DNA of 64,000 bases, taken from IMG/VR virus record IMGVR_UViG_3300045988_119030, positions 21,411-85,410 of that record; one strand, written 5' to 3'. The notes under the pieces are model-generated. The model did no database searches. It worked only from the letters and a program-made list of their open reading frames with translations, and was not told the origin of the DNA. Both the position numbers and the translations under genes were made by a program. This stretch comes from a virus. Of this stretch, positions 1-64,000 are shown in pieces. Positions within the stretch are counted from its first letter, which is position 1; each line of letters begins with the position of its first letter.

Positions 1-505
1 TTTATGTAAAAATGAAAGATTAAAACGTTTATTGTATTATACTACCCCAGATGCTATAGACAAGCCAAATCTGGATGATGAACAAATGATTTAGTTATTT
101 AAGAAAAATATTAAATTAATTCCTAAATTATACGTTGATGGTAGTGTTTTAAATTATGTCGTAATTAGTTTTGATAATTTTATTCCTAATGATACAAATC
201 CAGAATTTAGAGATAATATTATTGAATTCGATATAGTTTGTCATTATGATTAGTGGCATTTAAAAGATTATTAGTTGCGTCCTTATCGCATTGCTGCGGA
301 AATAGATAGCATGATAGATAAAACACATTTAACAGGTATTGGAAAATTGGAATTTCTTGGTGGCAACCAAATTATTTTAACTGATGAATATGCTGGTTTA
401 TGTCTTATGTATACTGCTATTCATGGAGAAGAAGATAAGAAATTTATGCCAAATCCCAATGATGAAGAAAGATTTTTAAAAGACTTTTAGGATAGAACTA
501 AATAA
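1..505 (+). CDS. Partial CDS, 3' end of a hypothetical structural-module protein; gene starts upstream of the window. Contains 3 in-frame TAG.
   Basis: Frame-2 reading frame is open from the window edge to TAA at 503-505 and is interrupted only by TAG. Standard-code ORF 275-490 is an internal fragment. It is followed by the next gene with a TAATG overlap. Confidence 0.45.
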
Positions 506-1230
506 TGGATTTACGCTTAGGCTTAATGTGCGGAATTGATTTACCAATACCGGAACTTTAGGCTACAATTCATTAGCCAAAGATAAAAGAGATTGCTTTT
601 GTTGGTGAAAAAGATTTCTTCCTTGGGGTTCAATGTCTTTGTATTGATAAAAATATAATAGCCAATTAGGGCGAAAGTCTTTTAGTTAATACGAATAATT
701 TTTAGATATTTATGACAATGATGAAAGAAAAAGAGATGGCTGAAAAAAAAGATTCAGTTATAAATGTTTTTTCTCTTATATTTCCAAAATATAAAACTTT
801 ATTTACTCCAAGATCTATCATTTTACAAAGTGATACTTAGATAATGATTGATGATTCAAATTTTGAAATTCTTTAGGAATATTTAAAGGAAATATTTTGT
901 TTTAAATCTTCTATGTCTCAAGAGCTGGGTTTTAACCCTGCCAATGATACTGCTAAAAAAATTGCAGATAAATTAATGAGAGGTAGATAGAGAGTTGCTG
1001 AATTAAATGGTTCAGCTAATGTTAGTATATTTAGTTAGTATCTTTCAATGCTTACTGTAGGTTTAAATTCAATGTCTCTACAGGATTTAATGGATTTAAC
1101 AATGTTCCAACTTTTTGACCTTGTTGAAAGATATTAGCTTTATATTAATTGGGATATTGATATTCGGTCAAGGCTAGCGGGCGGAAAACCTGATGGCAAA
1201 CCGGAGAACTGGATGAAAAATATCCATTAA
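505..1230 (+). CDS. Hypothetical protein of 241 aa, about 11 in-frame TAG. Candidate head-tail joining or tail completion protein by position.
   Basis: ATG at 505 overlaps the upstream stop. One continuous frame ends at TAA 1228-1230, with only TAG interruptions. It sits immediately upstream of the major structural gene. Confidence 0.5.
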
Positions 1231-1254
1231 ATTTATTAAGGAGGAAAATAACCT

Positions 1255-2253
1255 ATGAAATTTGGTGTTCGCGAAATTTGCGATGTCGTTTTAAAGGCTA
1301 AGGCAACTCAGAAGGTTGGTAATAAAATCTTTTATAGAAATGAGCCAGTTATTTATTTCGACACTTTAAAGACTTCCAGTATGGAAGGCGCTGCTACCAC
1401 TGTATATGCACAGGGAGGACGCGGTAATGCTCGTTTAGTAGCCTGGGAAGGTGAGCGTACTGTTACCTTTACGATGGAAGATGCTCTTATTTCTCCAGAA
1501 GGTTTCATGATTCTTTCTGGTGCTGGTCTTATTGAAGCAAGCGCTACTAGTACTATTAAACAGCACGTTACTGAAACTGTAGATAAGTCACAAATTGATA
1601 GTACAACTACTGAAGGACAAGTTACTATTCGTGTTTCTAAAAAGCCTTATCTTCCAACTGATGAACAAGAGAATTTTGCTTATGTTATGTTTGTCAAAGA
1701 TGGTGAAATTATCACTGAGCCTTTTATTCCTGTTCATGAGGAGTTAACTGCTAAGAAAGATACTAATGGTAATGAATATTTTGAATTAACTCTTAAAACT
1801 CCACATGATGATTATATTGCTGGTGCAGGTAATTATACTTTTAATGAAAAGAATGGCCTTCCAGCAGCCGCAGCATATGATAGTGCTATTGTTGATTATT
1901 ATACTGAAAAGGCTAGTGGCGCTCAACAGATTGAGATTACTGCTGATAAATTCGGTGGTAACTATTATCTTGAAGCCTCTACTTTATTCCGTGATCAAAA
2001 TGGTGTTGATATGCCTGCTGAATTTATTATTCCTAACTGCAAGATTCAGTCTAACTTCACCTTCACAATGGCTTCTTCTGGTGATCCTTCTACTTTCACC
2101 TTTACTATGGATGCTTTCCCTGACTATACTCGTTTTGATCACAGTAAGAAAGTTCTTGCCGCAATTCAAATTATTGAGGAAGGCGGAGCTAGTGACCTCC
2201 ATCGTACTATGACTGCTCACGATGAGGCTCACAATGCTTCTTTCACTGACTGA
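1255..2253 (+). CDS. Major structural protein of 332 aa, probably the major tail (tube) protein; major capsid not excluded. No TAG codons.
   Basis: Strong RBS AAGGAGG 7 nt upstream. Uninterrupted 999-nt ORF with no TAG, unlike its neighbours. Followed by a strong hairpin terminator. It lies 2 genes upstream of the chaperone and tape measure genes. Confidence 0.75.
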   Translation: MKFGVREICDVVLKAKATQKVGNKIFYRNEPVIYFDTLKTSSMEGAATTVYAQGGRGNARLVAWEGERTVTFTMEDALISPEGFMILSGAGLIEASATSTIKQHVTETVDKSQIDSTTTEGQVTIRVSKKPYLPTDEQENFAYVMFVKDGEIITEPFIPVHEELTAKKDTNGNEYFELTLKTPHDDYIAGAGNYTFNEKNGLPAAAAYDSAIVDYYTEKASGAQQIEITADKFGGNYYLEASTLFRDQNGVDMPAEFIIPNCKIQSNFTFTMASSGDPSTFTFTMDAFPDYTRFDHSKKVLAAIQIIEEGGASDLHRTMTAHDEAHNASFTD

Positions 2254-2426
2254 TGATTATTAAAGGTAAACGTTGGAACATCCAAAAGAAAACTGAGGAA
2301 GTAAAAAACAACAATACCAAGAAAGAGAAAAAAGCTGTTAAATCTATCAAGGTTCCTGAAGAACCTGTGATTTCTGAAGAAGAAATTGATGAGGTCAGCA
2401 AATTCTTTAATTTAGATAAAGAATAA
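2253..2426 (+). CDS. Small basic/acidic ORF of 57 aa overlapping the stop of the major structural gene (TGATG).
   Basis: ATG overlaps the TGA of the upstream gene. The Lys/Glu-rich product ends immediately before the terminator hairpin. It is below the ORF-track size cutoff. Confidence 0.3.
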   Translation: MIIKGKRWNIQKKTEEVKNNNTKKEKKAVKSIKVPEEPVISEEEIDEVSKFFNLDKE

Positions 2427-2432
2427 TTTTAT

Positions 2433-2468
2433 GGGAGAGAATAGAAATATTCTCTCCCATTTTTTTTA
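2433..2468 (+). terminator. Rho-independent terminator after the major structural gene.
   Basis: GGGAGAGAATA...TATTCTCTCCC perfect hairpin followed by a T9 run. Confidence 0.8.
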
Positions 2469-2491
2469 TTTAGAGAAAAAGGAGAGATAAT

Positions 2492-3598
2492 ATGAATTCG
2501 TTATAGAGAAGTATTAAGGCCAGTCCAAGAGAAATGAATACAGAAGATTTTTTAAAGAAATCTTATGAATTTACAAAAAGAAGTATGAGTTAGAAATTAA
2601 GAGCAAGAGATACTTCTGAAAAACAAGCTAAAAAATTAGAAGAATTCTTTCAAAGTATTCAAAATAGATAGCTTGGAAATCCTATCGAAAATATCCAAAT
2701 GAGTGAATTATTAGATGCTTTAGAATAGATTAATCCTTAGCTTTTTAATTCAATGAAATATTTATTTACTACGCCAGATAACTATGGAGATTCTAATGAT
2801 GCGCATGGTAAATATTTTGAAGGGGTTATTGCGGAAGCGGTTGCCACTGCGGAGAATTATTTTGCTGGTAATAAAACTATGACTATAAGTGGAAGTAGTA
2901 AAAAGGCTGGAACCGCATCTGTTAACCTTATAGATTTAGCAAAGGATTTAGATGAAGATACAAAAAATCTAATGAATGATATTTATTAGAAAACCGCCCA
3001 AGAAATGAAAAAAGATAGTGAAGCTGCATCTTCTACAATAAAAGGAGTTTCTGGCAAAGCGGATATTATAGGAATTTAGTAGAATTATACAATATAGAAA
3101 ACTAGCCATTTAGAATTAGATGAAGAAATTTATGATGCTTTATTAAATGCTACTTTTACTGCGAAAAATTATATGTCTAACACTTAGATTGAATTAGGAT
3201 CTACTAATCCTTTTCGTGTTTTTATGACTATGATTCCTCTTGGAGGAGCTACAAGTAAAATTTAGAGATATTACCGTATGTTGGCTTGTAAATAGAAGCA
3301 CTTTCCTGATAAGCATCCTGATGCACCAAAGTATTTTTATAGATTAAGAGCTATTTATGAATTAACTGGTGGAAAATCTAATTATACTAATACTGTATTA
3401 AATAAGCTAATAGGTGGAAATTATACTAAATTTTTAGTTTTAAATTTATAGGGACATATAAGAGTTATTTCTACTTAGAGTGTCATAAAAGAGCTTATTG
3501 ACAATATTGATGATGATTAGTTTAATAAAGATATAGATTGGCAAAAGGCTTTATATGGACGTATTAGGATTAATCAAAATAAATTTAGTGAAATTTAA
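2492..3598 (+). CDS. Hypothetical tail-module protein of 368 aa, about 16 in-frame TAG.
   Basis: RBS GGAGAG, ATG at 2492. A single frame runs to TAA 3596-3598. Standard-code ORF 2753-2989 is an internal fragment. Confidence 0.55.
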
Positions 3599-3656
3599 AA
3601 TTGACTAAATAGAAAATTTTTTGTATAATATAATAAAGAGTAAAAGGAGGCTAATT

Positions 3657-4190
3657 ATGGCTAAAATTTCATATACTAAATTAGGAATTGGCAAGGAAGA
3701 ATTGAATAAAGTTCAGACTGTAGAATATAATGATCAGACTATTGAAGTAAAGCAATATCTTCCAGTTGCAGAAAAGAGTGAATTAATTACTCGTGTATTA
3801 AATAATTCTGTAGATGAAGACAATGGATATTATAATCTTTTAAAGATGGATATGCATCTTGCGCTTGAGATTGTTTATGCTTATAGTAATATTAATTTTA
3901 CAGAAAAGCAAAAAGAGGATTCAGCGAAGCTTTATGATATGCTCAATGCTTCAAAGGTGCTTAATCTTATTATTGGTCTTATTCCAGAGGGGGAGTTTTA
4001 TTATTTAAATAAGACTGTCCATGAAATGGCTAATAATATTGTGGCTTATCGCAATTCCGCGATGGGAATTATGGAGCGCATTACTACTGATTATAGTAAC
4101 TTAAATTTTGATGCTAGCACGATTCAAAAAGAACTTGCCGATCCTAATAATATGACTTTATTGAAAGATATTCTCACTAAATTGGGCTAA
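3657..4190 (+). CDS. Putative tail assembly chaperone, 177 aa.
   Basis: RBS AAAGGAGG. Small acidic protein encoded immediately upstream of the tape measure gene, the canonical position for gpG-like chaperones. No TAG. Terminator-like hairpin downstream. Confidence 0.55.
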   Translation: MAKISYTKLGIGKEELNKVQTVEYNDQTIEVKQYLPVAEKSELITRVLNNSVDEDNGYYNLLKMDMHLALEIVYAYSNINFTEKQKEDSAKLYDMLNASKVLNLIIGLIPEGEFYYLNKTVHEMANNIVAYRNSAMGIMERITTDYSNLNFDASTIQKELADPNNMTLLKDILTKLG

Positions 4191-4235
4191 TTAAATTATT
4201 TAATTTAATTAATTTTTTAAAGTCATTAGAGTAAT

Positions 4236-4277
4236 GGGGATAAGAGTATTTTATTACTCTTATCCCCTTTTTATTTT
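4236..4277 (+). terminator. Rho-independent terminator or attenuator between the chaperone and tape measure genes.
   Basis: GGGGATAAGAGTA...TACTCTTATCCCC hairpin followed by a T-rich run. Confidence 0.6.
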
Positions 4278-4320
4278 TATTTTGCAAAGTAAAAATTAAG
4301 AGAGAAAGGAGATTTTTTTG

Positions 4321-7300
4321 ATGGCTAAACAATTAAATAGTTATCAAGTTAATTTACAATTTAATGCAAATACTGCATAGGCGAAAACGCAATTGCAAGA
4401 TTTGCAAACAACTCTTGATGCTATTATAAAAGAGTCTGTAGCGGGGGTTTCTAAAGGAGACTTTAATTTAACTAAAAGATTAAATGAAGCGCAGATAGCG
4501 GCATCAAAACTACAAACCATTTTAGCTCAAACTACTAATGTAAAAACGGGAAAAATGGATTTAACAAGATTTTCTCAATCTTTAAAATAGAGTAATTTAG
4601 ATTTAAAAAAGATATAGAATAGTTTACTTGAACTTGGACCTTCTGGGCAAAAAGCTTTTATGTCTTTAGCTCAATCTATTGTTGAAGCTGATGTTCCATT
4701 AAAAAGAACAAATTTATTAGTTTCTGAATTATGGACAACTTTAAAGAATACAGCTCGTTGGTAGATTTCTTCTAGTGCATTGCATGCATTTATGGGTACT
4801 ATTCAATCTGCTTATGGATATGCCAAAGATTTAAATGAATCTTTAAATGATATTCGTATTGTTACTGGGCACAATATTGAATATATGGATAAATTTGCTG
4901 AAAGAGCAAATAAAGCGGCAAAAGCATTAAACGCTACTACATTAGATTACACTAATGCTTCTTTAATTTACTATCAATAGGGTTTAAGTGATGAAGAAGT
5001 AGAAAAAAGAACAGATATTACTGTTAAAATGGCTAATGTAATTAAACAAAATGCTGATATTGTTTCTGATCAATTGACTGCAATTTGGAATAATTTCTAT
5101 GATGGCTCCGATTCTCTAGAACATTATGCTGATGCGATGGTGCGCTTAGGTGCAGATACCGCATCTAGTTCTGATGAAATTGCTGGCGGTCTTGAAAAAT
5201 TTGCGGCAGTTGCTAATACAATTGGTTTAAGCTTTGATAATGCAGCAGCCGCATTGGCTACTATTACTGCTACAACTCGTCAAAGTGAAGATGTAGTAGG
5301 TACTTCTTTAAAGACTATTTTTGCTCGTATTCAAGGTTTAAAATTAGGTGAAACCTTAGAAGATGGCACTACTTTAAATCAGTACTCACAAGCTCTTGCA
5401 GCTGTTGGAGTTAATATTAAAGACTCCAATGGACAATTAAAGGATATGGATATCATTCTTGATGATTTGGGCCATAAATGGTCAACAATTAGTAAAGATC
5501 AACAGGTAGCTTTAGCTCAACAAGTAGCTGGTATCCGTCAATATAACCAATTAATTGCTTTAATGGATAATTTTGATTTTTATCAAGAAAATATTCAAAG
5601 AGCAAAAGAAGCAGATGGTTCTTTACAAGAACAAGCTGATATTTATGCTGAAAGCTGGGAAGCTGCTCGTGATCGTGTGCGTGCAGCAGCCGAAAGCATT
5701 TATGATGATTTGATTAATGATAAATTCTTTATTAGTTTGTCTGATGCGATAGCAGGAGCTTTAGATGCTATTGATAAATTGATTAGTTCTATAGGAGGTC
5801 TTCCGGGAGTAATTGCAGCTCTTGGAATGATATTTACTAAAGTGTTTAAAGTTCAAATGGGCGAGGGCATTAATAATTTAGTTTTTGGCCTTTAGTCTTT
5901 AGTTGGACTTACAAAAAAGAGTGCAGTTTCTCTCAAACAGGAAGCTTATAATCGAGCTTCTAATATGGCTTTTGATACTGGTACTGAAGTTGGAGATAGA
6001 TAGGGAGAATCATTAAAATAGACTTTAGATTTAAAGAAAAGAATATATGATATATCTGAAAATATTACAAAAGAGGAAAAACAATAGCTTGAAGGGTTAA
6101 TTGAAATTAATCGAGCTTATAATGAACAAGCTATAAAAGCAGCTCAAAAAAAAGATTAGGCTAGTGAGAATCTTCAAAATACTCGCATGGATCTTAGAGC
6201 GCGTATAAGAAGAAATTCTGCTACTGGAAAAGTAGAAAAAAATTTAAATACTTTTGGAAATGTTCAATAGCAAATGAGTGGAATTATTAAGACTGGTTTG
6301 CGAGGAACTAAAGCTTTAGATGGACTTAATAAAACATTAAAAGAAGGAGGTCCATTAGGAAAAGCTTTTGAGGGTAGAATAAATACAATTCAGCAGGCTT
6401 TAATTAAAGTAGATAGATCTGAAGCAGCTGAATCTATTGGAAATTTTGTTGAAGAATTAAAAAACGGAACTATAACAGTAGATTAGTTCTTGAAAAAAGT
6501 AAATAATGTTGTCACTAAAGAAAATTTAATGGCTGATGCTACATCCAAAGCGGCAACTATTCTTGAGGATGACTTTGGTAAAAAAGTTAAAATTAACGGC
6601 GAGGAATGTCAAAAGCTTGCTGAAGATATGACTGAAGTTATTGTAACAACAGATAAATTGAAAACTACTAATAAGCAAGTTGCTGGGTCTTATGAAAAAA
6701 TAAAAGCTGCAATTGAAAATTATAAAAATGCTACTGGAGATTTAGGGTAGAAATTAATTTCTATGGTTAATGGTTTTTCTTCATTGGCTATGGGATTGAC
6801 TTCTATTAAGAGTATTTTTGATACTTTATCTGATGAAGATATGTCATTCTTTGATAAACTTTTATCAGTTAGTATGTCTTTAGGCATGGGTATTTCTATG
6901 ACTGTTTCTGGCTTATCTACTATGACTAAAGCCTATAAAGAATTGGCAGAAGCTAAAACTTTAGATAATATAAAGACTTCGCTTAATATTGCTATTACAG
7001 AGATTAATAATGTGGTAAAAGCTTAGGCAGCCGCTAGAACAGGAACTCAAACAGTAGCTACAGATAGATAGGCATTGGCCGAAAGCAAACTTACAAAAAA
7101 TATAATATTGTAGAATGCTGCTTATTTAGTCCGTAAAACACATATGTCTGAAACAGCAGCTCTTGGATTAAGTTTAGCTGGTACTATATTAGTTGTAGTT
7201 GCGGCTGCAGCAGCTTTAGTACTTATATCTAAAGCAGTTTATAATTCCATTCATAAAGAAGAAATAGCGGCTGAAGCAGCAGCTAAAGCGGCTTCAGATC

Positions 7301-10300
7301 TTGGTAATGCTTATGATGAGTGTCGTGAAAAGTATCAGCAAATGATTGATGAGTTTAATGAATACAAAGATGCCACAGATACTTTGGATAATTTAACTAA
7401 AGGAACTCAAGAATATCGCGATGCTTTAGAGGAAGCTAATCAAAAGGCTTTGGAATTAATCCAAAATAATCCTGATAAATTTAATAAAGATGATTATTAT
7501 TGGGATGATAATAAATTAGTTATTAAAGATACAGCTATGTCTCGTGTAGCTGAAACCAATAGACAAGAGACAGCGGATTTATAGGCTGCTTCTGCTATGG
7601 CTAATGCTAATAATGCTCAAGCATAGGCAAATTTGTAGAAAGAAAATCTTGCTGATATTGTTAAGAGTTCTTTGCGTAATACAGATAATGTAAATAAATC
7701 TATTGATGCTTATTTAAATAGCGATAGAGTCGCTGTTGATAAAGAAGACTTAAAAGATATTCTTAATCTTGATAATGGTATAGACGATAAGGCTTTAGTT
7801 AATGTCCTTTGGCGCAATATTGATGCTTTAAATGAGTTAAGAAATACCATGGATGGGGTTGAAACCTCTTTTGATCTTGCTAGTAAAACCGCAGCAAGAG
7901 CGCAATGGTCTGGTTCTGGTAAAGAAAATACTAAAGCTGGAAAAATGGCGCTTGAAGGTGGCGGAAGATTATATAATAATCTTTATGCTGAGGGAGAAAA
8001 TGTTGTTAAAGGTTATTTATTAGACACTAATTGGGCTGCCTATGAAAAAATGAATAATTTGAATTCTCTAAAAGGATATGAACATTCTATTGAAAGCGAT
8101 AAAGTTAAATACAGTTATTATGATGAGAATGGTGAAAAGATAACTTAGGAAATCAGTAAAGAAGCTATTCAAATCGCGGCCGCAACCCAATATGCTAATG
8201 ATAGAATTGGAAAAGCTTTAGATAGCTTATATCAAAATATTGCTAAAGCTAATAAAGATGGCCTTGATAGTGTAGGGAAATATTTATCAACAGAAAATTT
8301 TGATAATATGACAAAAGGCGAGCTTGAACAATTTTAGGGATTAACTGATGATTAGTTAAAAGAATACGGAATTGATAAACAAGCTATTGAAGAAGCTAAG
8401 AAAGTTGTATTTGATGAAATTGATGGTCTTAATGAAGCTATGAGCGATTAGATCACTGTTGGAGTGAATAAGACTTTAAAAGAAAATATTTAGAATTTTG
8501 GCTCTGAAGGTAAAGATGCCTATATTAGTGCTATCAATCAAATTGGTGAATCTATTGATTGGAATGCTTTGTCTCCAGAATCTTAGGCTGAAGCTTGGAA
8601 TAAAATTTCTAATATTAATTGGTTTGATTTTGATGCTCAACGTCAAGCTGAAACTCTAATTAAAGAAATGGGCGGAGATGTTTCTGCTCTTGGAGATAAT
8701 TGGGATAAAGCTTTTAGTTAGATGCGCAAAGCTGGAGATGTTGTTCCAGTATTAACTGATATCAAAGAACGCCTTGATAAAATAGATAATATTACTAAAG
8801 ATATGAAAATCGGTAAGATTTTAGAAAAAGAAGATTATGATACTTTAGTAAATTATAATAGTGAATTGGCAAGATATTTTGCTATTTTATCTGATGGGTC
8901 TGCGGTTTTTGTAGGTGATCCTCTTGATTTCCAGTAGATGGTTAAATCCACTAAGCAGGATGAATTAAGTAGAACTATAAACGGATACCAAAATGCTATT
9001 GATTAGTATTATGCGGGAGCTGAAGAACTTAAAAAAGCGGGTGGATTAGATTAGATCCGAGAAGCTGATTCTGAAAATGTCAATAATCAATTAGCATTTT
9101 TAAAGACTTAGAACTATGATGAAACATAGATTTCTGATTGGATTGGTAAGCTTGCTAATTCTAGAGGATAGGATATTGACACTTTAAAAGCTATTGCTGA
9201 AGCAGTTAATGAAGTTGGTAATTCTTTCTTATCTAGCAAAGATAGTATAGAACAATATACAGCAAGTAGTCAATAGGCTATGAATGAATTGGCAATGACA
9301 GCTGAAACTGCTCAAGAAGCAGAAGAAATGCTTAAAAATGGCAGTATTAATGAAATGGCTTATAATATGAGTGCCATGCAACGTATGTCTAGTGAAAAAT
9401 GGGAAAATTTAGATTCATCTGAAGTAAATAAATATGCAGATTCTTTAATGAAGACAGCTAAAAGTTCTAAACTATTAAGTGATGAACTTGTAAATAATAA
9501 AGAGGCTGCTGAAGATGTAGCTCTTTACACTATGAAAATGAATAATGGTGTAGAGAAATTGAAAAATGGCTTTAGTGGATGGGCTGATGTATTAACGAAA
9601 TCTGATTCTGCTTCACAAGAATATTATGATGCAATGGTTGATATTAAAGACGCCATGTCTGATGTGCTTGGGGTTTCAGAAGAATTTTTAACTGATGAGT
9701 TTATTACTAAAAATTTAACTGATATAGGCAAGGCTGCAGAAGGCGATGCTGATGCTATAGATCGTTTGGCCGCTGCGGCAAGTAAAGATATTCTTTTAAA
9801 TGTTGATTTTGTTTAGGATAATAAACAATTACAAGATGTTTTATTATCAATGCATGATAAATTAGCGGCGGAAATTCCAGATATAAAAATTGGTACAACT
9901 TTTGAAGGTCAAGATGATTTAGTTAGATAGGCTCAAAACATTATCGGCACAGCAAAAATGACTGCTGAATAGGCAAATGCTTATTTTAGTGCCATGGGTT
10001 TTGAAACTAAATTTAAAGTTGAACCTCAAAAGATGGAATAGAAAACCCCGATAGTACGTTCTAGATAGACAATAGTTGGAGCGGGATTTGATAAACACGG
10101 AGCTCCCTATTGGGAAACAACAACAGAAACTTGGAATGATGGATATAGCATTCAAACAGGGTATGTCGATGCTATTGCTATGGCGACCTCTCCTGATGGA
10201 ACAAAAACTCCGATTATTGAAAGTATGACTAGTAAGCCTACTGGAATTATGAATAATAGTTCAAAAGCTAATAGAGGTACTACAGGCTCAAGCAAAGGCG

Positions 10301-13245
10301 GAGGAGGAAGTAAAAATAAACCAACCAAGGGAGACCTAACTAAAAAAAGTGATGTTGTTGATCGTTATAAAGAAATTACTGATAATATCAATGATACTAC
10401 TCGTGCTTTAGATAAAGCTAATAAATCGGTAGATAGACTTTGGGGTAAAGCTCATCTTGATGCGATGGCTAAAAGCAATAAGTTAACTTTAAAAGAAATT
10501 GATTTATTAAAACAAAAACAAAAAGAGGCTTAGGCTTATTTAAAGACAGATAAAGCTACTTTATAGCAAGCTGCGAAAAAAGCTGGAATTACTTTCACAT
10601 TTGATGAAGATGGGGATATCTCTAATTATACTGATTAGATGACTAAACTTTATAATTAGCTTATAGCTGCTTAGAATAAAGCAAATTCTTTTTCTACAAA
10701 AGATGCTCAAGACGCTTATAAAGAAGCAACTTTAGATCCGATTCAAGAGAAAATCAATAAGTTGAAAGATGCTATTAAGCAATATGAAGATACAAGAGAT
10801 TTAGTCGAAGAATTAACTGATGATATCCAAGATAAAATAAACGAATGGCAAGATAGAAATTATCAAATGCTTACTTATGAAGTTGAAATAAAGGTTCAAT
10901 TAGATGAAAATGATACTAAAAAATTAGAATATTATTTTGATAAATTAAGTGATAATATTTATAAAGCCGCTGAAGCTCTTGGATATTTACAAGGTCAATT
11001 TGATCCAGTAATTAGTCAATTAGGAACTTATGAGAATTTCTATAGTCAGTTAAACAATGCTTATTCTAATGGAGAAATTTCTCAAGAAAATTATATCGAA
11101 GGCTTACAAGACGTGTATGATAATACATTAGATAATTTAAATGCTTTGTAGGATTTAGATAAAGAAATGCTTGAATATTATGGTAATACTATAGATTTAG
11201 CAAATGATGAATTGTCTAAATATACAGATCATATAGAGCATTTGACTAGTGTATTGGATCATTATCGTTCTATTATTACTTTGTTAGGTAAAGATAAAGA
11301 TTATGATAAAGTTTTATCAGTTTTAAATGGAACTGCTTAGACTAAGAAAAATAATTTTGATACTTCTAAACAATGGTATGAAAGCTTGAAGCGTGAACGT
11401 GATGCAGCGGCCGCAGCTTTAGCCAGTTCAACTGATGAGGCTGAGCGCGAAGTGCTTCAAAAGAATTATGATGCTATATTAGCTGCGTTCGATGAGGCGG
11501 AAGAAGATATGCTTTCTAAAGCGGAAGAATATGGTGAAGCATTAAAAGAAATTCTTACTACAAAGATGGAACAAGCTGCGGATGAAATGAATAAGCAATT
11601 GAGCACTACCAAAGTAAGTATTAATGGTAATAACTTTAATATTTCCGGTTGGGATGCTTTAAATGATGCTTTGGATAGAATGTCTTCTTATCAAGATGAA
11701 TATTTAACAAAAACTAATTAGATTTATGAAATGAATAAATTACTTAATAATGTTAATTAGGCTATTGATAAGACAAATAATCAAGCAGCTAAAAATAGAT
11801 ATCAGCAATTTACTAAAGAAATTGAGTAGTTAAGAGATAAAGATAAATTAAGTCAATTAGAATTAGAAATTGCTTAGGCTAAATATAAAGTGCTTGAAGC
11901 GCAAATCGCGTTAGAGGAAGCTCAAAACGCAAAATCCACAGTTAGATTACAACGTGATAATGAGGGTAATTTTGGTTATGTGTATACCGCAGACCAAGAG
12001 AAAGTAAATGATGCGCAATAGGCTTTGGCGGATGCGGAAAATGATTTATATAACATTCGCCTTGATGCGACAAATAAATATGGTCAACAAAAACTTCAAT
12101 ATGAGAAAGAGTTGGCTGACAAACTTGCGGAACTCGATTAGAAAGCTGCGGAAGATGCCGTTTACCGCGAGACCACTTATCAACAAGAACGCGCTTTAGT
12201 AATTCAACAATATACTGATTTAATTACTACTGCTGGAAATCTTTATGCGAAAGCTCAAGAAGAGGATAGCAGAGTCGTTCAAGATGCTTGGGTAAATTCT
12301 TTTGATATTATCAAAAATAATAGTAATAGTTGGAAAGATACTATTACTGAAAACACTAATATTATCAATGATACATTTAAAGAATGGCAAGACAGTATGG
12401 ATGAAATTAGTAAAATTGTTGGTGATGATTTAAAAGATACTCAATAGAAAGTTAAAGATGTTACTGATGAAAGTAATAAACTTTATCAAGAAGTATCTAA
12501 TAAAGTTATCCCCGCTCTTGAAGGTGAGTTAAGTTCTGTCCGTAGCGCTACTGAAGCTTGGGCACAACATCGTCAGCAATTACTTGATACTATTAGAGCT
12601 TATGAAGAGCTTTTGAACGCTATTCAAGCAACATTGCGCGCTTAGAGTGGATTTGGTAGCGATAGTAGTAATTCTTCAACAAGAGTTGATTGGTCTGAAA
12701 AAATGGGTCAAGTTGAATATGGTTCTGATAAATATAATGAATATTATCAAAATCGTGAAGATGTTATTAAAGGAGGATATGACATTAAAACAGCTACAAA
12801 TGCTCGTGTTAATGCTTTTTATCAAAAAGGATTGACATTACCAATTACCCGCAATGGAAAAACTTATACTCATTTTACTGATATTCCTGATAGCGTTTGG
12901 AAACAATTAGTTGGGTTTAGAAGTGGCGGTTATACTGGCACTTGGAATGATGGTGGAAAATTAGCGTTCTTACATTAGAAAGAATTAGTTCTTAATGCTG
13001 ATGACACGGAAAATATGTTAGCTTCTATCCAATTAGTTAGATAGATCGCAAAACAATTAGACTTCAATAGCCAACAAATTTCTACTCTTTCTTCTTCTGG
13101 ATTTACTGTTAGTTCTCAAGATGGAACATTGGAATAGAATGTTAGAATTGAAGCTAGTTTCCCGAATGCTACTGATAGATACGAAATTCAAGAAGCATTT
13201 AATACATTAGTTAATGTAGCTTCTCAGTATGCCAATAGAAAATAA
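4321..13245 (+). CDS. Tail tape measure protein, about 2974 aa, with more than 40 in-frame TAG.
   Basis: RBS AAAGGAG, ATG at 4321. All frame-1 ORFs from 4393 to 12978 are fragments of one frame that contains only TAG interruptions, with TAA at 13243-13245. It contains a TP901-type TMP core (..DEIAGGLEKFAAVANTIGLSFDNAAAALATITATTRQSEDVVGTSLKTIFARIQGL..) and long coiled-coil-like regions. Confidence 0.85.
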
Positions 13246-13250
13246 AATTA

Positions 13251-13287
13251 AGGGTGAAGTCTTATAGACTTCACCCTTTTTCTTTTT
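13251..13287 (+). terminator. Rho-independent terminator after the tape measure gene.
   Basis: AGGGTGAAGTC..GACTTCACCCT hairpin followed by a T run. Confidence 0.7.
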
Positions 13288-13360
13288 GGGTAATTATATT
13301 GAATAAAACTAATTAATTTTTTAGAAAATTATAGAGTAATGAGTAAAAGGAGGGATTATT

Positions 13361-16300
13361 TTGGCTGATAACGCACTAAATATTCAAGAAAGTTTATGTC
13401 AAGCAATGAGTATTATTGCTAATTCAAGTGTTGATAAAGTTAAATTTGATAGTACCATTGAATGTACTATTATTGATGCCACTGACAAACTTATTGGTAA
13501 GTATAAGGTTAAAAATGAATCTTATGCTGAATTTTATGCTTATTCCCAAATAACCACTTATAACAAAGGTGATAAAGTGTATGTATAGATCCCAAAAGGA
13601 GACTATAATAGCACTAAATTTATTGTCGGTAAAAAGACAGATAAAAATGAAGATAAACCATATAATTTTGTCAATCCTTTTAATACTTTTATTGATTTAA
13701 CTGGCAACTTTTTTATTGCCAAAGATAATAATAAAGAAGTTTGGAGTATCTTAGCTAATGGCAATGAAGAGGAAATTGAAATTACTCCAAATGGTGGAAT
13801 TACTTTTACTGATGAGCAATAGGGATTTACGCGGTTGGGGCTGCGTGCCGATTTCCGCGCCTGGCTTGAAACGCTCGGTGTAGTAAGTGGTAATTATGGA
13901 TTAAAATTAAATATATATGGTATTAAAGATGATACTGCGGACAATATTAAAAAAATAGAAAATAGTATTAAAAATAATGGAGAAATCCCTTTAATCGCAT
14001 CCATTGATTTAGATACTAATGACATGTATGGCAATCCCTATAATTTTGAAGGATATTATTCTCAAGAAATTGTTATTGATACTAGCGCAGTAGCTAAAAT
14101 ATATAATATAAAAATATTTTTATATCAAAAAGATAATTTTAAAGATAGTAATAATAATTTAATTAGTTATGCCAATGATTTCAATATGTCAATTCCGCCT
14201 AACAATATCTTTGTAAAAGATATATACATGGGACTGGGTATTTCCGCTGATGAGATAGAAAATGAATATGTAAGATTGTATTCATTAGATGGAAGCACTT
14301 ATGTAATTGATGATAAAGGTTAGATTGATTCTAAAACTATTAGATTGAAATGGGTCCATTTTGATGAAGATGGCAATAGAACTCAAATAACTGAACATAA
14401 AAAAGATGATGCTTTTGAAGTTCGTTGGTATAGGTATGAATTTGGAGCACCGTCTGCTGATGAATATTCTGGTGTCTATTGGACTGCGATTGAAGATAAT
14501 AAAAATAATTTTTATTATTAGCTAAAACCGCGCTCTAATAAAAATCAAGAATAGATTAAAGTAATTATCTTATATAATGGAAAAGTTTATAGAAGTAATA
14601 TAATTACTTTTAATAATGAAAAACAAGTTCCTAATGATGCGACTATTGATAGTTTAAATGCTTTGTCTATTCATTGTGAAGATTAGACTAATGGTAATTA
14701 TTTAATTTATAATTAGGCTAATTATTTGATGAATAGATCAGATGGGAAGATTAGCCGTAAATTAACTTTGCATTTTGATTCTAAGACTTATGTTATTAAT
14801 AATGGTATAATTGGTAAAAATTAGGATGGAGAAAGTAAATTAGTTGAAGCTTAGAGAGTAATTTGGCAAATTCCTATTAAAAATACTATGCTTAATTTTG
14901 GCGTTAAAGATGATGGAACTGATGCCACTTACAAAGAAATCATTATTGATTTAACTAATGAAAATGTTAATGTTTCTCCTGGAGAATTTTCTTTAAATTA
15001 TACTATTAATACTTTTTATACTAGTAATAAATCTAATAATACCGTAATTGCTAAAGTAGAAAAAGATGGTATTGTTTATACCGCCATTAAAGATTTCACT
15101 TTTGGATAGGTAGGAACTAATGGTACTGATTGTACTTTGGTAATTGATATGATAGCTCACGAGAATTTAAATAATAAAGTATTTACTGCTATAAAAAGTG
15201 GAGTAAGAGATAATTATACTTTTAGAGCTTAGCTATATGATAATGAAGGTAAAGAAATTACCAATTTTGAAAAATGTAATTGGACTTGGAGTTTTATGGC
15301 TGGATCAATGGTTAATAATGTTGATTTATAGAATACTAATAATTAGAATTGTGTGTTAAGAGTTAATACTACAAACTCTATAATGAGTAATTTAATTATT
15401 TTATAGGTAAAATTATCTGGTTGGGGAGATTATGATTTAACTGCTTACTATCCAGTTCCTATTACAACTTTAGATAATGCTTATATAAATGGTCCAACAG
15501 AGGTAATTTATTTAAGTAATGGTGAACCTACATTTTCTAAAGAACCTTATAAATTATTTATAAATGGTGAAGTAGATGAAATTGCGACTTGGAGTATTTA
15601 TCCCACTGGATCTACCGATAAATTTATTGGGTAGATTAAATATAATGATAAGAAAAAAGAATATAGATTAAGCCCTATGAACTTTTATGTTGATGGGGTA
15701 AGCACTTATGGAGTTCAAGGAAAATAGGGAAGTAATATAATTTGGAGTCAACCTATTTTAGTCATTTAGAATAAATATCCATCAGCGATGGTAAATAAAT
15801 GGGATGGATAGTTAAATATAGATAATGATAATAATTTTATCGGTGTCGCTTAGATTGCCGCTGGTAAAAAAGAAGATAATAATACATTTACTGGTGTTTT
15901 AATGGGATCTTTTGGTGATGATAAATCAGATAGTAGTCTTAGTAAAAATACTGGTATTTATGGTTATTATCAAGGTAAATAGGTTTATGCTTTAAAAGAT
16001 GATGGAACCGCTACATTTGGTAAATCTGGAAATGGTTAGATTGAAATTAAAGGCGATTCTGGAAAAATAAAATCCGCAGGATATGATAGTGGTAATGGTC
16101 TTTTAATTGATTTAAAAGAAAGTAAAATAGATGGTAAAAGTAACAGCTATAGTGCTTTTTTATTAAATAAATCTAGTCCATATTTAACAATTAAAGACCC
16201 TGTTAGTAATACTACTTTAATGAACGTAGGAGATAATAGTTATTATTTAAAGTCTAAAAATTATACTACAGATGGTACCGCTGGAATGCATATAAATTTA

Positions 16301-17059
16301 AATGATGGTTCTATTATAGCAAATACAGGAACATTTAAAGATGCTATTTATATTAATTATGCTGGTAGTACTGGTACTAAATATTGGAAAGCGGGAACTT
16401 ATACTTTAAATTATATATTAAATGAAATAGCTACGGCAGCCTATGATGCTAATTACGCAGTAGGACAATTAGAAGATTTAGTTAGTACATTAAATCGACA
16501 AATAGAACGTATTGATACTAATCAAACTAATTTAGGATATGTTGAAGATGTTTTATCAATCGGTACATTCAATTACAATCCTTATTTACATGCTTATGGA
16601 TGTTCATACCCAAGGGTTTATGTAACTACTACCGATGCTGCGTTATAGTATAATCCTAATATTTATGTTCAATGTGATTCTGATGGAGGGCACGTATTTG
16701 GGGGATTAAGAGTTGATGGAGAAAAAATTACTTCTGATAGACATTTTAAACAAAATATAGATTATCAATTAGTAAAATATAAAGATTTATTTTTTAATTT
16801 AAAACCCGCATCTTTTGAAATGAAGTCATCTCCAGAAAAAACAAAGTTAGGTTTTATTGCTTAGGATGTTCAAGAAGCGTTAGAAGCTAATAATTATAAT
16901 TTAACTTTAACTGAATATGATAAAATATTTGATGGTTTATGTTTAGATTATAATTCATTATTTGTATTGAATACTTATATGCTTTAGGAAGCATATAAAG
17001 AAATATTATTATTAAAATCTTAGATAAAAGATTTAAAGGAGAAAAAGGAAAATGAATGA
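13361..17059 (+). CDS. Tail fiber or spike protein of about 1232 aa with a C-terminal peptidase-S74-like intramolecular chaperone domain. Many in-frame TAG.
   Basis: RBS AGGAGG, TTG start at 13361. A frame-2 reading frame links ORFs 13361, 13835, 14888 and 16220 and ends at TGA 17057-17059. The C-terminus (..SDRHFKQNIDYQLVKYKDLFFNLKPASFEMK..KLGFIAQDVQEALE..) matches the autoproteolytic chaperone motif of endosialidase and tail-spike proteins. Confidence 0.7.
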
Positions 17060-17228
17060 AAGAGATATTAATTTCTTAAAAGTTTTATACAATACTCTTT
17101 CTTTAGTAACAACTAAAGGAGAAGACACTATTCTTATGGGAGAATGTTTAAAACAATTAAGAGATTTTACAAATAGATTAGTAGATCTTCAAGAGGAGAA
17201 GAATAACGAAAATAATTAGGAGGGATAA
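17052..17228 (+). CDS. Small hypothetical protein of 58 aa.
   Basis: ATG overlaps the fiber stop. Ends at TAA 17226-17228, one nt before the next ATG. One TAG near the end. Confidence 0.35.
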
Positions 17229-17229
17229 A

Positions 17230-20109
17230 ATGGTTAATAAATTATATCCACCTATTATATCTGGAACTTTACCAGCATTCGTTGGATAGGAAATTACTAT
17301 TCCATTTCAAATGAATCGTGCAGTTAGTATGGTAGAAGTTTCAGGATTGTGTTATATAATTAAAACAGTGTCAAGCAATGTCGTAATTGCTTAGGGAACA
17401 ACCGCGGATTTTACTCCAAGCAAAGTCCGCGGTTGCTTAGAACAAGGTTCTATTACTTTTAATATAAATCTTAAATCAATTACTAATAATGGAAAACCTA
17501 TTCAATATAAATTAAATCCAGGTTAGTCTTATAAAATTCAATTAGCATATATTAATACTAATGGAATAGTTGGATATTATTCTACAGTTGGTATTGCTAA
17601 ATGCACAACTAAGCCCGCAGTTTATATAAAAGGTTTTGAAGACAATTTAGTAGGAATAAATAAAACAAATTTTATTGGAGTATATAGCCAAAAAGAAAAA
17701 AACGATGATATTACTGAAAAAGTCTATTCGTATAGATTTAAAGTATATGATGAAAATGGTAATATTTTTGCGGATAGCGGAGAGCAATTACATAATTCAA
17801 TTAATGATACAGAATTAAATGAAAGTTATGATAGTTTTGAATTAAATAAAGAATTACAAAAGAATAAAAATTATTTTATTCAATATTCTATAACCACTAT
17901 CAATAACTATGAAGCAGAGAGTATTCGTTATCAAATTATTAATAGAGAAACTATTAACCCAGAATTACAAGCAACTCTTTCTGCGATTATGGATGAAAAT
18001 AATGGATATGTAAAAATTAATTTAAATGGAATCCGCGATAAAAAGACAGGATTAGAAATTCCCGCGACAGGGGCTTTTGCTTTATTAAGAGCCAGTAGCG
18101 AAGATGATTTTAATACTTGGAATACAATATTAAAGTTTAAATTAGTTGGTGAAACTCCTTCAAGAGAATTATATAAAGATTTTACTGTTGAACATGGATT
18201 TAGTTATCAATATGCGGTGTAGCAATATAGCGATGAAACCGCGGTCCGCAGTAATAAAATTTTCTCTAATACGATATATAGTATTTTTGAAGATAGTTTT
18301 TTATACAGCAATGGACAGTTATTAAGAATAAGATTTAATCCAAAAGTAAGTAGTTTTAAAATCAATACTCTTGAAAGTAAAACTGATACTATTGGAAGTC
18401 AATATCCTTATATTTTCAGAAATGGAAATACTTATTATCACGAATTTCCTATAAGTGGTTTAATTTCTCACCTTATGGATGAAGATCATTTGTTTATAGA
18501 TAAATTGGGCGATGATGAAATTAAAGATTTTACATCAACTGATTTGACTAACTATAATATTAATATAGAGCGTCAATTTAAAACTAAGGCTTTAGAATTT
18601 TTAACCGATGGAGAACCTAAATTATTTAAGTCTCCAACCGAAGGAAACTTTATTGTGCGTTTATTAAATGTAAGTTTAAGTCCAGAAGATAAATTAGGTC
18701 GTATGCTTCATACATTTAATGGAACTGCCTATGAAATTGATAAAGTTAGTTTTGATAATCTTACTACTTATGGATTTATTGATGCGGACCCGCCCGAAAG
18801 TGAAATTCTTAAATGGGATAGTATTTCTTTTGATGGATGGTATAAAATTAATGGGTATATTGATGATGTAAATACCTATATTGATAACTTAAAAGATGAA
18901 AATTTAACTTAGGCAGAAATTAATAAATTACAAGCAAATAAACAAACTTGTTTAGATAATTTATTACAAACGTTAAGTTTTTATCCTATGTTTGAATTAC
19001 TATATAATGGAGACCATTATAGTTTATAGACTAAAGATATCTTGGCTAATTCTCCTGCAATAACTATTCGATTTGAAGGTTTTGCGCCTGGAGATAAATT
19101 TAATGTTGATGGAGAAGAAATTGTTATTGGCATTACAGGAGCTTATTTAATAGATCACGTAGCTCCTATCCATAGTGTAAAAATAATTGAATTATCCGAT
19201 GTAGGATTACAACAAGGAACTATTGTATATTCTTATTATGGTAAACAAGCAAGTAAATTTGATACCATTAGTGATATTCAAGTTGCTGATTTACCTTTAG
19301 AACAATATTATGGTACTGAAGGTAATATTTTAAATCTTTATAATGATAATTTCAAATATAAAATCACAAAAATTTATTTCTTACGTTTTACGAAGCGCGA
19401 AGTATAGAAATTATATACCAATAATAGAATTAATTTTTATATAGCTCCTGATAGGGCATTGGAAGAGAATAATTATACCATGGAAATTAAACGTGAAGAT
19501 TTTGATCCAACCTTAATTTATCATGTGTATGTAGTTAAAGAAAATGAAGAAAGAGATTATTATATTGATGGTTATACTAAAAAGGAAATTTATGATTCAG
19601 GTATTTTAGTAGATGAGAAAAATTGGGCCTGTAATATTAGAATAAATGAAGATAATAAATAGATTATTGGTATAGATCATAAAAATGAATATCAAATAAA
19701 AGATTTGACTGATATTACTTCTATTGAAATTGATCCGGGTGTTTTATGCGAATTGTCAGTACAACGTCAAGAAGTGGTTTATTCTTTTGAAAATGATAAC
19801 CAAACTACTTATAGAATTTTTAATGGTTAGACTTATACTACAACAACTATTTATCAATTAAAGCAAAATTGGTTAAGAGCTAAAAAAGCTTTAAAAGATT
19901 TTAAAGAATTAGAACAAGATAAAAGCAATCCTGACTTTTCTAACGATGATCCATTCTATAATGTAAATCAAAGTAATATTTAGGATTGTATAAAAAAATA
20001 CAATAGAAAAGTAGCAGAATTACAAAAGACTATAGACGAAACTTATACTTTATTTATTGATACTTTAAGAAAGGCGGTAGAGGATTATGAAGACTCAAAG
20101 ACAATATGA
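17230..20109 (+). CDS. Large tail or baseplate structural protein, about 959 aa, 10 in-frame TAG.
   Basis: RBS GGAGGG. The frame-1 reading frame links ORFs 17989, 18475, 19042 and 19459 and ends at TGA 20107-20109. It overlaps the next gene by 23 nt. Confidence 0.6.
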
Positions 20110-22393
20110 TACCGACTTTCTTAAAAAGTTAGATGAATTTAAACATAAAGTAGTTTATGCTCGTATTGAGCTATTAACATTTGATGAATTACCAATAGAA
20201 AGTATAGAGGGTAAGATAACTGGCGGATCAATTAATATTGATGGAACATCTGCGGTCCGCCGGTCTTGTTCTCTTACTATGGCCACAAATGAGAAATTAT
20301 ATAAACAATATTCTTGGGGTTTAAATTCTAAATTTAGTTTGGCTATTGGATTGGAAAATAAAATTGATAATAAATATCCAGATATTATTTGGTTTAATCA
20401 AGGCATTTATTTAATTACGTCTTTTAATACTTCTCAAAGTGCTAGCTCATATAATATTTCTATTCAAGGTAAAGATAAGATGTGTCTATTAAATGGAGAC
20501 TTAGGAGGAGATTTACCTGCTTCTGTAGATTTTGGACAAGAAGAAGTAATTACTTATAGCTATAATAAACAAAATAATATAACTAAAGATAATTATATAA
20601 AAGGTAAATATTGTTATATTGTTAGTAGTGAAGAAGAAGCTAAAAAACATAATATTTATTACATTTCTACTTAGAATAAACAAACTACTTATTATGTTTT
20701 AGATGAAGAAGAGTTTAGTAATAAAGAATATTATTTAAGGGAGAGTTATTTGAATTTAATTTCAATTCCTATTTAGACTATTATTAAAAAACTTCTTACA
20801 GTTTATGGTAAAGAAAAAGAAAGTAATATAATTATTAATGATTTAGACCAATATGGTTATGAGTTATTAGCTAATAAATGCGATGAAACTATGTATTTCT
20901 TCAAAGACGCGCAAACGAATAGAATAGTTAATGCTTCAATAGGGACAATGCCTACTTTATTAGATATAAATAATAATAAAATAACTGATATGAGTAGTAT
21001 TAAATTCGATAATTTAGATAGTAATAAATTATTAGATGATGTTCCTGAGCCGACTAAAGTAAGACTGGTAAATAATGGAACTATTTACACTATTATAAGT
21101 CGAACAACTAATGACACAGTTGGTTATCGTATTTGTGATTTAGTCTATGCAGGAGAACTTATTACTAGTGTCGGTGAAAATATAACCAGCGTATTAGATA
21201 AAATTAAAAATATGTTAAGTTGTTTTGAGTATTATTATGATATAGATGGTAGATTTATTTTTTAGCGAAAGAAATTTTATGAATACCAGTCTTGGAATAA
21301 TATAGTAAATAATTCTAATGGAGATAGTTATATTGAGCCTGCGGTTTATTCTTCTTCTTCAATTTATTCTTTTAGAGATGGATAGACGGTTATTTCTTTT
21401 AATAATACTCCATAGATTACTAATCTAAGAAATGATTTTTCTATTTGGGGATAGAGAGAAAGCGCTAGTGGGGTAGAGATCCCTATCCATTTAAGATATG
21501 CAATAGATCAAAAACCCATTCAATATACCACAATTATTGTGAATGATAATGATATAAATAGGTATAAATCTACAATGTATAATAATGATATTTTTGATAC
21601 TATGAATCCGCAATTAGAGCAAAAGACTTATAAAAACAAATGGTATCAAAGTGAAAATGAGCCGGGAGTTATTTATTGTGATTGGCGTGAAGTTTTATAT
21701 CGTATGGCTGTAGATTATTATCAATATAATTATGCAGATGATTTTACTAGTAAAGTGGCAACCGCTAATCCTGATTTTTATCCTTCTGGAATAACTGGTT
21801 ATGAAACTTATTATGTAGATTTATTTTCTTTTTGGAGAGATATCTATGATTATGATAAATTAGATTTCAAAGAAGAAGTAAAAAATAATCCTGAGAATTT
21901 AAATTTTTGGTTTGATTTTATTGGGGAAGAAAATGCGGATATCGCTAAATACTCAGTTCAATTAATCGGAGATAGAACAAAAGCAATTAATGATACTAAT
22001 ATAAAAGTTATATGTTATAGAGATACACCTGATGTATTATTTATGACATAGACAGATTATGATTCTATTATTTAGAATAATTATCCAACAGAAAGTGGGT
22101 ATATTTGGATTAATATTCCTTCTGGATATGATAATTATTTTAAAATTAGTTCTAAAGGTAAGAGCGCAGTTGATGAAATTGAAGATTTACTTTATACAAC
22201 AGCCTATTGTACGGAAAGTGTTTCAATTTCTACTATTCCAGTTTATTATTTAGAACCTAATAATAGAATTTATATTGAAGATAAAAGAAGTGGCGTTGAA
22301 GGAGAATATTTAGTTAATAAAATAACTATTCCATTAACTTATAATGGTTCAATGTCTATTAGTGCCACCAAAGCAATATCAAGAGTATATTAA
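20087..22393 (+). CDS. Tail or baseplate structural protein, about 768 aa.
   Basis: The frame-2 reading frame links ORFs 20087, 20891 and 21539 through TAG codons and ends at TAA 22391-22393. Confidence 0.6.
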
Positions 22394-22406
22394 GGAGGAC
22401 CACTAA

Positions 22407-22751
22407 ATGGCAAGAAAGATAAGACAAATTCGTTATTATGGTGAAGGTCTTAACTCTAAGAATTATCCAAGTGATGTCAATATGAGTAAACTAATTACAG
22501 GAACCGCATTTAAAAATAATAATCAAAATGTGTTGATTACTCAGTTGGGTATTTAGACTTTACCAGGAACGAAATTTTATTTGAATGATAGCGCTAATGC
22601 TATTATTGTTGGAAATACTGGTATTTATGAGTTAGATTTAGAAGGTATTTCTACTATTAATTTGATTAAATTTGATAGAAGTTCTATGAATTTGATTAAT
22701 CAAAATAAAGAAGCATATCTTATTATAGATTATTTATTTGAGGAGGGTTGA
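22407..22751 (+). CDS. Hypothetical small structural-module protein, 114 aa, 1 TAG.
   Basis: RBS AAGGAGG, ATG at 22407, TGA at 22749-22751. Confidence 0.5.
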
Positions 22752-22753
22752 TA

Positions 22754-25027
22754 ATGGGTTTTTATGGCAATATAAGTAATACTTCAAAAACGACCTTCAC
22801 TTTTGATAGAATTTATAATAATAGACTTCAAATGGATAATAATTGCGCTAGCGATGGAGTGTTTTTAGGTCGCTATGTTTTAGTTGAGTATGGCCTTCCA
22901 GCTTCTTAGTATATAATAGGTTATCTTGACAATAATGGAAATATGTATGATGACCCTACTGATAGAAGTGATTCTCACATTATTTTATGTGAAAAGGGCA
23001 AAATGGTAAAGGTTAATAGAAATAGATATTGGTATTTATATACAGGAGATACCAAATCTGATGGGTCTCCGTATTGGAGATATCTTACTAGAATTACTAA
23101 TGACAGAGTTGATGATGAATAGTATAATAAAAATTATCAAATAGATTATCCAGTTTATGGACGAGGATATGACTCTACAGTTTGGATAAAACAATATGTT
23201 AATAACCAAGAAACTTATATTTAGATTGCTGAATTAAATACTGTTGTTCCGAATTTTTCAATTTATCCATTGCTTCCTCAAGACCCATATGTTGCGGTTG
23301 ATAATGCTACTATTGTATATCAACCAGGTAAGTATTATTATTACGATGAAGCTGACAGTCATTATAAATTAGATAATAATGATATTAAAACTGAAGGGCG
23401 CGTTTATTATTTAGAAAGTGAACTTGGACCAGCGATAACCGCAGATCAAAGTAGCACAAATTTACTTTATAAATTAAGAGTTCCTACTAATTTCCAACTT
23501 GATTTAGATGATAATAATATCTATTATAATAAAGAAGGATTTAGTAAGACAAAACGTTCTTATGATGGTATTACAAAAAATAGTATTAATTATAAATTAA
23601 GTTAGTCAGGATATAGATTTTATTATAATGTAGAATAGGATAATGTTGTTGGTGAACCGATTGAAGATGGCTATGACCGCAAATCACTTGTAGTAAAGCT
23701 TCCTGCTCTTGGTAATGCGGTATGTGAAACTTATGATTTACTTTATGGTCAAAATCGCAATGATTCTATTACTAATTTTGATAAAACTAATGTTAAGGGC
23801 GCTTTAAATACCCTTAATAGAAAAATGAATTTAGGAAAATTAGAAACTAATAAACTTATTTATTTTTCTACTGAAACTGATAATGATATCAATGACAATT
23901 ATATGAAATCTGCGACCATTCAAGGAGATAATTTAATTTCAATAGATGCAGATATTGAAAAAAATAAGGGAGCTATTAAGATTACCCATAATAATTTAGA
24001 TGTAAATAAAGCATCAAAAAGTTATGGTAAAGATGTTGATTTTAGTACTTTTGGTTCTTCCGTTACTTTACCTAAATTATTTACTGATAGAGCTGGACAT
24101 GTTGTAAAAGAAGAAACATTTTCAGTTAGTATTCCAAAAGGTTCTTATGAAAATACTAAAGAGGGTAATGTTCTTACTTCTTTAAGTTTTATTGATACTA
24201 CTGGAGCTTTAAGTAGTGAGAAATCTTATTTAGGTACTTTAACATTAGGAACTGAATATATCACTAATGATAAATTAAATACTATCACTAAAGATACAAC
24301 TCTTAATGATAGTATTACTAAATTGATTGAGAATAGCGATAGTAAATATAATACTTTATTAGGTCAAACTAATAATAATTTTGGTAAAGATACTGTCCCA
24401 ACTCTTTATGGTTTAAGACAAGGAATTAATAGTGATAGAACTAGTATTAGTAATTTAAGTAGTAAAATTGATATTTTAAATGGAGTTGTATCTACTACTA
24501 ATTCTGTTGCTTATAGTATTAAATAGGCTATTGATAAATTAGATAAAGCTGATAACAAGGTAGATAAACAATTTGTTACGGCGGTAGAAGAAAAAGATGG
24601 TTTAATAACTGTTTCAAGAAGTGCTTTACAAGAAAGTGATTTGCCTATTACTTTTGATGGAACTTATAGTAATAGTAATAAAGTTGCTACTATGAGTAGT
24701 TTAAATACTTTAAAAGCAAATCTTTTAGGTGATTATACTGGCACATTAGCTGATGTAAATACGTTAGCAAATAGTAAATTAAATGAAGACGCGGTGCGCG
24801 GTCTTACGTATAATGCAACTTCTGGAACTAATGGAGCTAAAACCATAGCAGAAATGTTTAATTTAATTGTAGAATTATAGAATAAAAATATGCAGTTAAA
24901 TACAACTATTAAAGCATTATAGGATAAAGATATTGAATTAAATAATTTAATTGCTGGATTAAGAACTGACGTTGATGCTTTAAAGAATAATTCGAATAAT
25001 ACTGATACTCCATCTGAAACAACTTAA
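22754..25027 (+). CDS. Tail structural protein, about 757 aa, about 9 TAG.
   Basis: ATG lies 2 nt after the upstream stop. Frame 2 links ORFs 23270, 23825 and 24641. TAA at 25025-25027, followed by a terminator. Confidence 0.6.
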
Positions 25028-25034
25028 TTTAAAT

Positions 25035-25067
25035 AAAGGGTTTGGTCTTAATAGGCCAAACCCTTTT
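25035..25067 (+). terminator. Rho-independent terminator.
   Basis: AAAGGGTTTGG..CCAAACCCTTTT hairpin followed by a T run. Confidence 0.7.
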
Positions 25068-25115
25068 AGTATTGATTAAAAAGATTTTATAAATAATAGA
25101 AAGGAGTCGATTATC

Positions 25116-25697
25116 TTGCCTAATACATTAAATAAATATGTAAAATTTGTCAGAGGTTCTAAAACCGCTTTTGAAAATTTAGGGACGAAAAGAGACAATG
25201 ATACTTTATATTTTATTTATGGGGAAAATGATTCTTCTGGAGAACTTTATTTAGGTAGTCGTCTAATTTGCGGTGGAATTAGTTCCGCAGGTAAGTTAAG
25301 CGATTTAAGTGATATTGTTCTTAATGAAGTTAAGACAAATCAAGTTTTAATTTATAATGGAGAATAGAAAAAATGGATTAATTAGGGTTTAGAAAATAAT
25401 GAGACTTTAATTAATTCTATTGTTGAAAAATTATCTACAGAAGAAAATTTAGCTAAATTAGCTCCTGTTTTTAAGGGCATAGTCCCGGGTTTAGTCCCTG
25501 TTTCTCTACATGAAACTAAAGGAAAACATATTCTTACCGACGCTGGCACATGGATTGATATGCCAGTAGGAACATTAACTTAGGGAGATATTGAAACAAT
25601 TAATATAGCTAATAAATATTTAGTAGATAAGAGCCCTGATAATTTGGTAACTCGTGTTGAAGCAGTTGAACAAACTGTTTCTTGGTCTGATATTTAA
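25116..25697 (+). CDS. Fiber-like protein, 193 aa, with the conserved N-terminal fiber motif. 3 TAG.
   Basis: RBS AAAGGAG, TTG start. The N-terminus (KYVKFVRGSKTAFENL..TLYFIYGE) matches the N-terminal motif shared by Gram-positive phage tail-fiber and receptor-binding proteins and by three other genes in this window. Confidence 0.55.
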
Positions 25698-25711
25698 AGG
25701 AGTGAAAAAGA

Positions 25712-27373
25712 TTGAACGTTAAATTTTTAAAAGGCTCTCAAGCCGAATTTGAAAAGGTGGCAGGTAGATATAAACCTGGTGCGTTTTATTTAGTAATTAA
25801 TGATAATAAATCCGCTGATGATTATAAAAAACCAAGTCGTCTTTATTATGGTGTAGATGAAAATAATTGTGTTCCTGTAAATCAAGGTATTAACGTAGTT
25901 GATACTACCGCAGATTTACCTCAAAGTTTTAATCAAAATACTGCTGGCGAATTTTATTATGTAAAAGATAAAAATATCTTATGTATTAATAATGGTAAAG
26001 GTTGGATTCAAACTAACACTGATACTATTTTAGATACTAGTAAAAAAAATAGTAATGTATCAGTAAATAGTAATCCTGAAAAACCTAATGGAGTTTCTAT
26101 AACTAATACTATTGCTGATAGTAGTGGTAATATTATTACTGAGACTTATGATATTATCGGTAGTGATTATATTCAAGTGGAAGCAATTCCTGCTGTTGGT
26201 GATAAAGGTGTAGACACTGTTAAACTTAGTTTAAAAGGAGTTAATTATCAATTAAGTTCTTCTTTAAATAAAAAAACTTTAAATGTTAAATTAAAGAATG
26301 CTGATACTGATGCAGGTAATTTTAATATTATTGCTGGTAGTAATGTTAATATTGCTGAAACTTCTACAGGAAATTATACTTTAAGCGTAAATAAAGCTGT
26401 TGATAGTATTGATGTAGTTAATCATGGTACTGGTACTGGTTTTACTGCTTCTATTAGTGGTCCTGGTGTTGAAGGAGCTGGTAATGGTACAACCTTATCT
26501 GCTGATATTGATCCAGAAATTGCTTTAGAAGGTAAAACTGGTAGTTACAAATTTAAAGATGGTGTTTTAACTCTTCCTGTTTATAGCAAGCAAGATATTG
26601 ATAATCAGCTTAGAACTATTAATGCTATGGTATTCCGCGGTGGATTCCAAGTTAAAGATGGAGCTATTGCCTATGATAATTCTGATATTACTGAAATTAC
26701 TGAAGGTAATACCTTTATTTATACTGGAGCCGAAGATACGCTTTGGAATGGTCATTATTTACGTCCCGGTGATTTAATTATTGCTTCTGGAAAAGAGGTT
26801 AATGGTGTTATTACTGGTACTATTAATTGGACTTATGTCCCTTCTGCTGATGATCCTGTTACTGAAATTGAAGGAGCCAATGATAAGAGCACTGCTGGTT
26901 TTATTATTAAACTTGGATCTACCAAAAAACTTTTAGATTATGCTCTTAATGGTGAAAGTGGTATTGTTCTAGAAACAGAAGTTTTAACAGATTCAAAAGG
27001 TCAACCTACTAATTCTAAAGTTGTTACTATTAAACATAGTAATACTTTAACTGTAAATACTCCAGTTTCTCAGCCCTATGCTGATGAACAAACTATTATT
27101 ATTAATGAGCCAACTGAAATTGATGCTCAAGGGCATGTAATTAAATCTACTCAAAAAACTTTTACAGTAAAAAATACTCATCAAGAGATTGCTAATGCAG
27201 ATTATACAGTAAATGGTACTGATACTTTAATTCCTAATCTTAAAGTTGCCGGTGCTGATCTTGAAGGTAAACCACTTGTTTTTGCTAGCAATAGTCTAAA
27301 GGTTAATGTTTCCGCGGCGACTACAACTGATAATGCTAAAGTTAATTTTGAGTTAGAGTGGGGAACATTCTAA
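25712..27373 (+). CDS. Fiber or receptor-binding-like protein of 553 aa with no TAG codons.
   Basis: RBS AAAGGAG, TTG start. Uninterrupted ORF. N-terminal motif (KFLKGSQAEFEKV..GAFYLV). Repetitive Thr/Asn/Gly-rich beta-rich sequence. Strong terminator downstream. Confidence 0.75.
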   Translation: MNVKFLKGSQAEFEKVAGRYKPGAFYLVINDNKSADDYKKPSRLYYGVDENNCVPVNQGINVVDTTADLPQSFNQNTAGEFYYVKDKNILCINNGKGWIQTNTDTILDTSKKNSNVSVNSNPEKPNGVSITNTIADSSGNIITETYDIIGSDYIQVEAIPAVGDKGVDTVKLSLKGVNYQLSSSLNKKTLNVKLKNADTDAGNFNIIAGSNVNIAETSTGNYTLSVNKAVDSIDVVNHGTGTGFTASISGPGVEGAGNGTTLSADIDPEIALEGKTGSYKFKDGVLTLPVYSKQDIDNQLRTINAMVFRGGFQVKDGAIAYDNSDITEITEGNTFIYTGAEDTLWNGHYLRPGDLIIASGKEVNGVITGTINWTYVPSADDPVTEIEGANDKSTAGFIIKLGSTKKLLDYALNGESGIVLETEVLTDSKGQPTNSKVVTIKHSNTLTVNTPVSQPYADEQTIIINEPTEIDAQGHVIKSTQKTFTVKNTHQEIANADYTVNGTDTLIPNLKVAGADLEGKPLVFASNSLKVNVSAATTTDNAKVNFELEWGTF

Positions 27374-27432
27374 GGGCAATACTATTTAATAATAAATATA
27401 ATTTTTTCTATTTTATATAGAAGAATGTTTTT

Positions 27433-27471
27433 ATGGGGAAAGATGAAATATTCTTTCCCCATATTTTTTTT
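27433..27471 (+). terminator. Rho-independent terminator.
   Basis: ATGGGGAAAGA..TCTTTCCCCAT hairpin followed by a T8 run. Confidence 0.8.
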
Positions 27472-27491
27472 AGGATAGAAAGGAGTAAATT

Positions 27492-30400
27492 ATGTCTAAG
27501 ATACGTTTTCGTCCTGTATAGGGCCCAGAAGAAAAAATAAAAGAATATCCTCAAAGCGATGGATATTTTTATGTGGCAACGGATACAGGCCGAGTTTATT
27601 TAGATACGGCAACTGAAAATAAAATGCCAATAGGGTCTAGTGGTGTTCAGGTAATTTACGGTACAGATAATACTGTGGAAATTGAATATGATGCGGATGA
27701 AAACCCAGTGGCTTATTTAATTCTTTTATCAAAATTATCTATAACAAATTGTCATATAGATGATTTAATTTTAAATTTAGACGGATGTTTTTATCGAATT
27801 TTAGGTTTTGCTTTAAATGAAAACCGCGAAGAATGTGCGAGATGTGAAAAATTAACTGTCGCCGGGGCAGGCGGTGGCGGAGAAGGAGACTCTGAACAAA
27901 AAGTTTTAGGAACTGTTTCTTTAACAAGAATTCCATTTGACAGCCCTGTTGATATCTTAAATGAAGAAAATGTTAAAGTAAAAGTTTTGGTTAAATGTAG
28001 AACTGTTGGTGGCGTTCCGCAATCTTCTTCTGTGCAAGGAATTATAACTATAAGCGAAATTAAAAGTGCTACAGAAAAAGAAATTTATTATACTTCTCCT
28101 CCTACTACTTATGAGCACAATATTCCGCAAGAAATTGATTTAACTAATATTTTAAGAAATTCATGTTCTAGTGAAATTAATTTTAGTATTTATTATAATC
28201 CTGATAAAGAAAATAATAGATTTTAGAAAAGCTCTGATACTATTAATATTAATAAACATCATCTTTCTTTTAGTTGGAAAGAAAGTAGTTTTAGTAATGA
28301 TAGTCCAGTTGACAATGGACAAATATCTGTTAGTTGGTTAATGTCTGAAGATATTGCTAGATCTGTTGAAGTTTATTTTGATGATTATTTAGTTTTAGAT
28401 AGAACTTATAGTGATACTGATTCTTCTTCTGAAGATTCTTTTGTTATTACTCCTGATACAAATATATTAGGGACTGATAAAGTTTCTACTTTAAAAAATT
28501 ATTTTACTCATGGTGAGCATATAATAAAAGCAAAGTTATATTTAATGAATAATTCTAAAAAAGGTGCAGGAACAGATTTTATTCAGAAAGAAATCGTTAT
28601 TCAAGAACCAGGTAATAAAATGCCTTTAATTTGGGTACAAGATTTTAAAACAGAATATTATACTTATGAGACAATAAGAATTCCTTTTAAAGTATTAGAT
28701 CCAAATAATAATGGAGCTTTTATAACTCTTTATAAAAATGGTGTTCAAGTAGGAACTAGAGAATTAGATAGTTCGCAAGTTAGAGAATGGCAATATTGGG
28801 AAATTACTAATTTAACCGTAGATGATAGTTCTTATTATACTATTAAAGTTGGTACTGATCCTTATTCTTATTCTCGTAATTTTAATTTTACAATTTTAAT
28901 TGACCCTTTAAGAGATATGAAGTTAGTAAAAAAAGATAATTTAAAGGTTAATTTTATAGCTACTGGTCGTTCTAATTCAGAAGGAAAATTAGGTCGTGAA
29001 ACTTATTTAATTAATAATAATAAATATGTAGAATTTAAAAATTTTAATTGGTATAATAATGGTTGGGTTTTTGATGAAAATAATACGACTTGTTTGCGAG
29101 TAAGCAATGGTGCGGAAGTGTCTATCCCAGTCGGAAAAATGGTTTTTAAAGATGGATCATCATCTGCTACTATTGAGGTTCAATTTAAAATAAAAAATCC
29201 TCAAAATTATGCTAAAGTTATAACTAAATATACTAGATATAAAGTAAGTAAAGACAATTGGGAGGATAATGATGCTTGGGATAAATTTAAAGCCCAAAAT
29301 AAATATCTTAATTACGATGAATTTTTAACTAAAGAATATTTACCGACAACCAATTATAGTTATGATGATTTAGAATATAATAAAATAGAACAAGATTTTA
29401 ATTTAAAGAATTTAGTTTGTGCGTATGGTAAATTAGGAAGCTCTGTATCTCCTGGTATTTATTTTAGTCCATAGGATGCTGTATTTACAGCTAATGGCGC
29501 TCAAGAAACAGTTTCAGTTGATTTTATTGAAAATGAAATGCTAAATCTTTCATTTGTTTATACTAAAAAGAAAAGTGATATAGAAGGTGGAAATTCTAAA
29601 TTATTAGAAATTTTTATGAATGGCGTTTTAACTAGCGTTGTACGTTGTAGTAGTGATGTTTGGAATATTGACTCTGATTTCATTAAATTTATGTCTAATA
29701 CTTGTGATATTGATATTTATAGTATTAGAGTTTATGATACAGATTTAACTATTCCTGAAATAGTTCAAAATTACGCTTTTGATAAGAGAAGTATAAAACA
29801 GTGGGACCAAAAAGATCTTTATGAAAACAATACGGTATTAAAAGATGATGTATTTTCTTATACTAAAATGAAAAAGTATAATGATAATCATCCGACTGAA
29901 CCTTTAATGCCCTATATTATTTTAAGGACTACTAAAAATAATAAAAATAATACGGATAATAGATTACCTTATTCTAAAGCAAAAGGAAGCTAGGAAGGAA
30001 CTTTAGAATTTGTTAACACTGCTTTAGACGCTGCTTACAATAGTGGTGAATTAGAAAAAGTTGCTATAAAAGAAGGATGGAAACCTGTAATCGAAAAAAA
30101 TGAAGAAACATAGGAAGAAGTAGTAAAATATACTGCGGTATAGAATTATTATATGCATCATTGTCCTAGTTTTATAACTGCTCTTAATGGATGTACTTTC
30201 CAAGTTCAAGGTACTTCTTCACAATTTTATCCTCGTCGTAATTATAAAGCTAAATGCAAAGAATCAATGCTTTTAAATAGAGGCCCATTTGCTGAAGACT
30301 ATAAAAAAGCAGGAGACTAGTATAATGAAGATATAACTAAACATCCTTGTTATTTAGAATGGTTTTATATGGATAATAAGACAGTCGGTACTACTAAATT

Positions 30401-33400
30401 TACTTTAAAAATAGATTTTATGGAATCTTCTGGAGATTATAATAGAGGATTTGCTAATTTAGTTAACGAGATTTATTCTAAACATCCAGTAGAAGACTAT
30501 AAAGATTCTTTTGATAATTATAATTTATATGGAAATTTAGAAGATTATCGCACTTCGGTAAAAGGATTCCCTGTTTTAGCTTTCCATTATATGTCCAACG
30601 ATGATAATACTTACTCTAAGGAAAATAGCAGTAATTGTATTTTTATTGGTAAATATAATATGCTATTAGATAAAGGGTCAGATGAATGCTATGGATTTAA
30701 GCCTAATAAAAAGATTTTACAAAATCAAATTATTGGAAGTCCTAAAATAAGAGATATAGCAGAATGCTGGGAATTTTAGAACAATTCAAGAACTTTTTGC
30801 TCTTTCCGCGACCCTTGGAATCGTTATAAATTATCATTTAGAAATCCTAATATGGTAATCCCTCCAGATGGAGATAATCCTGAATTAGTTAAAGGCGCTC
30901 CAAAAGTCGTTGATTCTTTTGAACCAAGATATAATCCAAATGATGATTTAATTGCTAAATAGTTATTTAATTTAAAAGACTGGGATGACCCAGATGGAAC
31001 ATAGACTAAGACTGTTGGAGAAGAATTAAAAAATGTAGCTCCTGATAGGCTTATTAAAAAAGAAATAATTGATGAAATTACTGGTGTAAAATCTATTAAA
31101 TGGATTATAAAAAATCCAGACGGAGAAGAAATAGAATTTAATGTTGGTAATAATACAAGTAAACAAGAATTGCTCTTAGCTTTAATGTCTAACTGGGAAG
31201 ATGCAGTTAGTTGGGTATGGAGTACTTGTTTAGATTGCGATATTGAATTTGATGATGGATAGAAATTAAAAATTCCATCTATGGGCATTTATACTAAAGT
31301 TGATGGATTAGCTGAAGCTATATATGTTCCTAATGTCTATTATGTTGAAGATGGAGTTAATGAAAATGGAAAAATTATTTATAAATTAGCTTCTGAAGAA
31401 TATAACTCTGAAACAAGATATTATAAGTAGATTAATGAAAATAATAGTTTAAAGTATGTAAGCATAAAACTTACAAATAATTCAGATAAAGTATATAAAG
31501 CAAATATTTATTATCTTTTAACTGATAGTAAAAATGAAATTTATGTATTAAGTTCTGATAAATTTAATTCTTCTTTAGATTATTATTCTTTTAATAAAAA
31601 TGAAGAAGGTATTGAGGAAAGATGGAAATTACCTAAACCAGTAATCTATGATTCTATTATTTATACTAAAGATAGTAAAGAATATCGTCAAGCTAAATTT
31701 AAAAATGAATTAAGTAATTTCTTTGATATTGAATATTTAGCTTCTTACCTTTTAATGACAGAAATTTTTGAATGTTATGATTCTCGTGGAAAAAATGCAA
31801 TGTTTGCTTCTTGGGGACCTCAAAAAGGTAATATTCAAAAATCTACTGGCAAACAACATTATATTTGGTATCCTATCTTTTATGATATTGATACTCAATT
31901 AGGTATTAATAATACTGGTATCCCATCTTTTGAATACTACATTGATGCTACTGAAGAAGGAAGTTTTTCAACTAATGATAGTGTTCTTTGGAATAATTTT
32001 TATACTTTCTTTAGAAGTAAGATGGTAGATAAATATAAGCAATTAATGGGAACTCAAAATAATTCTTATAGTCCAAACGATTCAAGAGTAAATAAAATTT
32101 TTACTAAAGGAGCAGGAAGCGGAGCTAAAAAGAGTGATATTGTAGATAAGTGGTATCGTACTGATCCATCAGTATTTCTTGATAGTTATGCAGTTTTAGG
32201 AGACCGACCAATTATTGCTTTAAGTTTAGACGAAGAATTTAAGTATATTATTCCAACAAACTCTAAAGCTGAAAATATGCCAGTGTTTGGTCGTTTAACT
32301 GATGGAGGTTCATATGAGGTTGAAGATGATAAATATTTTTATGCTTTGCAAGGAGATAGAAATCTTTATCGCGCACAATTTTTAGCTAATCGTCTTAATT
32401 ACATTGACTCTTGGTTGACTGTTGGCACTTATGCCAGAAATGGTGGAGGAAGCTATATTAGAAGTCGTATTTCCGCGAACAATCCTAAGAATACATCAGA
32501 TAAATGGATTGAAGGTACTAACACTCAAAATATGGAAGGATTAATTACAAATTCTCAGTATTGGAAAAATGGTGCTGAATTCAAAGAAAAAAATCATATG
32601 TTTGATGGTGAGTATTGGATCAACATGGAACCCGCGCGTAATGCCTATGTTACTATTGGTACAGATGGAGAGAATTTTCCTTCAAAAAAATATAATGGTT
32701 TAGAACCGGTTAAATATGTAGCTCCTGATATTAAAAAAGGAATTATGAGTAGCGGTAATTATAAAGAACAATTATATTATATTTATGGAATGGATCAAAT
32801 GAAATCTCTTGGTGATTTAAGTAAATTATATTTCCAAGAGTTTGCAGCTGAAGGAAAAATGGAGCGTTTAACTGATTTATTATTAGGATATGATGGAAAA
32901 GATGAAAGCGGTAATGAATATTTTAATAATGATGTAAATGACTGGTCTTTTTCAAAAGGTGGAATGCCTTTACTTAAAGAAATGAATCTTTGTAATATTA
33001 ACTTTAAAAAAGACTAGGGGGCATTAGATTTAACTAAAAGTGAAAAACTTGAAAACTTTAGAAACACTAAATCTAACATCCCGAGAGTTAATTTCGCTCC
33101 TGGAGTAGCTTTAAATACTTTATATTTAACCAATCGAACAAATTATTTAAGTTTAATAGAAGCTAATTTATTAACGAAATTAATAACTAATTATGTATAT
33201 CCTGAAAAAAATCCAATTACTGGAAAACTTGAGGTCTCAGATGAAAATCGTGGTTTATATATTCAAGGTCTTACTGATGCTGAAGAAGGAAAAGAAAAAA
33301 CTGAGATAAGAACTTTTGATATTCGAGGCGGTAATTTAGGTTATAATAGTTATGAATTGTTACGTAAATATATTTCAGCTAGTAAAAATAGTAAATTAGA

Positions 33401-35237
33401 TTTATCTAATTGTATTATTAATTTAAATAATGTTCAGTGGAGTCCATATAGGCTTCTGACTGATACTAAAACAACTCTCGACCCAGAAAGAAAATCTTAT
33501 TATAGAGATAATGGACATTTTTAGTTAACAGCTATTTCAAAAGATTAGGTTAATAAAATAACAAAATCTGATATTAAAAATAATTAGATTTATTATTTAG
33601 ATACAATAAATGGAGACAATAATAATCATAGTATAATAACTGATTATAATTTATTAATTGATATTTATAATAATTATAGGGGTCTTAATACTAATAAACC
33701 AGAAATATCTGGTGTTATGTATATAAAAAATAATAATTAGATTGATGAATCTATTATCTAGAATGAGTTATAGGACAAATACCCTGATTTAATAATTTTT
33801 GTAGAAAATGTTAAACAAGAATGTTCTGCCAAATTTATTTTAGAAAAAGAAGATATTGATGGAGTGTTAATTTAGGAGGTTCTAAAAACTTAGAAATTAC
33901 CCTTATCTAGCAGTAAATTCTTTGATGATCCAACAAATTCTTCTAGTGAAACTTATATTTCTTTTGGTAGCTTACAAGAAAAAATGCCAACTTATGATTT
34001 TAAAGGTTGGGAAGATGATACAGGAGAATTAGTAATTACTGTTGGAAAAAATGTAAATGAAGAAGATGTTGTTTTAAAAAGCGATTGGGATTCTTTGTCT
34101 TTACAATCTAATAAAATAGATTATGTTTTTAAAGCAAGATTTGAGCGCAAATCTTACACGATTACTTTCGTTAATGGTGACCGCGTTATTAATGATTTAA
34201 CTGTAAAGAAAGTATTTAATTATGGTGAAAGAATTACTGTTCCAAAAGAATTCTATTATTTTAATAATACAGAAGTATCTGATTTACCAGAAGGAGAAGA
34301 CTCATTAGAATGGACTTGGAGATAGACGGGATGGGCGGATAAAGATGGAGTTAAAATTGATTTAACTAAACAATTAGCCTATGCTAACCGCGAATTCTAC
34401 GCTGTTGGAGAGCCGATTAGTGTTTATGATAATATTTTAACTAATGATTCTACTCATAAATATTATGATATTATAAATTCTGATGGAGAGTTATCATTTG
34501 TAATGACTGACTTAGCTAAGAATTTAAAAGGCAAAGTTACTTTACCTACAACTTATAATGGTTAGCCAATTACAAGAATTAAATATAGTCAAGTTAACCC
34601 ATCAGCAGCAGTTGGTATTCAAGTAAATCCTAATATCACTGCGATATTTTTTGCTCCAAAAGATAGCAATAAAATTTCTGTAATAGATGATTATGCTTTT
34701 ATTTTAGATAGTGGGTTAGAATATTTCCAATTTAGTGATTGTTTAAAGAAAATTGGTACTAAAGCATTTTATCAATGTCCTTTAAGTCATAATAACATAA
34801 TTCCTTATTCTTCTTCTACTGAAGGTTTGACTTTTGGAGCTCAAGCATTTTATCAAAGCAAGATGGGTTCTTATTCTCCTTATAATTTAATTATAGAGGG
34901 ATGCAAAGACGGTATTCTTAATTTTGATATAAATGCATTTTCTGGTCAGACAATTTTAAATATGTCTGGTAATTAGTTTAAAGGTTATACTGGCGCTATT
35001 CAAGTATAGATTGGTACTAATAAACACCCAATTAAACAAATTACAGCAGATAGCTCTGGCAATATTTTTACTCCTCGTCAAACTGGTATGCCTACAGTGG
35101 CTAATGGATACACAGGTCGTTTTAGATATTATTATGTTGCTAGTTATGGTGAAAGTATTAAAAATATTTTACACAATATTTATGAAGCAATGATATCTAA
35201 TAGAGCGAATTTTGAAGAAGAGCCTATTGTAAAGTGA
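27492..35237 (+). CDS. Giant tail fiber or adhesin-like protein, about 2581 aa, about 40 in-frame TAG.
   Basis: RBS AAAGGAG, ATG at 27492. Standard-code ORFs 27573, 28341, 29538, 30369, 31755 and 33984 are all in frame 0. Triplet-by-triplet reading shows only TAG between them and a first TGA at 35235-35237. The N-terminus carries the shared fiber motif (..DGYFYVATDTGRVYLDT..). A Gly linker follows (AGAGGGGEGD). Confidence 0.6.
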
Positions 35238-35246
35238 GGATAAATT

Positions 35247-35447
35247 ATGGAAAAAGAAATTGTTTATAGATATATGGGTTCTAACGGTATTATTGAATCT
35301 TCTATATAGTTGACAGGAATTCCTGCGACTACTTTGTATAGATTAATAGCAGATTACAATAAGAAATTAACGAGAGATGGAAAAGAATTTTTTTCCATCT
35401 CTCCTTTAGTCCCTGAAAGTGAATTAAAAGAATGGTATGAGGTTTAA
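35247..35447 (+). CDS. Small hypothetical protein, 66 aa, 1 TAG.
   Basis: RBS GAGGA, ATG at 35247, TAA at 35445-35447. A terminator follows. Confidence 0.4.
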
Positions 35448-35482
35448 ATAGGCCAGAATACATTGATTTAAATATAAAAAAA

Positions 35483-35526
35483 ATTAGGTTAAATAGGAAA
35501 AGAAACTATTTAACCTAATTTTTTTA
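35483..35526 (+). terminator. Rho-independent terminator.
   Basis: ATTAGGTTAAATAG..CTATTTAACCTAAT hairpin followed by a T7 run. Confidence 0.65.
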
Positions 35527-35543
35527 GAAAGGAAGAGATAGAT

Positions 35544-37223
35544 TTGATAGTTAAAAATGATAGTGTTATCGAACAAGCTAAATGGGAAGAACTTCAAAAG
35601 AAAATCAATACTTTAGCTAAAGATAATAAAATAAAAAACGTTAATGGAAAAATCGTTGAAATAAAATCTATTGAAGACTATTATAGTAACATCACTGGTA
35701 TTGTTCAAATGAAGAAACTAGATCCATCTGTTCTTCGCATACCTTTAGATGAACCTATTATAAATATAAATGCTGATACTCGTCAAATTGAATTAACTAA
35801 AGAATTTGGAAAAACTCAATTACTTACTGTTGAAAATGATCATTTGGCAGAAACAATTTATTTTCAAATTGATAGATATTTTGATTTACAAGATTTAGCA
35901 GCTGATGATATTAAAATTTATATTTAGTATTATTTAAACGATCAAATTCAAGGTTATTCTGAAGCTATTTGCCCCGATATTGGTACTGCTGGAAAATTAA
36001 TTTTTGGTTGGCAAATTAGTGATGAAGTAACTAGTGAATCTGGTACTTTATAGTTTTCTATTATTTTCTTTAAAAAGAATCCAAAAGATAATAATAATTT
36101 AATGTATGTGTTTAATACATTACCTGCGCAAATGGTTATTAATAAAACTTTAGACATTGATGAAGATTTAGTTACCGCGCAACCTGTTGATTATTTAACG
36201 GGGTATTTAGAAAGTTTAATCGACTCAAAGAAATCCGCAGGTTTTGGAGTTCCTGATAATGTGGCTTTCTTGACAAGCATTTTAAATAACAAATCAGTTT
36301 ATTTAACTGGTGATAAATTATATGCTTTAGCTTATAATGATACTTTAAATAATCCAGATAATACTACTATTGAGTATAAATGGATTTGTAATTATAGAGG
36401 AACTAATACTGAATTAAAAAATGGTATTGGTTATGAATACAAAAAAATTGTTGATGATAATAGCATCTTTAGTGGAGATATGGCTTATAATGAAAAATTG
36501 ACCTATTTTACTAAAAATGGAGATACTTATATTAATAGTAGTAGTGATATTAATCTTGAAAATTATGTTGCTAAAAAGAATGACCTTTATTTAAAAGTTC
36601 AATATTGTGAAGTTGATGGATGCGGAAGTTATAGTGTGACAGCATTTGGCGCAACCGCGAATCAAGTGAGTAAAGAAGTTAAATGGGCTGGATTAGCTAT
36701 TTCTGTTGAAGGAATTAGTGAAGATTTTAGAATTGTTCTTGATCCTTCCCCTGATAATGGATGTTATTATGGTTCTTCTAATACTATTACTGCTGTTGGA
36801 TAGAATGATGAAGGCGTTCAGTGTACTTATCTTTGGAAAAAGAATGGCTCTGATTTTAGCACTGAAAAAACTGTAACTTTAACTAAAGAGGATAATTATA
36901 CTTTATCAGTTCATGGTTATAAAAATAAAGATAATATAGATTATCCTACAATTAGTTTTACTAATTATTTTGACCCAACTAATTTAGTTCCTGTTATTAA
37001 AGAAGTTTCAATTGAAAATGGAAAATATATTGTTAAACTCGAAAATACTAGTGAGTTAGGCAATGGTGTTTATGAATATCAATGGAAAAATGCGAATGGT
37101 CTTACTCAAAAAACAACTTCTGAAAATTCAACAGAAGTAGATGAAAATATTACTCAAGTAGCTGTAATTATCTAGAAAGGTGAAAGAAAATCAAAACCAG
37201 GAACCTTTAAGATTGAGGGGTAA
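35544..37223 (+). CDS. Structural protein, 559 aa. Its N-terminal domain is paralogous to the next gene; the C-terminus is Ig-like and repetitive.
   Basis: TTG start after GGAAG. Frame 0 links ORFs 35544 and 36102 through TAG. TAA at 37221-37223. Shares the DHLAETIYFQIDRYFD...NTLPA domain with the 37229 gene. Confidence 0.55.
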
Positions 37224-37228
37224 GATAA

Positions 37229-37848
37229 ATGATAACTAATCCAACTGATTATTATAGTGTTTTACATCAAATACAAGATGAAAACTTTCCAATTAAGTAT
37301 CCTGCTCTTCCAGCCCCAGAAGATGAAAAGTTAGTTTAGATAGATTTAAACTCAAGAACTATTAGTAATGAAAATAGTTATATTACAGTTGAAGGCGATC
37401 ACGCTGCTGAAATTATTTATTTTGAAATAGATAGATATTTTGATACTATGGATTTAACTAATATGATGTGTATTATTTAGTATATTAATGCTGATAATGA
37501 AAAACGCATTTATCCCGTTCCATATTATGATACTTTAACTCACAAAGATAAAATTATTTTTCCTTGGGTTTTAAATTATAGTGCTACTAAAAAATCTGGT
37601 GCTTTAAATTATATGATAACTTTTTATAAAATAGAAAAAGATTCTAATAATTTACTATATAATTTAAATACATTACCAGCAAGTCTTTAGGTTTATTCTA
37701 AACTTAATTTAGATTCTATCGTAAAAGAAGAAGATTATTATGTAATTGATGATAGCCAAGTAGTACAACAAATTTGGGAACGCTTAGCACGTTTAGAAGG
37801 ATTTGTTGGCGGTAATGGGTTGGATGTTTATTGGATTGTTCTCGAATA
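37229..37848 (+). CDS. Structural protein, 206 aa, paralogous to the N-terminal domain of the 35544 gene.
   Basis: ATG at 37229, 3 TAG, TAA at 37846-37848. Motif DHAAEIIYFEIDRYFD..NLLYNLNTLPA. Confidence 0.55.
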
Positions 37849-37857
37849 AATAAACTA

Positions 37858-37900
37858 AATGGTATAGAATTATTAATTTAATTCTATACCATTAATTTAT
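37858..37900 (+). terminator. Candidate hairpin terminator (AT-rich stem, weak T-tract).
   Basis: AATGGTATAGAATT..AATTCTATACCATT inverted repeat. Confidence 0.35.
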
Positions 37901-37922
37901 AGAAAGGAGTTATTGAAGATCG

Positions 37923-38948
37923 ATGGCTCTATTTAAAATTTTAAAAGGTGATTCAGATAGATTAGTCACCTATGATGCGAAAGCGGTTAATGGAAAAATA
38001 CCCTTTCCATCTTTAGATTCTGGAAAAACTTTATTTACAACAGTAGAAAGCACTCCTATTACAGAGGGCTATGCTTATTTTACAGAAGATACTCATAAAT
38101 TTTATATTGACACCGCGGACAAAAGATTAAATCTATATACCGATCATGCGGATTATGCTACCTATGATGAAAATGGTCGTAATTTAGCAGAATTGTCAGA
38201 AGTATCTTATGAAAATATTGATGATAATGGAAGTAAAATTGGTGCGATAAATATCAATGGAATTGAGTATAATGTTACTTGTCCTGCGAATGTAGTAAGT
38301 AAACCTGTAAATAAATATGTATTTACCGCGAAAGCAAATTAGAATACATTTACTATTCCTTTTGATTTTGATGATAGCAGTGCTTTAACTTTATATTATA
38401 ATGGTATTATGCTAAAAGAAAATGATCATTACACTGTTGAGGGAAAAGTTATTACTTTAAATGGGTGGACTAGTGAAGCTGATGATTATCTTACTGTAAT
38501 GGGTATTGAGGGTGCGGCCGCGATTAATGTTGACGAAAAAGTGGCTTAGATTCAAGAAGCAATAGATAACGCCGAAGTGACTATTAATAATAAAGTTACT
38601 GATGCTATTAAATCTATTGATGATAAACTAGCAACCGTTCCTGATGATGTAACACAAGCAGTTTATAAAAATAAATCCAACATAATGACCGCGGATGGTA
38701 GAATTACTATGGATAATAATTATGTTCCTACTGCTGATATGGAATTAGCTACTAAAAAATACGTTGATAATGCCACTCCTCCTACAGTTGGAACTACCAC
38801 TGATTATTCTATTTATATTGGATCTACTAAACCTGCTTCTGGAACTGCTCCTTTAGTGTGGATAGATACAACTGCTAAAACTGGCACTTTTAAATATAGA
38901 ACTTCTACCACAGGTACTTGGACACCTGTCCCCGTGGCTTGGATTTGA
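37923..38948 (+). CDS. Fiber-like protein, 341 aa, with the shared N-terminal motif. 2 TAG.
   Basis: RBS AAAGGAG. N-terminus FKILKGDSDRLVTYDA..GYAYFTEDTHKFYIDT. Frame 0 links ORFs 37923 and 38577. TGA at 38946-38948. Confidence 0.6.
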
Positions 38949-38982
38949 TATAAATTTATTGTAAGAAAAAGGAGATAATATT

Positions 38983-39390
38983 ATGGATCAAAATTTAATT
39001 AATCAATTGTTTCAAGTGTGTTTGATTCCTATGCTTGGTGCTTTAACTACTTTTATAGTTATTTGGATTAAAGCAAAAAGTGCAGAATTACAAAAGAAAA
39101 CTAATAATGATATTTTAAATAAATATGTGCAAATGGCTACTGACACAATTACTAATTGTGTTATTGCCACCAATCAAACTTATGTAAATTCTCTTAAAGA
39201 ACAAGGTAAGTTTGATGAAGCTGCTCAAAAAGAAGCATTTTAGAGAACTTATCAAGCAGTATTGCTCATTTTAAGTGATGATGCTAAAGAGTATTTGAAT
39301 AATGCTTTTGGTGATTTGAATAAATATTTACAAGAGAAGATCGAGTCTACAGTAAATAATTATCGTACTCCAAGTGATGATTTAAAATAA
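38983..39390 (+). CDS. Small membrane protein, 135 aa, with one N-terminal TM helix. Holin-like candidate. 1 TAG.
   Basis: RBS AGGAGA. TM segment LFQVCLIPMLGALTTFIVIWI. It is the last gene of the late operon before a bidirectional terminator. Confidence 0.4.
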
Positions 39391-39397
39391 TAAAAAT

Positions 39398-39441
39398 AAG
39401 GGAGACATTCTTAACTGAATGTCTCCCTTATTTTTTTTTTA
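39398..39441. terminator. Bidirectional rho-independent terminator between the late operon and the convergent regulator gene.
   Basis: AAGGGAGACATTC..GAATGTCTCCCTT hairpin, with an A-tract upstream and a T10 run downstream. Confidence 0.8.
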
Positions 39442-40155
39442 TCTAAATGGATTTTTCCATCGTCGATTAATTTCTTCATAGCCTTTTTTAGGAAAGTATA
39501 AAACTTCACCATTTTTAAAAGTTAAATTATCTTTATTCATTATTTTAATTTGATTTAAATTAATAATTAAACTTGGCGGAATAAAGACAAAATCTGGATG
39601 ATAAACTAAAGTTCCTATATAATTTTCAAAAGAAGTTTTTAAAGTTTTATTATTTAGAATTTCATTCTCTAAATGACAACACAAATTTCGTTTTTGGATA
39701 TCAGCATATAATACTTTACCCAAATCAATTTTTACTTCTCCGTTAGGAGTGTCTAAATATTTATATTCACGTCTTTTTTCTTCTCTAACTTCATGTAAAA
39801 TAGAAAAAATTTTTTCTTTATTAGCAGGTTTTTTGACGAAGTTAAATGCCTTTACTTCATAAGAAGCTACTCCATAATTTATTTGAGAGGAAACAAAAAT
39901 TATTTTTCCAATATACCCATTTGTTCTTAAGAGATGAGCTATTTCAATACCATCCATTTTTTTGAATGTAATCCCTAAAAAGATTGCATCATAATCAATA
40001 TTAGAATCAATTAATTTTCCAGGATCAGTAAATTTATATACATATCCCGGCAAATTAAATTCTTTAAAATACTGATTTATTATTTCTTCTAATGAGTCAT
40101 TTTGCTAATCGCTATTGTCGCAAACACCTACAATAAAAATTTTAATCACCTTCAT
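39439..40155 (-). CDS. LytTR-family DNA-binding regulator with a degenerate (pseudo) receiver domain, about 238 aa, 1 in-frame TAG.
   Basis: ATG at 40155. The listed ORF 39439-40053 is extended upstream through TAG (MKVIKIFIVGVCDNSD[TAG]QNDSLEE..). The REC-like region lacks the phospho-acceptor Asp (FLGI rather than FLDI) and lacks the acidic pocket. The C-terminal LytTR fold carries ..LCCHLENEILNNKTLKTSFENYIGTLVYHPDFVFIPPSLIINLNQIKIMNKDNLTF. Confidence 0.7.
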
Positions 40156-40199
40156 TTTGTTTATTTTAGAAAAAATTTTTCTATCTCTATATTTTCTCT

Positions 40200-40320
40200 A
40201 TATTATAATTATACAAAAATTTTTAAATATTGTAAAATAAAAAACTATAAAGTGTCAAATTTATTTAATTTTAAGTAAGTGAAATTTTTATTCAAAAAGT
40301 GTCAGTAATTATAATATATT
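40200..40320. promoter_or_regulatory. Divergent promoter region containing a direct repeat AAAGTGTCA (40249-40257 and 40296-40304) and a related AAGTGAAAT (40277).
   Basis: Leftward sigma70-like elements: TTGACA (reverse complement of 40253-40258) with TACAAT 18 nt downstream, plus an extended -10 TGTATAAT (reverse complement of 40208-40215). Rightward TATAAT at 40310-40315. The repeats are candidate LytTR operator half-sites. Confidence 0.35.
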
Positions 40321-40398
40321 TACACAAAATAAAAGTCATATAATAATGAAAGGAAAAGATAAAACCTTTCATTATTATATTTCTCCGAAGGTAATAAC

Positions 40399-40845
40399 AT
40401 GAATACTTATGGTTATCCATAGCAGTAGTATCCAATAGGTAATAATAGACCTATTTATGGAACAACTGCTACGCCTGTGATTCAAAACAATACTACATAG
40501 CGAATTAGACCCGTTGCTTCTTTAGAAGAGGTTCGAGCTATGAATATAGATTTTGATGGTTCAGTTTTTTATTTTCCTGACTATGCTAATCGTAGAATTT
40601 ATACAAAACAAATAAATATGGATGGAACAGCTTCTATTAATATGTATGAATTAAAAGAAATCCCAAATTCTTCTTAGCCTAATAATGACTATATAACACG
40701 AGAAGAGTTTAATACTACCTTAACTTCTATTAAAGAAGTATTTGCATAGATCATGGGATCCAATAATGCGGTTGCGCCGTCTTAGGAATCGGGTTAGCCA
40801 GCTCAATAGCAACCAACAGAGAGCAAACCGCAGTTTAATTTTTAA
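40399..40845 (+). CDS. Hypothetical Gln/Pro/Asn-rich protein, 148 aa, about 8 TAG.
   Basis: ATG at 40399. A single frame runs to TAA 40843-40845. Low-complexity termini (YGYPQQQYP.., ..SGQPAQQQPTESKPQ). Confidence 0.4.
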
Positions 40846-40857
40846 GGAGAGTTTCAA

Positions 40858-41106
40858 ATGACACAATCAATGAATCCAATGCAAATTATTGCTATGATTA
40901 AAAACGGTCAAAATCCATAGCAATTAGTTTTATCTATGCTTGAAAATCAAATGGGCGGAACGCCAATGGGCAATAATTTATTACAAATGGCACGGAACGG
41001 TCAATCTGATGACATTGAAAAATTTGCTCGTAATTTGTTTGAATCAAGAGGTTTGAATTTCGATAAAGAATTTAATAGTTTTAAGTCCCAAATGGGGTTT
41101 AAATAA
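40858..41106 (+). CDS. Hypothetical small protein, 82 aa, 1 TAG.
   Basis: RBS AAGGAGAG, ATG at 40858, TAA at 41104-41106. Confidence 0.45.
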
Positions 41107-41132
41107 ATAAAATTATAGAAAGAGGTTTTGTT

Positions 41133-42014
41133 ATGTTTAATTACAATTATCCAATGAGCACGCCGAATTATTCATTATCTGATATTGCTGCGGCTTCTGG
41201 AAATGGCTATCGTAATAATGATGGCGGAATGTGGGGAGACGGAGCATGGTGGATTATTATCCTATTCTTATTCTGCTTCAATGGTTGGGGCGGTAATGGC
41301 TGGGGTAATAATGGTGCTAATGGTTCTGGTTTCCAAGGCACTACAACCCGAGAAGAAATTGGCTATGGTTTTAACATGAGCGATCTTAAATCTGGGGTTA
41401 ATGGTTTAGCTTCTAGCCTTTGCAATGGTTTTAGTGGAGTAAACACTAATCTTTTAAGTGGTTTTGCTAATCTTGCTGAAACTAATAATGCTAATACTCG
41501 CACTTTACAGAGTGATATCTGTAATATGGGTATGAATAATATGCAGAATACTTTTAGTATCACTCAGGCTATTAATGCTGATACTGTAGCAAGTATGCAG
41601 AATACTAATAATTTAACTCAGCAATTAAATAATATGGCAGCTACTAATGCTCAATGCTGCTGCGAGAATAAACAGTTAGTTCAGTCTAGTTTTGCTGATC
41701 TTAATTATAATCTTGCTAGTATTGCTTGCCAGAATCGTTAGGCTACCGTTGATGGTGTCCGTGATATTATTGATAACAATAATGCTAATATGCGTTCTAT
41801 TCTTGACTTCCTTGTTCAAGATAAAATTGAGACTCTTACCAGTGAAAATAGCACTCTTAAAAATTAGATTTCTCAAAATCTTCAAAATGCTTATCTTATT
41901 GATCAGTTGTCTCCAAAAGCAACTCCTGCTTATATTGTTGCTAATCCTTATACCGGTGTTAGTTATACTAGCTATGGATGCGGATATGGTTCAGGATGCG
42001 GTTGCAATTCCTGA
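41133..42014 (+). CDS. Gly/Asn-rich membrane protein, 293 aa, with one TM helix and a Cys-rich C-terminus. 2 TAG.
   Basis: RBS GAGG. Listed ORF 41133-41741 continues through TAG to TGA 42012-42014. N-terminus ..GMWGDGAWWIIILFLFCFNGWGGNGWGNNG (YjcZ-like Gly-aromatic plus TM). C-terminus ..YGCGYGSGCGCNS. Confidence 0.55.
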
Positions 42015-42035
42015 TTGAAGAAAGAAGGTTAAATT

Positions 42036-42458
42036 ATGGAAATAACGGCTAATGCTTTACAATCAGTTGCTACTGGTTCTAATGTAGTATTCACTAACAC
42101 AGCTGTTGCTGGAAACTGTTCCATAATGTATCGCGAGGGTAGCGGTCTAGTTACCCTCCGCGGTCTTACGAACGGTCAACGCAGAGCTCGTTTCCGCATT
42201 TCATTTGGAGGTAATATAGGACTTCCAACCACTGGAACTGCGGGTGCTATTTCTTTGGCTATAGCTATTAATGGAGAGCCAGTTACTACTTCTACAATGA
42301 TTTCTACTCCTACGGCTACTGGACAGTTTAATAATGTTTCACGTGCTTTATTCCTCGATGTGTTAGGCGGTTGTTGCACTCAAATTAGTATTGAAAACAC
42401 GAGTTCATAGGCTATTGATGTTGAAAATGCCAGCTTAATTATTGAGAGAGTGGCATAA
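42036..42458 (+). CDS. Protein of about 140 aa resembling the C-terminal (C1q/TNF-like) domain of BclA-type exosporium or collagen-like proteins. 1 TAG.
   Basis: ATG at 42036. ORF 42036-42410 extends through TAG to TAA 42456-42458. The beta-rich sequence ..VVFTNTAVAGNCSIMYREGSGLVTLRGL..GAISLAIAINGEPVTTSTMISTP..ISIEN.. is typical of that fold. Confidence 0.45.
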
Positions 42459-42471
42459 GGAGGTTTTTTAA

Positions 42472-43017
42472 ATGTGTGATAAATTCCAAGAAATTAAAAA
42501 GCAATTATTAACTCAAGTAGAAAGCCAAATGGCTCATTTAGAATGTGTTGATACAAAGGAAATGGGCGAAGTAATAGATATGATAAAAGACCTTGAAGAG
42601 GCCATTTATTATTGCACTATTACTGAAGCTATGAATGAATTACCTGAAACCACACATTATTATACTGAAAAATATAAATCTCCTCATAAAAAAAGAATCT
42701 ATAAACCTATGACATATAATTATAATTGGGAAGATTATGATTACGATGAACATGAATATGAGATGCCAACGAGTGGGAAATCTCATGAAACCCATGATAG
42801 CAGAGAAGGTCGTAGTGGCGTCCACAGAAAGATGTATATAGAAGCCAAAGAACTTCATAAAGATAAGAGTGTTTAGATAAAAGAGTTAGACAAGTATCTC
42901 CAAGAATTAAGTTCTGATATAGTAGAAATGATTGAAGATGCCTCTAATGATGAACGTTCTTATATGGAGAAGAAAATCTAGGCTTTAGCATCTAAAATTG
43001 GATCTATGAATGGTTAA
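42472..43017 (+). CDS. Hypothetical acidic or charged protein, 181 aa, 2 TAG.
   Basis: RBS AAGGAGG, ATG at 42472. ORF 42472-42876 extends through TAG to TAA 43015-43017. Overlaps the next gene by 8 nt. Confidence 0.5.
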
Positions 43018-43309
43018 TATTAATAATAGGAATTGGAGGATACTATTAGTATCTTCCAATCATCCTATGTTAATGCGACCTTCTGGAATATATACTTTAG
43101 GTTCTTGCGATGATCCTACTTCAACAATTTATATTAATGAAAATATTAGTAATAAAAAATTAAAAAAAGTATTAGCGCATGAACTAACTCATGCTGCTAT
43201 TTTTAGCTACGATATTTCATTAAAACCAGAAGAAGAAGAATTGATTGCGGATTTGGTAGGAACCTATGGTGAAGAAATTATAAATAATACTAATCTTTTA
43301 TTTAAATAG
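43010..43309 (+). CDS. Small HExxH protein, 99 aa. Putative Zn-metallopeptidase-like (ImmA/SprT-like) domain.
   Basis: The start overlaps the upstream gene, which suggests translational coupling. Motif VLAHELTHAAIF followed by an acidic stretch. No TAG. Confidence 0.5.
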   Translation: MVNINNRNWRILLVSSNHPMLMRPSGIYTLGSCDDPTSTIYINENISNKKLKKVLAHELTHAAIFSYDISLKPEEEELIADLVGTYGEEIINNTNLLFK

Positions 43310-43311
43310 AT

Positions 43312-43362
43312 AAAAAAAATAAGGGAATGAAACTATTTTTGTTTCATTCCCTTATTTTTTTT
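43312..43362. terminator. Bidirectional rho-independent terminator.
   Basis: AAGGGAATGAAAC..GTTTCATTCCCTT hairpin flanked by an A8 run (left) and a T9 run (right). It separates the + strand accessory operon from the convergent - strand gene. Confidence 0.8.
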
Positions 43363-43363
43363 A

Positions 43364-43792
43364 TTAGTCTTTAAGCGGTAATTTTAAAGTCCTTTCATAG
43401 TACTCTTTAGCCTATCCATTTCCACCTAAACCTGCATATACTTTAAAGAATTCGACTAACTATTCATACTGTCCTGAAGTCATATATCCTTGTTTTAAGA
43501 AACTTTGACATAATTGAATTAATCTAAATCTATAAGAAGCAAGAATTATTTCAATATATTTCTCACTACTTTTCTTTTCTTCCAATACGAAAGATCTTAA
43601 ATTATTTAAATCTTCTTTAATTGGAGCTATATGTTCTTCAATTAATTCTTCTAATTGTTCATCTTTCTTTTCTTCTGCCAATTTTTGATACATTTTCATT
43701 TGAGTATAAATATATCTACAAAAGGCTAAGAGGCCAGCAGAAATAAGACCAAAAAATATTTCTATAAAATGCTAGGCAATAAAAGCAGACAT
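43364..43792 (-). CDS. Hypothetical membrane protein, about 142 aa, with an N-terminal TM helix. 3 TAG.
   Basis: RBS AAGGAGG 8 nt upstream of ATG at 43792. N-terminus MSAFIA[TAG]HFIEIFFGLISAGLLAF. ORF 43460-43699 is an internal fragment. Stop TAA at 43364-43366. Confidence 0.5.
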
Positions 43793-43870
43793 AAAAAATA
43801 CCTCCTTCCACTTAACTTCTAATATATTTTAAAAGAAGGGAAGGAGGATTATTTATTTAAGGCCTATTTA

Positions 43871-44383
43871 TTACTCCCAATTAAAATCATTATTGGAACT
43901 TTCTTTCGTGAAATATGCGGTATATAAACATATGGCATCACATATATCATCATTGGCTTTTATATTATATTTTTGCTATACAAAATCAATATCGGCTTGT
44001 TTAAGAGTTTCACGTTTAATACTGCGACCGGTTTTAATTCCGAGTTTTTTACGCCATTCACTTGCCTACATTAATTCTAATGTTTTAGAAGTAAATGAAG
44101 AATTAACTCCATGCGCGCCTAACATTACTGCACCTTGAAGCCACATTAATAAACGTGAAGTATCAGAATATCCATAAGTTTCAGGATGAACATCTTCTGC
44201 TACTATCTTCTCTATATTATATTTTTTTACTAATTCAATAATCTAATCTTGTATTTTTTGTATTCTGTCTAAATTATTAGAGGAAACTGCGGTTAGCAGT
44301 CCATAATCTAACATTTTTCCCTCATTATTAGATACACAATAACCAGTAGATTTAGTAGATAAATCTAAAAAGAGGATATTCAA
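43871..44383 (-). CDS. ruvC: RuvC-like Holliday junction resolvase (phage type), about 170 aa, 3 TAG.
   Basis: RBS AAAGGAGG, TTG start at 44383. N-terminus NILFLDLSTKSTGYCV (catalytic Asp motif). ..IVAEDVH.., ..DDICDAICL.. Only TAG interruptions. TAA at 43871-43873. Confidence 0.65.
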
Positions 44384-44416
44384 GTAATTACCTCCTTTCT
44401 TTAAGGTTTGAGGTAA

Positions 44417-44935
44417 TTACTTTGAAGTTGAGCCAAATCCTCCAAGGCGGTCACCAGAAGCATTATCGTCTTCGGTGATTAAATAAGGTTTAATAATACC
44501 TTGACCAATGACATCCCCTTTATGAAGTTGAATATCAAAAGGAGATAAATTAATCATTTGAAAATAAATATGTCCTTCATTTTCAGGATTATTATAATAG
44601 TCTGCGTCAATAATTCCAACGCCATTAGCAAGAATAAGCCAATATTTTAAAGGACAAGAACTGCGAACTGATAATTCAAGATATGTATTATCATTTAATT
44701 CACATTTAATTCCAGTAGGCACAAGAGTTGGTTTTGCTTTAAGATTTTTTGTCATATTACTCATATCTTCAAGAGAAATTGAATCAAAATAACGTGTTGG
44801 AAATCTATTTAGCAAATTCTTATATGCTGGAATTACAACATCTTCTGCTACTGTAAAATCATAGCCTGCGGATTTCGCTGTTTTTCTTACAGGCAAAACC
44901 GCGTCTGGATATTTGCTTACTCGTTCAAACTTCAT
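44417..44935 (-). CDS. dut: dUTP diphosphatase (dUTPase), 172 aa.
   Basis: Motifs RKTAKSAGYDF, GVGIIDADY, GDVIGQGII and C-terminal GGFGSTSK. No TAG. Confidence 0.9.
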   Translation of the reverse strand: MKFERVSKYPDAVLPVRKTAKSAGYDFTVAEDVVIPAYKNLLNRFPTRYFDSISLEDMSNMTKNLKAKPTLVPTGIKCELNDNTYLELSVRSSCPLKYWLILANGVGIIDADYYNNPENEGHIYFQMINLSPFDIQLHKGDVIGQGIIKPYLITEDDNASGDRLGGFGSTSK

Positions 44936-45183
44936 TAAAAGCTTACCTCATAATTTACATCAATATTACTAATAGGGTCTTTTTCATCATTGAATTTTTT
45001 AACAAGAGTGACTTGATACCATTCATCGACAATTTCACCCTTAGCCTTTTTTTCTTTCTTTACTGAACTATACTTAGCTAAAATATATTTAGTTTCAGCC
45101 TTAGCCTCATCAATAAGCGCGGCCGCACTTTCCTCATTATCTACACGATAAACTTCTGTAGCACTTACAAGATACTTATTCAT
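44935..45183 (-). CDS. Hypothetical protein, 82 aa.
   Basis: Uninterrupted ORF, ATGA overlap with dut in an operon arrangement. Confidence 0.5.
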   Translation of the reverse strand: MNKYLVSATEVYRVDNEESAAALIDEAKAETKYILAKYSSVKKEKKAKGEIVDEWYQVTLVKKFNDEKDPISNIDVNYEVSF

Positions 45184-45443
45184 TAACCTACCTCAACTTT
45201 AATTTCTTTTCTATTGGAATAATTTAAACTATTACTTTCATAAATTTTTGGAATTAATTCATTAATAAAATCTTCAATACCATATAAACGTATAGTATCA
45301 GTATCGTTTTTATAACAAGATGCTACTAAAACATTTGGAAGATCAGAAATGCTACAAGTTCCAATAGCTACTGCCGTTCCGTCATCATAAGTTTTAAAAA
45401 CATTTTGTTCCATTGAAAATAAATTAATATTACAAACAATCAT
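45183..45443 (-). CDS. Hypothetical protein, 86 aa.
   Basis: Uninterrupted ORF with start/stop overlaps to both neighbours. Confidence 0.5.
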   Translation of the reverse strand: MIVCNINLFSMEQNVFKTYDDGTAVAIGTCSISDLPNVLVASCYKNDTDTIRLYGIEDFINELIPKIYESNSLNYSNRKEIKVEVG

Positions 45444-45977
45444 TTAATTACACTCCACAATACCAGCATCATATTGGAATAAATAAAAACAATAAGATTC
45501 ATTATCAATATTTATCCAAATTTCAATAGCGCCATCATTATTTTTTTCCCAACCAACAATACTTCCTAATTCTTGACAAAGTATAATTACCATACTCGCT
45601 ACAGAACCAGTTGAAATAATTGGAGGAATATTTTTGTGAAAAATGGTATAATAATTATAATCTTTACATAATAACATATAATACATTCCATATTCACTCA
45701 TTCCATTAATACTACTCATTAATTTATTTAATTCTTCTTCATTAATTGGATCCATTTGTATCATAATATTTTTATTAAAATCATATAAATTCATTCCAGT
45801 TTGAAATGTAGTAGAATTATCTGACAAATTATTAGTAGTAGTTCCTATCATTACCCATTCATTTCCAGTGTAACAATATTGTTTCTGATCTTCACCAGAA
45901 ATGGCAATAGTTCCTTCTTTGAATTTACGAGGAGAATTATATAATTCTCCCATTGTATTAGTATAAAAAACATTCAT
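45444..45977 (-). CDS. Hypothetical protein, 177 aa.
   Basis: Uninterrupted ORF, tightly packed in the same - strand operon. Confidence 0.5.
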   Translation of the reverse strand: MNVFYTNTMGELYNSPRKFKEGTIAISGEDQKQYCYTGNEWVMIGTTTNNLSDNSTTFQTGMNLYDFNKNIMIQMDPINEEELNKLMSSINGMSEYGMYYMLLCKDYNYYTIFHKNIPPIISTGSVASMVIILCQELGSIVGWEKNNDGAIEIWINIDNESYCFYLFQYDAGIVECN

Positions 45978-46016
45978 TGTTATATAATCTCCTATCTATT
46001 TCATAGAAAAATTATA

Positions 46017-46511
46017 TCACAAATTTTCTTTTTTGTCAAGTTTTAAATTAATAATGTTCTAATTGCGGGAACCGCGCAAAGGCAAAGTGATATCTCTTTC
46101 CTTTTGGATATATGGTCCATCAATTAAGTAATCAGCGGTTTTTAATATATTTTTAATTCTAATATTATTACTATTCTTTAAATCATCATAAATATATCCA
46201 GTCCATATATATATTTTAATGTTTGGATATATTTTTTTAATTTCAGTAATAACTAAATTAGTTAAAAATTCATTTTCAGGGCAGAGAGGTTCTCCACCCA
46301 TAATACAAAGATTACGCTCAACATTATTCGCATTAATGGCAGTAATTAATTCATTTAATACTTTATTAGTAAATTCTTTGCCACCATTAAAATCCCACGT
46401 TTCAGGATTCTGGCATCCTTCACAATGGTGCGGGCACCCTTGTGTAAAAAATGATACACATACTCCGGGTGCCGCCGCCAAATCATTCTTTATAATTCCT
46501 GCATATTTCAT
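46017..46511 (-). CDS. nrdG: Anaerobic ribonucleotide reductase activating protein (radical SAM).
   Basis: CPHHCEGC radical-SAM cysteine motif, ..IMGGEPL... The listed ORF ends at a TAG (46058-46060). If TAG is sense, the protein extends 12 aa to TGA 46017-46019. Confidence 0.85.
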
Positions 46512-47185
46512 ATATCCTTTATTTCCTCCACTTCTAAATCTAAATCATTAACGTCATCTTCATCATCAGTTTCAATATAATAAGCAGAACACTAACAATT
46601 AGTATGGTAAGGAGGAAGAGGAATATCTTCTCCTGCCGGATACTCTCCATCCCATTCGCTGCATAGATCACCGCAAGTCCCTGATTCAATTACGAGTATT
46701 GAAGCTACGGGTCTTATTTTCATTTCCATTAAATGAGTGAATAAATATTTACTTTCATTATTCAATAGACGAGAATACATATTAACACTAAAACTTTTTA
46801 AATTATCTGAAAAATCACCAGATAATCTTTTTTCTTCTAAGTCATCTAAATATTTAATAATTCGCTCATCTAATGTTTTTCCGTCTTCTTGAAAAGTTAA
46901 ATTTGCGATATTCTGCAAATTAAATGGAGCTACTTTTGTGTAAATTTTTCCTAATTCTATATTAATCTCTGAATAAAGATTTTCTAAAGCTTTATAAAAT
47001 AAATTTATTAGAATAGTTTGATGTTCTTCTGTATTAATTTTTTCATCATTAGCTATCCAAGAAAATATTATTTTTATAATTGCTTCTAATTCCGAATCAA
47101 TTTTTTTATTTAATACTTCAGTAGCTTTTTCTAATTTATGTTTTATTTTCTAATGCTTTTTTAAAGGTTTTTTAGAATAATTCAT
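46508..47185 (-). CDS. Hypothetical protein, about 225 aa, encoded between nrdD and nrdG. 3 TAG, Cys-containing C-terminal region with an acidic tail.
   Basis: ATG at 47185, 10 nt after the nrdD stop. ORF 46592-46918 is an internal fragment. The stop TGA overlaps the nrdG ATG (ATATGA). Motif ..ESGTCGDLCSEWDGEYP... Confidence 0.5.
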
Positions 47186-47197
47186 TCTATAACCTCA

Positions 47198-49453
47198 TCA
47201 TTCTAACATTCCTGTATGTTTTACTCTTGCTTCAACTTCTTTTTGCTTACCCCAGTTAAAAGCAGTTTTATAATTGCCCGTAAGATAACCAGTCACACGA
47301 CGTAATTGCTGAATATTATAGCTTCCGCACACTGGACAAGAATCATTAAATTCATCACAATAACCGCATTCAAGACAAGTATCATTAGGAACATTTACTG
47401 CAAAATAAGGGATATCGTGATCCATCGCATAATTAACAATAGTTTCAAGAGCATCAATATTGTGTTTTACAGTAGAATCAAGTTCAACATAAGTAATACA
47501 TCCTGCGGATGAATAACCAGTCAGCTCAGATTCAATATCAATTTTTTCAAACGGACTCATTTCTTTCCACACTGGAACGTGAATACTATTAGTGAAAAAT
47601 TCTCTATCACTAACATTAGGAATAATTCCATACCTTTCTTTAAATTTTGTCATAGCAGTATAACAAAGATTTTCTGCTGGAGTATAGTATACACCAAAAT
47701 TTAATTTATATTTTTCTTTGTATTCAGCGCATCTATCTTTAAATAATTGTTCAATTTGTTTAGCTAATTCCATTCCTTCTGAAGTGGTGTGGTCTTTGCC
47801 AATAAGAATTTGAAGAGTTTCAGCCAAACCTAACTGACCAATAGCAAGAGTTCCGTGCTTAAGAGCGGAACGAATTCCTTCTTCTGGAACATAACCTGCC
47901 ATAACATTATTTTCATACATAAATCTCGCGGAACCTGGATCTTGAGAACAAATCCATTCAAAACGTTCCATTAATTGAATACGTGCTTCATTGATTTTTC
48001 TATCGAGTAAAGACATAAATCGTTCTACACCAATTTTAGTCCGTTCTTCTTGGGATAATGACTTATAGTCATCCCAATTATCATTTTCATTTAGAGTAAC
48101 GGCCATCATCGCAAGAGTTGGAAGAATAATAGTAACTGGACAAATATTTCCACGTCCATCTTTAAGCTGACCGAATCCATTGATATCCCAACCATTTGCA
48201 GTTCTACATCCCATCGTAGAAAAATAAGTGCGAGGATCATTAATATCATATCCAGCATTACCAGACCAATCAACATTTGCATAATTAGGATAAAGGCGTC
48301 TCGCGGTGCTTTCTAATGCTAATCTATATAAATCATAATTAGGATCACTAGGCTTGCGGTTAACACCTTTCATACATTGGAAAATTCCACAAGGAAAAAT
48401 TGAAGTTTTATGTAATTTACCAAGACCTTCAATAGAAACATCTAATAATGCCTTAGTTACCATTCTGCCTTCTGGTAAAGTGCAAGTGCCATAGTTAATG
48501 CTTGTAAATGGTAATTGGTTGCCACTACGAGATTGTAAAGTATTAAGATTATGGTAAAGGCCTTCTGCAGCTTGATGAGTTTCGCGAGTGGTCATTTTCA
48601 TAGCGTATTTATATGCTTTTGGAAATGATTTATAAAAATCATCATCAATAGGAGTTTCTTTACTGTAACAACCATCATATTTACTCATATCTAATCCTTC
48701 ATATAAAAATTCAATACCATCATTGAAATGTTTAAAGAAAGATTTTCTTACATAAGGAACCATAGTCCAATCTAAGTGAGTAGCACTAACTCCACCAAAC
48801 TAACAAAGACTTTGGATTTGAAAAATAACAGCAATTAATTGAAACGCTGTATTAATTGAACCAGCAGGACGAACATCTGCTTGACGAGTATTAAATCCAT
48901 TAGCAAGCAAATTATCAAAAGGAATACTTAAACAGTTATGAGAACCGACATAATAAGAATCAAGATCGTGAGTATAAATAATATTATCAATATGGTTCTT
49001 ACGAGCCATAGGTGAAAGTAAATAATCAAGTGCAAGTTGTTTGGTAACAACACTACTTGCTTCCCCTATACGACCACCGAATGAATGTTCATCAACATTA
49101 GCATTTTGATTTTTTACATTATTACCATCGAGCTTTTCACGAATTGCTTTAATAAAATCATCTTTTTTATTACGAGCAACTTCTTTTTTATATCTATATC
49201 TGATATAAGCACGAGCAACATCGCGTCGCTCAGAACGCATTAAATAATCTTCAATCCAATCTTGAAGATCTTCTACTCCGACGCTTCCATCGGGGAAATG
49301 ATTTATTTGTCTTTCAATGTCTTCCGCGATATCTTTTGCGGTATCATCTTCATATAATTTACCATCAACTTCAATAAATGCTTTATTTATTGCATTAATA
49401 ATTTTCTTTTTATTAAATTGAGTTATACTTCCATCACGTTTAATAATATACAA
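47198..49453 (-). CDS. nrdD: Anaerobic ribonucleoside-triphosphate reductase (class III), about 751 aa, one in-frame TAG at 48800-48802.
   Basis: N-terminal ATP-cone (MYIIKRDGSITQFNKKKI..). C-terminal Zn and glycyl-radical region (CLECGYC..CPVCGS..RVTGYLTG). ORFs 48800-49453 and 47198-48763 are in the same frame and are joined through TAG plus 12 sense codons (..FGGVSATHLDWT-MVPY..). Confidence 0.9.
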
Positions 49454-49528
49454 TTTTTTTGGCCTCCAAACTAAATATAGTAGTTCTTTTAGAATATTCT
49501 ACTATATTTAGGTTTTGTTAGTAAATAA

Positions 49529-50104
49529 TTATTTATCTTGGTCCATTTCCGCCCATTGTTTAACTTTTTGAGTTAAAAGATTAACAATATTATTGTAATC
49601 TTCCAATGTTTCATTTGTCACAATATTGCATTTAATATTATTCATTAGTTGAAATTGAATTTCATCAGCAGAGTATCTTCTAATAATTTCATCTACATCA
49701 GGATTTTCTTCTCTGTTTAATTGCCTAATTAAGCGTGTCTTTCCTTTAGTGGTGATATAATATATCTCCAATTCAATTCTATCATCTTTAAGAAGACTTA
49801 TAATTCCTTCAGGATTAAAAACACCAATATTAACTTTACTATCAGACAAACTATCAATACTTGTGCCATAATACCAATTATTAAAAGAAGTGGTTTCTAA
49901 CATTTTATTTTCATCAATTAAAGTTAAAAATTGATCATCTGAAACAAAATGATAATTTTTGTCTGCTATTTCTTTTTCACGCTTCGGGCGCGTAGTGTGG
50001 CTTATAATAGGATTTAGATATTCCTCTAAGTGGGAAAAGGTAGCCATCATTAGGCTATCTTTTCCTGCACCAGATTTTCCACATAATGCAATAATTTTAT
50101 ACAT
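49529..50104 (-). CDS. gmk: Guanylate kinase-like nucleoside monophosphate kinase, about 191 aa.
   Basis: P-loop ALCGKSGAGKDS and ISHTTRPKREKE..YHFVS, typical of the guanylate kinase family. The probable start MYKII at 50104 overlaps the polymerase stop, with RBS GGAGG inside the polymerase 3' end. Confidence 0.75.
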   Translation of the reverse strand: MYKIIALCGKSGAGKDSLMMATFSHLEEYLNPIISHTTRPKREKEIADKNYHFVSDDQFLTLIDENKMLETTSFNNWYYGTSIDSLSDSKVNIGVFNPEGIISLLKDDRIELEIYYITTKGKTRLIRQLNREENPDVDEIIRRYSADEIQFQLMNNIKCNIVTNETLEDYNNIVNLLTQKVKQWAEMDQDK

Positions 50105-53100
50105 CTTCTTCAATTCCTCCTTGATAACGAGCATCTTTTAAAACTAAATCGCCATTGGATAAAATTTCATCAATTTTATATAATTGATGTCCTTCAGAAG
50201 AAGCATATTTTTTTGACATGAAATTATCTCCATTACGAATTCCAGAGACTACAATCATATTTCCGCGATTAAACCAAGATTTTTCAATAATATGTTTAGT
50301 TCCGTCTGCTCCGCGCTCTGAAATTTGTTTATCAAATAAACTAAAATATTCTTTTCTAAATTTTACTTCTACAGGACCGGTAGTAGTAAGGATAGTCACA
50401 GTGCTTTTAGTTTTATTTTTTGCTATACAAGTTCCGCAAATCTTAAATAACTTATAAATATGAATAGTATGATTTCCTTTAGTGAAACTTCTATCAATTA
50501 TTGGATCTTCTGGAAGTTTAAAGAAATCTACAAATCCATATTTATCATTGTTAATATTATTCAATTCATGAGTATGATAATAATAACAAAGGACTTCCAT
50601 TTCCCAAGCAGATAAATTATTTTTATTAGCATATTTATCCCAATCATCTTTAAATATTTTCATATTTAGATTATTCAAAATTTCATCTTTGTTATTAGCA
50701 ATCCAAGCGCGAAATATATCCATCCACTTTTGGTATATATTATTCCAAACATTTTCACTTAAAAAATAATTAGTTCCATCAAATTGAATATTATTATCTT
50801 CTCCAATTTCTATTAAGAAATTAATTGCTCGTTCATCAAGTTGATATAAACTGTTATTTTTTGCAGTTTTACAAATTGCTTTTAAATATCTATTAAATTC
50901 ATAAATACGGCGAGCCATAATTTGATTTTCATTTTCTTCTGGAAGAAGATCATACTTCATAAGTCCGCCCATATTTTGAAGAGTAATTCTTTTCTTTTTG
51001 TCGCAGGTTTCCCAAATATACCAAATCATTAATTCTTTTCTATCCATCATATTATCAAAGGCTCCACCTTTAATAAGAGAAATCATAGCTTGTTTACCTG
51101 GCTTAATACGGTATAAAAATTCTTTAGGATTTGAATAAGGACGATTAGCAATAATTGTATTAACTAATTCATCACCAACATTCAGCATACCTTTTAATCC
51201 GAAAAGAATTTTATTATTTTCAATATCAGGAGCAAATCCAAATTTAGATTTGTTAATATCAGGAAGACCTACTTCAATTCCTGCTTTTTGAATGTCACTA
51301 ATAGCCTTGGCAATTTTTCCATAATCAGTGGCCGCGGTTTTGCGGATTTTGCCACTTTTGTCAGGAAGATCTTCAAATGTTACTCCATTAGCTAAATCAT
51401 CGCCTTCAGGAGCATAAATATCGACAATCTCTTCTTCGCTATTATCTTCAAGGGAACCACTATTAACAATTAAACAAGCGGTATCCCAATAGATAGGATT
51501 AAAATGAATTACTAAGTAAATCATTTGAATTGCTACAAATGAATAAGGAAGGGAGTGGTTAAGGCTAAATGCATATCCTAATTGAGGAGCAACTGCAATT
51601 TCCCAAAAGTATTCAGCAGATTTTTCATTATCAAATTTACTAAATACTTGTTCTTTCAATTGTGGAATTTTAGCCATTTGCTTTTTAGCAACAATCTTAC
51701 GCGCAGTATTAGCTTCACCAAGAGTAAAATGAGCTACATCCATAAGAACTTCCATCATTTGCTCTTGAATAGGACAGCATCCATAATATTTATCACAATG
51801 CTTATGCATCTTATCAATTAATTCTTGCGGAAGACGCTGAGCCTTCATTTCATCATCAAATACTTTAATACCCGAATGTTGAATGCGATAATATCTATCT
51901 TGCTGTGATTCCTTACCTTTTTCAGACATAAGACGCATCATAGCATTTGCCGCCGTCATTTCCATAGGGTCTTGGGGTTTAAGGCGTTTCGCGATTGCTA
52001 AACCAACTCCCGTAGAAAATTGGAATACATCTAATACATCACCGGCGGCGAGGTGGTCCCAAATTGCTTGATCAGTTGTATCTATTACTTCTGGATGAAT
52101 ATATTTATTATAAAATTCTCGTAAAGATAATTCTGGAATTTGCTTATCTTTTAGAAGTAATTGATAACAAGTAATAATTTTGTCAGAAGCTTCAGTTACA
52201 AGGAAGTCATATTTTGTGTCTCCAGCAGCTTCCGCCTTATGAAGATCCCAACAAGTAATCATATCTCCACTAGGAGTTCTCATAAATGATGCGGTATCAA
52301 ATGGATCGTCGCCATACAAAATAACGCCAGAAGCATGAGAAGAACGTTTATTAACCATTCCTTCAATATATACAATAATATCCAAAAGACCAGGATATTG
52401 ATTTACTTCTCGAATAAATGCTTGAACGGGTTTACGGTCTTTTTTCTCATTACCATAAATAACATCATGGACAGGCCATAAAAATCCACGTTCTTGGGGA
52501 ATTAATGAAGACATATATTGAGCATTATCAACATCAATTCCTTCTGGGAATTCTTCACTTCTATATCCACGGCAAGCAGTTAAAATACTTTGTTTAGTGC
52601 CTTCAGTTCCAAATGTAGCAACTTGAACCAATCCCAATTCTCCGCGTTCTTTTCTAATTGCTTTGAAAATCGCGGGACGTTTACTTGGAGCAAGGTCAAT
52701 ATCAATATCAGGCAATTCCGCGCGCTCCTTATTTAAAAATCTCCAATAAGGAAGTCCCCAACGAATTGGGTCTAATTGAGTAATGCCTAAAAGATAATTA
52801 GATAAAAAGCCAGTCGCTGAACCACGTCCAGGACCTACAATACTTCCACATTCCCAAAATAAATTAATATAATGTTGGAAAGTATTAAAATAAGCAAAAA
52901 GACAATCATCTAATTTTTCGCCAATGTCTTTTATAATATCAGCTTCAATTTCAAGTCGCTCTAAATAATTTTTATTATCATAAAGTTGCTTTTCTTGTAA
53001 AGCTTTAATACATTCATTTACCCAATATCGCTCTTGAATATTATCGCTATTAATTAAAGAACAGATAATTGGATATTTATCAAACCAGTTTGAAGGAATG

Positions 53101-54110
53101 AATCCTTTCTTATAATCCTTTATTTCAACTTTTGGAATAATTTGTTTTCTTTCTAATGAATAAAAAGAAATTTTATTTTGGATCTCTTGAGTGTTATCAA
53201 GAATCCAATTTATCAATTCTTTTCCTGTTTTATTATCTTTATCCCAATCATTAGCATAAGGTTCCATTAATTCAAAAATTTCATCACTTGTCATTAAGTA
53301 AGTAAATTTATAAAAATCGTCAACCTCTCTTTCTCCTGGCTTAGAAGTAAGATATGCTTTATGAATGGGTCTATCTTCTTTAGTTAAATAATGCGCATCT
53401 GTTCCAACTACCATTTTTAAATCAAATACCTTGGCGATTTGATAAATTTTATGATTTACAATTATTTGCTCAGCGTCAGTAGATGGCGCACATTCAAGAT
53501 AAAAATCATCTTTTCCAAATACTTTAATACAAAAATTGATATAATCAATTATTTGATTGTAATATTTAGTTTGAGTTTCAATATCTTTATTTAATTCAGC
53601 TTGGAACATTGGTAAAATACAGCTACCAAGTTCTCCACCAATACAAGCAGTTGTTGCTATAACATGCCCTTTATATTGTTCCATTACCATTTCAAGTTCA
53701 CTTTTTAAAGTAGGAACTCGTTCCATACGTCTATCAACATAACTATGAATCCAAGCAATAGAACTTAATTCTCTTAATGCCTTATGTCCAATAGCATCTT
53801 TAGCGATAAGAATAAAGTGATAATATTTTTGTCCATTATCTCTTGTATCAGTGAGATAAATTTCATTACCAAGAGCAATAGTAAAATCAGGATTTTCTTC
53901 TCTTATTTTCTTTGCATATTGATTTACTTCCATATGGGCAGAAAGACACTCATGGTCTGTAATAGTTATTCCTGATAAGCCTAATTCTATTGCTTTGTCA
54001 ATAAGAGCTTGTGGTCTATTGATACAATCTAATAGACGTAAATTTGAATACATTGTATGATTGTGAATCCCGAAATATGATCTCATTCGCACATTCCTTT
54101 CATCTTTCAT
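50097..54110 (-). CDS. dnaE: DNA polymerase III alpha subunit (family C replicative polymerase, DnaE-like with N-terminal PHP domain), 1337 aa, no TAG.
   Basis: N-terminal PHP signature (FGIHNHTMYSNLRLLDCINRPQALIDKAIELGLSGITITDHECLSAH). Length and domain order match PolIII alpha. Uninterrupted 4014-nt ORF. Confidence 0.85.
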   Translation of the reverse strand: MKDERNVRMRSYFGIHNHTMYSNLRLLDCINRPQALIDKAIELGLSGITITDHECLSAHMEVNQYAKKIREENPDFTIALGNEIYLTDTRDNGQKYYHFILIAKDAIGHKALRELSSIAWIHSYVDRRMERVPTLKSELEMVMEQYKGHVIATTACIGGELGSCILPMFQAELNKDIETQTKYYNQIIDYINFCIKVFGKDDFYLECAPSTDAEQIIVNHKIYQIAKVFDLKMVVGTDAHYLTKEDRPIHKAYLTSKPGEREVDDFYKFTYLMTSDEIFELMEPYANDWDKDNKTGKELINWILDNTQEIQNKISFYSLERKQIIPKVEIKDYKKGFIPSNWFDKYPIICSLINSDNIQERYWVNECIKALQEKQLYDNKNYLERLEIEADIIKDIGEKLDDCLFAYFNTFQHYINLFWECGSIVGPGRGSATGFLSNYLLGITQLDPIRWGLPYWRFLNKERAELPDIDIDLAPSKRPAIFKAIRKERGELGLVQVATFGTEGTKQSILTACRGYRSEEFPEGIDVDNAQYMSSLIPQERGFLWPVHDVIYGNEKKDRKPVQAFIREVNQYPGLLDIIVYIEGMVNKRSSHASGVILYGDDPFDTASFMRTPSGDMITCWDLHKAEAAGDTKYDFLVTEASDKIITCYQLLLKDKQIPELSLREFYNKYIHPEVIDTTDQAIWDHLAAGDVLDVFQFSTGVGLAIAKRLKPQDPMEMTAANAMMRLMSEKGKESQQDRYYRIQHSGIKVFDDEMKAQRLPQELIDKMHKHCDKYYGCCPIQEQMMEVLMDVAHFTLGEANTARKIVAKKQMAKIPQLKEQVFSKFDNEKSAEYFWEIAVAPQLGYAFSLNHSLPYSFVAIQMIYLVIHFNPIYWDTACLIVNSGSLEDNSEEEIVDIYAPEGDDLANGVTFEDLPDKSGKIRKTAATDYGKIAKAISDIQKAGIEVGLPDINKSKFGFAPDIENNKILFGLKGMLNVGDELVNTIIANRPYSNPKEFLYRIKPGKQAMISLIKGGAFDNMMDRKELMIWYIWETCDKKKRITLQNMGGLMKYDLLPEENENQIMARRIYEFNRYLKAICKTAKNNSLYQLDERAINFLIEIGEDNNIQFDGTNYFLSENVWNNIYQKWMDIFRAWIANNKDEILNNLNMKIFKDDWDKYANKNNLSAWEMEVLCYYYHTHELNNINNDKYGFVDFFKLPEDPIIDRSFTKGNHTIHIYKLFKICGTCIAKNKTKSTVTILTTTGPVEVKFRKEYFSLFDKQISERGADGTKHIIEKSWFNRGNMIVVSGIRNGDNFMSKKYASSEGHQLYKIDEILSNGDLVLKDARYQGGIEEDV

Positions 54111-54135
54111 TTATATTTATATAATATCATATTAT

Positions 54136-54399
54136 TTAATAATAATCAAATCGAGAGATGTAATTATCGCATATACTACGAATATCTTTTAAAAAATCAG
54201 CAAATTCTCTTGACCGAGATGATATCTTATGCATATTATCACGAACCATAGAATTTAACGTATCTAATTCTACATTTAAGTCATGGGTAAAAAGTTCTAA
54301 ATTAGAATTTAAATCCTAAGCTAAATCCGCGTCCTTAAGAAACATATTATTTTCAAGTATAGCATTAATACTTGAATTTAAATTAGATGTATTTACCAT
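54136..54399 (-). CDS. Hypothetical small protein, about 87 aa, 1 TAG.
   Basis: RBS AAGGAG, ATG at 54399 overlapping the 3' end of the upstream gene by 17 nt. TAA at 54136-54138. Confidence 0.4.
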
Positions 54400-55027
54400 T
54401 ATCTTCTTCGTCTCCTTGAACTTTAAATTCAGTATCATAAATACTATTAAATATATCTACAATAATATAAAAAAGACATCTTAAATGAGGTGGAATCCAT
54501 TGAGGGGATAGACAAATAAACAATTCATCAGGAGCATCAATTGTTTCTAAATTACATTCTATAATAGGAGTAGAAGAAAAATTAAATTTTCTATCTTCTG
54601 GATAATTAGTTGAATCTTCATTTCTAATCCAAACATAATTTTCTAATTTACCTTCTTCAGATAGATATTTTACCCAATTTCCACAATTTAAATCTTCAAT
54701 TTTATTTTCAATGTCTTTATCTGTATAAGCGATATCATGATGATGATCTATATTAATTAAAGATATAGTATCATTTATATTCTTATCAACATAAGTAGCA
54801 ATCATTTCATGTGAAACAATAAAATGAATATTTTCTTTTTTCATACTTTTACTTAATTTTAATAAAAGTTGTAAAAGTCTTTTAAAATGGATATAATCGG
54901 GTTTAGCAAATTTTAAAATTTCAAAATGAGAACATAATGCTTCCCAATCGTCAGTTGAATAATTATTGTAAAGTTGAATACAAGGAGACATTATAATATC
55001 AAAATCTATTGATAATATTTTTTTCAT
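54383..55027 (-). CDS. Hypothetical protein, 214 aa.
   Basis: Uninterrupted ORF. Start lies 3 nt after the helicase stop. His-rich patch (..INIDHHHDIAY..). No family recognised. Confidence 0.55.
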   Translation of the reverse strand: MKKILSIDFDIIMSPCIQLYNNYSTDDWEALCSHFEILKFAKPDYIHFKRLLQLLLKLSKSMKKENIHFIVSHEMIATYVDKNINDTISLINIDHHHDIAYTDKDIENKIEDLNCGNWVKYLSEEGKLENYVWIRNEDSTNYPEDRKFNFSSTPIIECNLETIDAPDELFICLSPQWIPPHLRCLFYIIVDIFNSIYDTEFKVQGDEEDNGKYI

Positions 55028-55030
55028 TTA

Positions 55031-56230
55031 TTACTTCCTTATAATTACTAATTTATCGCTAGCCCTAGTAGCCATAGTATATAAATACTTTTTATGTTCT
55101 TCTCGATCAAAAGGATGATTTTCTTCAAATCCTAATACTTTTCCATACTCACTACCTTGCGCTTTCCAACAGGTAATAGCATAAGCATAGGAGAAATCAA
55201 GTGGAGGATCGAGACATTGTTTATTATTTCTTAATTGATAGCATTGGCTACCTGTAAGAGTTCCTTCGCCAGTAATAAGCTGTTTATAATCAATTGGAGT
55301 TCCACAAAATTTATCTCCATCGCTTAAAACAATTTGAGTAAACATATAAGTAATAGGAACTTCTGAAATATAATAAGGGACTCGAATGTCTTCAGTATAA
55401 AAATCTTCAATAGTTCCAACAGTGCCATTAGTCAAGGCCCATACTCGATTCTCAGACATAAAATCCCAGTTATTATGTAATCCAATAATTTTATCTCCAA
55501 TTTGAGGAACATTAGGATCAAATCCTTTTCTCAATCGGACTATATTATTAATTTTAGTTCTTGTAGCATTTTTAGCACAAATAACCTAATCAGCCCAATC
55601 ATACATTTCAGGTATAACTTGACTTTTATCATATACTCTCACTTGTTTTCCTTCTGGACGATAAGAGATTAAAGATTTACCTTCTCTAATCCACATTGAG
55701 AAACGAATAATCTCACTATCTTGCGCTTGACGCATAATTTCATCGAGAAAAATATGTGGTTTATCTAATACATGATTATTTTCATTAGGATCTACAGGAG
55801 GCAACTGGCCAGGGTCGCCCGCCGCGATAATATAAATACCATGAGTTAGCATTAAGTCCCATAACTTTTTAGGAAGCATTGATACTTCATCGACAACAAT
55901 TACTTTATATTGCGCTAATTCACTATTATCTTTTGGAAAAAATTTAAAAGTTCCGTTAGCCATCATTTTGGCTTTATATAAAAGTTTATGCGCAGTTGTT
56001 GCATTTGGGCAACCTTTTTGTTGAAGCACAGTCGCGGCTTTGCCCGTAAATGCCACATAACAAACTTCTTCTTCTGGGTCAACATCAAGAGCAGAAATAA
56101 TAAATTTAATCAAAGTGCTCTTTCCACTTCCCGCATATCCTGCTATACAAGTCCAACGCTCATGGGCATAATAGCGCTCAATCGCGATTTTCAATCCTTC
56201 TTCTTGTTTACGAGTTAATTCCATTTTCAC
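55031..56230 (-). CDS. SF1B DNA helicase (RecD/Dda/PIF1-like), about 399 aa, one in-frame TAG at 55586-55588.
   Basis: Walker A GYAGSGKST, Walker B VVDEVSM, motif III GDPGQLPPV, motif V AITCWKAQGSEY, motif VI YTMATRAS. ORFs 55586-56230 and 55031-55534 are in the same frame and are joined through a TAG. Confidence 0.8.
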
Positions 56231-56429
56231 ACTCTCCAGGGTTTAATCTATAATATTTATTTTCATCAACTATAAAATAATCACAAGCCCATTTTAATGT
56301 TCCATAAACACCTGTCGTATGTCTATCTATGTTATCTAATTTAGAAATTAATTCTTGAGCTTTATTATAATAAGAACAATTTTTATAATTAGAACAATAA
56401 TTACATTGTTCTTTCCAGTAAATCCACAT
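56208..56429 (-). CDS. Hypothetical Cys-rich small protein, 73 aa.
   Basis: Uninterrupted ORF overlapping the helicase start. Confidence 0.45.
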   Translation of the reverse strand: MWIYWKEQCNYCSNYKNCSYYNKAQELISKLDNIDRHTTGVYGTLKWACDYFIVDENKYYRLNPGECENGINS

Positions 56430-56707
56430 TAATCATGCTCTCCAATTGCTTCATCAAGAATTTGGTAAAAACGTATACAATCTCTTTCATAAAGGTCTCT
56501 AGCCACGTTTTCAGCTTCTCTTTTAGAATATCCTTTACTATTAATATACATTTCAATATCTTCCTTCATAGCTTTATAACGGGCTAATTGGTATCTATAA
56601 CAAAGACTATCATATATATAACCTTTAGTATGTTTTTCTCTTTTTTCAAAAAATTCTAAACTATTATCGTATTTATAAGCTTTATCAATCATTTCTTTTA
56701 AATCCAT
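56429..56707 (-). CDS. Hypothetical protein, 92 aa.
   Basis: Uninterrupted ORF with an ATGA overlap. Confidence 0.45.
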   Translation of the reverse strand: MDLKEMIDKAYKYDNSLEFFEKREKHTKGYIYDSLCYRYQLARYKAMKEDIEMYINSKGYSKREAENVARDLYERDCIRFYQILDEAIGEHD

Positions 56708-56770
56708 AATATTTTTTTTCTTTCTTCATTTATATTTATATAATACCATATTTTAATTATTTAGTCAAAT

Positions 56771-57217
56771 TTAGAATATAATAAAGTCATTATCTGTATT
56801 GTCAGCTTTAATTATCATAGGTGGTCCAAAAGAAATAGTTTTTGTGTGTGGTTGATTAGATTCAGAAAAAATTTCAGATTTAAGTTTTTCCCCAAAAATT
56901 TCTAAATCACTTTTTTCATTTGACTTGTCGGTTTCTTCGTCTGTTCCCGGTTTGGGCCAGTATCCTTCTTCTTTATAACCAGTAGTGGAAGCTTTAATCC
57001 ATATGTCTGCTAATTTATTTAATACATCAAATAATTTTTCTTCAGAAGAAATTCCTAACTTAGCCAATTGACTGTTTATTTCATCATTAGCTTTTTCATA
57101 TTCATAATTATAAGATGCTAAAGCTTTTGAAAGCTTTTTAAGGGCTTCGCCACTTTCTTCTGGACTTGATTGCCATATCATATTGATATCACTATCATAA
57201 TAATTAAGTTTTTCCAT
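56771..57217 (-). CDS. Hypothetical acidic protein, 148 aa.
   Basis: Uninterrupted ORF. Confidence 0.5.
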   Translation of the reverse strand: MEKLNYYDSDINMIWQSSPEESGEALKKLSKALASYNYEYEKANDEINSQLAKLGISSEEKLFDVLNKLADIWIKASTTGYKEEGYWPKPGTDEETDKSNEKSDLEIFGEKLKSEIFSESNQPHTKTISFGPPMIIKADNTDNDFIIF

Positions 57218-57280
57218 AATTTACTCCATAAATAAAAATAATGGCTATATGAAGAAATAAATCTTCATATAGCCGTAAAA

Positions 57281-58120
57281 TTAATTAGTAAAATAATTAT
57301 AAGCAGTGGTCGCATTCTTTTGTCTTTGATTTAAAGAACTTGATCCACAACGCTCGTAACATTTTGCAAAAGCTTTAGCAACTTCTTTTTCATCATTTAA
57401 ATTTAAAAAAGAATTAAAATTAAATCCTCTTTTATATGAAGAACCAAAAGTATTAAATTCATATCCAATAGTATTTATTAAGAATTCGCATTGTGTGTCT
57501 AAATCAGAATACCAAACACTTGAATATCCTTTACTCCATTGACAAATTCCATAATAATATTTATTAGAAGCAGTTGGTTGTAAGGATAAAGTATTACCAC
57601 CACATTCTGCCATCATATTACCCAAAATACCGGCGCAAACCGCGTCATTCCATCCTTGGTCTTTCATATAAAGCCAAATTTCTGTTGCTACTGGGTAAGT
57701 AGATGATTTATCATTCCATTGAGAATTAATTTTATCTAAACGATTCTGATAAATTTCCAAATATCCATTAGCAGTTTCATATTCTTTTTTAGCAAATTCA
57801 ATAATAGGATGATTTTCATCATACCCTAATGCTCTCGTTGCTTCGGCTAAGTCATGAGCACTATTCACAATCTCTTGATACTCTTGGATTAGAGATTTGA
57901 GCTCTTTACGGTTAACTGTATCATTAATTTCTCTATCCATAGGCTCCATATCAATAGTTTCTTCTGGTAAAAAATTATATACAGTTGATGATTCAGAAGG
58001 GATGTAAGCTTCCGAAAAAGTAGTGATTTCGCTATAATTTAAAGCAAGAGCTGATGTTTGTAAAATAAAAATTAATACAAAACAAATAATGCTTCCTGCT
58101 AAAATCTTATATCTTTTCAT
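57281..58120 (-). CDS. Secreted peptidoglycan-hydrolase-like protein (phage tail-lysozyme-like domain) with an N-terminal Sec signal peptide, 279 aa.
   Basis: Signal peptide MKRYKILAGSIICFVLIFILQTSALA. C-terminal domain AVCAGILGNMMAECGGNTLSLQ..YYYGICQW.. resembles the phage tail-tip lysozyme family. No TAG. Confidence 0.55.
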   Translation of the reverse strand: MKRYKILAGSIICFVLIFILQTSALALNYSEITTFSEAYIPSESSTVYNFLPEETIDMEPMDREINDTVNRKELKSLIQEYQEIVNSAHDLAEATRALGYDENHPIIEFAKKEYETANGYLEIYQNRLDKINSQWNDKSSTYPVATEIWLYMKDQGWNDAVCAGILGNMMAECGGNTLSLQPTASNKYYYGICQWSKGYSSVWYSDLDTQCEFLINTIGYEFNTFGSSYKRGFNFNSFLNLNDEKEVAKAFAKCYERCGSSSLNQRQKNATTAYNYFTN

Positions 58121-58173
58121 AAATGATTTCCTCCTAATAGGTTTTTTAAGTCTATTAGTCGTAGTGTCAATTA

Positions 58174-59922
58174 TTAAAAATAATAAGCAGCCCTATCTAC
58201 AATTTCGTAATCTTCTATAATAATCTAAGGACTAATATTATTATTCCATATATTTCGTTCGCATTTACCAACGATATTAATTGTCACATAACCCTATTCA
58301 GAATACAATTTCTCGTATTCCTCCTCGGACGACTTAAACTTGATTAAACTGATGCCATCTGGCATAGTTATCTTCAAGGTAGGATTTTTATCTTTTGACA
58401 TTAAAGTTAAGTTATTTGATGCAACTTTTATTCCTTCAACGGCAATAGATGCTTCTTCTACCCCTTGGCCCCAAAGTGGTTTAAGTTGAGCGATATCAAT
58501 AATATCTTTTCCAACTAAATCATTAGTGTGATAAATAAAATCAACACTATAAATTGGGGTGAAATCAAAATCTTGTAAAGCAGAATTCGCATATTCAATA
58601 AATTTATCAAAATTATCATCAATAATACCAAATCCAAAAGCGTTAGGATGTCCTTCCGCATACATAATTAGATTTGATTTTTGACAAAATTCTCTAAAGT
58701 CTTTAAGTGCGGATTTGTCGTATCCTCTGCCGGAGCCTTCCCAACAAATTTGTTGAGTTTCTTCATCTATTGTTTTATTAAGAATTAAAACAGGACGTTG
58801 ATATTTACTCATTAATTGATTGGCCATTAATCCAGTCAAATTTTTGTCAGCAGCAAATCCATCTAACTTAATTCCTAAGATTTTATTACTTAAAAGATTT
58901 TGATTTGCGATTATCTATTCAATTTTTTCCAAGCTAGTGTCTCTGATTTTAGTTTGCCTATTCTTGATATTAGTACAATTACGACAAGCTTGTTCTACTC
59001 TTGTTTCTGCTTGACCTTTACATCCACGTTTTGTTGAAGGGACAAGTTCGTATCCCTTAAAATCAAGCATTGACTCGAATAGCATGAGCTTTTCTTCTTG
59101 CGTCCCAACACGAGTAGTTGCATTAACTAAAGGAGCAATATAGAAAGCTACTCCAATAGGCGTAATCTCATTATTAAAATGAAACTAATCTCTATTGATT
59201 ATGCCTCTGAAGTAAGGATTGGTGATTTGTTGTAAGCCTTTATTAATTAAATGTTTTGTTTCAAAATCACGCATATCCATCATGTCGGCCACCATTCCAA
59301 GAGCAACTAAATCCAGTATATGATCCGCGTATTGAACGTTCATAAGTTCATCAATATAACAACAAAACTTATAAACCATTCCTACACCAGATAAAGATTT
59401 AGTTGGATAATCACATAATTGATTGTTAATAATACAAGCATACTATGATATTTTATCAGCTTCATGGTGGTCTATTACCAACACGTCAATACCATTTTTA
59501 TATAAATATTCATGTTCTAAATAATCATTTGATGAAGAATCTGGAGCAATTACTAATTTAATATCTTTATCAATACTATCTGGTATAATTCCGTGTTGTT
59601 TTCCTGCATGGACACGATAAAAAATATTGTTTTGCACAAACGCAGGAAAAAGACAGTATAAGTAATTCATGAGTGCGGCCGCCGAAGTATAGCCATCACA
59701 ATCACTATCTACCTATATAAGAACTTTGTCATTTTGTGCAATATGTTTGACGAGCATTTTTGCGCCATTTTCTATTCTATCAATAGTTGCTGGTTCGATA
59801 ATGTCGTCATCAGTGGTATTAAGATAATGAGGAATATCTTGTAATTTAATTCCTCTGTTGGTTAGCACCTGTTCGACCGCTGAATACTGCGGGATGCGAG
59901 GGGCTTTTAGTTGATAGTCCAT
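58174..59922 (-). CDS. recJ: RecJ-like single-strand DNA exonuclease (DHH/DHHA1 family), about 582 aa, 6 in-frame TAG.
   Basis: RBS AAGGAGG, ATG at 59922. DHH motifs DSDCDGY and VIDHHE. DHHA1 motif GHPNAFGFGI. Standard-code ORFs 59713, 59443, 59185 and 58294 are all in one frame and are separated only by TAG. Reading continues past the TAG at 58294 to TAA 58174-58176. Confidence 0.7.
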
Positions 59923-59991
59923 AGGCTATTCAACCTCCTTTCATAATACCACCACTATTATTTAAGAATTTCTATAATTTACTTATTCATA

Positions 59992-60309
59992 TCAGTCCTC
60001 TCCTACTGGATCACCATAGTAATGATAAGCAGTATAAGGAAGGGCTCTTGTGCATGGAAAAATAATAGTGTCAATAACTGAAAGAGGGGTTTGACGAGAA
60101 ATATAAGAAATATTACACTTGTGACCTCTGGCATTTTTAGTAGAAATAACTACTTTCCAATAATCTTCATTTTCAAAAACTATAGAATAACGATTGATAG
60201 ATTTATTTTTTTCTATTGGTTTTATACCCATTGCTTTATATTGTTCTTCAATTCTTTCTAATTGTTCAGTTCCTTCAATGAAAGTATTACACCAAACAAT
60301 ACCTGTCAT
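59992..60309 (-). CDS. Hypothetical protein, 105 aa.
   Basis: Uninterrupted ORF. Start overlaps the upstream stop. Confidence 0.45.
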   Translation of the reverse strand: MTGIVWCNTFIEGTEQLERIEEQYKAMGIKPIEKNKSINRYSIVFENEDYWKVVISTKNARGHKCNISYISRQTPLSVIDTIIFPCTRALPYTAYHYYGDPVGED

Positions 60310-60596
60310 AAACCACTCTCTCCCATCTTATGTCCTAATGGACAAATATGAAAAAGAACAGGAATTTCCATTTCCGTATATCCTTTTTCTAAATCTCCAT
60401 TATACCTAATTACTTTTCGAGTTTCAATTCCGCTTGAAATACAATTACTGGTTTTATCATAATATTTATTACATTTATCACAATAAATACAGCTTCGGAG
60501 CAAACTATCTCTTTGTTTTTTTAATCCTTCAATTTGCGCACTCAATGAAATAATTGTATCATTTATAGAAATAGGAATATCATAATCATCATTCAT
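60306..60596 (-). CDS. Hypothetical Cys-rich (zinc-ribbon-like) protein, 96 aa.
   Basis: Uninterrupted ORF. CxxC..CxxxH pattern (CIYCDKC..CPLGH). Confidence 0.45.
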   Translation of the reverse strand: MNDDYDIPISINDTIISLSAQIEGLKKQRDSLLRSCIYCDKCNKYYDKTSNCISSGIETRKVIRYNGDLEKGYTEMEIPVLFHICPLGHKMGESGL

Positions 60597-61696
60597 ATAA
60601 ATATCCTTTCCTTATATAATTGTAAAAATTTTTCTTTACCATCATCAATTGGTGAATCTTTGTATTTTGTAATCATATTTTTATCAAAAATAAAAGATAT
60701 AAGTACATCATTTTTAAATTTAGTTCTAATTTTTAAAAGATTTAACTTTAAGTGTTGAAATTCTGCGTCTCCAATTTCTTGGAATTGTCTATCAAAAGCA
60801 ATTATAATTTCTTGCGCGCCACTATCTAATAATAATTGAATTTGATGCGAAGAAACATTACTTCCGCAACAAGCTACTGATATATTGTTATTCCAACCGA
60901 AATCAGTAGCATATTTCAATACTGATTTTTCACTTTCAAAAATTATTGCTTTTTTCATTATGCCAATGGCATTTTTAGACCAATTTAATCCATATAAGTT
61001 CATTCCAAGAGGATGATTATATAATTGATTATTTATTTTCATTGGTCTATATTTTCCATATAGCTCCGCTTCATCTTTGCACATAGTGCGTCCGCGCAAC
61101 CCTACAAATCTTCCACTAATATCATAATGAGGAATTGTAATTTGATCGGCTCCTGGATAAAAACCAATACGCGCTTTATTAATTACCTCTTGAGAAATTC
61201 CCTCATCAAGCCAAGGAATTATTTTAATATTATAATTTAGTCTATTTAAAATAGAATCATCATAATCTTTTAAAATAATTTTATTATTTTTTAATTCAAT
61301 CTCTTGAATACGAGAATAATTTGATAAAATTTTCCAATCATCTAAAGTTTTACCCATGTCGTCATCTTTTATCATACCCGATAAACCAAAGCGACGAGCA
61401 ACCCATAAAACTGAATCATTTAAATCAAATTCTTCATCATATTGAATTTTCATTACTTTAGAACATAATTCAAAAATATCAAAAGTTGAATCACATCCTG
61501 TATAGCATTTAAATAATCCTGTATTTTCATAAAAATAAAGTTTTCTGCTACCTTCTCCAGGAGGATTATGACAAATGGTGGAAGAGAGAATCCCGAATTC
61601 TGTATATTCAGGATCTCCGCCCCATTCAATTAATAAATCATAAATATTTTCAAGCCCAAGAGCTTGACGAATTTCTGATTTATCAAATACTATCAT
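60593..61696 (-). CDS. dnaG: DNA primase (DnaG-like: CHC2 zinc finger plus TOPRIM), 367 aa.
   Basis: Zn finger CHNPPGEGSRKLYFYENTGLFKCYTGCD. TOPRIM acidic motifs (..IIFESEKSVL.., ..IIAFDRQ..). No TAG. Confidence 0.8.
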   Translation of the reverse strand: MIVFDKSEIRQALGLENIYDLLIEWGGDPEYTEFGILSSTICHNPPGEGSRKLYFYENTGLFKCYTGCDSTFDIFELCSKVMKIQYDEEFDLNDSVLWVARRFGLSGMIKDDDMGKTLDDWKILSNYSRIQEIELKNNKIILKDYDDSILNRLNYNIKIIPWLDEGISQEVINKARIGFYPGADQITIPHYDISGRFVGLRGRTMCKDEAELYGKYRPMKINNQLYNHPLGMNLYGLNWSKNAIGIMKKAIIFESEKSVLKYATDFGWNNNISVACCGSNVSSHQIQLLLDSGAQEIIIAFDRQFQEIGDAEFQHLKLNLLKIRTKFKNDVLISFIFDKNMITKYKDSPIDDGKEKFLQLYKERIFI

Positions 61697-61865
61697 AAGT
61701 AATTACTTTAGAACAATTTCTCATAAGCCCACACTGTTCATTAACATAATGGACAAGCATTTCCTGCGGACGAAGCTTAGCAAGACTGGGAACGGCTTTA
61801 TAAGAACGAATAATCTCCTTAGCCATTCTATTGCTCATCTTGTATTCAACATTACCACTCTTCAT
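61683..61865 (-). CDS. Hypothetical small protein, 60 aa.
   Basis: Uninterrupted ORF between the helicase and primase genes, overlapping the primase start. Confidence 0.35.
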   Translation of the reverse strand: MKSGNVEYKMSNRMAKEIIRSYKAVPSLAKLRPQEMLVHYVNEQCGLMRNCSKVITYDSI

Positions 61866-61882
61866 AATTTTTCTCCTTAATT

Positions 61883-63415
61883 TTAAAAAGCTGACTCTTC
61901 TTCAAGAGTAATTTTTATATCATCAATAGGAACAAGTTCATAAGCATATGTAGTACAAAACATAGGAATAATTCTACAAGTTCCTAAATCTGCTTTACAC
62001 CATAAAATAACTCCTTTATACCTACCACGTCTATTTTTATAAACAGACATTTTAATAGTTGGAGTATCAAATAATTTTGTGTTTAGTATTTTTTCCAATG
62101 AAATTAAATCATCATCTTGGACATTTAAAAGAATTGATCCATAATCTACTTTATCGGCAATAGATTTTGCTCCACGCAAAAGATTCTGGTCAGGAGTTTT
62201 AGAATCAACATAATCGCCATTTAACTGTGTTGCTGACATAATAAAAACACCATATTGATTACAGATATCTTTTAATTTGTTAGATAGCATAAAAAGTATG
62301 TTATCTTCACGAAGTTTTACTCCACCACTACGACGAGTAATTTCTTCAAGAATTTTCATGCTTGTATGAATATAGTCATGAAATATATATTTTACATCGT
62401 GATCTCGGATGCCTTTTTTGATTTCATTCTCGACATCCTGCAATGAAAAATCAGGTAATTCACGAATATATAATGGACTATCTTTAAGAATTTTCGCGGC
62501 TTCTATTACTCGTTCTTTTTCATTTCCTTGATATTCATTATAAATAATATGTTCTTCATTTACGTTAGAAAGAAAAGCAAGCATCATTGTTTGAATTTCA
62601 TTTTTATCTTGCTCTGTAGTTATATATAATACTGGTTCTTGGATTCCGTTTTTAATCCAACTTCCAAAAGTATCATCATATATTTTATTACAAGCAATAT
62701 AACACGAATCCGCAATCATAGAACGAGTTTTACCTACGCCTGTGGCCGCGGAGCGCAAATAAAACTTTTTAAGTCTTGCACCACGAGTAACTGTATTAAT
62801 TAATGGCCCATATAGAGGACTTCCTGCTATTGGATGTTGCTCTAAATCGTCAAGCAATTCAAAAATTCCATCACCCGCTTGAACCGCAACTCCTTCAACG
62901 TCATTTACATACTCATATTTAATTTGTTCTATGCGGTCATCAATTAATTGTGCGATATGCTCTAATGAAGAATTATCAAGATTATCTTCTTGTAATTGTT
63001 TTTTTTCAGTATCTAAAATATTATCAGGATCATAAATAAAAGAAACATCAATGCCATATCTGTCATAAGCACGAAGTAGAGACATTTTTTTTAAACGACC
63101 ATAATAATAATCAAATGACAAAGGTTTCGCATTTTCAGAAACTTTCAATAACCATTCTTCGCCTTTATTAACTTTAAATGTGGCTTCATATTTAGGTCGA
63201 GAAGAAAGAAAATCACTAATATTTTCTAAAGTAATTTTCTAAGCTCCTAATTCATGAATTTTATATATTGCTCCAAAAACAATTCTATGAAATTCATCAG
63301 CAAAATCTTCATCAGTTATTGTATATCTATCAGTAAAATCCAAAAGCTAAGGAGTATTATATACACACCCTATGACTTGTGTAATCGCTGTTGGGTCTAC
63401 ATATTTACTCGGCAT
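61883..63415 (-). CDS. dnaB: Replicative DNA helicase (DnaB family), about 510 aa, 2 in-frame TAG in the N-terminal domain.
   Basis: RBS AGGAGG, ATG at 63415. N-terminal domain (..HRIVFGAIYKIHELGA[TAG]KITLENISDFL..) continues in frame into ORF 61883-63148. C-terminal RecA-like core with Walker A ATGVGKT, ..YIFHDYI.., KNRRG. Confidence 0.8.
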
Positions 63416-63425
63416 TTAAGTCCTC

Positions 63426-63968
63426 CTATTCATCTAAAAATGTAAAAACTGATCTTTTTCGAGGTTCTTTTTTAGGAATAGGAATTTTTATTTCCTTTAA
63501 TTTAGGAACGTAATCAATAACATTTTTATCTTTATTAGATTGTTGAATCATCCAAAGATTATAATAATAATTGTAAGCGTCTTTATAAATAAAAGGTATA
63601 ATACCAATTCCACCATTAGCTTTATTTTTATTATTTCCTTTAACCTCATAAAAATAAACTAAGGCTTTTAACATTCCAGAATACGTATATTGATATTCTC
63701 TGATATAATCATTCATTTGCTTGCGGACGCGAGCATTAATATATGATTCTCCCAATAAATTTTTTACATATTCTTCAAATTTTTCTTTATCTAAATCTTC
63801 TTTTGTTTTTACTTTTTCGGGCGGATTATGAACTTGTAAAGGAGTGTCTTCATTTTCAGCCTATTTAGCACATTCAGGGTGCGCATATCTTCGAGACTTT
63901 ATTTGAACATAAGGAAACTTATCTCTATCAAAAGTCTGCTGACAATAAATACATTTAACTTTATGTAT
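63426..63968 (-). CDS. Putative replication-associated protein with an N-terminal C4 zinc ribbon. Start codon uncertain. 1 TAG.
   Basis: The listed ORF 63426-63755 (TTG start) is preceded in frame by ..KVKCIYCQQTFDRDKFPYVQIKSRRYAHPECAK[TAG]AENEDTP... A strong SD GGAAAGGAG lies 8 nt upstream of an ATA codon at 63968. There is no in-frame ATG, GTG or TTG between the SD and the zinc ribbon. Confidence 0.4.
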
Positions 63969-64000
63969 ATAAATTACTCCTTTCCATTACTTTATATAAA

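What the first reader, a model, noticed from the sequence alone, without database searches (positions are those of the whole stretch)
1255..54110. TAG use is strongly non-uniform
Abundant proteins and core replication enzymes avoid TAG. Some early genes still need it.
- No TAG: the major structural protein (1255-2253), the 553-aa fiber (25712-27373), dut, gmk, primase and the 1337-aa polymerase. The first two are each followed by a strong terminator.
- More than 40 TAG each: the tape measure protein and the giant fiber.
- 1-6 TAG: nrdD, the SF1B helicase, recJ, dnaB, ruvC and the LytTR regulator. These are early-module genes, so TAG decoding must be available before late expression.
No suppressor tRNA or release-factor gene is visible in this window, so that determinant must lie elsewhere in the genome or in the host. 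The skew suggests TAG decoding is slow or limiting and selected against in the most highly expressed genes.
Basis: partly seen in the sequence, partly recalled or inferred. Interest (0 to 1): 0.6.

Follow-up and report, generated by a model that had tools for sequence, protein, structure and literature searches.

The report
Uneven amber-codon use in recoded phage
This is part of a large human-gut phage that reads the TAG stop codon as glutamine, using TAG freely in most tail genes, rarely in replication genes and never in its most abundant virion proteins; this is a well-documented example of a known kind of phage recoding, with one less-documented detail.

Summary
TAG is a sense codon here. 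At window TAG sites, close relatives carry only TAG, CAG or CAA, so TAG means glutamine.

TAG use differs strongly between genes (G=183, df 54, p=6e-16). It supplies 32.5% of Gln codons in the late module and 9.2% in the replication module. It is absent from seven genes with a strong AAG/CAG codon bias (0/70 against 250/917, p=7e-10). These include the tail tube gene and, just upstream of the window, the capsid gene.

One count is wrong: the 2581-aa protein has 25 TAGs, not more than 40.

The pattern recurs in relatives down to the published phage phAss-1, so selection maintains it.

The missing determinant is phage-encoded. Same-species genomes carry an array of 20-23 tRNAs that includes a tRNA with anticodon CUA. 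The array lies downstream of a TAG-poor putative early arm and upstream of the replication genes.

Best reading: TAG is the least-favoured Gln codon. Its frequency in a gene depends on when the gene is expressed relative to the suppressor and on how much protein is needed.

Uneven use of recoded stops is already published (Borges et al.). TAG avoidance in the top-copy virion proteins is the modest addition.

The parts
1255..2253 (+). Tail tube gene (YomU_Tube): 0 TAG, 6 CAA, 5 CAG, AAG/K 0.55
   Evidence: The phAss-1 orthologue has 0 TAG / 2 CAA / 12 CAG.
2431..2460 (+). Terminator-like hairpin (13 bp stem, T8) after the tube gene and a 57-codon ORF
505..1230 (+). YomV-like virion gene, TAG-rich: 9 TAG of 14 Gln codons
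2492..3598 (+). 368-aa late gene, the most TAG-rich: 15 TAG of 22 Gln codons (p=4e-5 high)
3657..4190 (+). 177-aa YomO-like gene: 0 TAG, AAG/K 0.53, followed by a terminator at 4236-4267
4318..13245 (+). Tape measure protein (PhageMin_Tail), 2975 aa: 56 TAG, 119 CAA, 13 CAG
13361..17059 (+). 1232-aa tail protein: 25 TAG of 45 Gln codons (p=2e-5 high)
25712..27373 (+). 553-aa putative fibre: 0 TAG of 16 Gln codons, no codon bias (AAG/K 0.12), terminator at 27432-27463
   Evidence: P=0.0018 against the late background. No family match.
27492..35237 (+).
38983..39390 (+). Holin: 1 TAG, 10 CAA. Last gene of the late block, with a bidirectional terminator at 39392-39435.
39439..40155 (-). Response regulator with a weak LytTR domain: 1 TAG
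43871..44383 (-). RuvC-like gene (weak match): 3 TAG
44417..44935 (-). dUTPase: 0 TAG
46017..46511 (-). nrdG (anaerobic RNR activase): a single TAG 14 codons before the stop
47198..49453 (-). nrdD: 1 TAG of 25 Gln codons
49529..50113 (-). Guanylate kinase: 0 TAG
50097..54110 (-). DnaE/YorL-type DNA polymerase: 0 TAG of 50 Gln codons
55031..56224 (-). SF1B (PIF1/RecD-like) helicase: 1 TAG
58174..59922 (-). RecJ-like exonuclease: 6 TAG. TAG is retained in every clade examined.
60593..61696 (-). DNA primase (phrog_47): 0 TAG of 13 Gln codons
61883..63415 (-). DnaB-like helicase: 2 TAG

Best explanation
The window is part of a roughly 190-197 kb SPbeta-like siphovirus from the human gut that uses genetic code 15 (TAG = Gln). 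Same-species genomes encode their own amber-suppressor tRNA (anticodon CUA) in a large tRNA array. TAG behaves as the least-favoured synonymous glutamine codon. It arises mainly from CAG by a single C-to-T change and persists where it costs little.

Two selective axes set its frequency in each gene:
1. Timing. Genes read before the suppressor builds up must stay compatible with the host's standard code. This gives a gradient: putative early arm about 7%, replication and nucleotide-metabolism genes about 9%, late tail genes about 33% of Gln codons.
2. Expression level. Each TAG risks termination by host RF1, so the loss multiplies with TAG number. The proteins needed in hundreds of copies (capsid, the 305-aa gene upstream of the capsid gene, tube, a putative tail chaperone) and a few abundant replication-arm proteins (YorF-like, AAA_24) are kept TAG-free.

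Shown: the code, the distribution, its conservation, and the presence and position of the tRNA. Inferred: the timing classes, competition with RF1, and the expression levels.
For: TAG = Gln:
- At window TAG sites, relatives of at least 90% identity carry TAG 825, CAG 26, CAA 16 and nothing else (one search gives the amino-acid view).
- CAG sites are TAG in relatives ten times more often than CAA sites (3.6% against 0.36%).

Gradient:
- Late 176/541, replication 21/228, p=7e-13. The result holds at equal GC3, p=1e-11.
- Early arm 13/198.

Expression axis:
- Seven genes with AAG/K of at least 0.45 have 0/70 TAG against 250/917 elsewhere, p=7e-10.
- Strong terminators follow three TAG-free late genes.

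Conservation:
- Polymerase 0, 0, 0, 1, 1 TAG, primase 0 throughout, and recJ 6, 5, 8, 1, 1 across clades with 98-46% polymerase identity.
- In phAss-1 (capsid 50% identical) the capsid gene is 0/0/15, tube 0/2/12, polymerase 0/22/37 and TMP has 110 TAG. Late genes are 30.4% and the nrdD-to-pol block is 2.6%.

Suppressor:
- An identical tRNA(CUA) occurs in two same-species genomes. It is also present in the 74% and 61% clades and in phAss-1.

Published framework: Borges et al. preprint 10.1101/2021.08.26.457843.
Against: - There are no expression data. The labels 'early', 'middle' and 'highly expressed' rest on position, orientation, codon bias and terminators.
- The 553-aa fibre gene is TAG-free without any codon bias. 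Neither axis explains it (p=0.0018, about 0.04 after correction for 21 late genes).
- TAG-rich genes lie in a RiPP-like cluster upstream of the tRNA array, which does not fit a simple positional gradient.
- The tRNA array was read in same-species genomes linked by overlapping loci, not in the window's own contig.
- About 15 kb of the genome is unread, so a release factor or an aminoacyl-tRNA synthetase is not excluded.
- In crAss-like phages the tail tube family is preferentially recoded, so the expression rule is not universal.
Confidence: 0.62

Rival explanations
1. Timing only (the published code-switch model). TAG-free genes are simply those translated before the suppressor tRNA is available, and TAG marks late genes so that structural and lysis proteins cannot be made early.
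For: - The putative early arm is nearly TAG-free and the replication module is low.
- The tRNA array sits upstream of the replication genes on the same strand. In phAss-1 two Sup tRNAs lie directly upstream of nrdD.
- The model is set out.
Against: - The TAG-free capsid, tube, 305-aa and YomO-like genes lie inside the late operon, between TAG-rich neighbours.
- The holin has only 1 TAG in 11 Gln codons, so the lysis gene is not preferentially recoded.
- Heterogeneity within the late module is itself significant (G=69.6, p=2e-7).
Confidence: 0.15
2. Neutral composition or gene history. TAG density follows local AT pressure or time since acquisition, and TAG-free, CAG-rich genes are recent imports from standard-code sources.
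For: - The TAG-poor early arm has GC3 0.40 against about 0.15 elsewhere.
- A flotillin-like gene has 18 CAG and 3 CAA.
- The 553-aa fibre gene could be a swapped module.
Against: - At equal GC3 (below 0.20), late and replication genes still differ 5.7-fold.
- The TAG-free genes are core, syntenic genes. They are TAG-free in every clade, including phAss-1.
- The polymerase has ordinary AT-rich codon use (48 CAA, 2 CAG) yet no TAG.
Confidence: 0.08
3. Chance or annotation artefact. Small Gln counts and wrong gene calls create apparent TAG-free genes.
For: - Several individual genes are not significant on their own (primase p=0.28, gmk, and dut with 3 Gln codons).
- Some single TAGs lie within 15 codons of the stop and could be former stop codons.
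Against: - The global tests are extreme.
- The same genes are TAG-free in independent lineages.
- TAG positions are spread evenly along genes.
Confidence: 0.03

Closest known systems
Code-15 (TAG to Gln) recoded gut phages with late-gene-biased recoding (Borges et al., preprint 10.1101/2021.08.26.457843; Peters et al. 2022, PMC9523058)
   Same: - In-frame TAG read as Gln.
- Phage-borne suppressor tRNA.
- Structural genes recoded, replication genes less so or variably.
- Stop codons are TAA and TGA.
- Low-GC genome.
- Gene-family tests of TAG against CAA/CAG were already applied in that work.
   Different: - Here the highest-copy virion proteins inside the late operon are TAG-free and codon-biased. 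In crAss-like phages a tail tube family is preferentially recoded.
- The holin is not enriched in TAG.
- No release factor or aminoacyl-tRNA synthetase was found in about 182 kb.
Phage phAss-1 and the proposed Phassvirus group (Babkin et al. 2023, PMC10607447; GenBank OQ749652)
   Same: - Capsid protein 50% identical and DnaE-type polymerase 38% identical.
- Same architecture: late genes on one strand; small genes, then the tRNA array with Sup-CTA, then metabolism and replication genes on the other.
- Same gene-by-gene TAG pattern.
- The paper states that TerL and the TMP carry TAG, and names the capsid protein and the polymerase among proteins analysed without TAG.
   Different: - phAss-1 is 136 kb with 44.5% GC and three Sup tRNAs. 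This phage is about 195 kb with 30% GC, and one tRNA(CUA) has been seen so far.
- The paper does not analyse or interpret the uneven distribution.
Bacillus phage SPbeta and relatives
   Same: - Collinear virion module (YonD, YonB, YomW, YomV, YomU tube, YomO, TMP).
- YorL-type polymerase (38.7% identical) and YorF.
   Different: SPbeta uses the standard code and infects Bacillus. This phage is recoded, larger and of unknown host.
Theta (minimal HDV-like) ribozymes next to phage tRNAs (Kienbeck et al. 2024, PMC10879173)
   Same: An HDV-like match starts at the base after the 3' end of the tRNA(CUA), identically in two genomes.
   Different: - The score is 26-28 bits against a gathering score of 44.
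- No such match follows the Sup tRNA in the 61% clade or in phAss-1.
- Cleavage has not been tested.

Membership tests
Genetic code 15 phage (TAG = Gln) | In-frame TAGs whose read-through restores long ORFs | tested here: met
   ORF coverage rises from 43.8 to 67.4 kb. The longest ORF rises from 1338 to 2982 codons.
Genetic code 15 phage (TAG = Gln) | TAG positions correspond to Gln in homologues | tested here: met
   In relatives of at least 90% identity the sites carry TAG 825, CAG 26 and CAA 16, with no other codon. Q is the commonest replacement at 70-90% identity.
Genetic code 15 phage (TAG = Gln) | Phage-encoded suppressor tRNA with anticodon CUA | tested here: met
   L276:20674-20746 and L280:12490-12562. 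These are same-species genomes, not the window's own contig. There is none in the window.
Genetic code 15 phage (TAG = Gln) | Host uses the standard code | not testable with these tools
   The only leads are phage contigs binned into 'Mollicutes' and 'Clostridium sp.' MAGs. A standard-code host is inferred from the TAG-poor early arm and the phage-borne suppressor.
Genetic code 15 phage (TAG = Gln) | Peptide evidence for Gln at TAG | not testable with these tools
   Needs proteomics.
Code-switch model (recoding as a timer of late and lytic genes) | Early genes are compatible with the standard code | tested here: met
   The putative early arm has 60 genes, 53 without TAG, and TAG/Q of 6.6%. Early timing itself is inferred.
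Code-switch model (recoding as a timer of late and lytic genes) | Structural genes use the recoded stop | tested here: inconclusive
   17 of 21 late genes in the window do. The tube, capsid, 305-aa, 197-aa and YomO-like genes and the 553-aa fibre do not.
Code-switch model (recoding as a timer of late and lytic genes) | Lysis genes are preferentially recoded | tested here: not met
   The holin has 1 TAG of 11 Gln codons. The lysozyme-like gene 57281-58120 has 0 of 11.
SPbeta-like / phAss-like siphoviruses | Collinear Yon/Yom virion module and YorL-type DnaE polymerase | tested here: met
   Precomputed Pfam hits to YonD_N, YonB, YomW, YomV_2nd, YomU_Tube, YomO and YorF. Polymerase 38.7% identical to SPbeta YorL. 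Capsid protein 50% identical to phAss-1.
Theta / HDV-like ribozyme flanking a tRNA | Match to an HDV-like covariance model at the tRNA 3' end | tested here: inconclusive
   27.7 and 26.1 bits against a gathering score of 44, with exact adjacency. Absent in L285 and phAss-1.

The most novel reading that the evidence does not exclude
TAG number per gene may act as a built-in multiplicative attenuator that helps set virion stoichiometry, not only timing. Proteins needed in hundreds of copies carry none. Low-copy giant proteins carry dozens.

A worked example, from my own arithmetic and general tail-assembly rules:
- A 2975-aa TMP implies a tail of about 450 nm, which needs about 660 tube subunits for 3-6 TMP copies.
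- A read-through of only about 0.91-0.92 per TAG over 56 TAGs would by itself give that 110-220-fold ratio.

The gene-specific TAG load is conserved from this phage to phAss-1.
Probability: 0.25. Interest if true: 0.6.

Novelty: new member of a known kind. Interest (0 to 1): 0.4.

Why it matters
- It gives a clean, statistically strong and evolutionarily replicated case. A reassigned stop codon behaves like a costly synonymous codon whose use depends on both the timing and the amount of expression.
- This refines the published 'code switch as lysis timer' picture. Here the lysis gene is not enriched in TAG, and the top-copy late proteins are exempt.
- It points to a large, uncharacterised family of roughly 170-200 kb recoded phages of gut Firmicutes-like hosts. 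IMG/VR holds 164 portal relatives.
- For annotation pipelines it shows that TAG-free marker genes (capsid, tube, polymerase) can hide recoding.

Tried and rejected
- Megablast of the polymerase gene against GenBank phages found nothing. Only protein-level relatives exist.
- Walking the genome used all 8 viral scans, 1 metagenome scan, 1 genome scan and 3 protein searches before the tRNA array was reached. ARAGORN found no tRNA in about 270 earlier loci of the family.
- One protein search with three proteins concatenated returned hits for the first segment only.
- PDB sequence searches with the tube and capsid proteins found nothing.
- The local Pfam copy lacks the PF27xxx SPbeta families, so I relied on the precomputed hits.
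- A literature search for yonB/yonD/yomU returned only unrelated papers.
- The genome-collection scan found only phage contigs binned into MAGs, so no host was assigned.
- I looked for a release factor or an aminoacyl-tRNA synthetase in the larger proteins of every arm and found none.
- I considered TAG clustering at gene ends and rejected it, because the positions are uniform.
- I considered whether (TAG+CAG)/Gln is constant across genes, with TAG merely replacing CAG. It is not: polymerase 4% against capsid 83%.
Full report
**What the window is**

The window has 29.9% G+C. Reading TAG as sense raises coverage by ORFs of at least 100 aa from 43.8 kb to 67.4 kb. The other two stop codons give no such coherent gain.

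I called 55 genes using Gram-positive-type AAAGGAG ribosome-binding sites and ATG/GTG/TTG starts. Every gene ends in TAA (38) or TGA (17).

The window is bases 30,693-94,692 of a 190,642-bp human-gut metagenome contig. Its genes are collinear with Bacillus phage SPbeta:
- Virion module: YonD, YonB, YomW, YomV, YomU tube, YomO and a PhageMin_Tail tape measure protein (TMP).
- Replication genes: a YorL-type DnaE polymerase (38.7% identical) and YorF.

IMG/VR holds a large family of relatives of 100-200 kb, with 164 portal matches. One same-species contig of 197,006 bp has the polymerase gene split across its ends, so the assembly is circular or permuted. All relatives tested are also TAG-recoded.

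**TAG means glutamine**

I aligned window proteins to the DNA of relatives and read the subject codon at each window TAG site.
- In relatives of at least 90% identity the site is TAG 825 times, CAG 26 times and CAA 16 times, and never anything else.
- At 70-90% identity, TAG (148) and CAA (135) dominate (amino-acid view).
- Window CAG sites are TAG in relatives in 3.6% of cells. CAA sites are TAG in 0.36% of cells. This fits CAG-to-TAG as the one-step route.

**The observation**

The window has 217 TAG, 552 CAA and 69 CAG codons. TAG use is far from uniform: G=183, df 54, p=6e-16, and permutation p<5e-5.

- TAG-free: tube 1255-2253, the 553-aa gene 25712-27373, dut, gmk, primase and the polymerase.
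- TMP has 56 TAG.
- nrdD 1, SF1B helicase 1, recJ 6, dnaB 2, RuvC-like 3, response regulator/LytTR 1.
- The 2581-aa giant protein has 25 TAGs, not more than 40.
- Terminator-like hairpins with long T runs follow the tube gene (2431-2460) and the 553-aa gene (27432-27463). A third follows another TAG-free gene, at 4236-4267.
- The window has no tRNA.

**Two separate axes**

The first axis is the module.

| Module | TAG / Gln codons | Share | Genes with TAG |
|---|---|---|---|
| Late block (+ strand, to 39.4 kb) | 176/541 | 32.5% | 17 of 21 |
| Replication block (- strand) | 21/228 | 9.2% | 10 of 23 |

- The odds ratio is 4.75, p=7e-13.
- Among genes with GC3 below 0.20 the odds ratio is 5.7, p=1e-11. 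Base composition is therefore not the cause.
- Within the replication block only the polymerase is individually low (0/50, p=0.008). recJ is on the high side (6/30).

The second axis cuts across modules.
- In the 80 kb of the source contig that I could read, seven genes have a distinct codon bias: AAG/(AAA+AAG) of 0.47-0.81 against about 0.15, with raised CAG and GAG.
- The seven genes are a 305-aa gene, the YonB-like gene, a 197-aa gene, the tube, the YomO-like gene, an AAA_24 gene and the YorF-like gene.
- Together they have 0 TAG in 70 Gln codons, against 250/917 for all other genes (Fisher p=7e-10).
- The YonB-like protein matches proteins annotated as major capsid protein in several Bacillus phages. 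The capsid and tube, the two highest-copy virion proteins, are therefore both TAG-free inside an otherwise TAG-rich operon.
- The late block stays heterogeneous even without its TAG-free genes (p=3e-4). Three genes have 56-68% TAG.
- TAGs are spread evenly along genes.

**The pattern is conserved, so selection maintains it**

| Gene | TAG count in clades with 98, 76, 63, 53 and 46% polymerase identity |
|---|---|
| Polymerase | 0, 0, 1, no orthologue, 1 |
| Primase | 0 in all |
| recJ | 6, 5, 8, 1, 1 |

The published phage phAss-1 (OQ749652, 136 kb, 44.5% GC) proved to be a distant relative. Its capsid protein is 50% identical and its polymerase 38% identical. Its full genome shows the same picture.

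| phAss-1 gene | TAG / CAA / CAG |
|---|---|
| Capsid | 0 / 0 / 15 |
| Tube | 0 / 2 / 12 |
| Polymerase | 0 / 22 / 37 |
| nrdD | 0 / 8 / 21 |
| recJ | 4 / 2 / 14 |
| TMP | 110 / 114 / 25 |

- Late genes use TAG for 30.4% of Gln codons. The nrdD-to-pol block uses it for 2.6%.
- Heterogeneity is G=446, p=5e-43.

**Where the decoding determinant is**

I walked outward from the window through overlapping loci of same-species genomes.

To the left of the late operon, and divergent from it, lies an arm of more than 40 kb.
- It holds about 60 small genes preceded by ribosome-binding sites.
- Its composition is different: GC3 0.40, CAG 58% of Gln codons, AAG/K 0.54.
- It has almost no TAG (13/198).

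Further along the same strand come:
- a RiPP-like cluster (two radical-SAM genes, a radical-SAM/glycosyltransferase fusion and YcaO);
- then an array of 20-23 tRNAs whose second-last member has anticodon CUA (L276:20674-20746 and L280:12490-12562).

The tRNA(CUA) is identical in the two genomes and scores 49.8 bits against the Rfam tRNA model. It has G73 and an unpaired 1:72 position. These features are compatible with, but do not prove, glutamine identity.

The strand then continues through RNA-repair, topoisomerase and ligase genes into the window's replication block.

Arrays in the 74% and 61% clades also contain a tRNA(CUA). phAss-1 has one in its array and two directly upstream of nrdD.

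No release factor or aminoacyl-tRNA synthetase was seen in about 182 of about 197 kb. About 15 kb is unread. The array was not read in the window's own contig.

**Interpretation**

The known model holds that early genes are translated in the host's code, and that a suppressor tRNA then allows recoded late genes to be read. That model accounts for the module gradient.
The replication genes lie downstream of the tRNA array and are probably not the earliest genes.
- It does not explain the TAG-free capsid and tube genes inside the late operon.
- It does not explain a holin with only 1 TAG in 11 Gln codons.

TAG decoding cannot, however, be very inefficient, because a TMP with 56 TAGs has to be made. 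My arithmetic runs as follows.
- A 2975-aa TMP implies a tail of about 450 nm and about 660 tube subunits for 3-6 TMP copies.
- A read-through of about 0.91-0.92 per TAG would by itself produce that ratio.
- This is an inference from general tail-assembly rules, not a result.

The 553-aa fibre gene is TAG-free without codon bias and remains unexplained. Possible causes are module exchange, high expression suggested by its terminator, or chance.

**Comparison with what is known**

- Uneven use of recoded stops, tests of TAG against CAA/CAG per gene family, and the remark that stop codons are the least efficient codons are all in Borges et al..
- Babkin et al. note that TerL and the TMP of phAss-1 carry TAG. 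They name the capsid protein and the polymerase without TAG but do not analyse the point.
- The contrast with crAss-like phages, where a tube family is preferentially recoded, and the link between TAG avoidance and codon bias appear to be additions rather than new principles.

Verdict: a real and well-supported feature, and a new member of a known kind.

Noticed in passing
L276:20747-20801 and L280:12563-12617 (same-species genomes, outside the window): A sub-threshold HDV-like ribozyme match (27.7 and 26.1 bits, gathering score 44) starts at the base after the 3' end of the tRNA(CUA). This is the arrangement published for theta ribozymes. There is no such match after the Sup tRNA in the 61% clade or in phAss-1.
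   Followed up: partly
L276:1551-10879 (also L275, L280:23-2466): A RiPP-like biosynthetic cluster lies between the TAG-poor arm and the tRNA array: a 499-aa radical SAM gene, a 467-aa gene, a 692-aa radical-SAM/glycosyltransferase-2 fusion, YcaO and a 292-aa gene. In one 180-aa gene all 9 Gln codons are TAG.
   Followed up: no
L284:5819-5909 (74% clade); phAss-1 62445-62532 (L278:12445-12532): Some relatives carry a long (88-91 nt, class II-like) tRNA with anticodon CUA, sometimes alongside a normal-length one. TAG might be charged with a second amino acid in those phages.
   Followed up: no
L280:13735-17888: Just after the tRNA array lie a 675-aa Flg_new-repeat protein and two proteins with the Mtd_N domain. 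Mtd is the variable tropism protein of diversity-generating retroelements. No reverse transcriptase was looked for.
   Followed up: no
L250:2310-7892: A possible RNA-repair set: RNA ligase, an RlaP-family nucleotidyltransferase and a metallophosphoesterase. It could serve tRNA repair or removal of the cyclic phosphate that a ribozyme cut would leave. That link is speculative.
   Followed up: partly
window 46017-46511, 43010-43330, 63405-63716, 17052-17228: Several genes with a single TAG have it 3-14 codons before the TAA/TGA stop (nrdG at codon 150 of 164, and others at 99/106, 96/103 and 55/58). These may be former TAG stops that are now read through, giving products that work in either code.
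   Followed up: partly
window 58174-59922: recJ keeps in-frame TAGs in every clade examined (6, 6, 5, 8, 1, 1, and 4 in phAss-1), unlike its replication-module neighbours. No explanation.
   Followed up: partly
L001:16384-21104 and 6488-8386 (another strain): In one strain the polymerase, the DnaB-like helicase and the SF1B helicase are interrupted or shortened next to GIY-YIG and NUMOD3 homing-endonuclease genes. This suggests mobile introns or inteins that vary between strains.
   Followed up: no
L217:4758-6143: A flotillin-like SPFH/Band 7 gene (461 aa) has 18 CAG, 3 CAA and 0 TAG. Its codon use is unlike its neighbours, so it may have been acquired from a host.
   Followed up: partly
L276:15270-15320: A sub-threshold match to the twister-P1 ribozyme (41 bits, gathering score 67) lies inside the tRNA array.
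   Followed up: no
window 13250-13278 and 39392-39435: Two perfect hairpins score as terminators on both strands. One lies after the TMP gene and one at the convergent junction at the end of the late block.
   Followed up: no
window 25116-25697, 25712-27373, 27492-35237, 37923-38948: By eye, four tail-fibre-like proteins share a similar N-terminal motif (K-F/I-x-x-G ... Y-F/Y ... D-T ... Y). This suggests a common attachment domain with swapped distal parts. Not tested.
   Followed up: no
L160, L161: Near-identical phage contigs (163,874 and 52,896 bp) are binned into GTDB MAGs named 'uncultured Mollicutes bacterium' and 'Clostridium sp.'. This is a weak host lead or a binning artefact.
   Followed up: no
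L217:6841-7545: A 234-aa protein has an N-terminal half made almost entirely of Cys-Ser-Gly repeats (CSGGC/CSGSC).
   Followed up: no

What the first reader, a model, noticed from the sequence alone, without database searches (positions are those of the whole stretch)
27492..35237. Single roughly 2581-aa fiber or adhesin gene hidden behind six standard-code fragments
ORFs 27573, 28341, 29538, 30369, 31755 and 33984 share frame 0. Reading the intervening sequence shows only TAG codons and a first TGA at 35235. With a strong RBS at 27480 this is one 7.7-kb gene. Its N-terminus carries the fiber motif shared by three other genes here. A poly-Gly linker follows, and the long repetitive Asn/Tyr/Lys-rich body is typical of phage receptor-binding or depolymerase-like fibers. 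A fiber of this size is unusual and is probably the primary host-range determinant.
Basis: seen in the sequence. Interest (0 to 1): 0.65.

Follow-up and report, generated by a model that had tools for sequence, protein, structure and literature searches.

The report
Giant amber-recoded phage tail fibre gene
Six apparent gene fragments are one 2,581-residue phage tail-fibre-like protein in which TAG encodes glutamine; it belongs to a widespread, barely studied family of giant gut-phage fibres built around a conserved CotH kinase-like core.

Summary
Frame 27492-35237 holds 25 TAG codons and no TAA or TGA before the TGA at 35235. Only the ATG at 27492 has a Shine-Dalgarno site. Full-length homologues of 2,200-2,800 aa are common in metagenomes. 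TAG codons interchange with CAA/CAG in a 70%-identical homologue (p = 2e-20), so TAG encodes Gln.

The fibre/adhesin reading is broadly supported, but several details are wrong. The body is not repetitive and no depolymerase fold was found. The N-terminal motif is shared significantly with one other window gene, not three. The size is normal for this family.

The domain order is:
- a beta N-domain, then a Gly linker
- three Ig-like domains
- a lectin-like jelly roll
- an LRR-like stretch and Listeria-Bacteroides-type repeats
- a BspA-type LRR tip

The CotH catalytic-type motifs are invariant in 211 relatives and form the most conserved block. The last ~480 residues have been swapped between lineages, as expected for a receptor-binding tip.

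The closest described relative is the ~2,245-aa target of the diversity-generating retroelement (DGR) in the Bacteroides Hankyphage. This is a new variant of a noted but unstudied family, of moderate interest.

The parts
27478..27485 (+). Shine-Dalgarno site GAAAGGAG, 6 nt upstream of the start codon
   Evidence: None of the six internal standard-code ORF starts has such a site.
27492..35237 (+). Single coding sequence of 2,581 codons plus a TGA stop, with 25 in-frame TAG codons read as Gln
27492..27857 (+). N-terminal all-beta domain (aa 1-122), the presumed virion-attachment domain. It contains the motif GYFYVATDTGRVYLDT.
   Evidence: AF2 model (pLDDT about 60-89). A profile of this domain also matches gene 37923-38948 at E 9e-7. 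No specific structural match was found. The attachment role is inferred.
27858..27893 (+). Gly-rich flexible linker (aa 123-134)
   Evidence: Sequence AGAGGGGEG. pLDDT is below 50 for residues 123-134.
27900..28901 (+). Three tandem Ig/FnIII/PKD-like beta-sandwich domains (aa ~137-470)
28941..29801 (+). Concanavalin-A/LamG-like lectin jelly-roll domain (aa ~484-770)
29889..32441 (+). CotH kinase-fold domain (aa ~800-1650) with a variable beta-rich insertion at aa ~1187-1393
31779..31796 (+). DSRGKN motif (D1430, K1434, N1435), a catalytic-loop-like motif
   Evidence: Invariant in 211 of 211 aligned family members. It lies in the most conserved 100-residue block. Its equivalence to CotH D228 is inferred from the motif and from the Pfam-aligned region.
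31884..31892 (+). D-I-D of the YDIDT motif (D1465, D1467), a metal-binding-Asp-like motif
   Evidence: Invariant in 211 of 211 aligned members. Its equivalence to CotH D251 is inferred.
32769..33461 (+). LRR-like region (aa ~1760-1990); this assignment is tentative
   Evidence: The sequence has a repeat pattern (LxxLxL...N). There are weak matches of the family profile to internalins and Pfam LRR_4/LRR_8 hits in homologues. This region was not modelled.
33792..35234 (+). Exchangeable C-terminal module (aa 2101-2581), consisting of Listeria-Bacteroides-type repeats followed by a BspA-type LRR tip
   Evidence: Mosaic identity. P0013 and P0016 are 90-96% identical to the window protein here but about 65% elsewhere. 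P0011 and P0012 are about 88% identical elsewhere but 40-49% here.
33909..34406 (+). Two Listeria-Bacteroides (Flg_new)-like repeats, with motifs YDFKGW and WRQTGW (aa ~2140-2305)
   Evidence: Pfam Flg_new hits in 3 of 20 homologues. This protein's own hit is only E 0.63. The family profile weakly matches the InlB B-repeat. The assignment is tentative.
34509..35081 (+). BspA-type leucine-rich repeat domain (aa ~2340-2530), the presumed ligand-binding tip
   Evidence: The family profile matches PDB 4gt6 and 4fs7 cell-surface LRR proteins at E 1.5e-27. Pfam LRR_5 scores 25.5 bits in this protein (cut-off 27.7) and hits 15 of 20 homologues.
35247..35447 (+). Conserved 66-aa gene immediately downstream (contains one TAG), a possible fibre assembly factor
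   Evidence: The same small gene follows the giant gene in L001, L002 and L003. Its function is inferred from position only, and it has no Pfam hit.

Best explanation
Positions 27492-35237 are one late structural gene of a large TAG-recoded (code 15, TAG = Gln) gut phage. Its genome is about 190 kb, judging from homologue contigs. The gene encodes a 2,581-aa modular tail-fibre/adhesin protein.

The inferred mechanism is as follows:
- The N-terminal beta domain docks the protein on the tail or baseplate. One other fibre-like gene in the window carries the same domain.
- A Gly hinge and three Ig-like domains project the rest of the protein outward.
- The lectin-like jelly roll, the CotH-fold domain and the LRR-type modules form the cell-contacting part.
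- The C-terminal Listeria-Bacteroides-repeat plus BspA-LRR module acts as the specificity-determining tip and is exchanged by recombination between phage lineages.

The CotH-fold core keeps invariant kinase-type D-x3-K-N and Y-D-x-D motifs, so it probably still binds nucleotide and metal and is catalytically active. Its substrate and its role in infection are unknown.

Because the first TAG is codon 10, no useful product can be made until the phage's amber-suppression machinery is active. This ties synthesis of the protein to the late phase of infection.

What is shown: the single ORF, TAG = Gln, the domain folds, the invariant motifs, the mosaic C-terminus, and the position in the tail module. 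What is inferred: virion location, the docking role of the N-domain, the receptor-binding role of the tip, and kinase activity.
For: Single gene:
- There are 25 TAG and no TAA or TGA in 2,581 codons.
- Only the start at 27492 has a Shine-Dalgarno site.
- 58 full-length homologues of 2,200-2,900 aa were found at 28-97% identity.
- Homologue DNA in L001, L002 and L003 also carries only TAG in frame (33, 5 and 24 codons).
- Nine TAGs fall inside confidently modelled secondary-structure elements of the LamG/CotH model.

TAG = Gln:
- 18 of 39 non-TAG partners of TAG codons are CAA/CAG, against a 2.1% background (p = 2e-20).
- At universally conserved Gln columns, TAG in one sequence aligns with CAA in the others.
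- TAG use is window-wide, at 13.8 per 1,000 codons in the structural block and 5.2 elsewhere. This matches published code-15 phages (bioRxiv 10.1101/2021.08.26.457843; PMC9523058).

Fibre/adhesin role:
- The gene lies in the tail module.
- It is homologous to the Hankyphage DGR target, which follows the minor tail protein, and to the post-TMP/Dit giant gene of phage NatCom_3357. PMC12135933 calls the Hankyphage gene a tail fiber.
- It contains Ig-like, lectin-like and LRR modules.
- Its C-terminus is mosaic.

CotH core:
- Pfam CotH hits in homologues over the aligned region, and a sub-threshold hit in this protein.
- D1430, K1434, N1435, D1465 and D1467 are invariant in 211 of 211 relatives.
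Against: - No suppressor tRNA(CUA) was found in the 64-kb window or in three 27-kb homologue loci, so the decoding machinery has not been seen.
- There is no direct evidence that the protein is in the virion.
- No trimeric fibre-shaft fold (coiled coil or triple beta-helix) was detected.
- The N-domain has no match to a known fibre-attachment domain.
- Homology to the Hankyphage fibre covers only the CotH C-lobe (23% identity, E 9e-9).
- The CotH, LRR_5 and Flg_new Pfam scores of this protein itself are all below the curated cut-offs.
- A family profile of the CotH C-lobe does not reach CotH in PDB by sequence.
- Residues 1680-2581 were not modelled.
- A kinase on an extracellular fibre has no obvious ATP supply.
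Confidence: 0.72

Rival explanations
1. The standard code applies, and the region holds six or more separate small genes or a decayed pseudogene interrupted by nonsense mutations.
For: Under table 11 the frame breaks into ORFs of 60-420 aa. No suppressor tRNA was found in the window.
Against: - All 25 interruptions are TAG and none is TAA or TGA, whereas the other frames hold 129-403 TAA+TGA.
- Standard-code ORFs cover only 4,443 of 7,746 nt, and none has a Shine-Dalgarno site.
- Homologues down to about 30% identity keep one uninterrupted 2,200-2,800-aa frame.
- TAG interchanges with CAA/CAG.
- Folded domains run straight across the TAG sites.
- TAG is in frame in most structural genes of the window.
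Confidence: 0.01
2. It is one TAG-recoded giant virion protein, but not the host-receptor-binding fibre. Either it is an accessory adhesin that tethers virions to mucus or other gut glycans through its Ig-like and lectin domains, or it is a delivered or virion-associated enzyme whose main job is CotH-type phosphorylation.
For: - The CotH catalytic-type core is the most conserved block, and the specificity-type domains are the least conserved.
- Three Ig-like domains and a sialidase-CBM40-like / neurotoxin-Hc-like lectin domain are present.
- Another fibre/spike gene with a Peptidase_S74 chaperone, and further fibre-like genes, lie in the same module.
- No fibre-shaft fold was detected.
Against: - The Hankyphage homologue is the target of DGR diversification at its C-terminal tip, which is the signature of a ligand-binding tropism determinant (PMC6199706; PMC12135933).
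- The C-terminal module here has been swapped between lineages in the way receptor-binding tips are.
- The gene sits at the position usually held by the receptor-binding protein, after the TMP, Dit and baseplate genes, in three unrelated phage backgrounds.
Confidence: 0.2
3. TAG is read as a sense codon but encodes an amino acid other than glutamine.
For: The suppressor tRNA was not seen. About half of the aligned partners of TAG are not Gln codons.
Against: Gln codons are the dominant partner (46% against a 2.1% background, p = 2e-20). The remaining partners (K, E, S, T) mirror the substitution spectrum of CAA/CAG codons themselves. Metaproteomics has shown TAG to Gln in other gut phages (PMC9523058).
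Confidence: 0.03

Closest known systems
Hankyphage (Bacteroides phage p00) DGR target protein, the 'putative tail fiber' (~2,245 aa, record positions 31489-38226), together with the 'category f1' ~2,000-aa DGR targets carrying CotH + Laminin_G_3 motifs (PMC5758913, PMC6199706, PMC12135933, PMC8008677)
   Same: It is a giant single-polypeptide protein encoded right after the tail/minor-tail genes. It has a LamG-like plus CotH-like core, and tblastn matches aa 1392-1665 at E 9e-9. Its C-terminal end is the variable, presumed ligand-binding part.
   Different: The Hankyphage tip is a C-type-lectin fold diversified by a retroelement. Here the tip is a Listeria-Bacteroides-repeat plus BspA-LRR module, and no VR/TR repeat lies nearby. 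Variation arises by module exchange instead. Sequence identity is only about 23% and is confined to the CotH C-lobe. Hankyphage is a 43-kb temperate standard-code phage, whereas this is a large TAG-recoded phage.
Bacillus CotH spore-coat protein kinase (PDB 5JDA; Pfam PF08757)
   Different: Identity is 14%. The protein's own Pfam score is below threshold, and a C-lobe profile does not reach CotH in PDB by sequence. It carries a ~200-aa beta insertion and is embedded in a 2,581-aa phage structural protein rather than being a ~360-aa free enzyme. Activity and substrate are unknown.
BspA-like / LRR_5 cell-surface proteins of gut and oral bacteria (e.g. PDB 4gt6, 4fs7)
   Same: The C-terminal ~200 aa match by family profile at E 1.5e-27.
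   Different: Those are bacterial surface proteins. Here the module is the tip of a phage protein, and this protein's own Pfam score is just under the cut-off (25.5 against 27.7 bits).
Code-15 (TAG = Gln) recoded gut phages: crAss-like, Lak, and the 'gemstone' clades (bioRxiv 10.1101/2021.08.26.457843; PMC9523058)
   Same: In-frame TAG is enriched in the structural and late genes. Replication genes such as Pol III alpha are TAG-free.
   Different: The clade of this phage was not determined. The suppressor tRNA and any release-factor genes lie outside the window.

Membership tests
Genetic code 15 (TAG = Gln) phage gene | Many in-frame TAG codons but no in-frame TAA or TGA within a long conserved ORF | tested here: met
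   25 TAG, no TAA, and only the terminal TGA. The same pattern holds in three homologue loci.
Genetic code 15 (TAG = Gln) phage gene | TAG positions align with Gln codons in relatives | tested here: met
   18 of 39 non-TAG partners are CAA/CAG, against a 2.1% background (p = 2e-20). At conserved Gln columns, TAG aligns with CAA.
Genetic code 15 (TAG = Gln) phage gene | A phage-encoded suppressor tRNA with a CUA anticodon | tested here: inconclusive
   ARAGORN found no tRNA in the 64-kb window or in loci L001-L003. Only about a third of a ~190-kb genome was visible.
CotH kinase family (PF08757) | Pfam CotH score above the gathering threshold | tested here: not met
   Segment aa 1385-1660 scores 17.8 bits, E 0.0026, against a cut-off of 23.8. 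Homologues P0076, P0078 and P0081 do pass (31.8-47.3 bits) over the aligned region.
CotH kinase family (PF08757) | The CotH atypical kinase fold | tested here: met
CotH kinase family (PF08757) | Catalytic Asp and metal-binding Asp (B. subtilis D228 and D251; PMC7821199) are conserved | tested here: inconclusive
   D1430-x3-K-N1435 and Y-D1465-x-D1467 are invariant in 211 of 211 relatives and lie in the Pfam-CotH-aligned segment. A residue-by-residue superposition on 5JDA could not be obtained with these tools.
CotH kinase family (PF08757) | Protein kinase activity | not testable with these tools
   This needs a biochemical assay.
Phage tail fibre / receptor-binding protein | Encoded in the tail module, downstream of the tape-measure and baseplate genes | tested here: met
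   A TMP-like gene lies at 4321-13245, followed by tail genes (PHROG tail hits), then this gene. Homologues in p00 and NatCom_3357 hold the same relative position.
Phage tail fibre / receptor-binding protein | A variable or exchangeable distal (C-terminal) specificity domain | tested here: met
   The mosaic identity profile shows the last ~480 aa swapped independently of the body.
Phage tail fibre / receptor-binding protein | An N-terminal attachment domain shared with other fibres of the same phage | tested here: inconclusive
   The domain is shared with gene 37923-38948 (E 9e-7) but not significantly with any other gene. It has no structural match to a known anchor domain.
Phage tail fibre / receptor-binding protein | Presence in the virion and a role in adsorption | not testable with these tools
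   This needs virion proteomics and adsorption assays.
Tailspike depolymerase (beta-helix, lyase or hydrolase) | A right-handed beta-helix or a recognisable glycanase/lyase domain | tested here: not met
   No such hit appeared in Pfam, in the PDB profile search, or in fold searches covering aa 1-1679. Residues 1680-2581 were searched by sequence only.
DGR target protein | A VR/TR repeat pair and a nearby reverse transcriptase | tested here: not met
   No direct repeat involving the gene was found in 27000-41000. A reverse transcriptase was not searched for across the whole window.
BspA-type LRR (PF13306) | An LRR_5 repeat domain | tested here: inconclusive
   This protein scores 25.5 bits against a cut-off of 27.7. 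15 of 20 homologues hit LRR_5 at E<=0.01 (best 1.2e-63), and the family profile matches 4gt6 at E 1.5e-27.

The most novel reading that the evidence does not exclude
The invariant CotH core is an active, virion-borne protein kinase or nucleotide-dependent enzyme displayed on a tail fibre. On this reading, a whole class of giant gut-phage fibres (at least 900 clusters at 50% identity) uses enzymatic modification of a host-surface or phage substrate as an obligatory step in adsorption or infection. The interchangeable tips (BspA-LRR here, DGR-diversified C-type lectin in Hankyphage) would then only target the enzyme.
Probability: 0.25. Interest if true: 0.75.

Novelty: new variant of a known kind. 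Interest (0 to 1): 0.45.

Why it matters
Standard-code annotation shreds this gene into fragments, so the protein and its whole family go unannotated in metagenomes. Read correctly, it links a large TAG-recoded phage to the same giant LamG-CotH fibre scaffold that Hankyphage diversifies with a retroelement. One conserved scaffold therefore carries different specificity tips across very different gut phages. The scaffold's most conserved element is a kinase-fold domain with intact catalytic-type motifs, and its function in a tail protein is unknown. The literature notes this domain in phages only in passing, as 'currently unstudied' (PMC8008677). This gives a concrete, testable question about how abundant gut phages recognise or modify their hosts.

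Tried and rejected
- Megablast of 24 kb against 50,697 phage records found nothing.
- phmmer of the whole protein against PDB sequences found nothing.
- phmmer of the CotH-positive homologue P0076 against PDB found nothing relevant.
- A family profile of the CotH C-lobe against PDB found nothing even at E<=10. The CotH link therefore rests on fold plus Pfam hits, not on direct sequence similarity to the solved CotH.
- PHROGs gave only two families of unknown function.
Both models were therefore made from the 97%-identical metagenomic homologue P0001 (37 differences in aa 480-1679; 5 in aa 1-485).
- The first attempt with 68 full-length rows was too large to submit.
- No tRNA was found in the window or in the homologue loci.
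- The genome-contig scan gave only two MAG contigs, from Mollicutes and Clostridium bins of 164 and 175 kb. These are probably binned phage genomes and so are not usable as host evidence.
- The Nguyen et al. 2016 CotH paper (PMC4922149) is not held, so the residue roles come from PMC7821199 and from my own knowledge of kinase motifs.
- I considered and rejected depolymerase, DGR target, pseudogene and tandem-repeat protein.
Full report
**Observation**

The frame that starts at 27492 runs for 7,746 nt. It holds 25 TAG codons, no TAA, and one TGA at 35235. The other five frames of the same stretch hold 129-403 TAA+TGA codons, so an open frame of this length is far beyond chance in DNA of 28% GC.

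The ATG at 27492 is the first possible start, because TAA lies at 27486-27488. It sits 6 nt after GAAAGGAG. None of the internal ATG or GTG codons that begin the standard-code fragments has a Shine-Dalgarno site, and those fragments cover only 4,443 of the 7,746 nt.

The whole window behaves the same way. Read with TAG as a sense codon, it resolves into a compact gene map that includes a 2,974-aa tape-measure-like gene with 56 TAGs. TAG is 2.7-fold denser in the structural block (13.8 per 1,000 codons) than in the rest of the window (5.2). The Pol III alpha, dUTPase, guanylate kinase and lysozyme genes are TAG-free. This is the pattern published for code-15 gut phages (bioRxiv 10.1101/2021.08.26.457843; PMC9523058).

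**One gene, with TAG read as glutamine**

A search of 5.8 billion predicted proteins returned 82 relatives. 58 of them are full-length proteins of 2,200-2,900 aa at 28-97% identity, found on contigs of up to 196 kb. I fetched the DNA of three homologues, at 70%, 35% and 32% identity. All three carry only TAG in frame (33, 5 and 24 codons) and end in TGA or TAA.

I then compared the window gene with its 70%-identical relative. Of the 39 TAG codons whose aligned partner is not TAG, 18 pair with CAA or CAG. The background frequency of those codons is 2.1%, giving a binomial p of 2e-20. The remaining partners (K, E, S, T) follow the same substitution spectrum as CAA/CAG codons themselves. At columns where Gln is conserved in all four sequences, TAG in one sequence aligns with CAA in the others.

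Nine of the TAG codons fall inside confidently predicted strands and helices of the LamG and CotH domains. The rival reading of separate genes or a pseudogene is therefore effectively excluded.

I did not find the suppressor tRNA. There is no tRNA in the window or in the three homologue loci, but only about a third of the genome was visible.

**What the protein is**

The gene lies in a tail module. A virion structural protein and the tape measure lie upstream. Between them and this gene are several large proteins with PHROG tail hits, and a 1,217-aa protein with a C-terminal Peptidase_S74 intramolecular chaperone domain.

- a beta N-domain (aa 1-122)
- a disordered Gly linker (aa 123-134)

The second model covers residues 480-1679 (pLDDT 81.8, pTM 0.81) and contains two units:

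Sequence evidence agrees with the CotH fold assignment:
- The protein's own C-lobe gives a sub-threshold Pfam CotH hit (E 0.0026).
- Its homologues P0076, P0078 and P0081 pass the CotH threshold, and P0076 passes the Laminin_G_3 threshold, in exactly the regions that align with this protein.
- A ~200-aa beta-rich insertion (aa ~1187-1393) interrupts the CotH fold. This is the most variable part of the core.

Downstream of the CotH domain, the evidence comes from sequence only, because residues 1680-2581 were not modelled:
- There is an LRR-like stretch.
- Two repeats carry the YDFKGW-type signature of Listeria-Bacteroides repeats. Pfam Flg_new hits 3 of 20 homologues, but only weakly here.
- The C-terminal domain is a BspA-type LRR. 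The family profile matches the 4gt6 and 4fs7 cell-surface LRR proteins at E 1.5e-27, and Pfam LRR_5 hits 15 of 20 homologues. This protein's own score is 25.5 bits against a cut-off of 27.7.

Tandem Repeats Finder found no real repeats in the gene. No beta-helix or lyase signal appeared in any search.

**Two comparative results bear on function**

First, the identity profile along the protein is mosaic. Relatives P0013 and P0016 are about 65% identical to the window protein over the body but 90-96% identical over the last ~480 residues. Relatives P0011 and P0012 are about 88% identical over the body but only 40-49% identical at the end. The C-terminal repeat-plus-LRR module has therefore moved between lineages independently of the rest of the protein. 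This is the classic behaviour of a receptor-binding tip.

Second, the most conserved 100-residue block in every comparison is aa 1401-1500, the CotH catalytic region. D1430, K1434, N1435, D1465 and D1467 are invariant in all 211 family members that could be aligned. These residues form D-x3-K-N and Y-D-x-D motifs. They resemble the kinase catalytic loop and the metal-binding Asp, whose B. subtilis CotH counterparts D228 and D251 are essential for activity (PMC7821199). The residue equivalence is my inference from the motifs and from the Pfam-aligned segment. A residue-level superposition was not available.

**Relation to what is known**

A tblastn search against phage records gave only distant hits. 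The informative ones were:
- The 1,673-aa hypothetical protein of phage NatCom_3357 (Ca. Heliusvirales), which follows the TMP and Dit genes.
- The 6.7-kb gene of Bacteroides Hankyphage p00, which follows the minor tail protein and carries the DGR variable repeat at its 3' end.

The Hankyphage gene is called the tail fiber, and its diversification has been shown experimentally (PMC12135933; PMC6199706). A DGR survey had already noted ~2,000-aa phage target proteins with weak CotH and Laminin_G_3 motifs (PMC5758913). [quoted passage not shown]

The window protein has the same LamG-CotH scaffold but a different tip: BspA-type LRR instead of a DGR-diversified C-type lectin. No VR/TR repeat is present near the gene.

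The family is large. The CotH region alone finds 910 clusters at 50% identity with E<=1e-3 and 154 with E<=1e-30, and most of those proteins are 2,200-2,800 aa long. The size is therefore normal for this family, not unusual.

The following are right or well supported: the single gene, the TAG readthrough, the strong RBS, the Gly linker, the general fibre/adhesin nature, and a probable role in host range.

The following are not supported:
- A repetitive body.
- A depolymerase-like nature.
- Unusual size.
- Being 'the primary' host-range determinant. At least one other fibre/spike gene is present.
- An N-terminal motif shared with three other genes. A profile of the N-domain finds only gene 37923-38948 (E 9e-7). 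The 25712 gene resembles it by eye but scores E 2.9.

**Mechanism**

My best account, at about 0.7 confidence, is a late-expressed tail fibre. The first TAG is codon 10, so the product depends on amber suppression from the outset. I infer the following steps:
- The N-domain docks the protein on the tail.
- The Gly hinge and the Ig-like domains extend the rest of the protein away from the tail.
- The lectin-like, CotH and LRR modules engage the cell surface.
- The exchangeable C-terminal LRR module sets specificity.

What the conserved kinase-fold core does is the open question. The main rival (about 0.2) is that the protein is an accessory adhesin or a virion-borne enzyme rather than the host-receptor binder.

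**Novelty and interest**

TAG recoding and giant CotH-LamG phage proteins have both been reported before. This protein is an unannotated variant with a new tip, in a recoded large phage. I rate it as a new variant of a known but essentially unstudied kind, with moderate interest (0.45). The interest would be higher if the CotH core proves to be an active fibre-borne kinase.

Noticed in passing
window 4321-13245 (+): A 2,974-aa tape-measure-like gene with 56 in-frame TAG codons. Under the standard code it would be shredded into dozens of fragments. It has long coiled-coil-type sequence and a hydrophobic central segment.
   Followed up: partly
window 13406-17059 (+): A 1,217-aa protein with 25 TAGs and a C-terminal Peptidase_S74 intramolecular chaperone domain (Pfam E 3.4e-8, above the cut-off). 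It is a second fibre/spike-type protein in the same tail module.
   Followed up: partly
window 35247-35447 (+); L001 17714-17914; L002 17651-17851; L003 17389-17577: A conserved 62-66-aa gene immediately follows the giant gene in all four loci. It has no Pfam hit and may be a fibre assembly factor. An inverted repeat ending in a T-run, read by eye at about 35480-35530 and not scanned, follows it and looks like an intrinsic terminator.
   Followed up: partly
window 35709-37223 and 37229-37849 (+): Two adjacent paralogous genes share a conserved N-terminal region, including a 62-nt direct repeat at 79% identity (35824-35885 and 37383-37444). The first probably starts further upstream, at the TTG at 35544, which has a purine-rich RBS-like stretch just upstream.
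   Followed up: no
window 37923-38948 (+): A 341-aa gene whose residues 41-120 match the N-terminal-domain profile of the giant fibre family (E 9e-7). It is probably a second, short fibre that uses the same attachment domain.
   Followed up: partly
window 39439-63716, mostly the minus strand: A replication and nucleotide-metabolism block holding Pol III alpha (50097-54110), guanylate kinase, dUTPase and a phage tail lysozyme domain protein (57281-58120). It has few or no TAG codons. This fits early genes being readable in the standard code. Gene 40399-40845 is an exception, with 8 TAGs in 148 codons.
   Followed up: partly
L006 (CAMELE010000001.1, 163,874 bp) and L007 (JALFQD010000409.1, 174,861 bp): The only relatives found in GTDB species genomes lie on 164-175-kb contigs of MAGs labelled Mollicutes and Clostridium. 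These contigs are probably whole phage genomes binned with low-GC bacteria. They hint at, but do not establish, a Bacillota host.
   Followed up: no
window 39439-40155 (-); L001 21911-22627: The homologous locus annotates the corresponding 238-aa gene with a Response_reg (receiver domain) Pfam hit. That is an unusual gene to find next to a phage tail module.
   Followed up: no

Follow-up and report, generated by a model that had tools for sequence, protein, structure and literature searches.

A positionally conserved REC–LytTR regulator with a degenerate receiver in a family of TAG-recoded gut phages

Described LytTR and pseudo-receiver systems and their relation to the phage gene

AgrA (S. 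aureus) and ComE (S. pneumoniae) are response regulators of quorum sensing that consist of two domains, a receiver (REC) joined to a LytTR DNA-binding domain. A further LytTR response regulator, CdtR of C. difficile, is an orphan without a cognate kinase and controls neighbouring genes from a chromosomal or toxin-locus position. For phages that have recoded TAG, the main proposal is that the timing of late gene expression is set by the recoding itself, and the regulators of recoded gut phages are, to our knowledge, essentially unknown. Our literature term searches found no description of LytTR or response regulators in recoded phages, and a term search of a preprint on recoding (bioRxiv 10.1101/2021.08.26.457843) likewise found no mention of either.

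Here we describe such a gene in a recoded phage. Throughout, the window is the whole 64-kb stretch of viral DNA that was analysed. The gene is annotated at 39439..40155 on the minus strand (238 codons, from ATG 40155 to the TAA at 39439-39441), and its product of ∼233–238 aa, depending on the start codon, shares with AgrA and ComE both the two-domain REC + LytTR architecture and the folds. Unlike AgrA and ComE, it has a Gly in place of the phospho-acceptor Asp and has lost the second acid of the pocket, it is encoded by a TAG-recoded phage, and it has PPS in place of the LytTR ‘HRS’ motif; its identity to these proteins is 16–17%. Also unlike the situation for AgrA and ComE, AgrC/ComD-type kinase, pheromone or transporter genes were not recognised near the phage regulator.

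The agr P2/P3 region is a divergent-promoter region having same-orientation repeats ∼20–21 bp apart (PMC4227749, PMC2766830), and the phage regulator similarly lies at a divergent promoter region with candidate same-orientation repeats. The LytTR Regulatory Systems (HdrRM/BrsRM; PMC6193735) have no receiver and possess a co-transcribed membrane inhibitor, whereas the phage regulator has a receiver and is monocistronic, standing between a promoter and a terminator. The aspartate-less or pseudo-receivers (ALR domains, e.g. RitR) retain the receiver fold without the phospho-acceptor (PMC4395418, PMC12632262). The phage protein is like the ALR regulators in having a receiver fold without the phosphotransfer residues, and it is presumably active or regulated without phosphotransfer; unlike them, the phage lineages erode the active site in different ways and show a Gly/Asp polymorphism. 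A term search of PMC4395418 and PMC12632262 gave no occurrence of LytTR, phage or virus. The gene is a clear phage example for a poorly understood class of pseudo-receiver regulators, and its natural Gly and Asp alleles are directly comparable.

Pieces of LytTR-type signalling have been noted in phages before: agr genes in Clostridium phages and LytTR proteins in Pseudomonas phages (review PMC11945551). The C. difficile phage phiCDHM1 carries agrB/C/D, the kinase and pheromone side, with no AgrA; the phage studied here is the reverse, having the regulator only. The ‘two-component response regulator’ of the C. difficile phages LIBA2945 and LIBA6276 gave a weak, receiver-only match (30% identity over 44% of the query). 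With all these elements the shared trait is the carriage of LytTR-type signalling pieces, with no close sequence relationship. The regulator also matched PHROG 8810 (function unknown) over its full length (E = 3.6e-25), which means that REC–LytTR-like proteins are already catalogued in phage genomes; this family has no functional annotation, and the degenerate receiver, the synteny and the recoding are not recorded for it.

Domain architecture and the active site of the receiver

The preliminary description of this DNA, made from the sequence, had placed a receiver-like domain in front of a LytTR fold. Profile searches and structure prediction bore this out. Pfam Response_reg (PF00072) matched residues 52–119 with 34.3 bits, above its cutoff of 30.2. 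Pfam LytTR (PF04397) matched residues 141–233 along almost the entire profile (positions 4–97 of 98; 17.5 bits, E = 0.005) and did not reach the curated cutoff of 22.6. Hence, the profile check proposed in that description came out above the cutoff for the receiver and below it for LytTR; the low LytTR score is partly explained by the PPS that replaces the canonical ‘HRS’ motif. The best partial matches in NCBIfam were LytR, BtsR and AgrA. When 1.84 billion representative proteins were searched exhaustively, 7,424 relatives were found, mostly full-length at 22–35% identity; a word-indexed protein search had given only 4. Among 41 aligned relatives, Response_reg was found in 37 and LytTR (E ≤ 1e-3) in 25.

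We made an AlphaFold model on the variant P0001, which is 96% identical to the window protein and also has G61, using 127 homologues (pLDDT 95.7, pTM 0.82). The receiver part was modelled as alternating strands and helices, and residues 131–233 mostly as beta strands. The best PDB match of this model in Foldseek was full-length ComE (4cbv, E = 9e-14); the LytTR domain of AgrA (4g4k) was matched at a TM of 0.78, the B. cereus structure 3d6w was also matched, and many receiver structures were found at TM 0.8–0.9. The family profile matched ComE at E = 8e-21 and the LytTR domain 3d6w at E = 5e-13. From the profiles, the model and the Foldseek matches, the REC + LytTR assignment with the AgrA/ComE architecture is secure. 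The pseudo-receiver domain spans aa 7–128 (39772..40137, minus strand), as delimited by Pfam Response_reg, the secondary structure of the model and the active-site columns, and the LytTR domain spans aa 131–233 (39457..39765, minus strand), as delimited by Pfam LytTR, Foldseek and the family profile.

We aligned the receiver with known receivers and with its relatives. The ‘FLGI’ of the window protein aligned with the ‘FLDI’ of the MrkE, LytR-type and ComE receivers, so that Gly61 (GGG, codon 61; 39973..39975, minus strand) stands opposite the acceptor Asp, whose place is the end of beta-3. The acceptor Asp is therefore absent in this phage, as had been claimed earlier. This column has Asp in 114 of the 128 nearest relatives, with Gly confined to the phage clade, and position 61 remains Gly in all the variants of the window lineage whose gene reads through. 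The earlier claim that the acidic pocket is missing was right for one residue and wrong for the other: N14 replaces the second Asp of the pair after beta-1, the Mg2+ site (Asp is present there in 106 of the 128 relatives), but D13 is kept. The Thr/Ser position of beta-4 (S89) and the Lys of beta-5 (K109) are also kept.

Comparison of the related phage lineages revealed several different states of this site. The window lineage, L022 and L001 have D followed by N or K in the acidic pair, together with the acceptor Gly. In L028, the acidic pair is S Y, the acceptor is Gly and the Lys is changed to Tyr. L054 and L053 have S G and Y G, respectively, at the acidic pair and an Asp at the acceptor position. 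The L007 lineage has D R with either acceptor residue, and its near-identical proteins carry GGT (Gly) in L007, L008, L009 and L047, and GAT (Asp) in L048 and L051. Loss of the Asp is thus not fixed as a trait of the whole family. Another recoded fragment, L029, which has seven TAGs, possesses an intact receiver (DD + D). Such lineage-specific loss of the active site is the pattern that relaxed constraint on the phosphotransfer chemistry would produce. The different erosion in each lineage gives firmer support for phosphorylation independence than Gly61 alone, and it strengthens the earlier suggestion that the regulator is probably phosphorylation-independent.

The preliminary description had also reported no histidine kinase nearby, and we found none, either in the ORFs of the window, which covers 64 kb of a genome of up to ∼200 kb, or within ±8–10 kb of five related phage loci. 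P0013, the nearest standard-code relative examined, overlaps a downstream kinase gene (HATPase_c_5, AgrC-type). Genes for a pheromone precursor, its processing or its export were not recognised among the neighbours by Pfam and PHROG, a search that short peptide genes may escape.

TAG recoding, neighbourhood and expression signals

The window is AT-rich (GC = 30%) and clearly TAG-recoded. When TAG was read as sense, the total length of the ORFs of at least 100 aa rose to 22,402 aa, compared with 14,518 aa in the standard code, and the longest ORF grew from 1,337 to 2,981 aa. Codon 28 of the regulator is TAG in the variants L018 and L025 and a CAA/CAG Gln codon in the window, and this TAG/CAR exchange indicates that TAG is decoded as Gln. 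Neither a tRNA nor a suppressor tRNA was found within the 64-kb window. The regulator gene is itself recoded, having a TAG in its N-terminal region as noted earlier: codon 17 (40105..40107, minus strand), at the start of helix alpha-1, is an in-frame TAG whose decoding as Gln is required for read-through.

The codon-17 TAG is kept in every variant where this codon is covered, and in-frame TAGs are present in all the copies of the regulator across the phage lineages. In all the recoded lineages, a TAG falls inside alignment columns 14–18, at the start of helix alpha-1. This N-terminal TAG is the only one in the gene in the window lineage, L022, L053 and L054, where the other Gln codons, 5–8 in number, are CAA or CAG. 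From one lineage to another its position drifts by a few columns, and this speaks for selection and not simple inheritance. We also calculated the density of TAG per 1000 codons, which was 13.7 in the late operon, 15.8 in the divergent operon, 3.5 in the replication block and 4.2 in the regulator gene.

With TAG as sense, the window resolved into four parts, the outer two being a long late operon (32-39390, plus strand) and a replication block (43364-63755, minus strand). The last gene of the late operon encodes a holin (38983..39390, plus strand; phrog_13712, E = 6.7e-38) and is convergent with the regulator. The regulator is the lone minus-strand gene between the late operon and a plus-strand operon of six genes (40399..43330), which has a late-type TAG density and is its putative target. 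The gene had been described as lying at the hinge of the late and early modules and convergent with the late operon. The convergence is correct, but the hinge is not exact, as the 2.9-kb plus-strand operon stands between the regulator and the early, minus-strand block.

Most products of the divergent operon received no function from Pfam and PHROG, and sequence searches against the PDB with two of its genes gave no matches. The product of 42036-42458, in this operon, modelled as a BclA/ExsF/BxpB-like TNF/C1q jelly roll (pLDDT 84; 9h38, E = 1e-7) and has >4,700 homologues, with identities of 71–99% among the best 120; the model suggests a virion or surface protein. The gene content includes a DnaE-type polymerase, NrdDG, a helicase and a primase, and neither an integrase nor a repressor was seen in the window or the flanks. 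By its gene content and genome size, the phage looks lytic.

In a family of large gut phages that have recoded TAG and whose contigs reach 201 kb, the regulator is one of the core genes and keeps its position. The fixed order of holin, regulator and divergent operon is kept in seven lineages. In the relatives, the regulator is convergent with a holin of ∼130 aa and divergent from conserved small genes, with dUTPase, NrdG and NrdD farther on. The identity to the window protein is 93–99% in 17 IMG/VR variants, 84% in L022, 68% in L001, 45–47% in L007, L047, L048 and L051, 35% in L028, 31% in L054 and 28% in L053. The identity to the standard bacterial relatives is only 22–34%. Against four variants, the dN/dS of the regulator was 0.08–0.15, which denotes purifying selection, and from this we concluded that the gene is functional. 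At the nucleotide level, a megablast of the region 30000-50000 of the window against 50,697 INPHARED phage records gave no match. Apart from one standard-type regulator on a Treponema-labelled contig, a scan of genome collections returned only phage contigs that had been binned into MAGs (with the labels Mollicutes and Clostridium), which do not point to a host.

A bidirectional intrinsic terminator with a 19-bp stem (39392..39435) is common to the holin and the regulator. The Rfam scan of 39300-40600 gave just far-sub-threshold matches, on this terminator hairpin. On the other side, the predicted regulator promoter is of the sigma-70 type (TTTACA-17-TATAAT; 40208..40236, minus strand) and matches the consensus at 11 of 12 positions; its GTATAAT block is invariant in the five-sequence alignment A5.

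For the start codon, we noted that the annotated ATG 40155 varies, being TTG in L022 and L042 and TGG in L001. A Shine–Dalgarno sequence, GAAGGTGAT (40145..40153, minus strand), is kept in three lineages and overlaps the annotated codons 2–4, and a conserved ATT (40140-40138) sits 8 nt downstream of it. In the L007 lineage, just ATC, ATA or ATT is available after the GGAGG, and L053 and L054 have a proper SD–ATG start at the position equivalent to ATT 40140. As the ATG is unconserved, and the SD and the ATT are conserved, the start is probably ATT 40140, which would give a protein of 233 aa. On the plus strand, a TATAAT-like element marks the start of a stem-loop with perfect 16-bp arms (40338..40380), and the RBS of the divergent operon follows shortly after its end; a hairpin at this place is kept in 7 lineages, with differing stem sequences.

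Candidate operators and possible roles of the regulator

The divergent promoter region comprises 243 bp (40156-40398) and contains conserved ACACTT-type direct repeats. We designated three candidate operator boxes in it, all on the minus strand. Box A, CTGACACTTTTT on the regulator strand (40294..40305), is an invariant block with the 9-mer repeat. Box B, TTCACTTAC (40275..40283), shares the orientation of box A and is 20 bp away from it, and box C, TGACACTTTAT (40247..40257), lies ∼11 bp upstream of the −35 of the regulator promoter.

The motif AAGTG[AT] occurs three times in one orientation in this region (40250, 40277 and 40297), whereas the remaining 2.3 kb of intergenic DNA has a single copy. 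Enrichment of the AAGTG 5-mer alone was not significant, being reached by 398 of 2000 shuffles. The exact 9-mer AAAGTGTCA is present twice in 40156-40398, a result that 20 of 2000 shuffles equalled or surpassed; a scan of the window for AAAGTGTCA with one mismatch found 24 sites against 18 expected, which is the chance level. In a five-sequence alignment of the intergenic region, no invariant block outside the −10/promoter and RBS elements is longer than box A (CTnACACTTTTT, regulator strand), down to 45% protein identity.

The A–B spacing in four lineages is 20, 20, 21 and 19 bp. LytTR regulators bind 9-bp repeats having a 12-bp spacer (PMC2766830), and the spacing of 19–21 bp fits this rule; the B–C spacing of 27 bp departs from it. 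In the lineage of 45–47% identity, boxes B and C are degraded, and no box is clearly recognisable at ≤35% identity. In an exact-match scan of IMG/VR, the A–B pair was present once per contig in at least 10 contigs of this phage (68–197 kb), a pair that is not specific within IMG/VR, as >119 contigs, mostly unrelated, were matched. By their conservation and resemblance, boxes A–C are candidate LytTR operators, and they could serve another factor. We also considered a late-promoter role for the motif across the whole late region and rejected it, as the other intergenic regions lack the motif.

The reading that we prefer, and to which we assign about an even chance, is that the gene encodes a phage-resident, kinase-less pseudo-receiver LytTR factor that would act locally, on its own promoter and on the adjacent TAG-rich operon. 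Host RNA polymerase would transcribe the gene from the near-consensus sigma-70-type promoter. Translation would begin at the weak ATT and would be finished only with TAG decoded as Gln, so that the protein would appear only after amber suppression has become active. The REC domain may act as a dimerisation or regulatory module, and the LytTR domains would bind the ACACTT-type direct repeats A and B (19–21 bp apart) and box C by the −35. In this way, the regulator would control its own promoter and switch on or modulate the adjacent late-type operon. The near-consensus nature of the promoter argues against a strong need for auto-activation.

A dedicated switch, in which host polymerase makes the mRNA from the outset, the early amber codon and the weak ATT block synthesis of the protein until TAG is suppressed and the TAG-rich late operon is then turned on, seems unlikely; if true, it would constitute a translational-to-transcriptional feed-forward gate, as yet undescribed in recoded phages. 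A conserved kinase-less LytTR regulator that has an early amber codon and lies beside a late-type operon offers a testable link from the code switch to transcription.

It is also conceivable, though rather doubtful, that the regulator is directed at the host, either by binding to host LytTR-controlled promoters or by pairing with or titrating a host LytTR regulator. The host promoters meant here are those of quorum sensing, bacteriocin, competence and autolysis, circuits that the LytTR regulators usually control. The full ComE/AgrA architecture and fold of the phage protein is consistent with such a role, as are the phage-borne agr genes and LytTR proteins noted in reviews (PMC11945551) and the single exact A–B pair per contig in at least 10 phage contigs, which leaves room for host targets. 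However, the gene is old and positionally fixed in the phage family, in lineages down to 28% identity; the 22–34% identity to the standard bacterial relatives speaks against a recent capture from a host, and the conserved candidate sites are found in promoter DNA of the phage itself. The earlier idea that the phage taps or mimics a quorum-sensing regulon of its host is therefore not upheld, as the gene has diverged together with the phage family and looks like an old phage-resident regulator, giving no evidence for phage eavesdropping on bacterial quorum sensing. A switch of lysis timing, or between lysis and lysogeny, by which the regulator would control the adjacent holin/lysis cassette or the lysogeny decision, had been suggested as well and we regard it as quite improbable. 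The regulator adjoins the holin gene convergently, the LytTR family is named for autolysis regulators, and a role of recoding in the timing of lysis has been proposed (bioRxiv 10.1101/2021.08.26.457843). But AAGTG-type boxes are present neither upstream of the holin nor in the other late intergenic regions, a strong bidirectional terminator separates the holin from the regulator, and a phage without an integrase or repressor in the window or flanks, and with this gene content and genome size, looks lytic. A role in quorum sensing or lysogeny is thus unsupported.

Within the preferred reading of a local, phage-resident factor, the receiver would work without phosphotransfer. That it is still controlled by a signal from a host kinase or a small phosphodonor, at least in the Asp alleles, with the Gly alleles in a locked state, appears very improbable, even though D13, S89 and K109 are kept, the sister lineage has GAT (L048, L051) as well as GGT (L007–L009, L047) alleles, and the L029 fragment retains the intact DD + D receiver. 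Against it, the acceptor position is Gly in every readable variant of four lineages, that of the window among them, N14 or R has taken the place of the second acid, the lineages that keep the acceptor Asp (L053 and L054) have lost both acids of the pocket, and no kinase is encoded nearby. The degenerate active site, the sub-cutoff Pfam LytTR score and a frameshift in the regulator of the variant L026 might instead point to a captured two-component regulator that has lost its function and is decaying. This is essentially excluded by the dN/dS of 0.08–0.15, the full-length frame kept at a fixed position in seven lineages, the very confident fold prediction (pLDDT 95.7) and the conservation of the promoter and the SD.

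Start codon of the regulator gene

The ATG annotated as the start of the regulator gene (window 39439-40155, minus strand) is not conserved among relatives. In the start region (window 40138-40155, minus strand), we observed that a conserved Shine-Dalgarno (SD) sequence, GAAGGTGAT, overlaps codons 2-4 and is followed 8 nt downstream by an ATT that is conserved as well. In the lineage of the related locus L007, only ATC, ATA or ATT is found after the SD. As the ATG is unconserved, while the SD and the ATT are conserved and the L007 lineage offers only these three codons, the sequence comparison suggests that the regulator is translated from a near-cognate start codon.

Receiver variants, recoding and contig labels

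The phospho-acceptor codon is GGT (Gly) in L007, L008, L009 and L047, whereas it is GAT (Asp) in L048 and L051. This Gly/Asp polymorphism is natural and occurs within one phage lineage, the regulator proteins being near-identical otherwise. The REC-LytTR gene of a 1-kb metagenomic fragment (L029:147-851) contains seven in-frame TAGs and encodes an intact receiver, having both the acidic pair (DD) and the acceptor Asp; therefore, apparently standard REC-LytTR versions also exist in recoded phages. In one IMG/VR variant (L026:6001-6716), the regulator gene has a frameshift after ∼133 codons; either the assembly may be wrong here or this copy may truly be inactivated.

TAG is not absent from the replication block (window 43364-63755, minus strand), where it occurs at 3.5 per 1000 codons, and the gene at 58174-59922 has six. 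Several apparent TAGs at codons 2-12 of the replication genes may result from starts called too far upstream.

Two contigs of this phage family were deposited within bacterial MAGs, L050 (CAMELE010000001.1, 164 kb) under the label 'uncultured Mollicutes' and L051 (JALFMW010000253.1) under 'Clostridium sp.'. These placements are likely due to mis-binning, and the labels are unfit as host evidence.

Stem-loop and further products of the divergent operon

A stem-loop with 16-bp arms, perfect in the window (40338-40380), has a TATAAT-like element at its start, and its end lies shortly before the divergent operon's ribosome-binding site. A hairpin is kept at the equivalent site in all seven lineages (window, L042, L001, L007, L028, L053 and L054); the stem sequences differ between them, and compensatory changes are present at four of the six consensus pairs. 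It could be a 5′-terminal mRNA stabiliser or a palindromic operator.

The structure model of the 140-aa product of 42036-42458 (plus strand; phrog_20016) predicts a TNF/C1q jelly roll like that of BclA-CTD, ExsF and BxpB; Bacillus exosporium proteins have this fold. The best 120 of its >4,700 homologues are 71-99% identical, so that its conservation far exceeds that of the regulator. The last gene of the operon (43010-43330, plus strand) encodes a 106-aa HExxH-motif protein with weak matches to DUF2268 / M78 (IrrE/ImmA-like) metallopeptidase.
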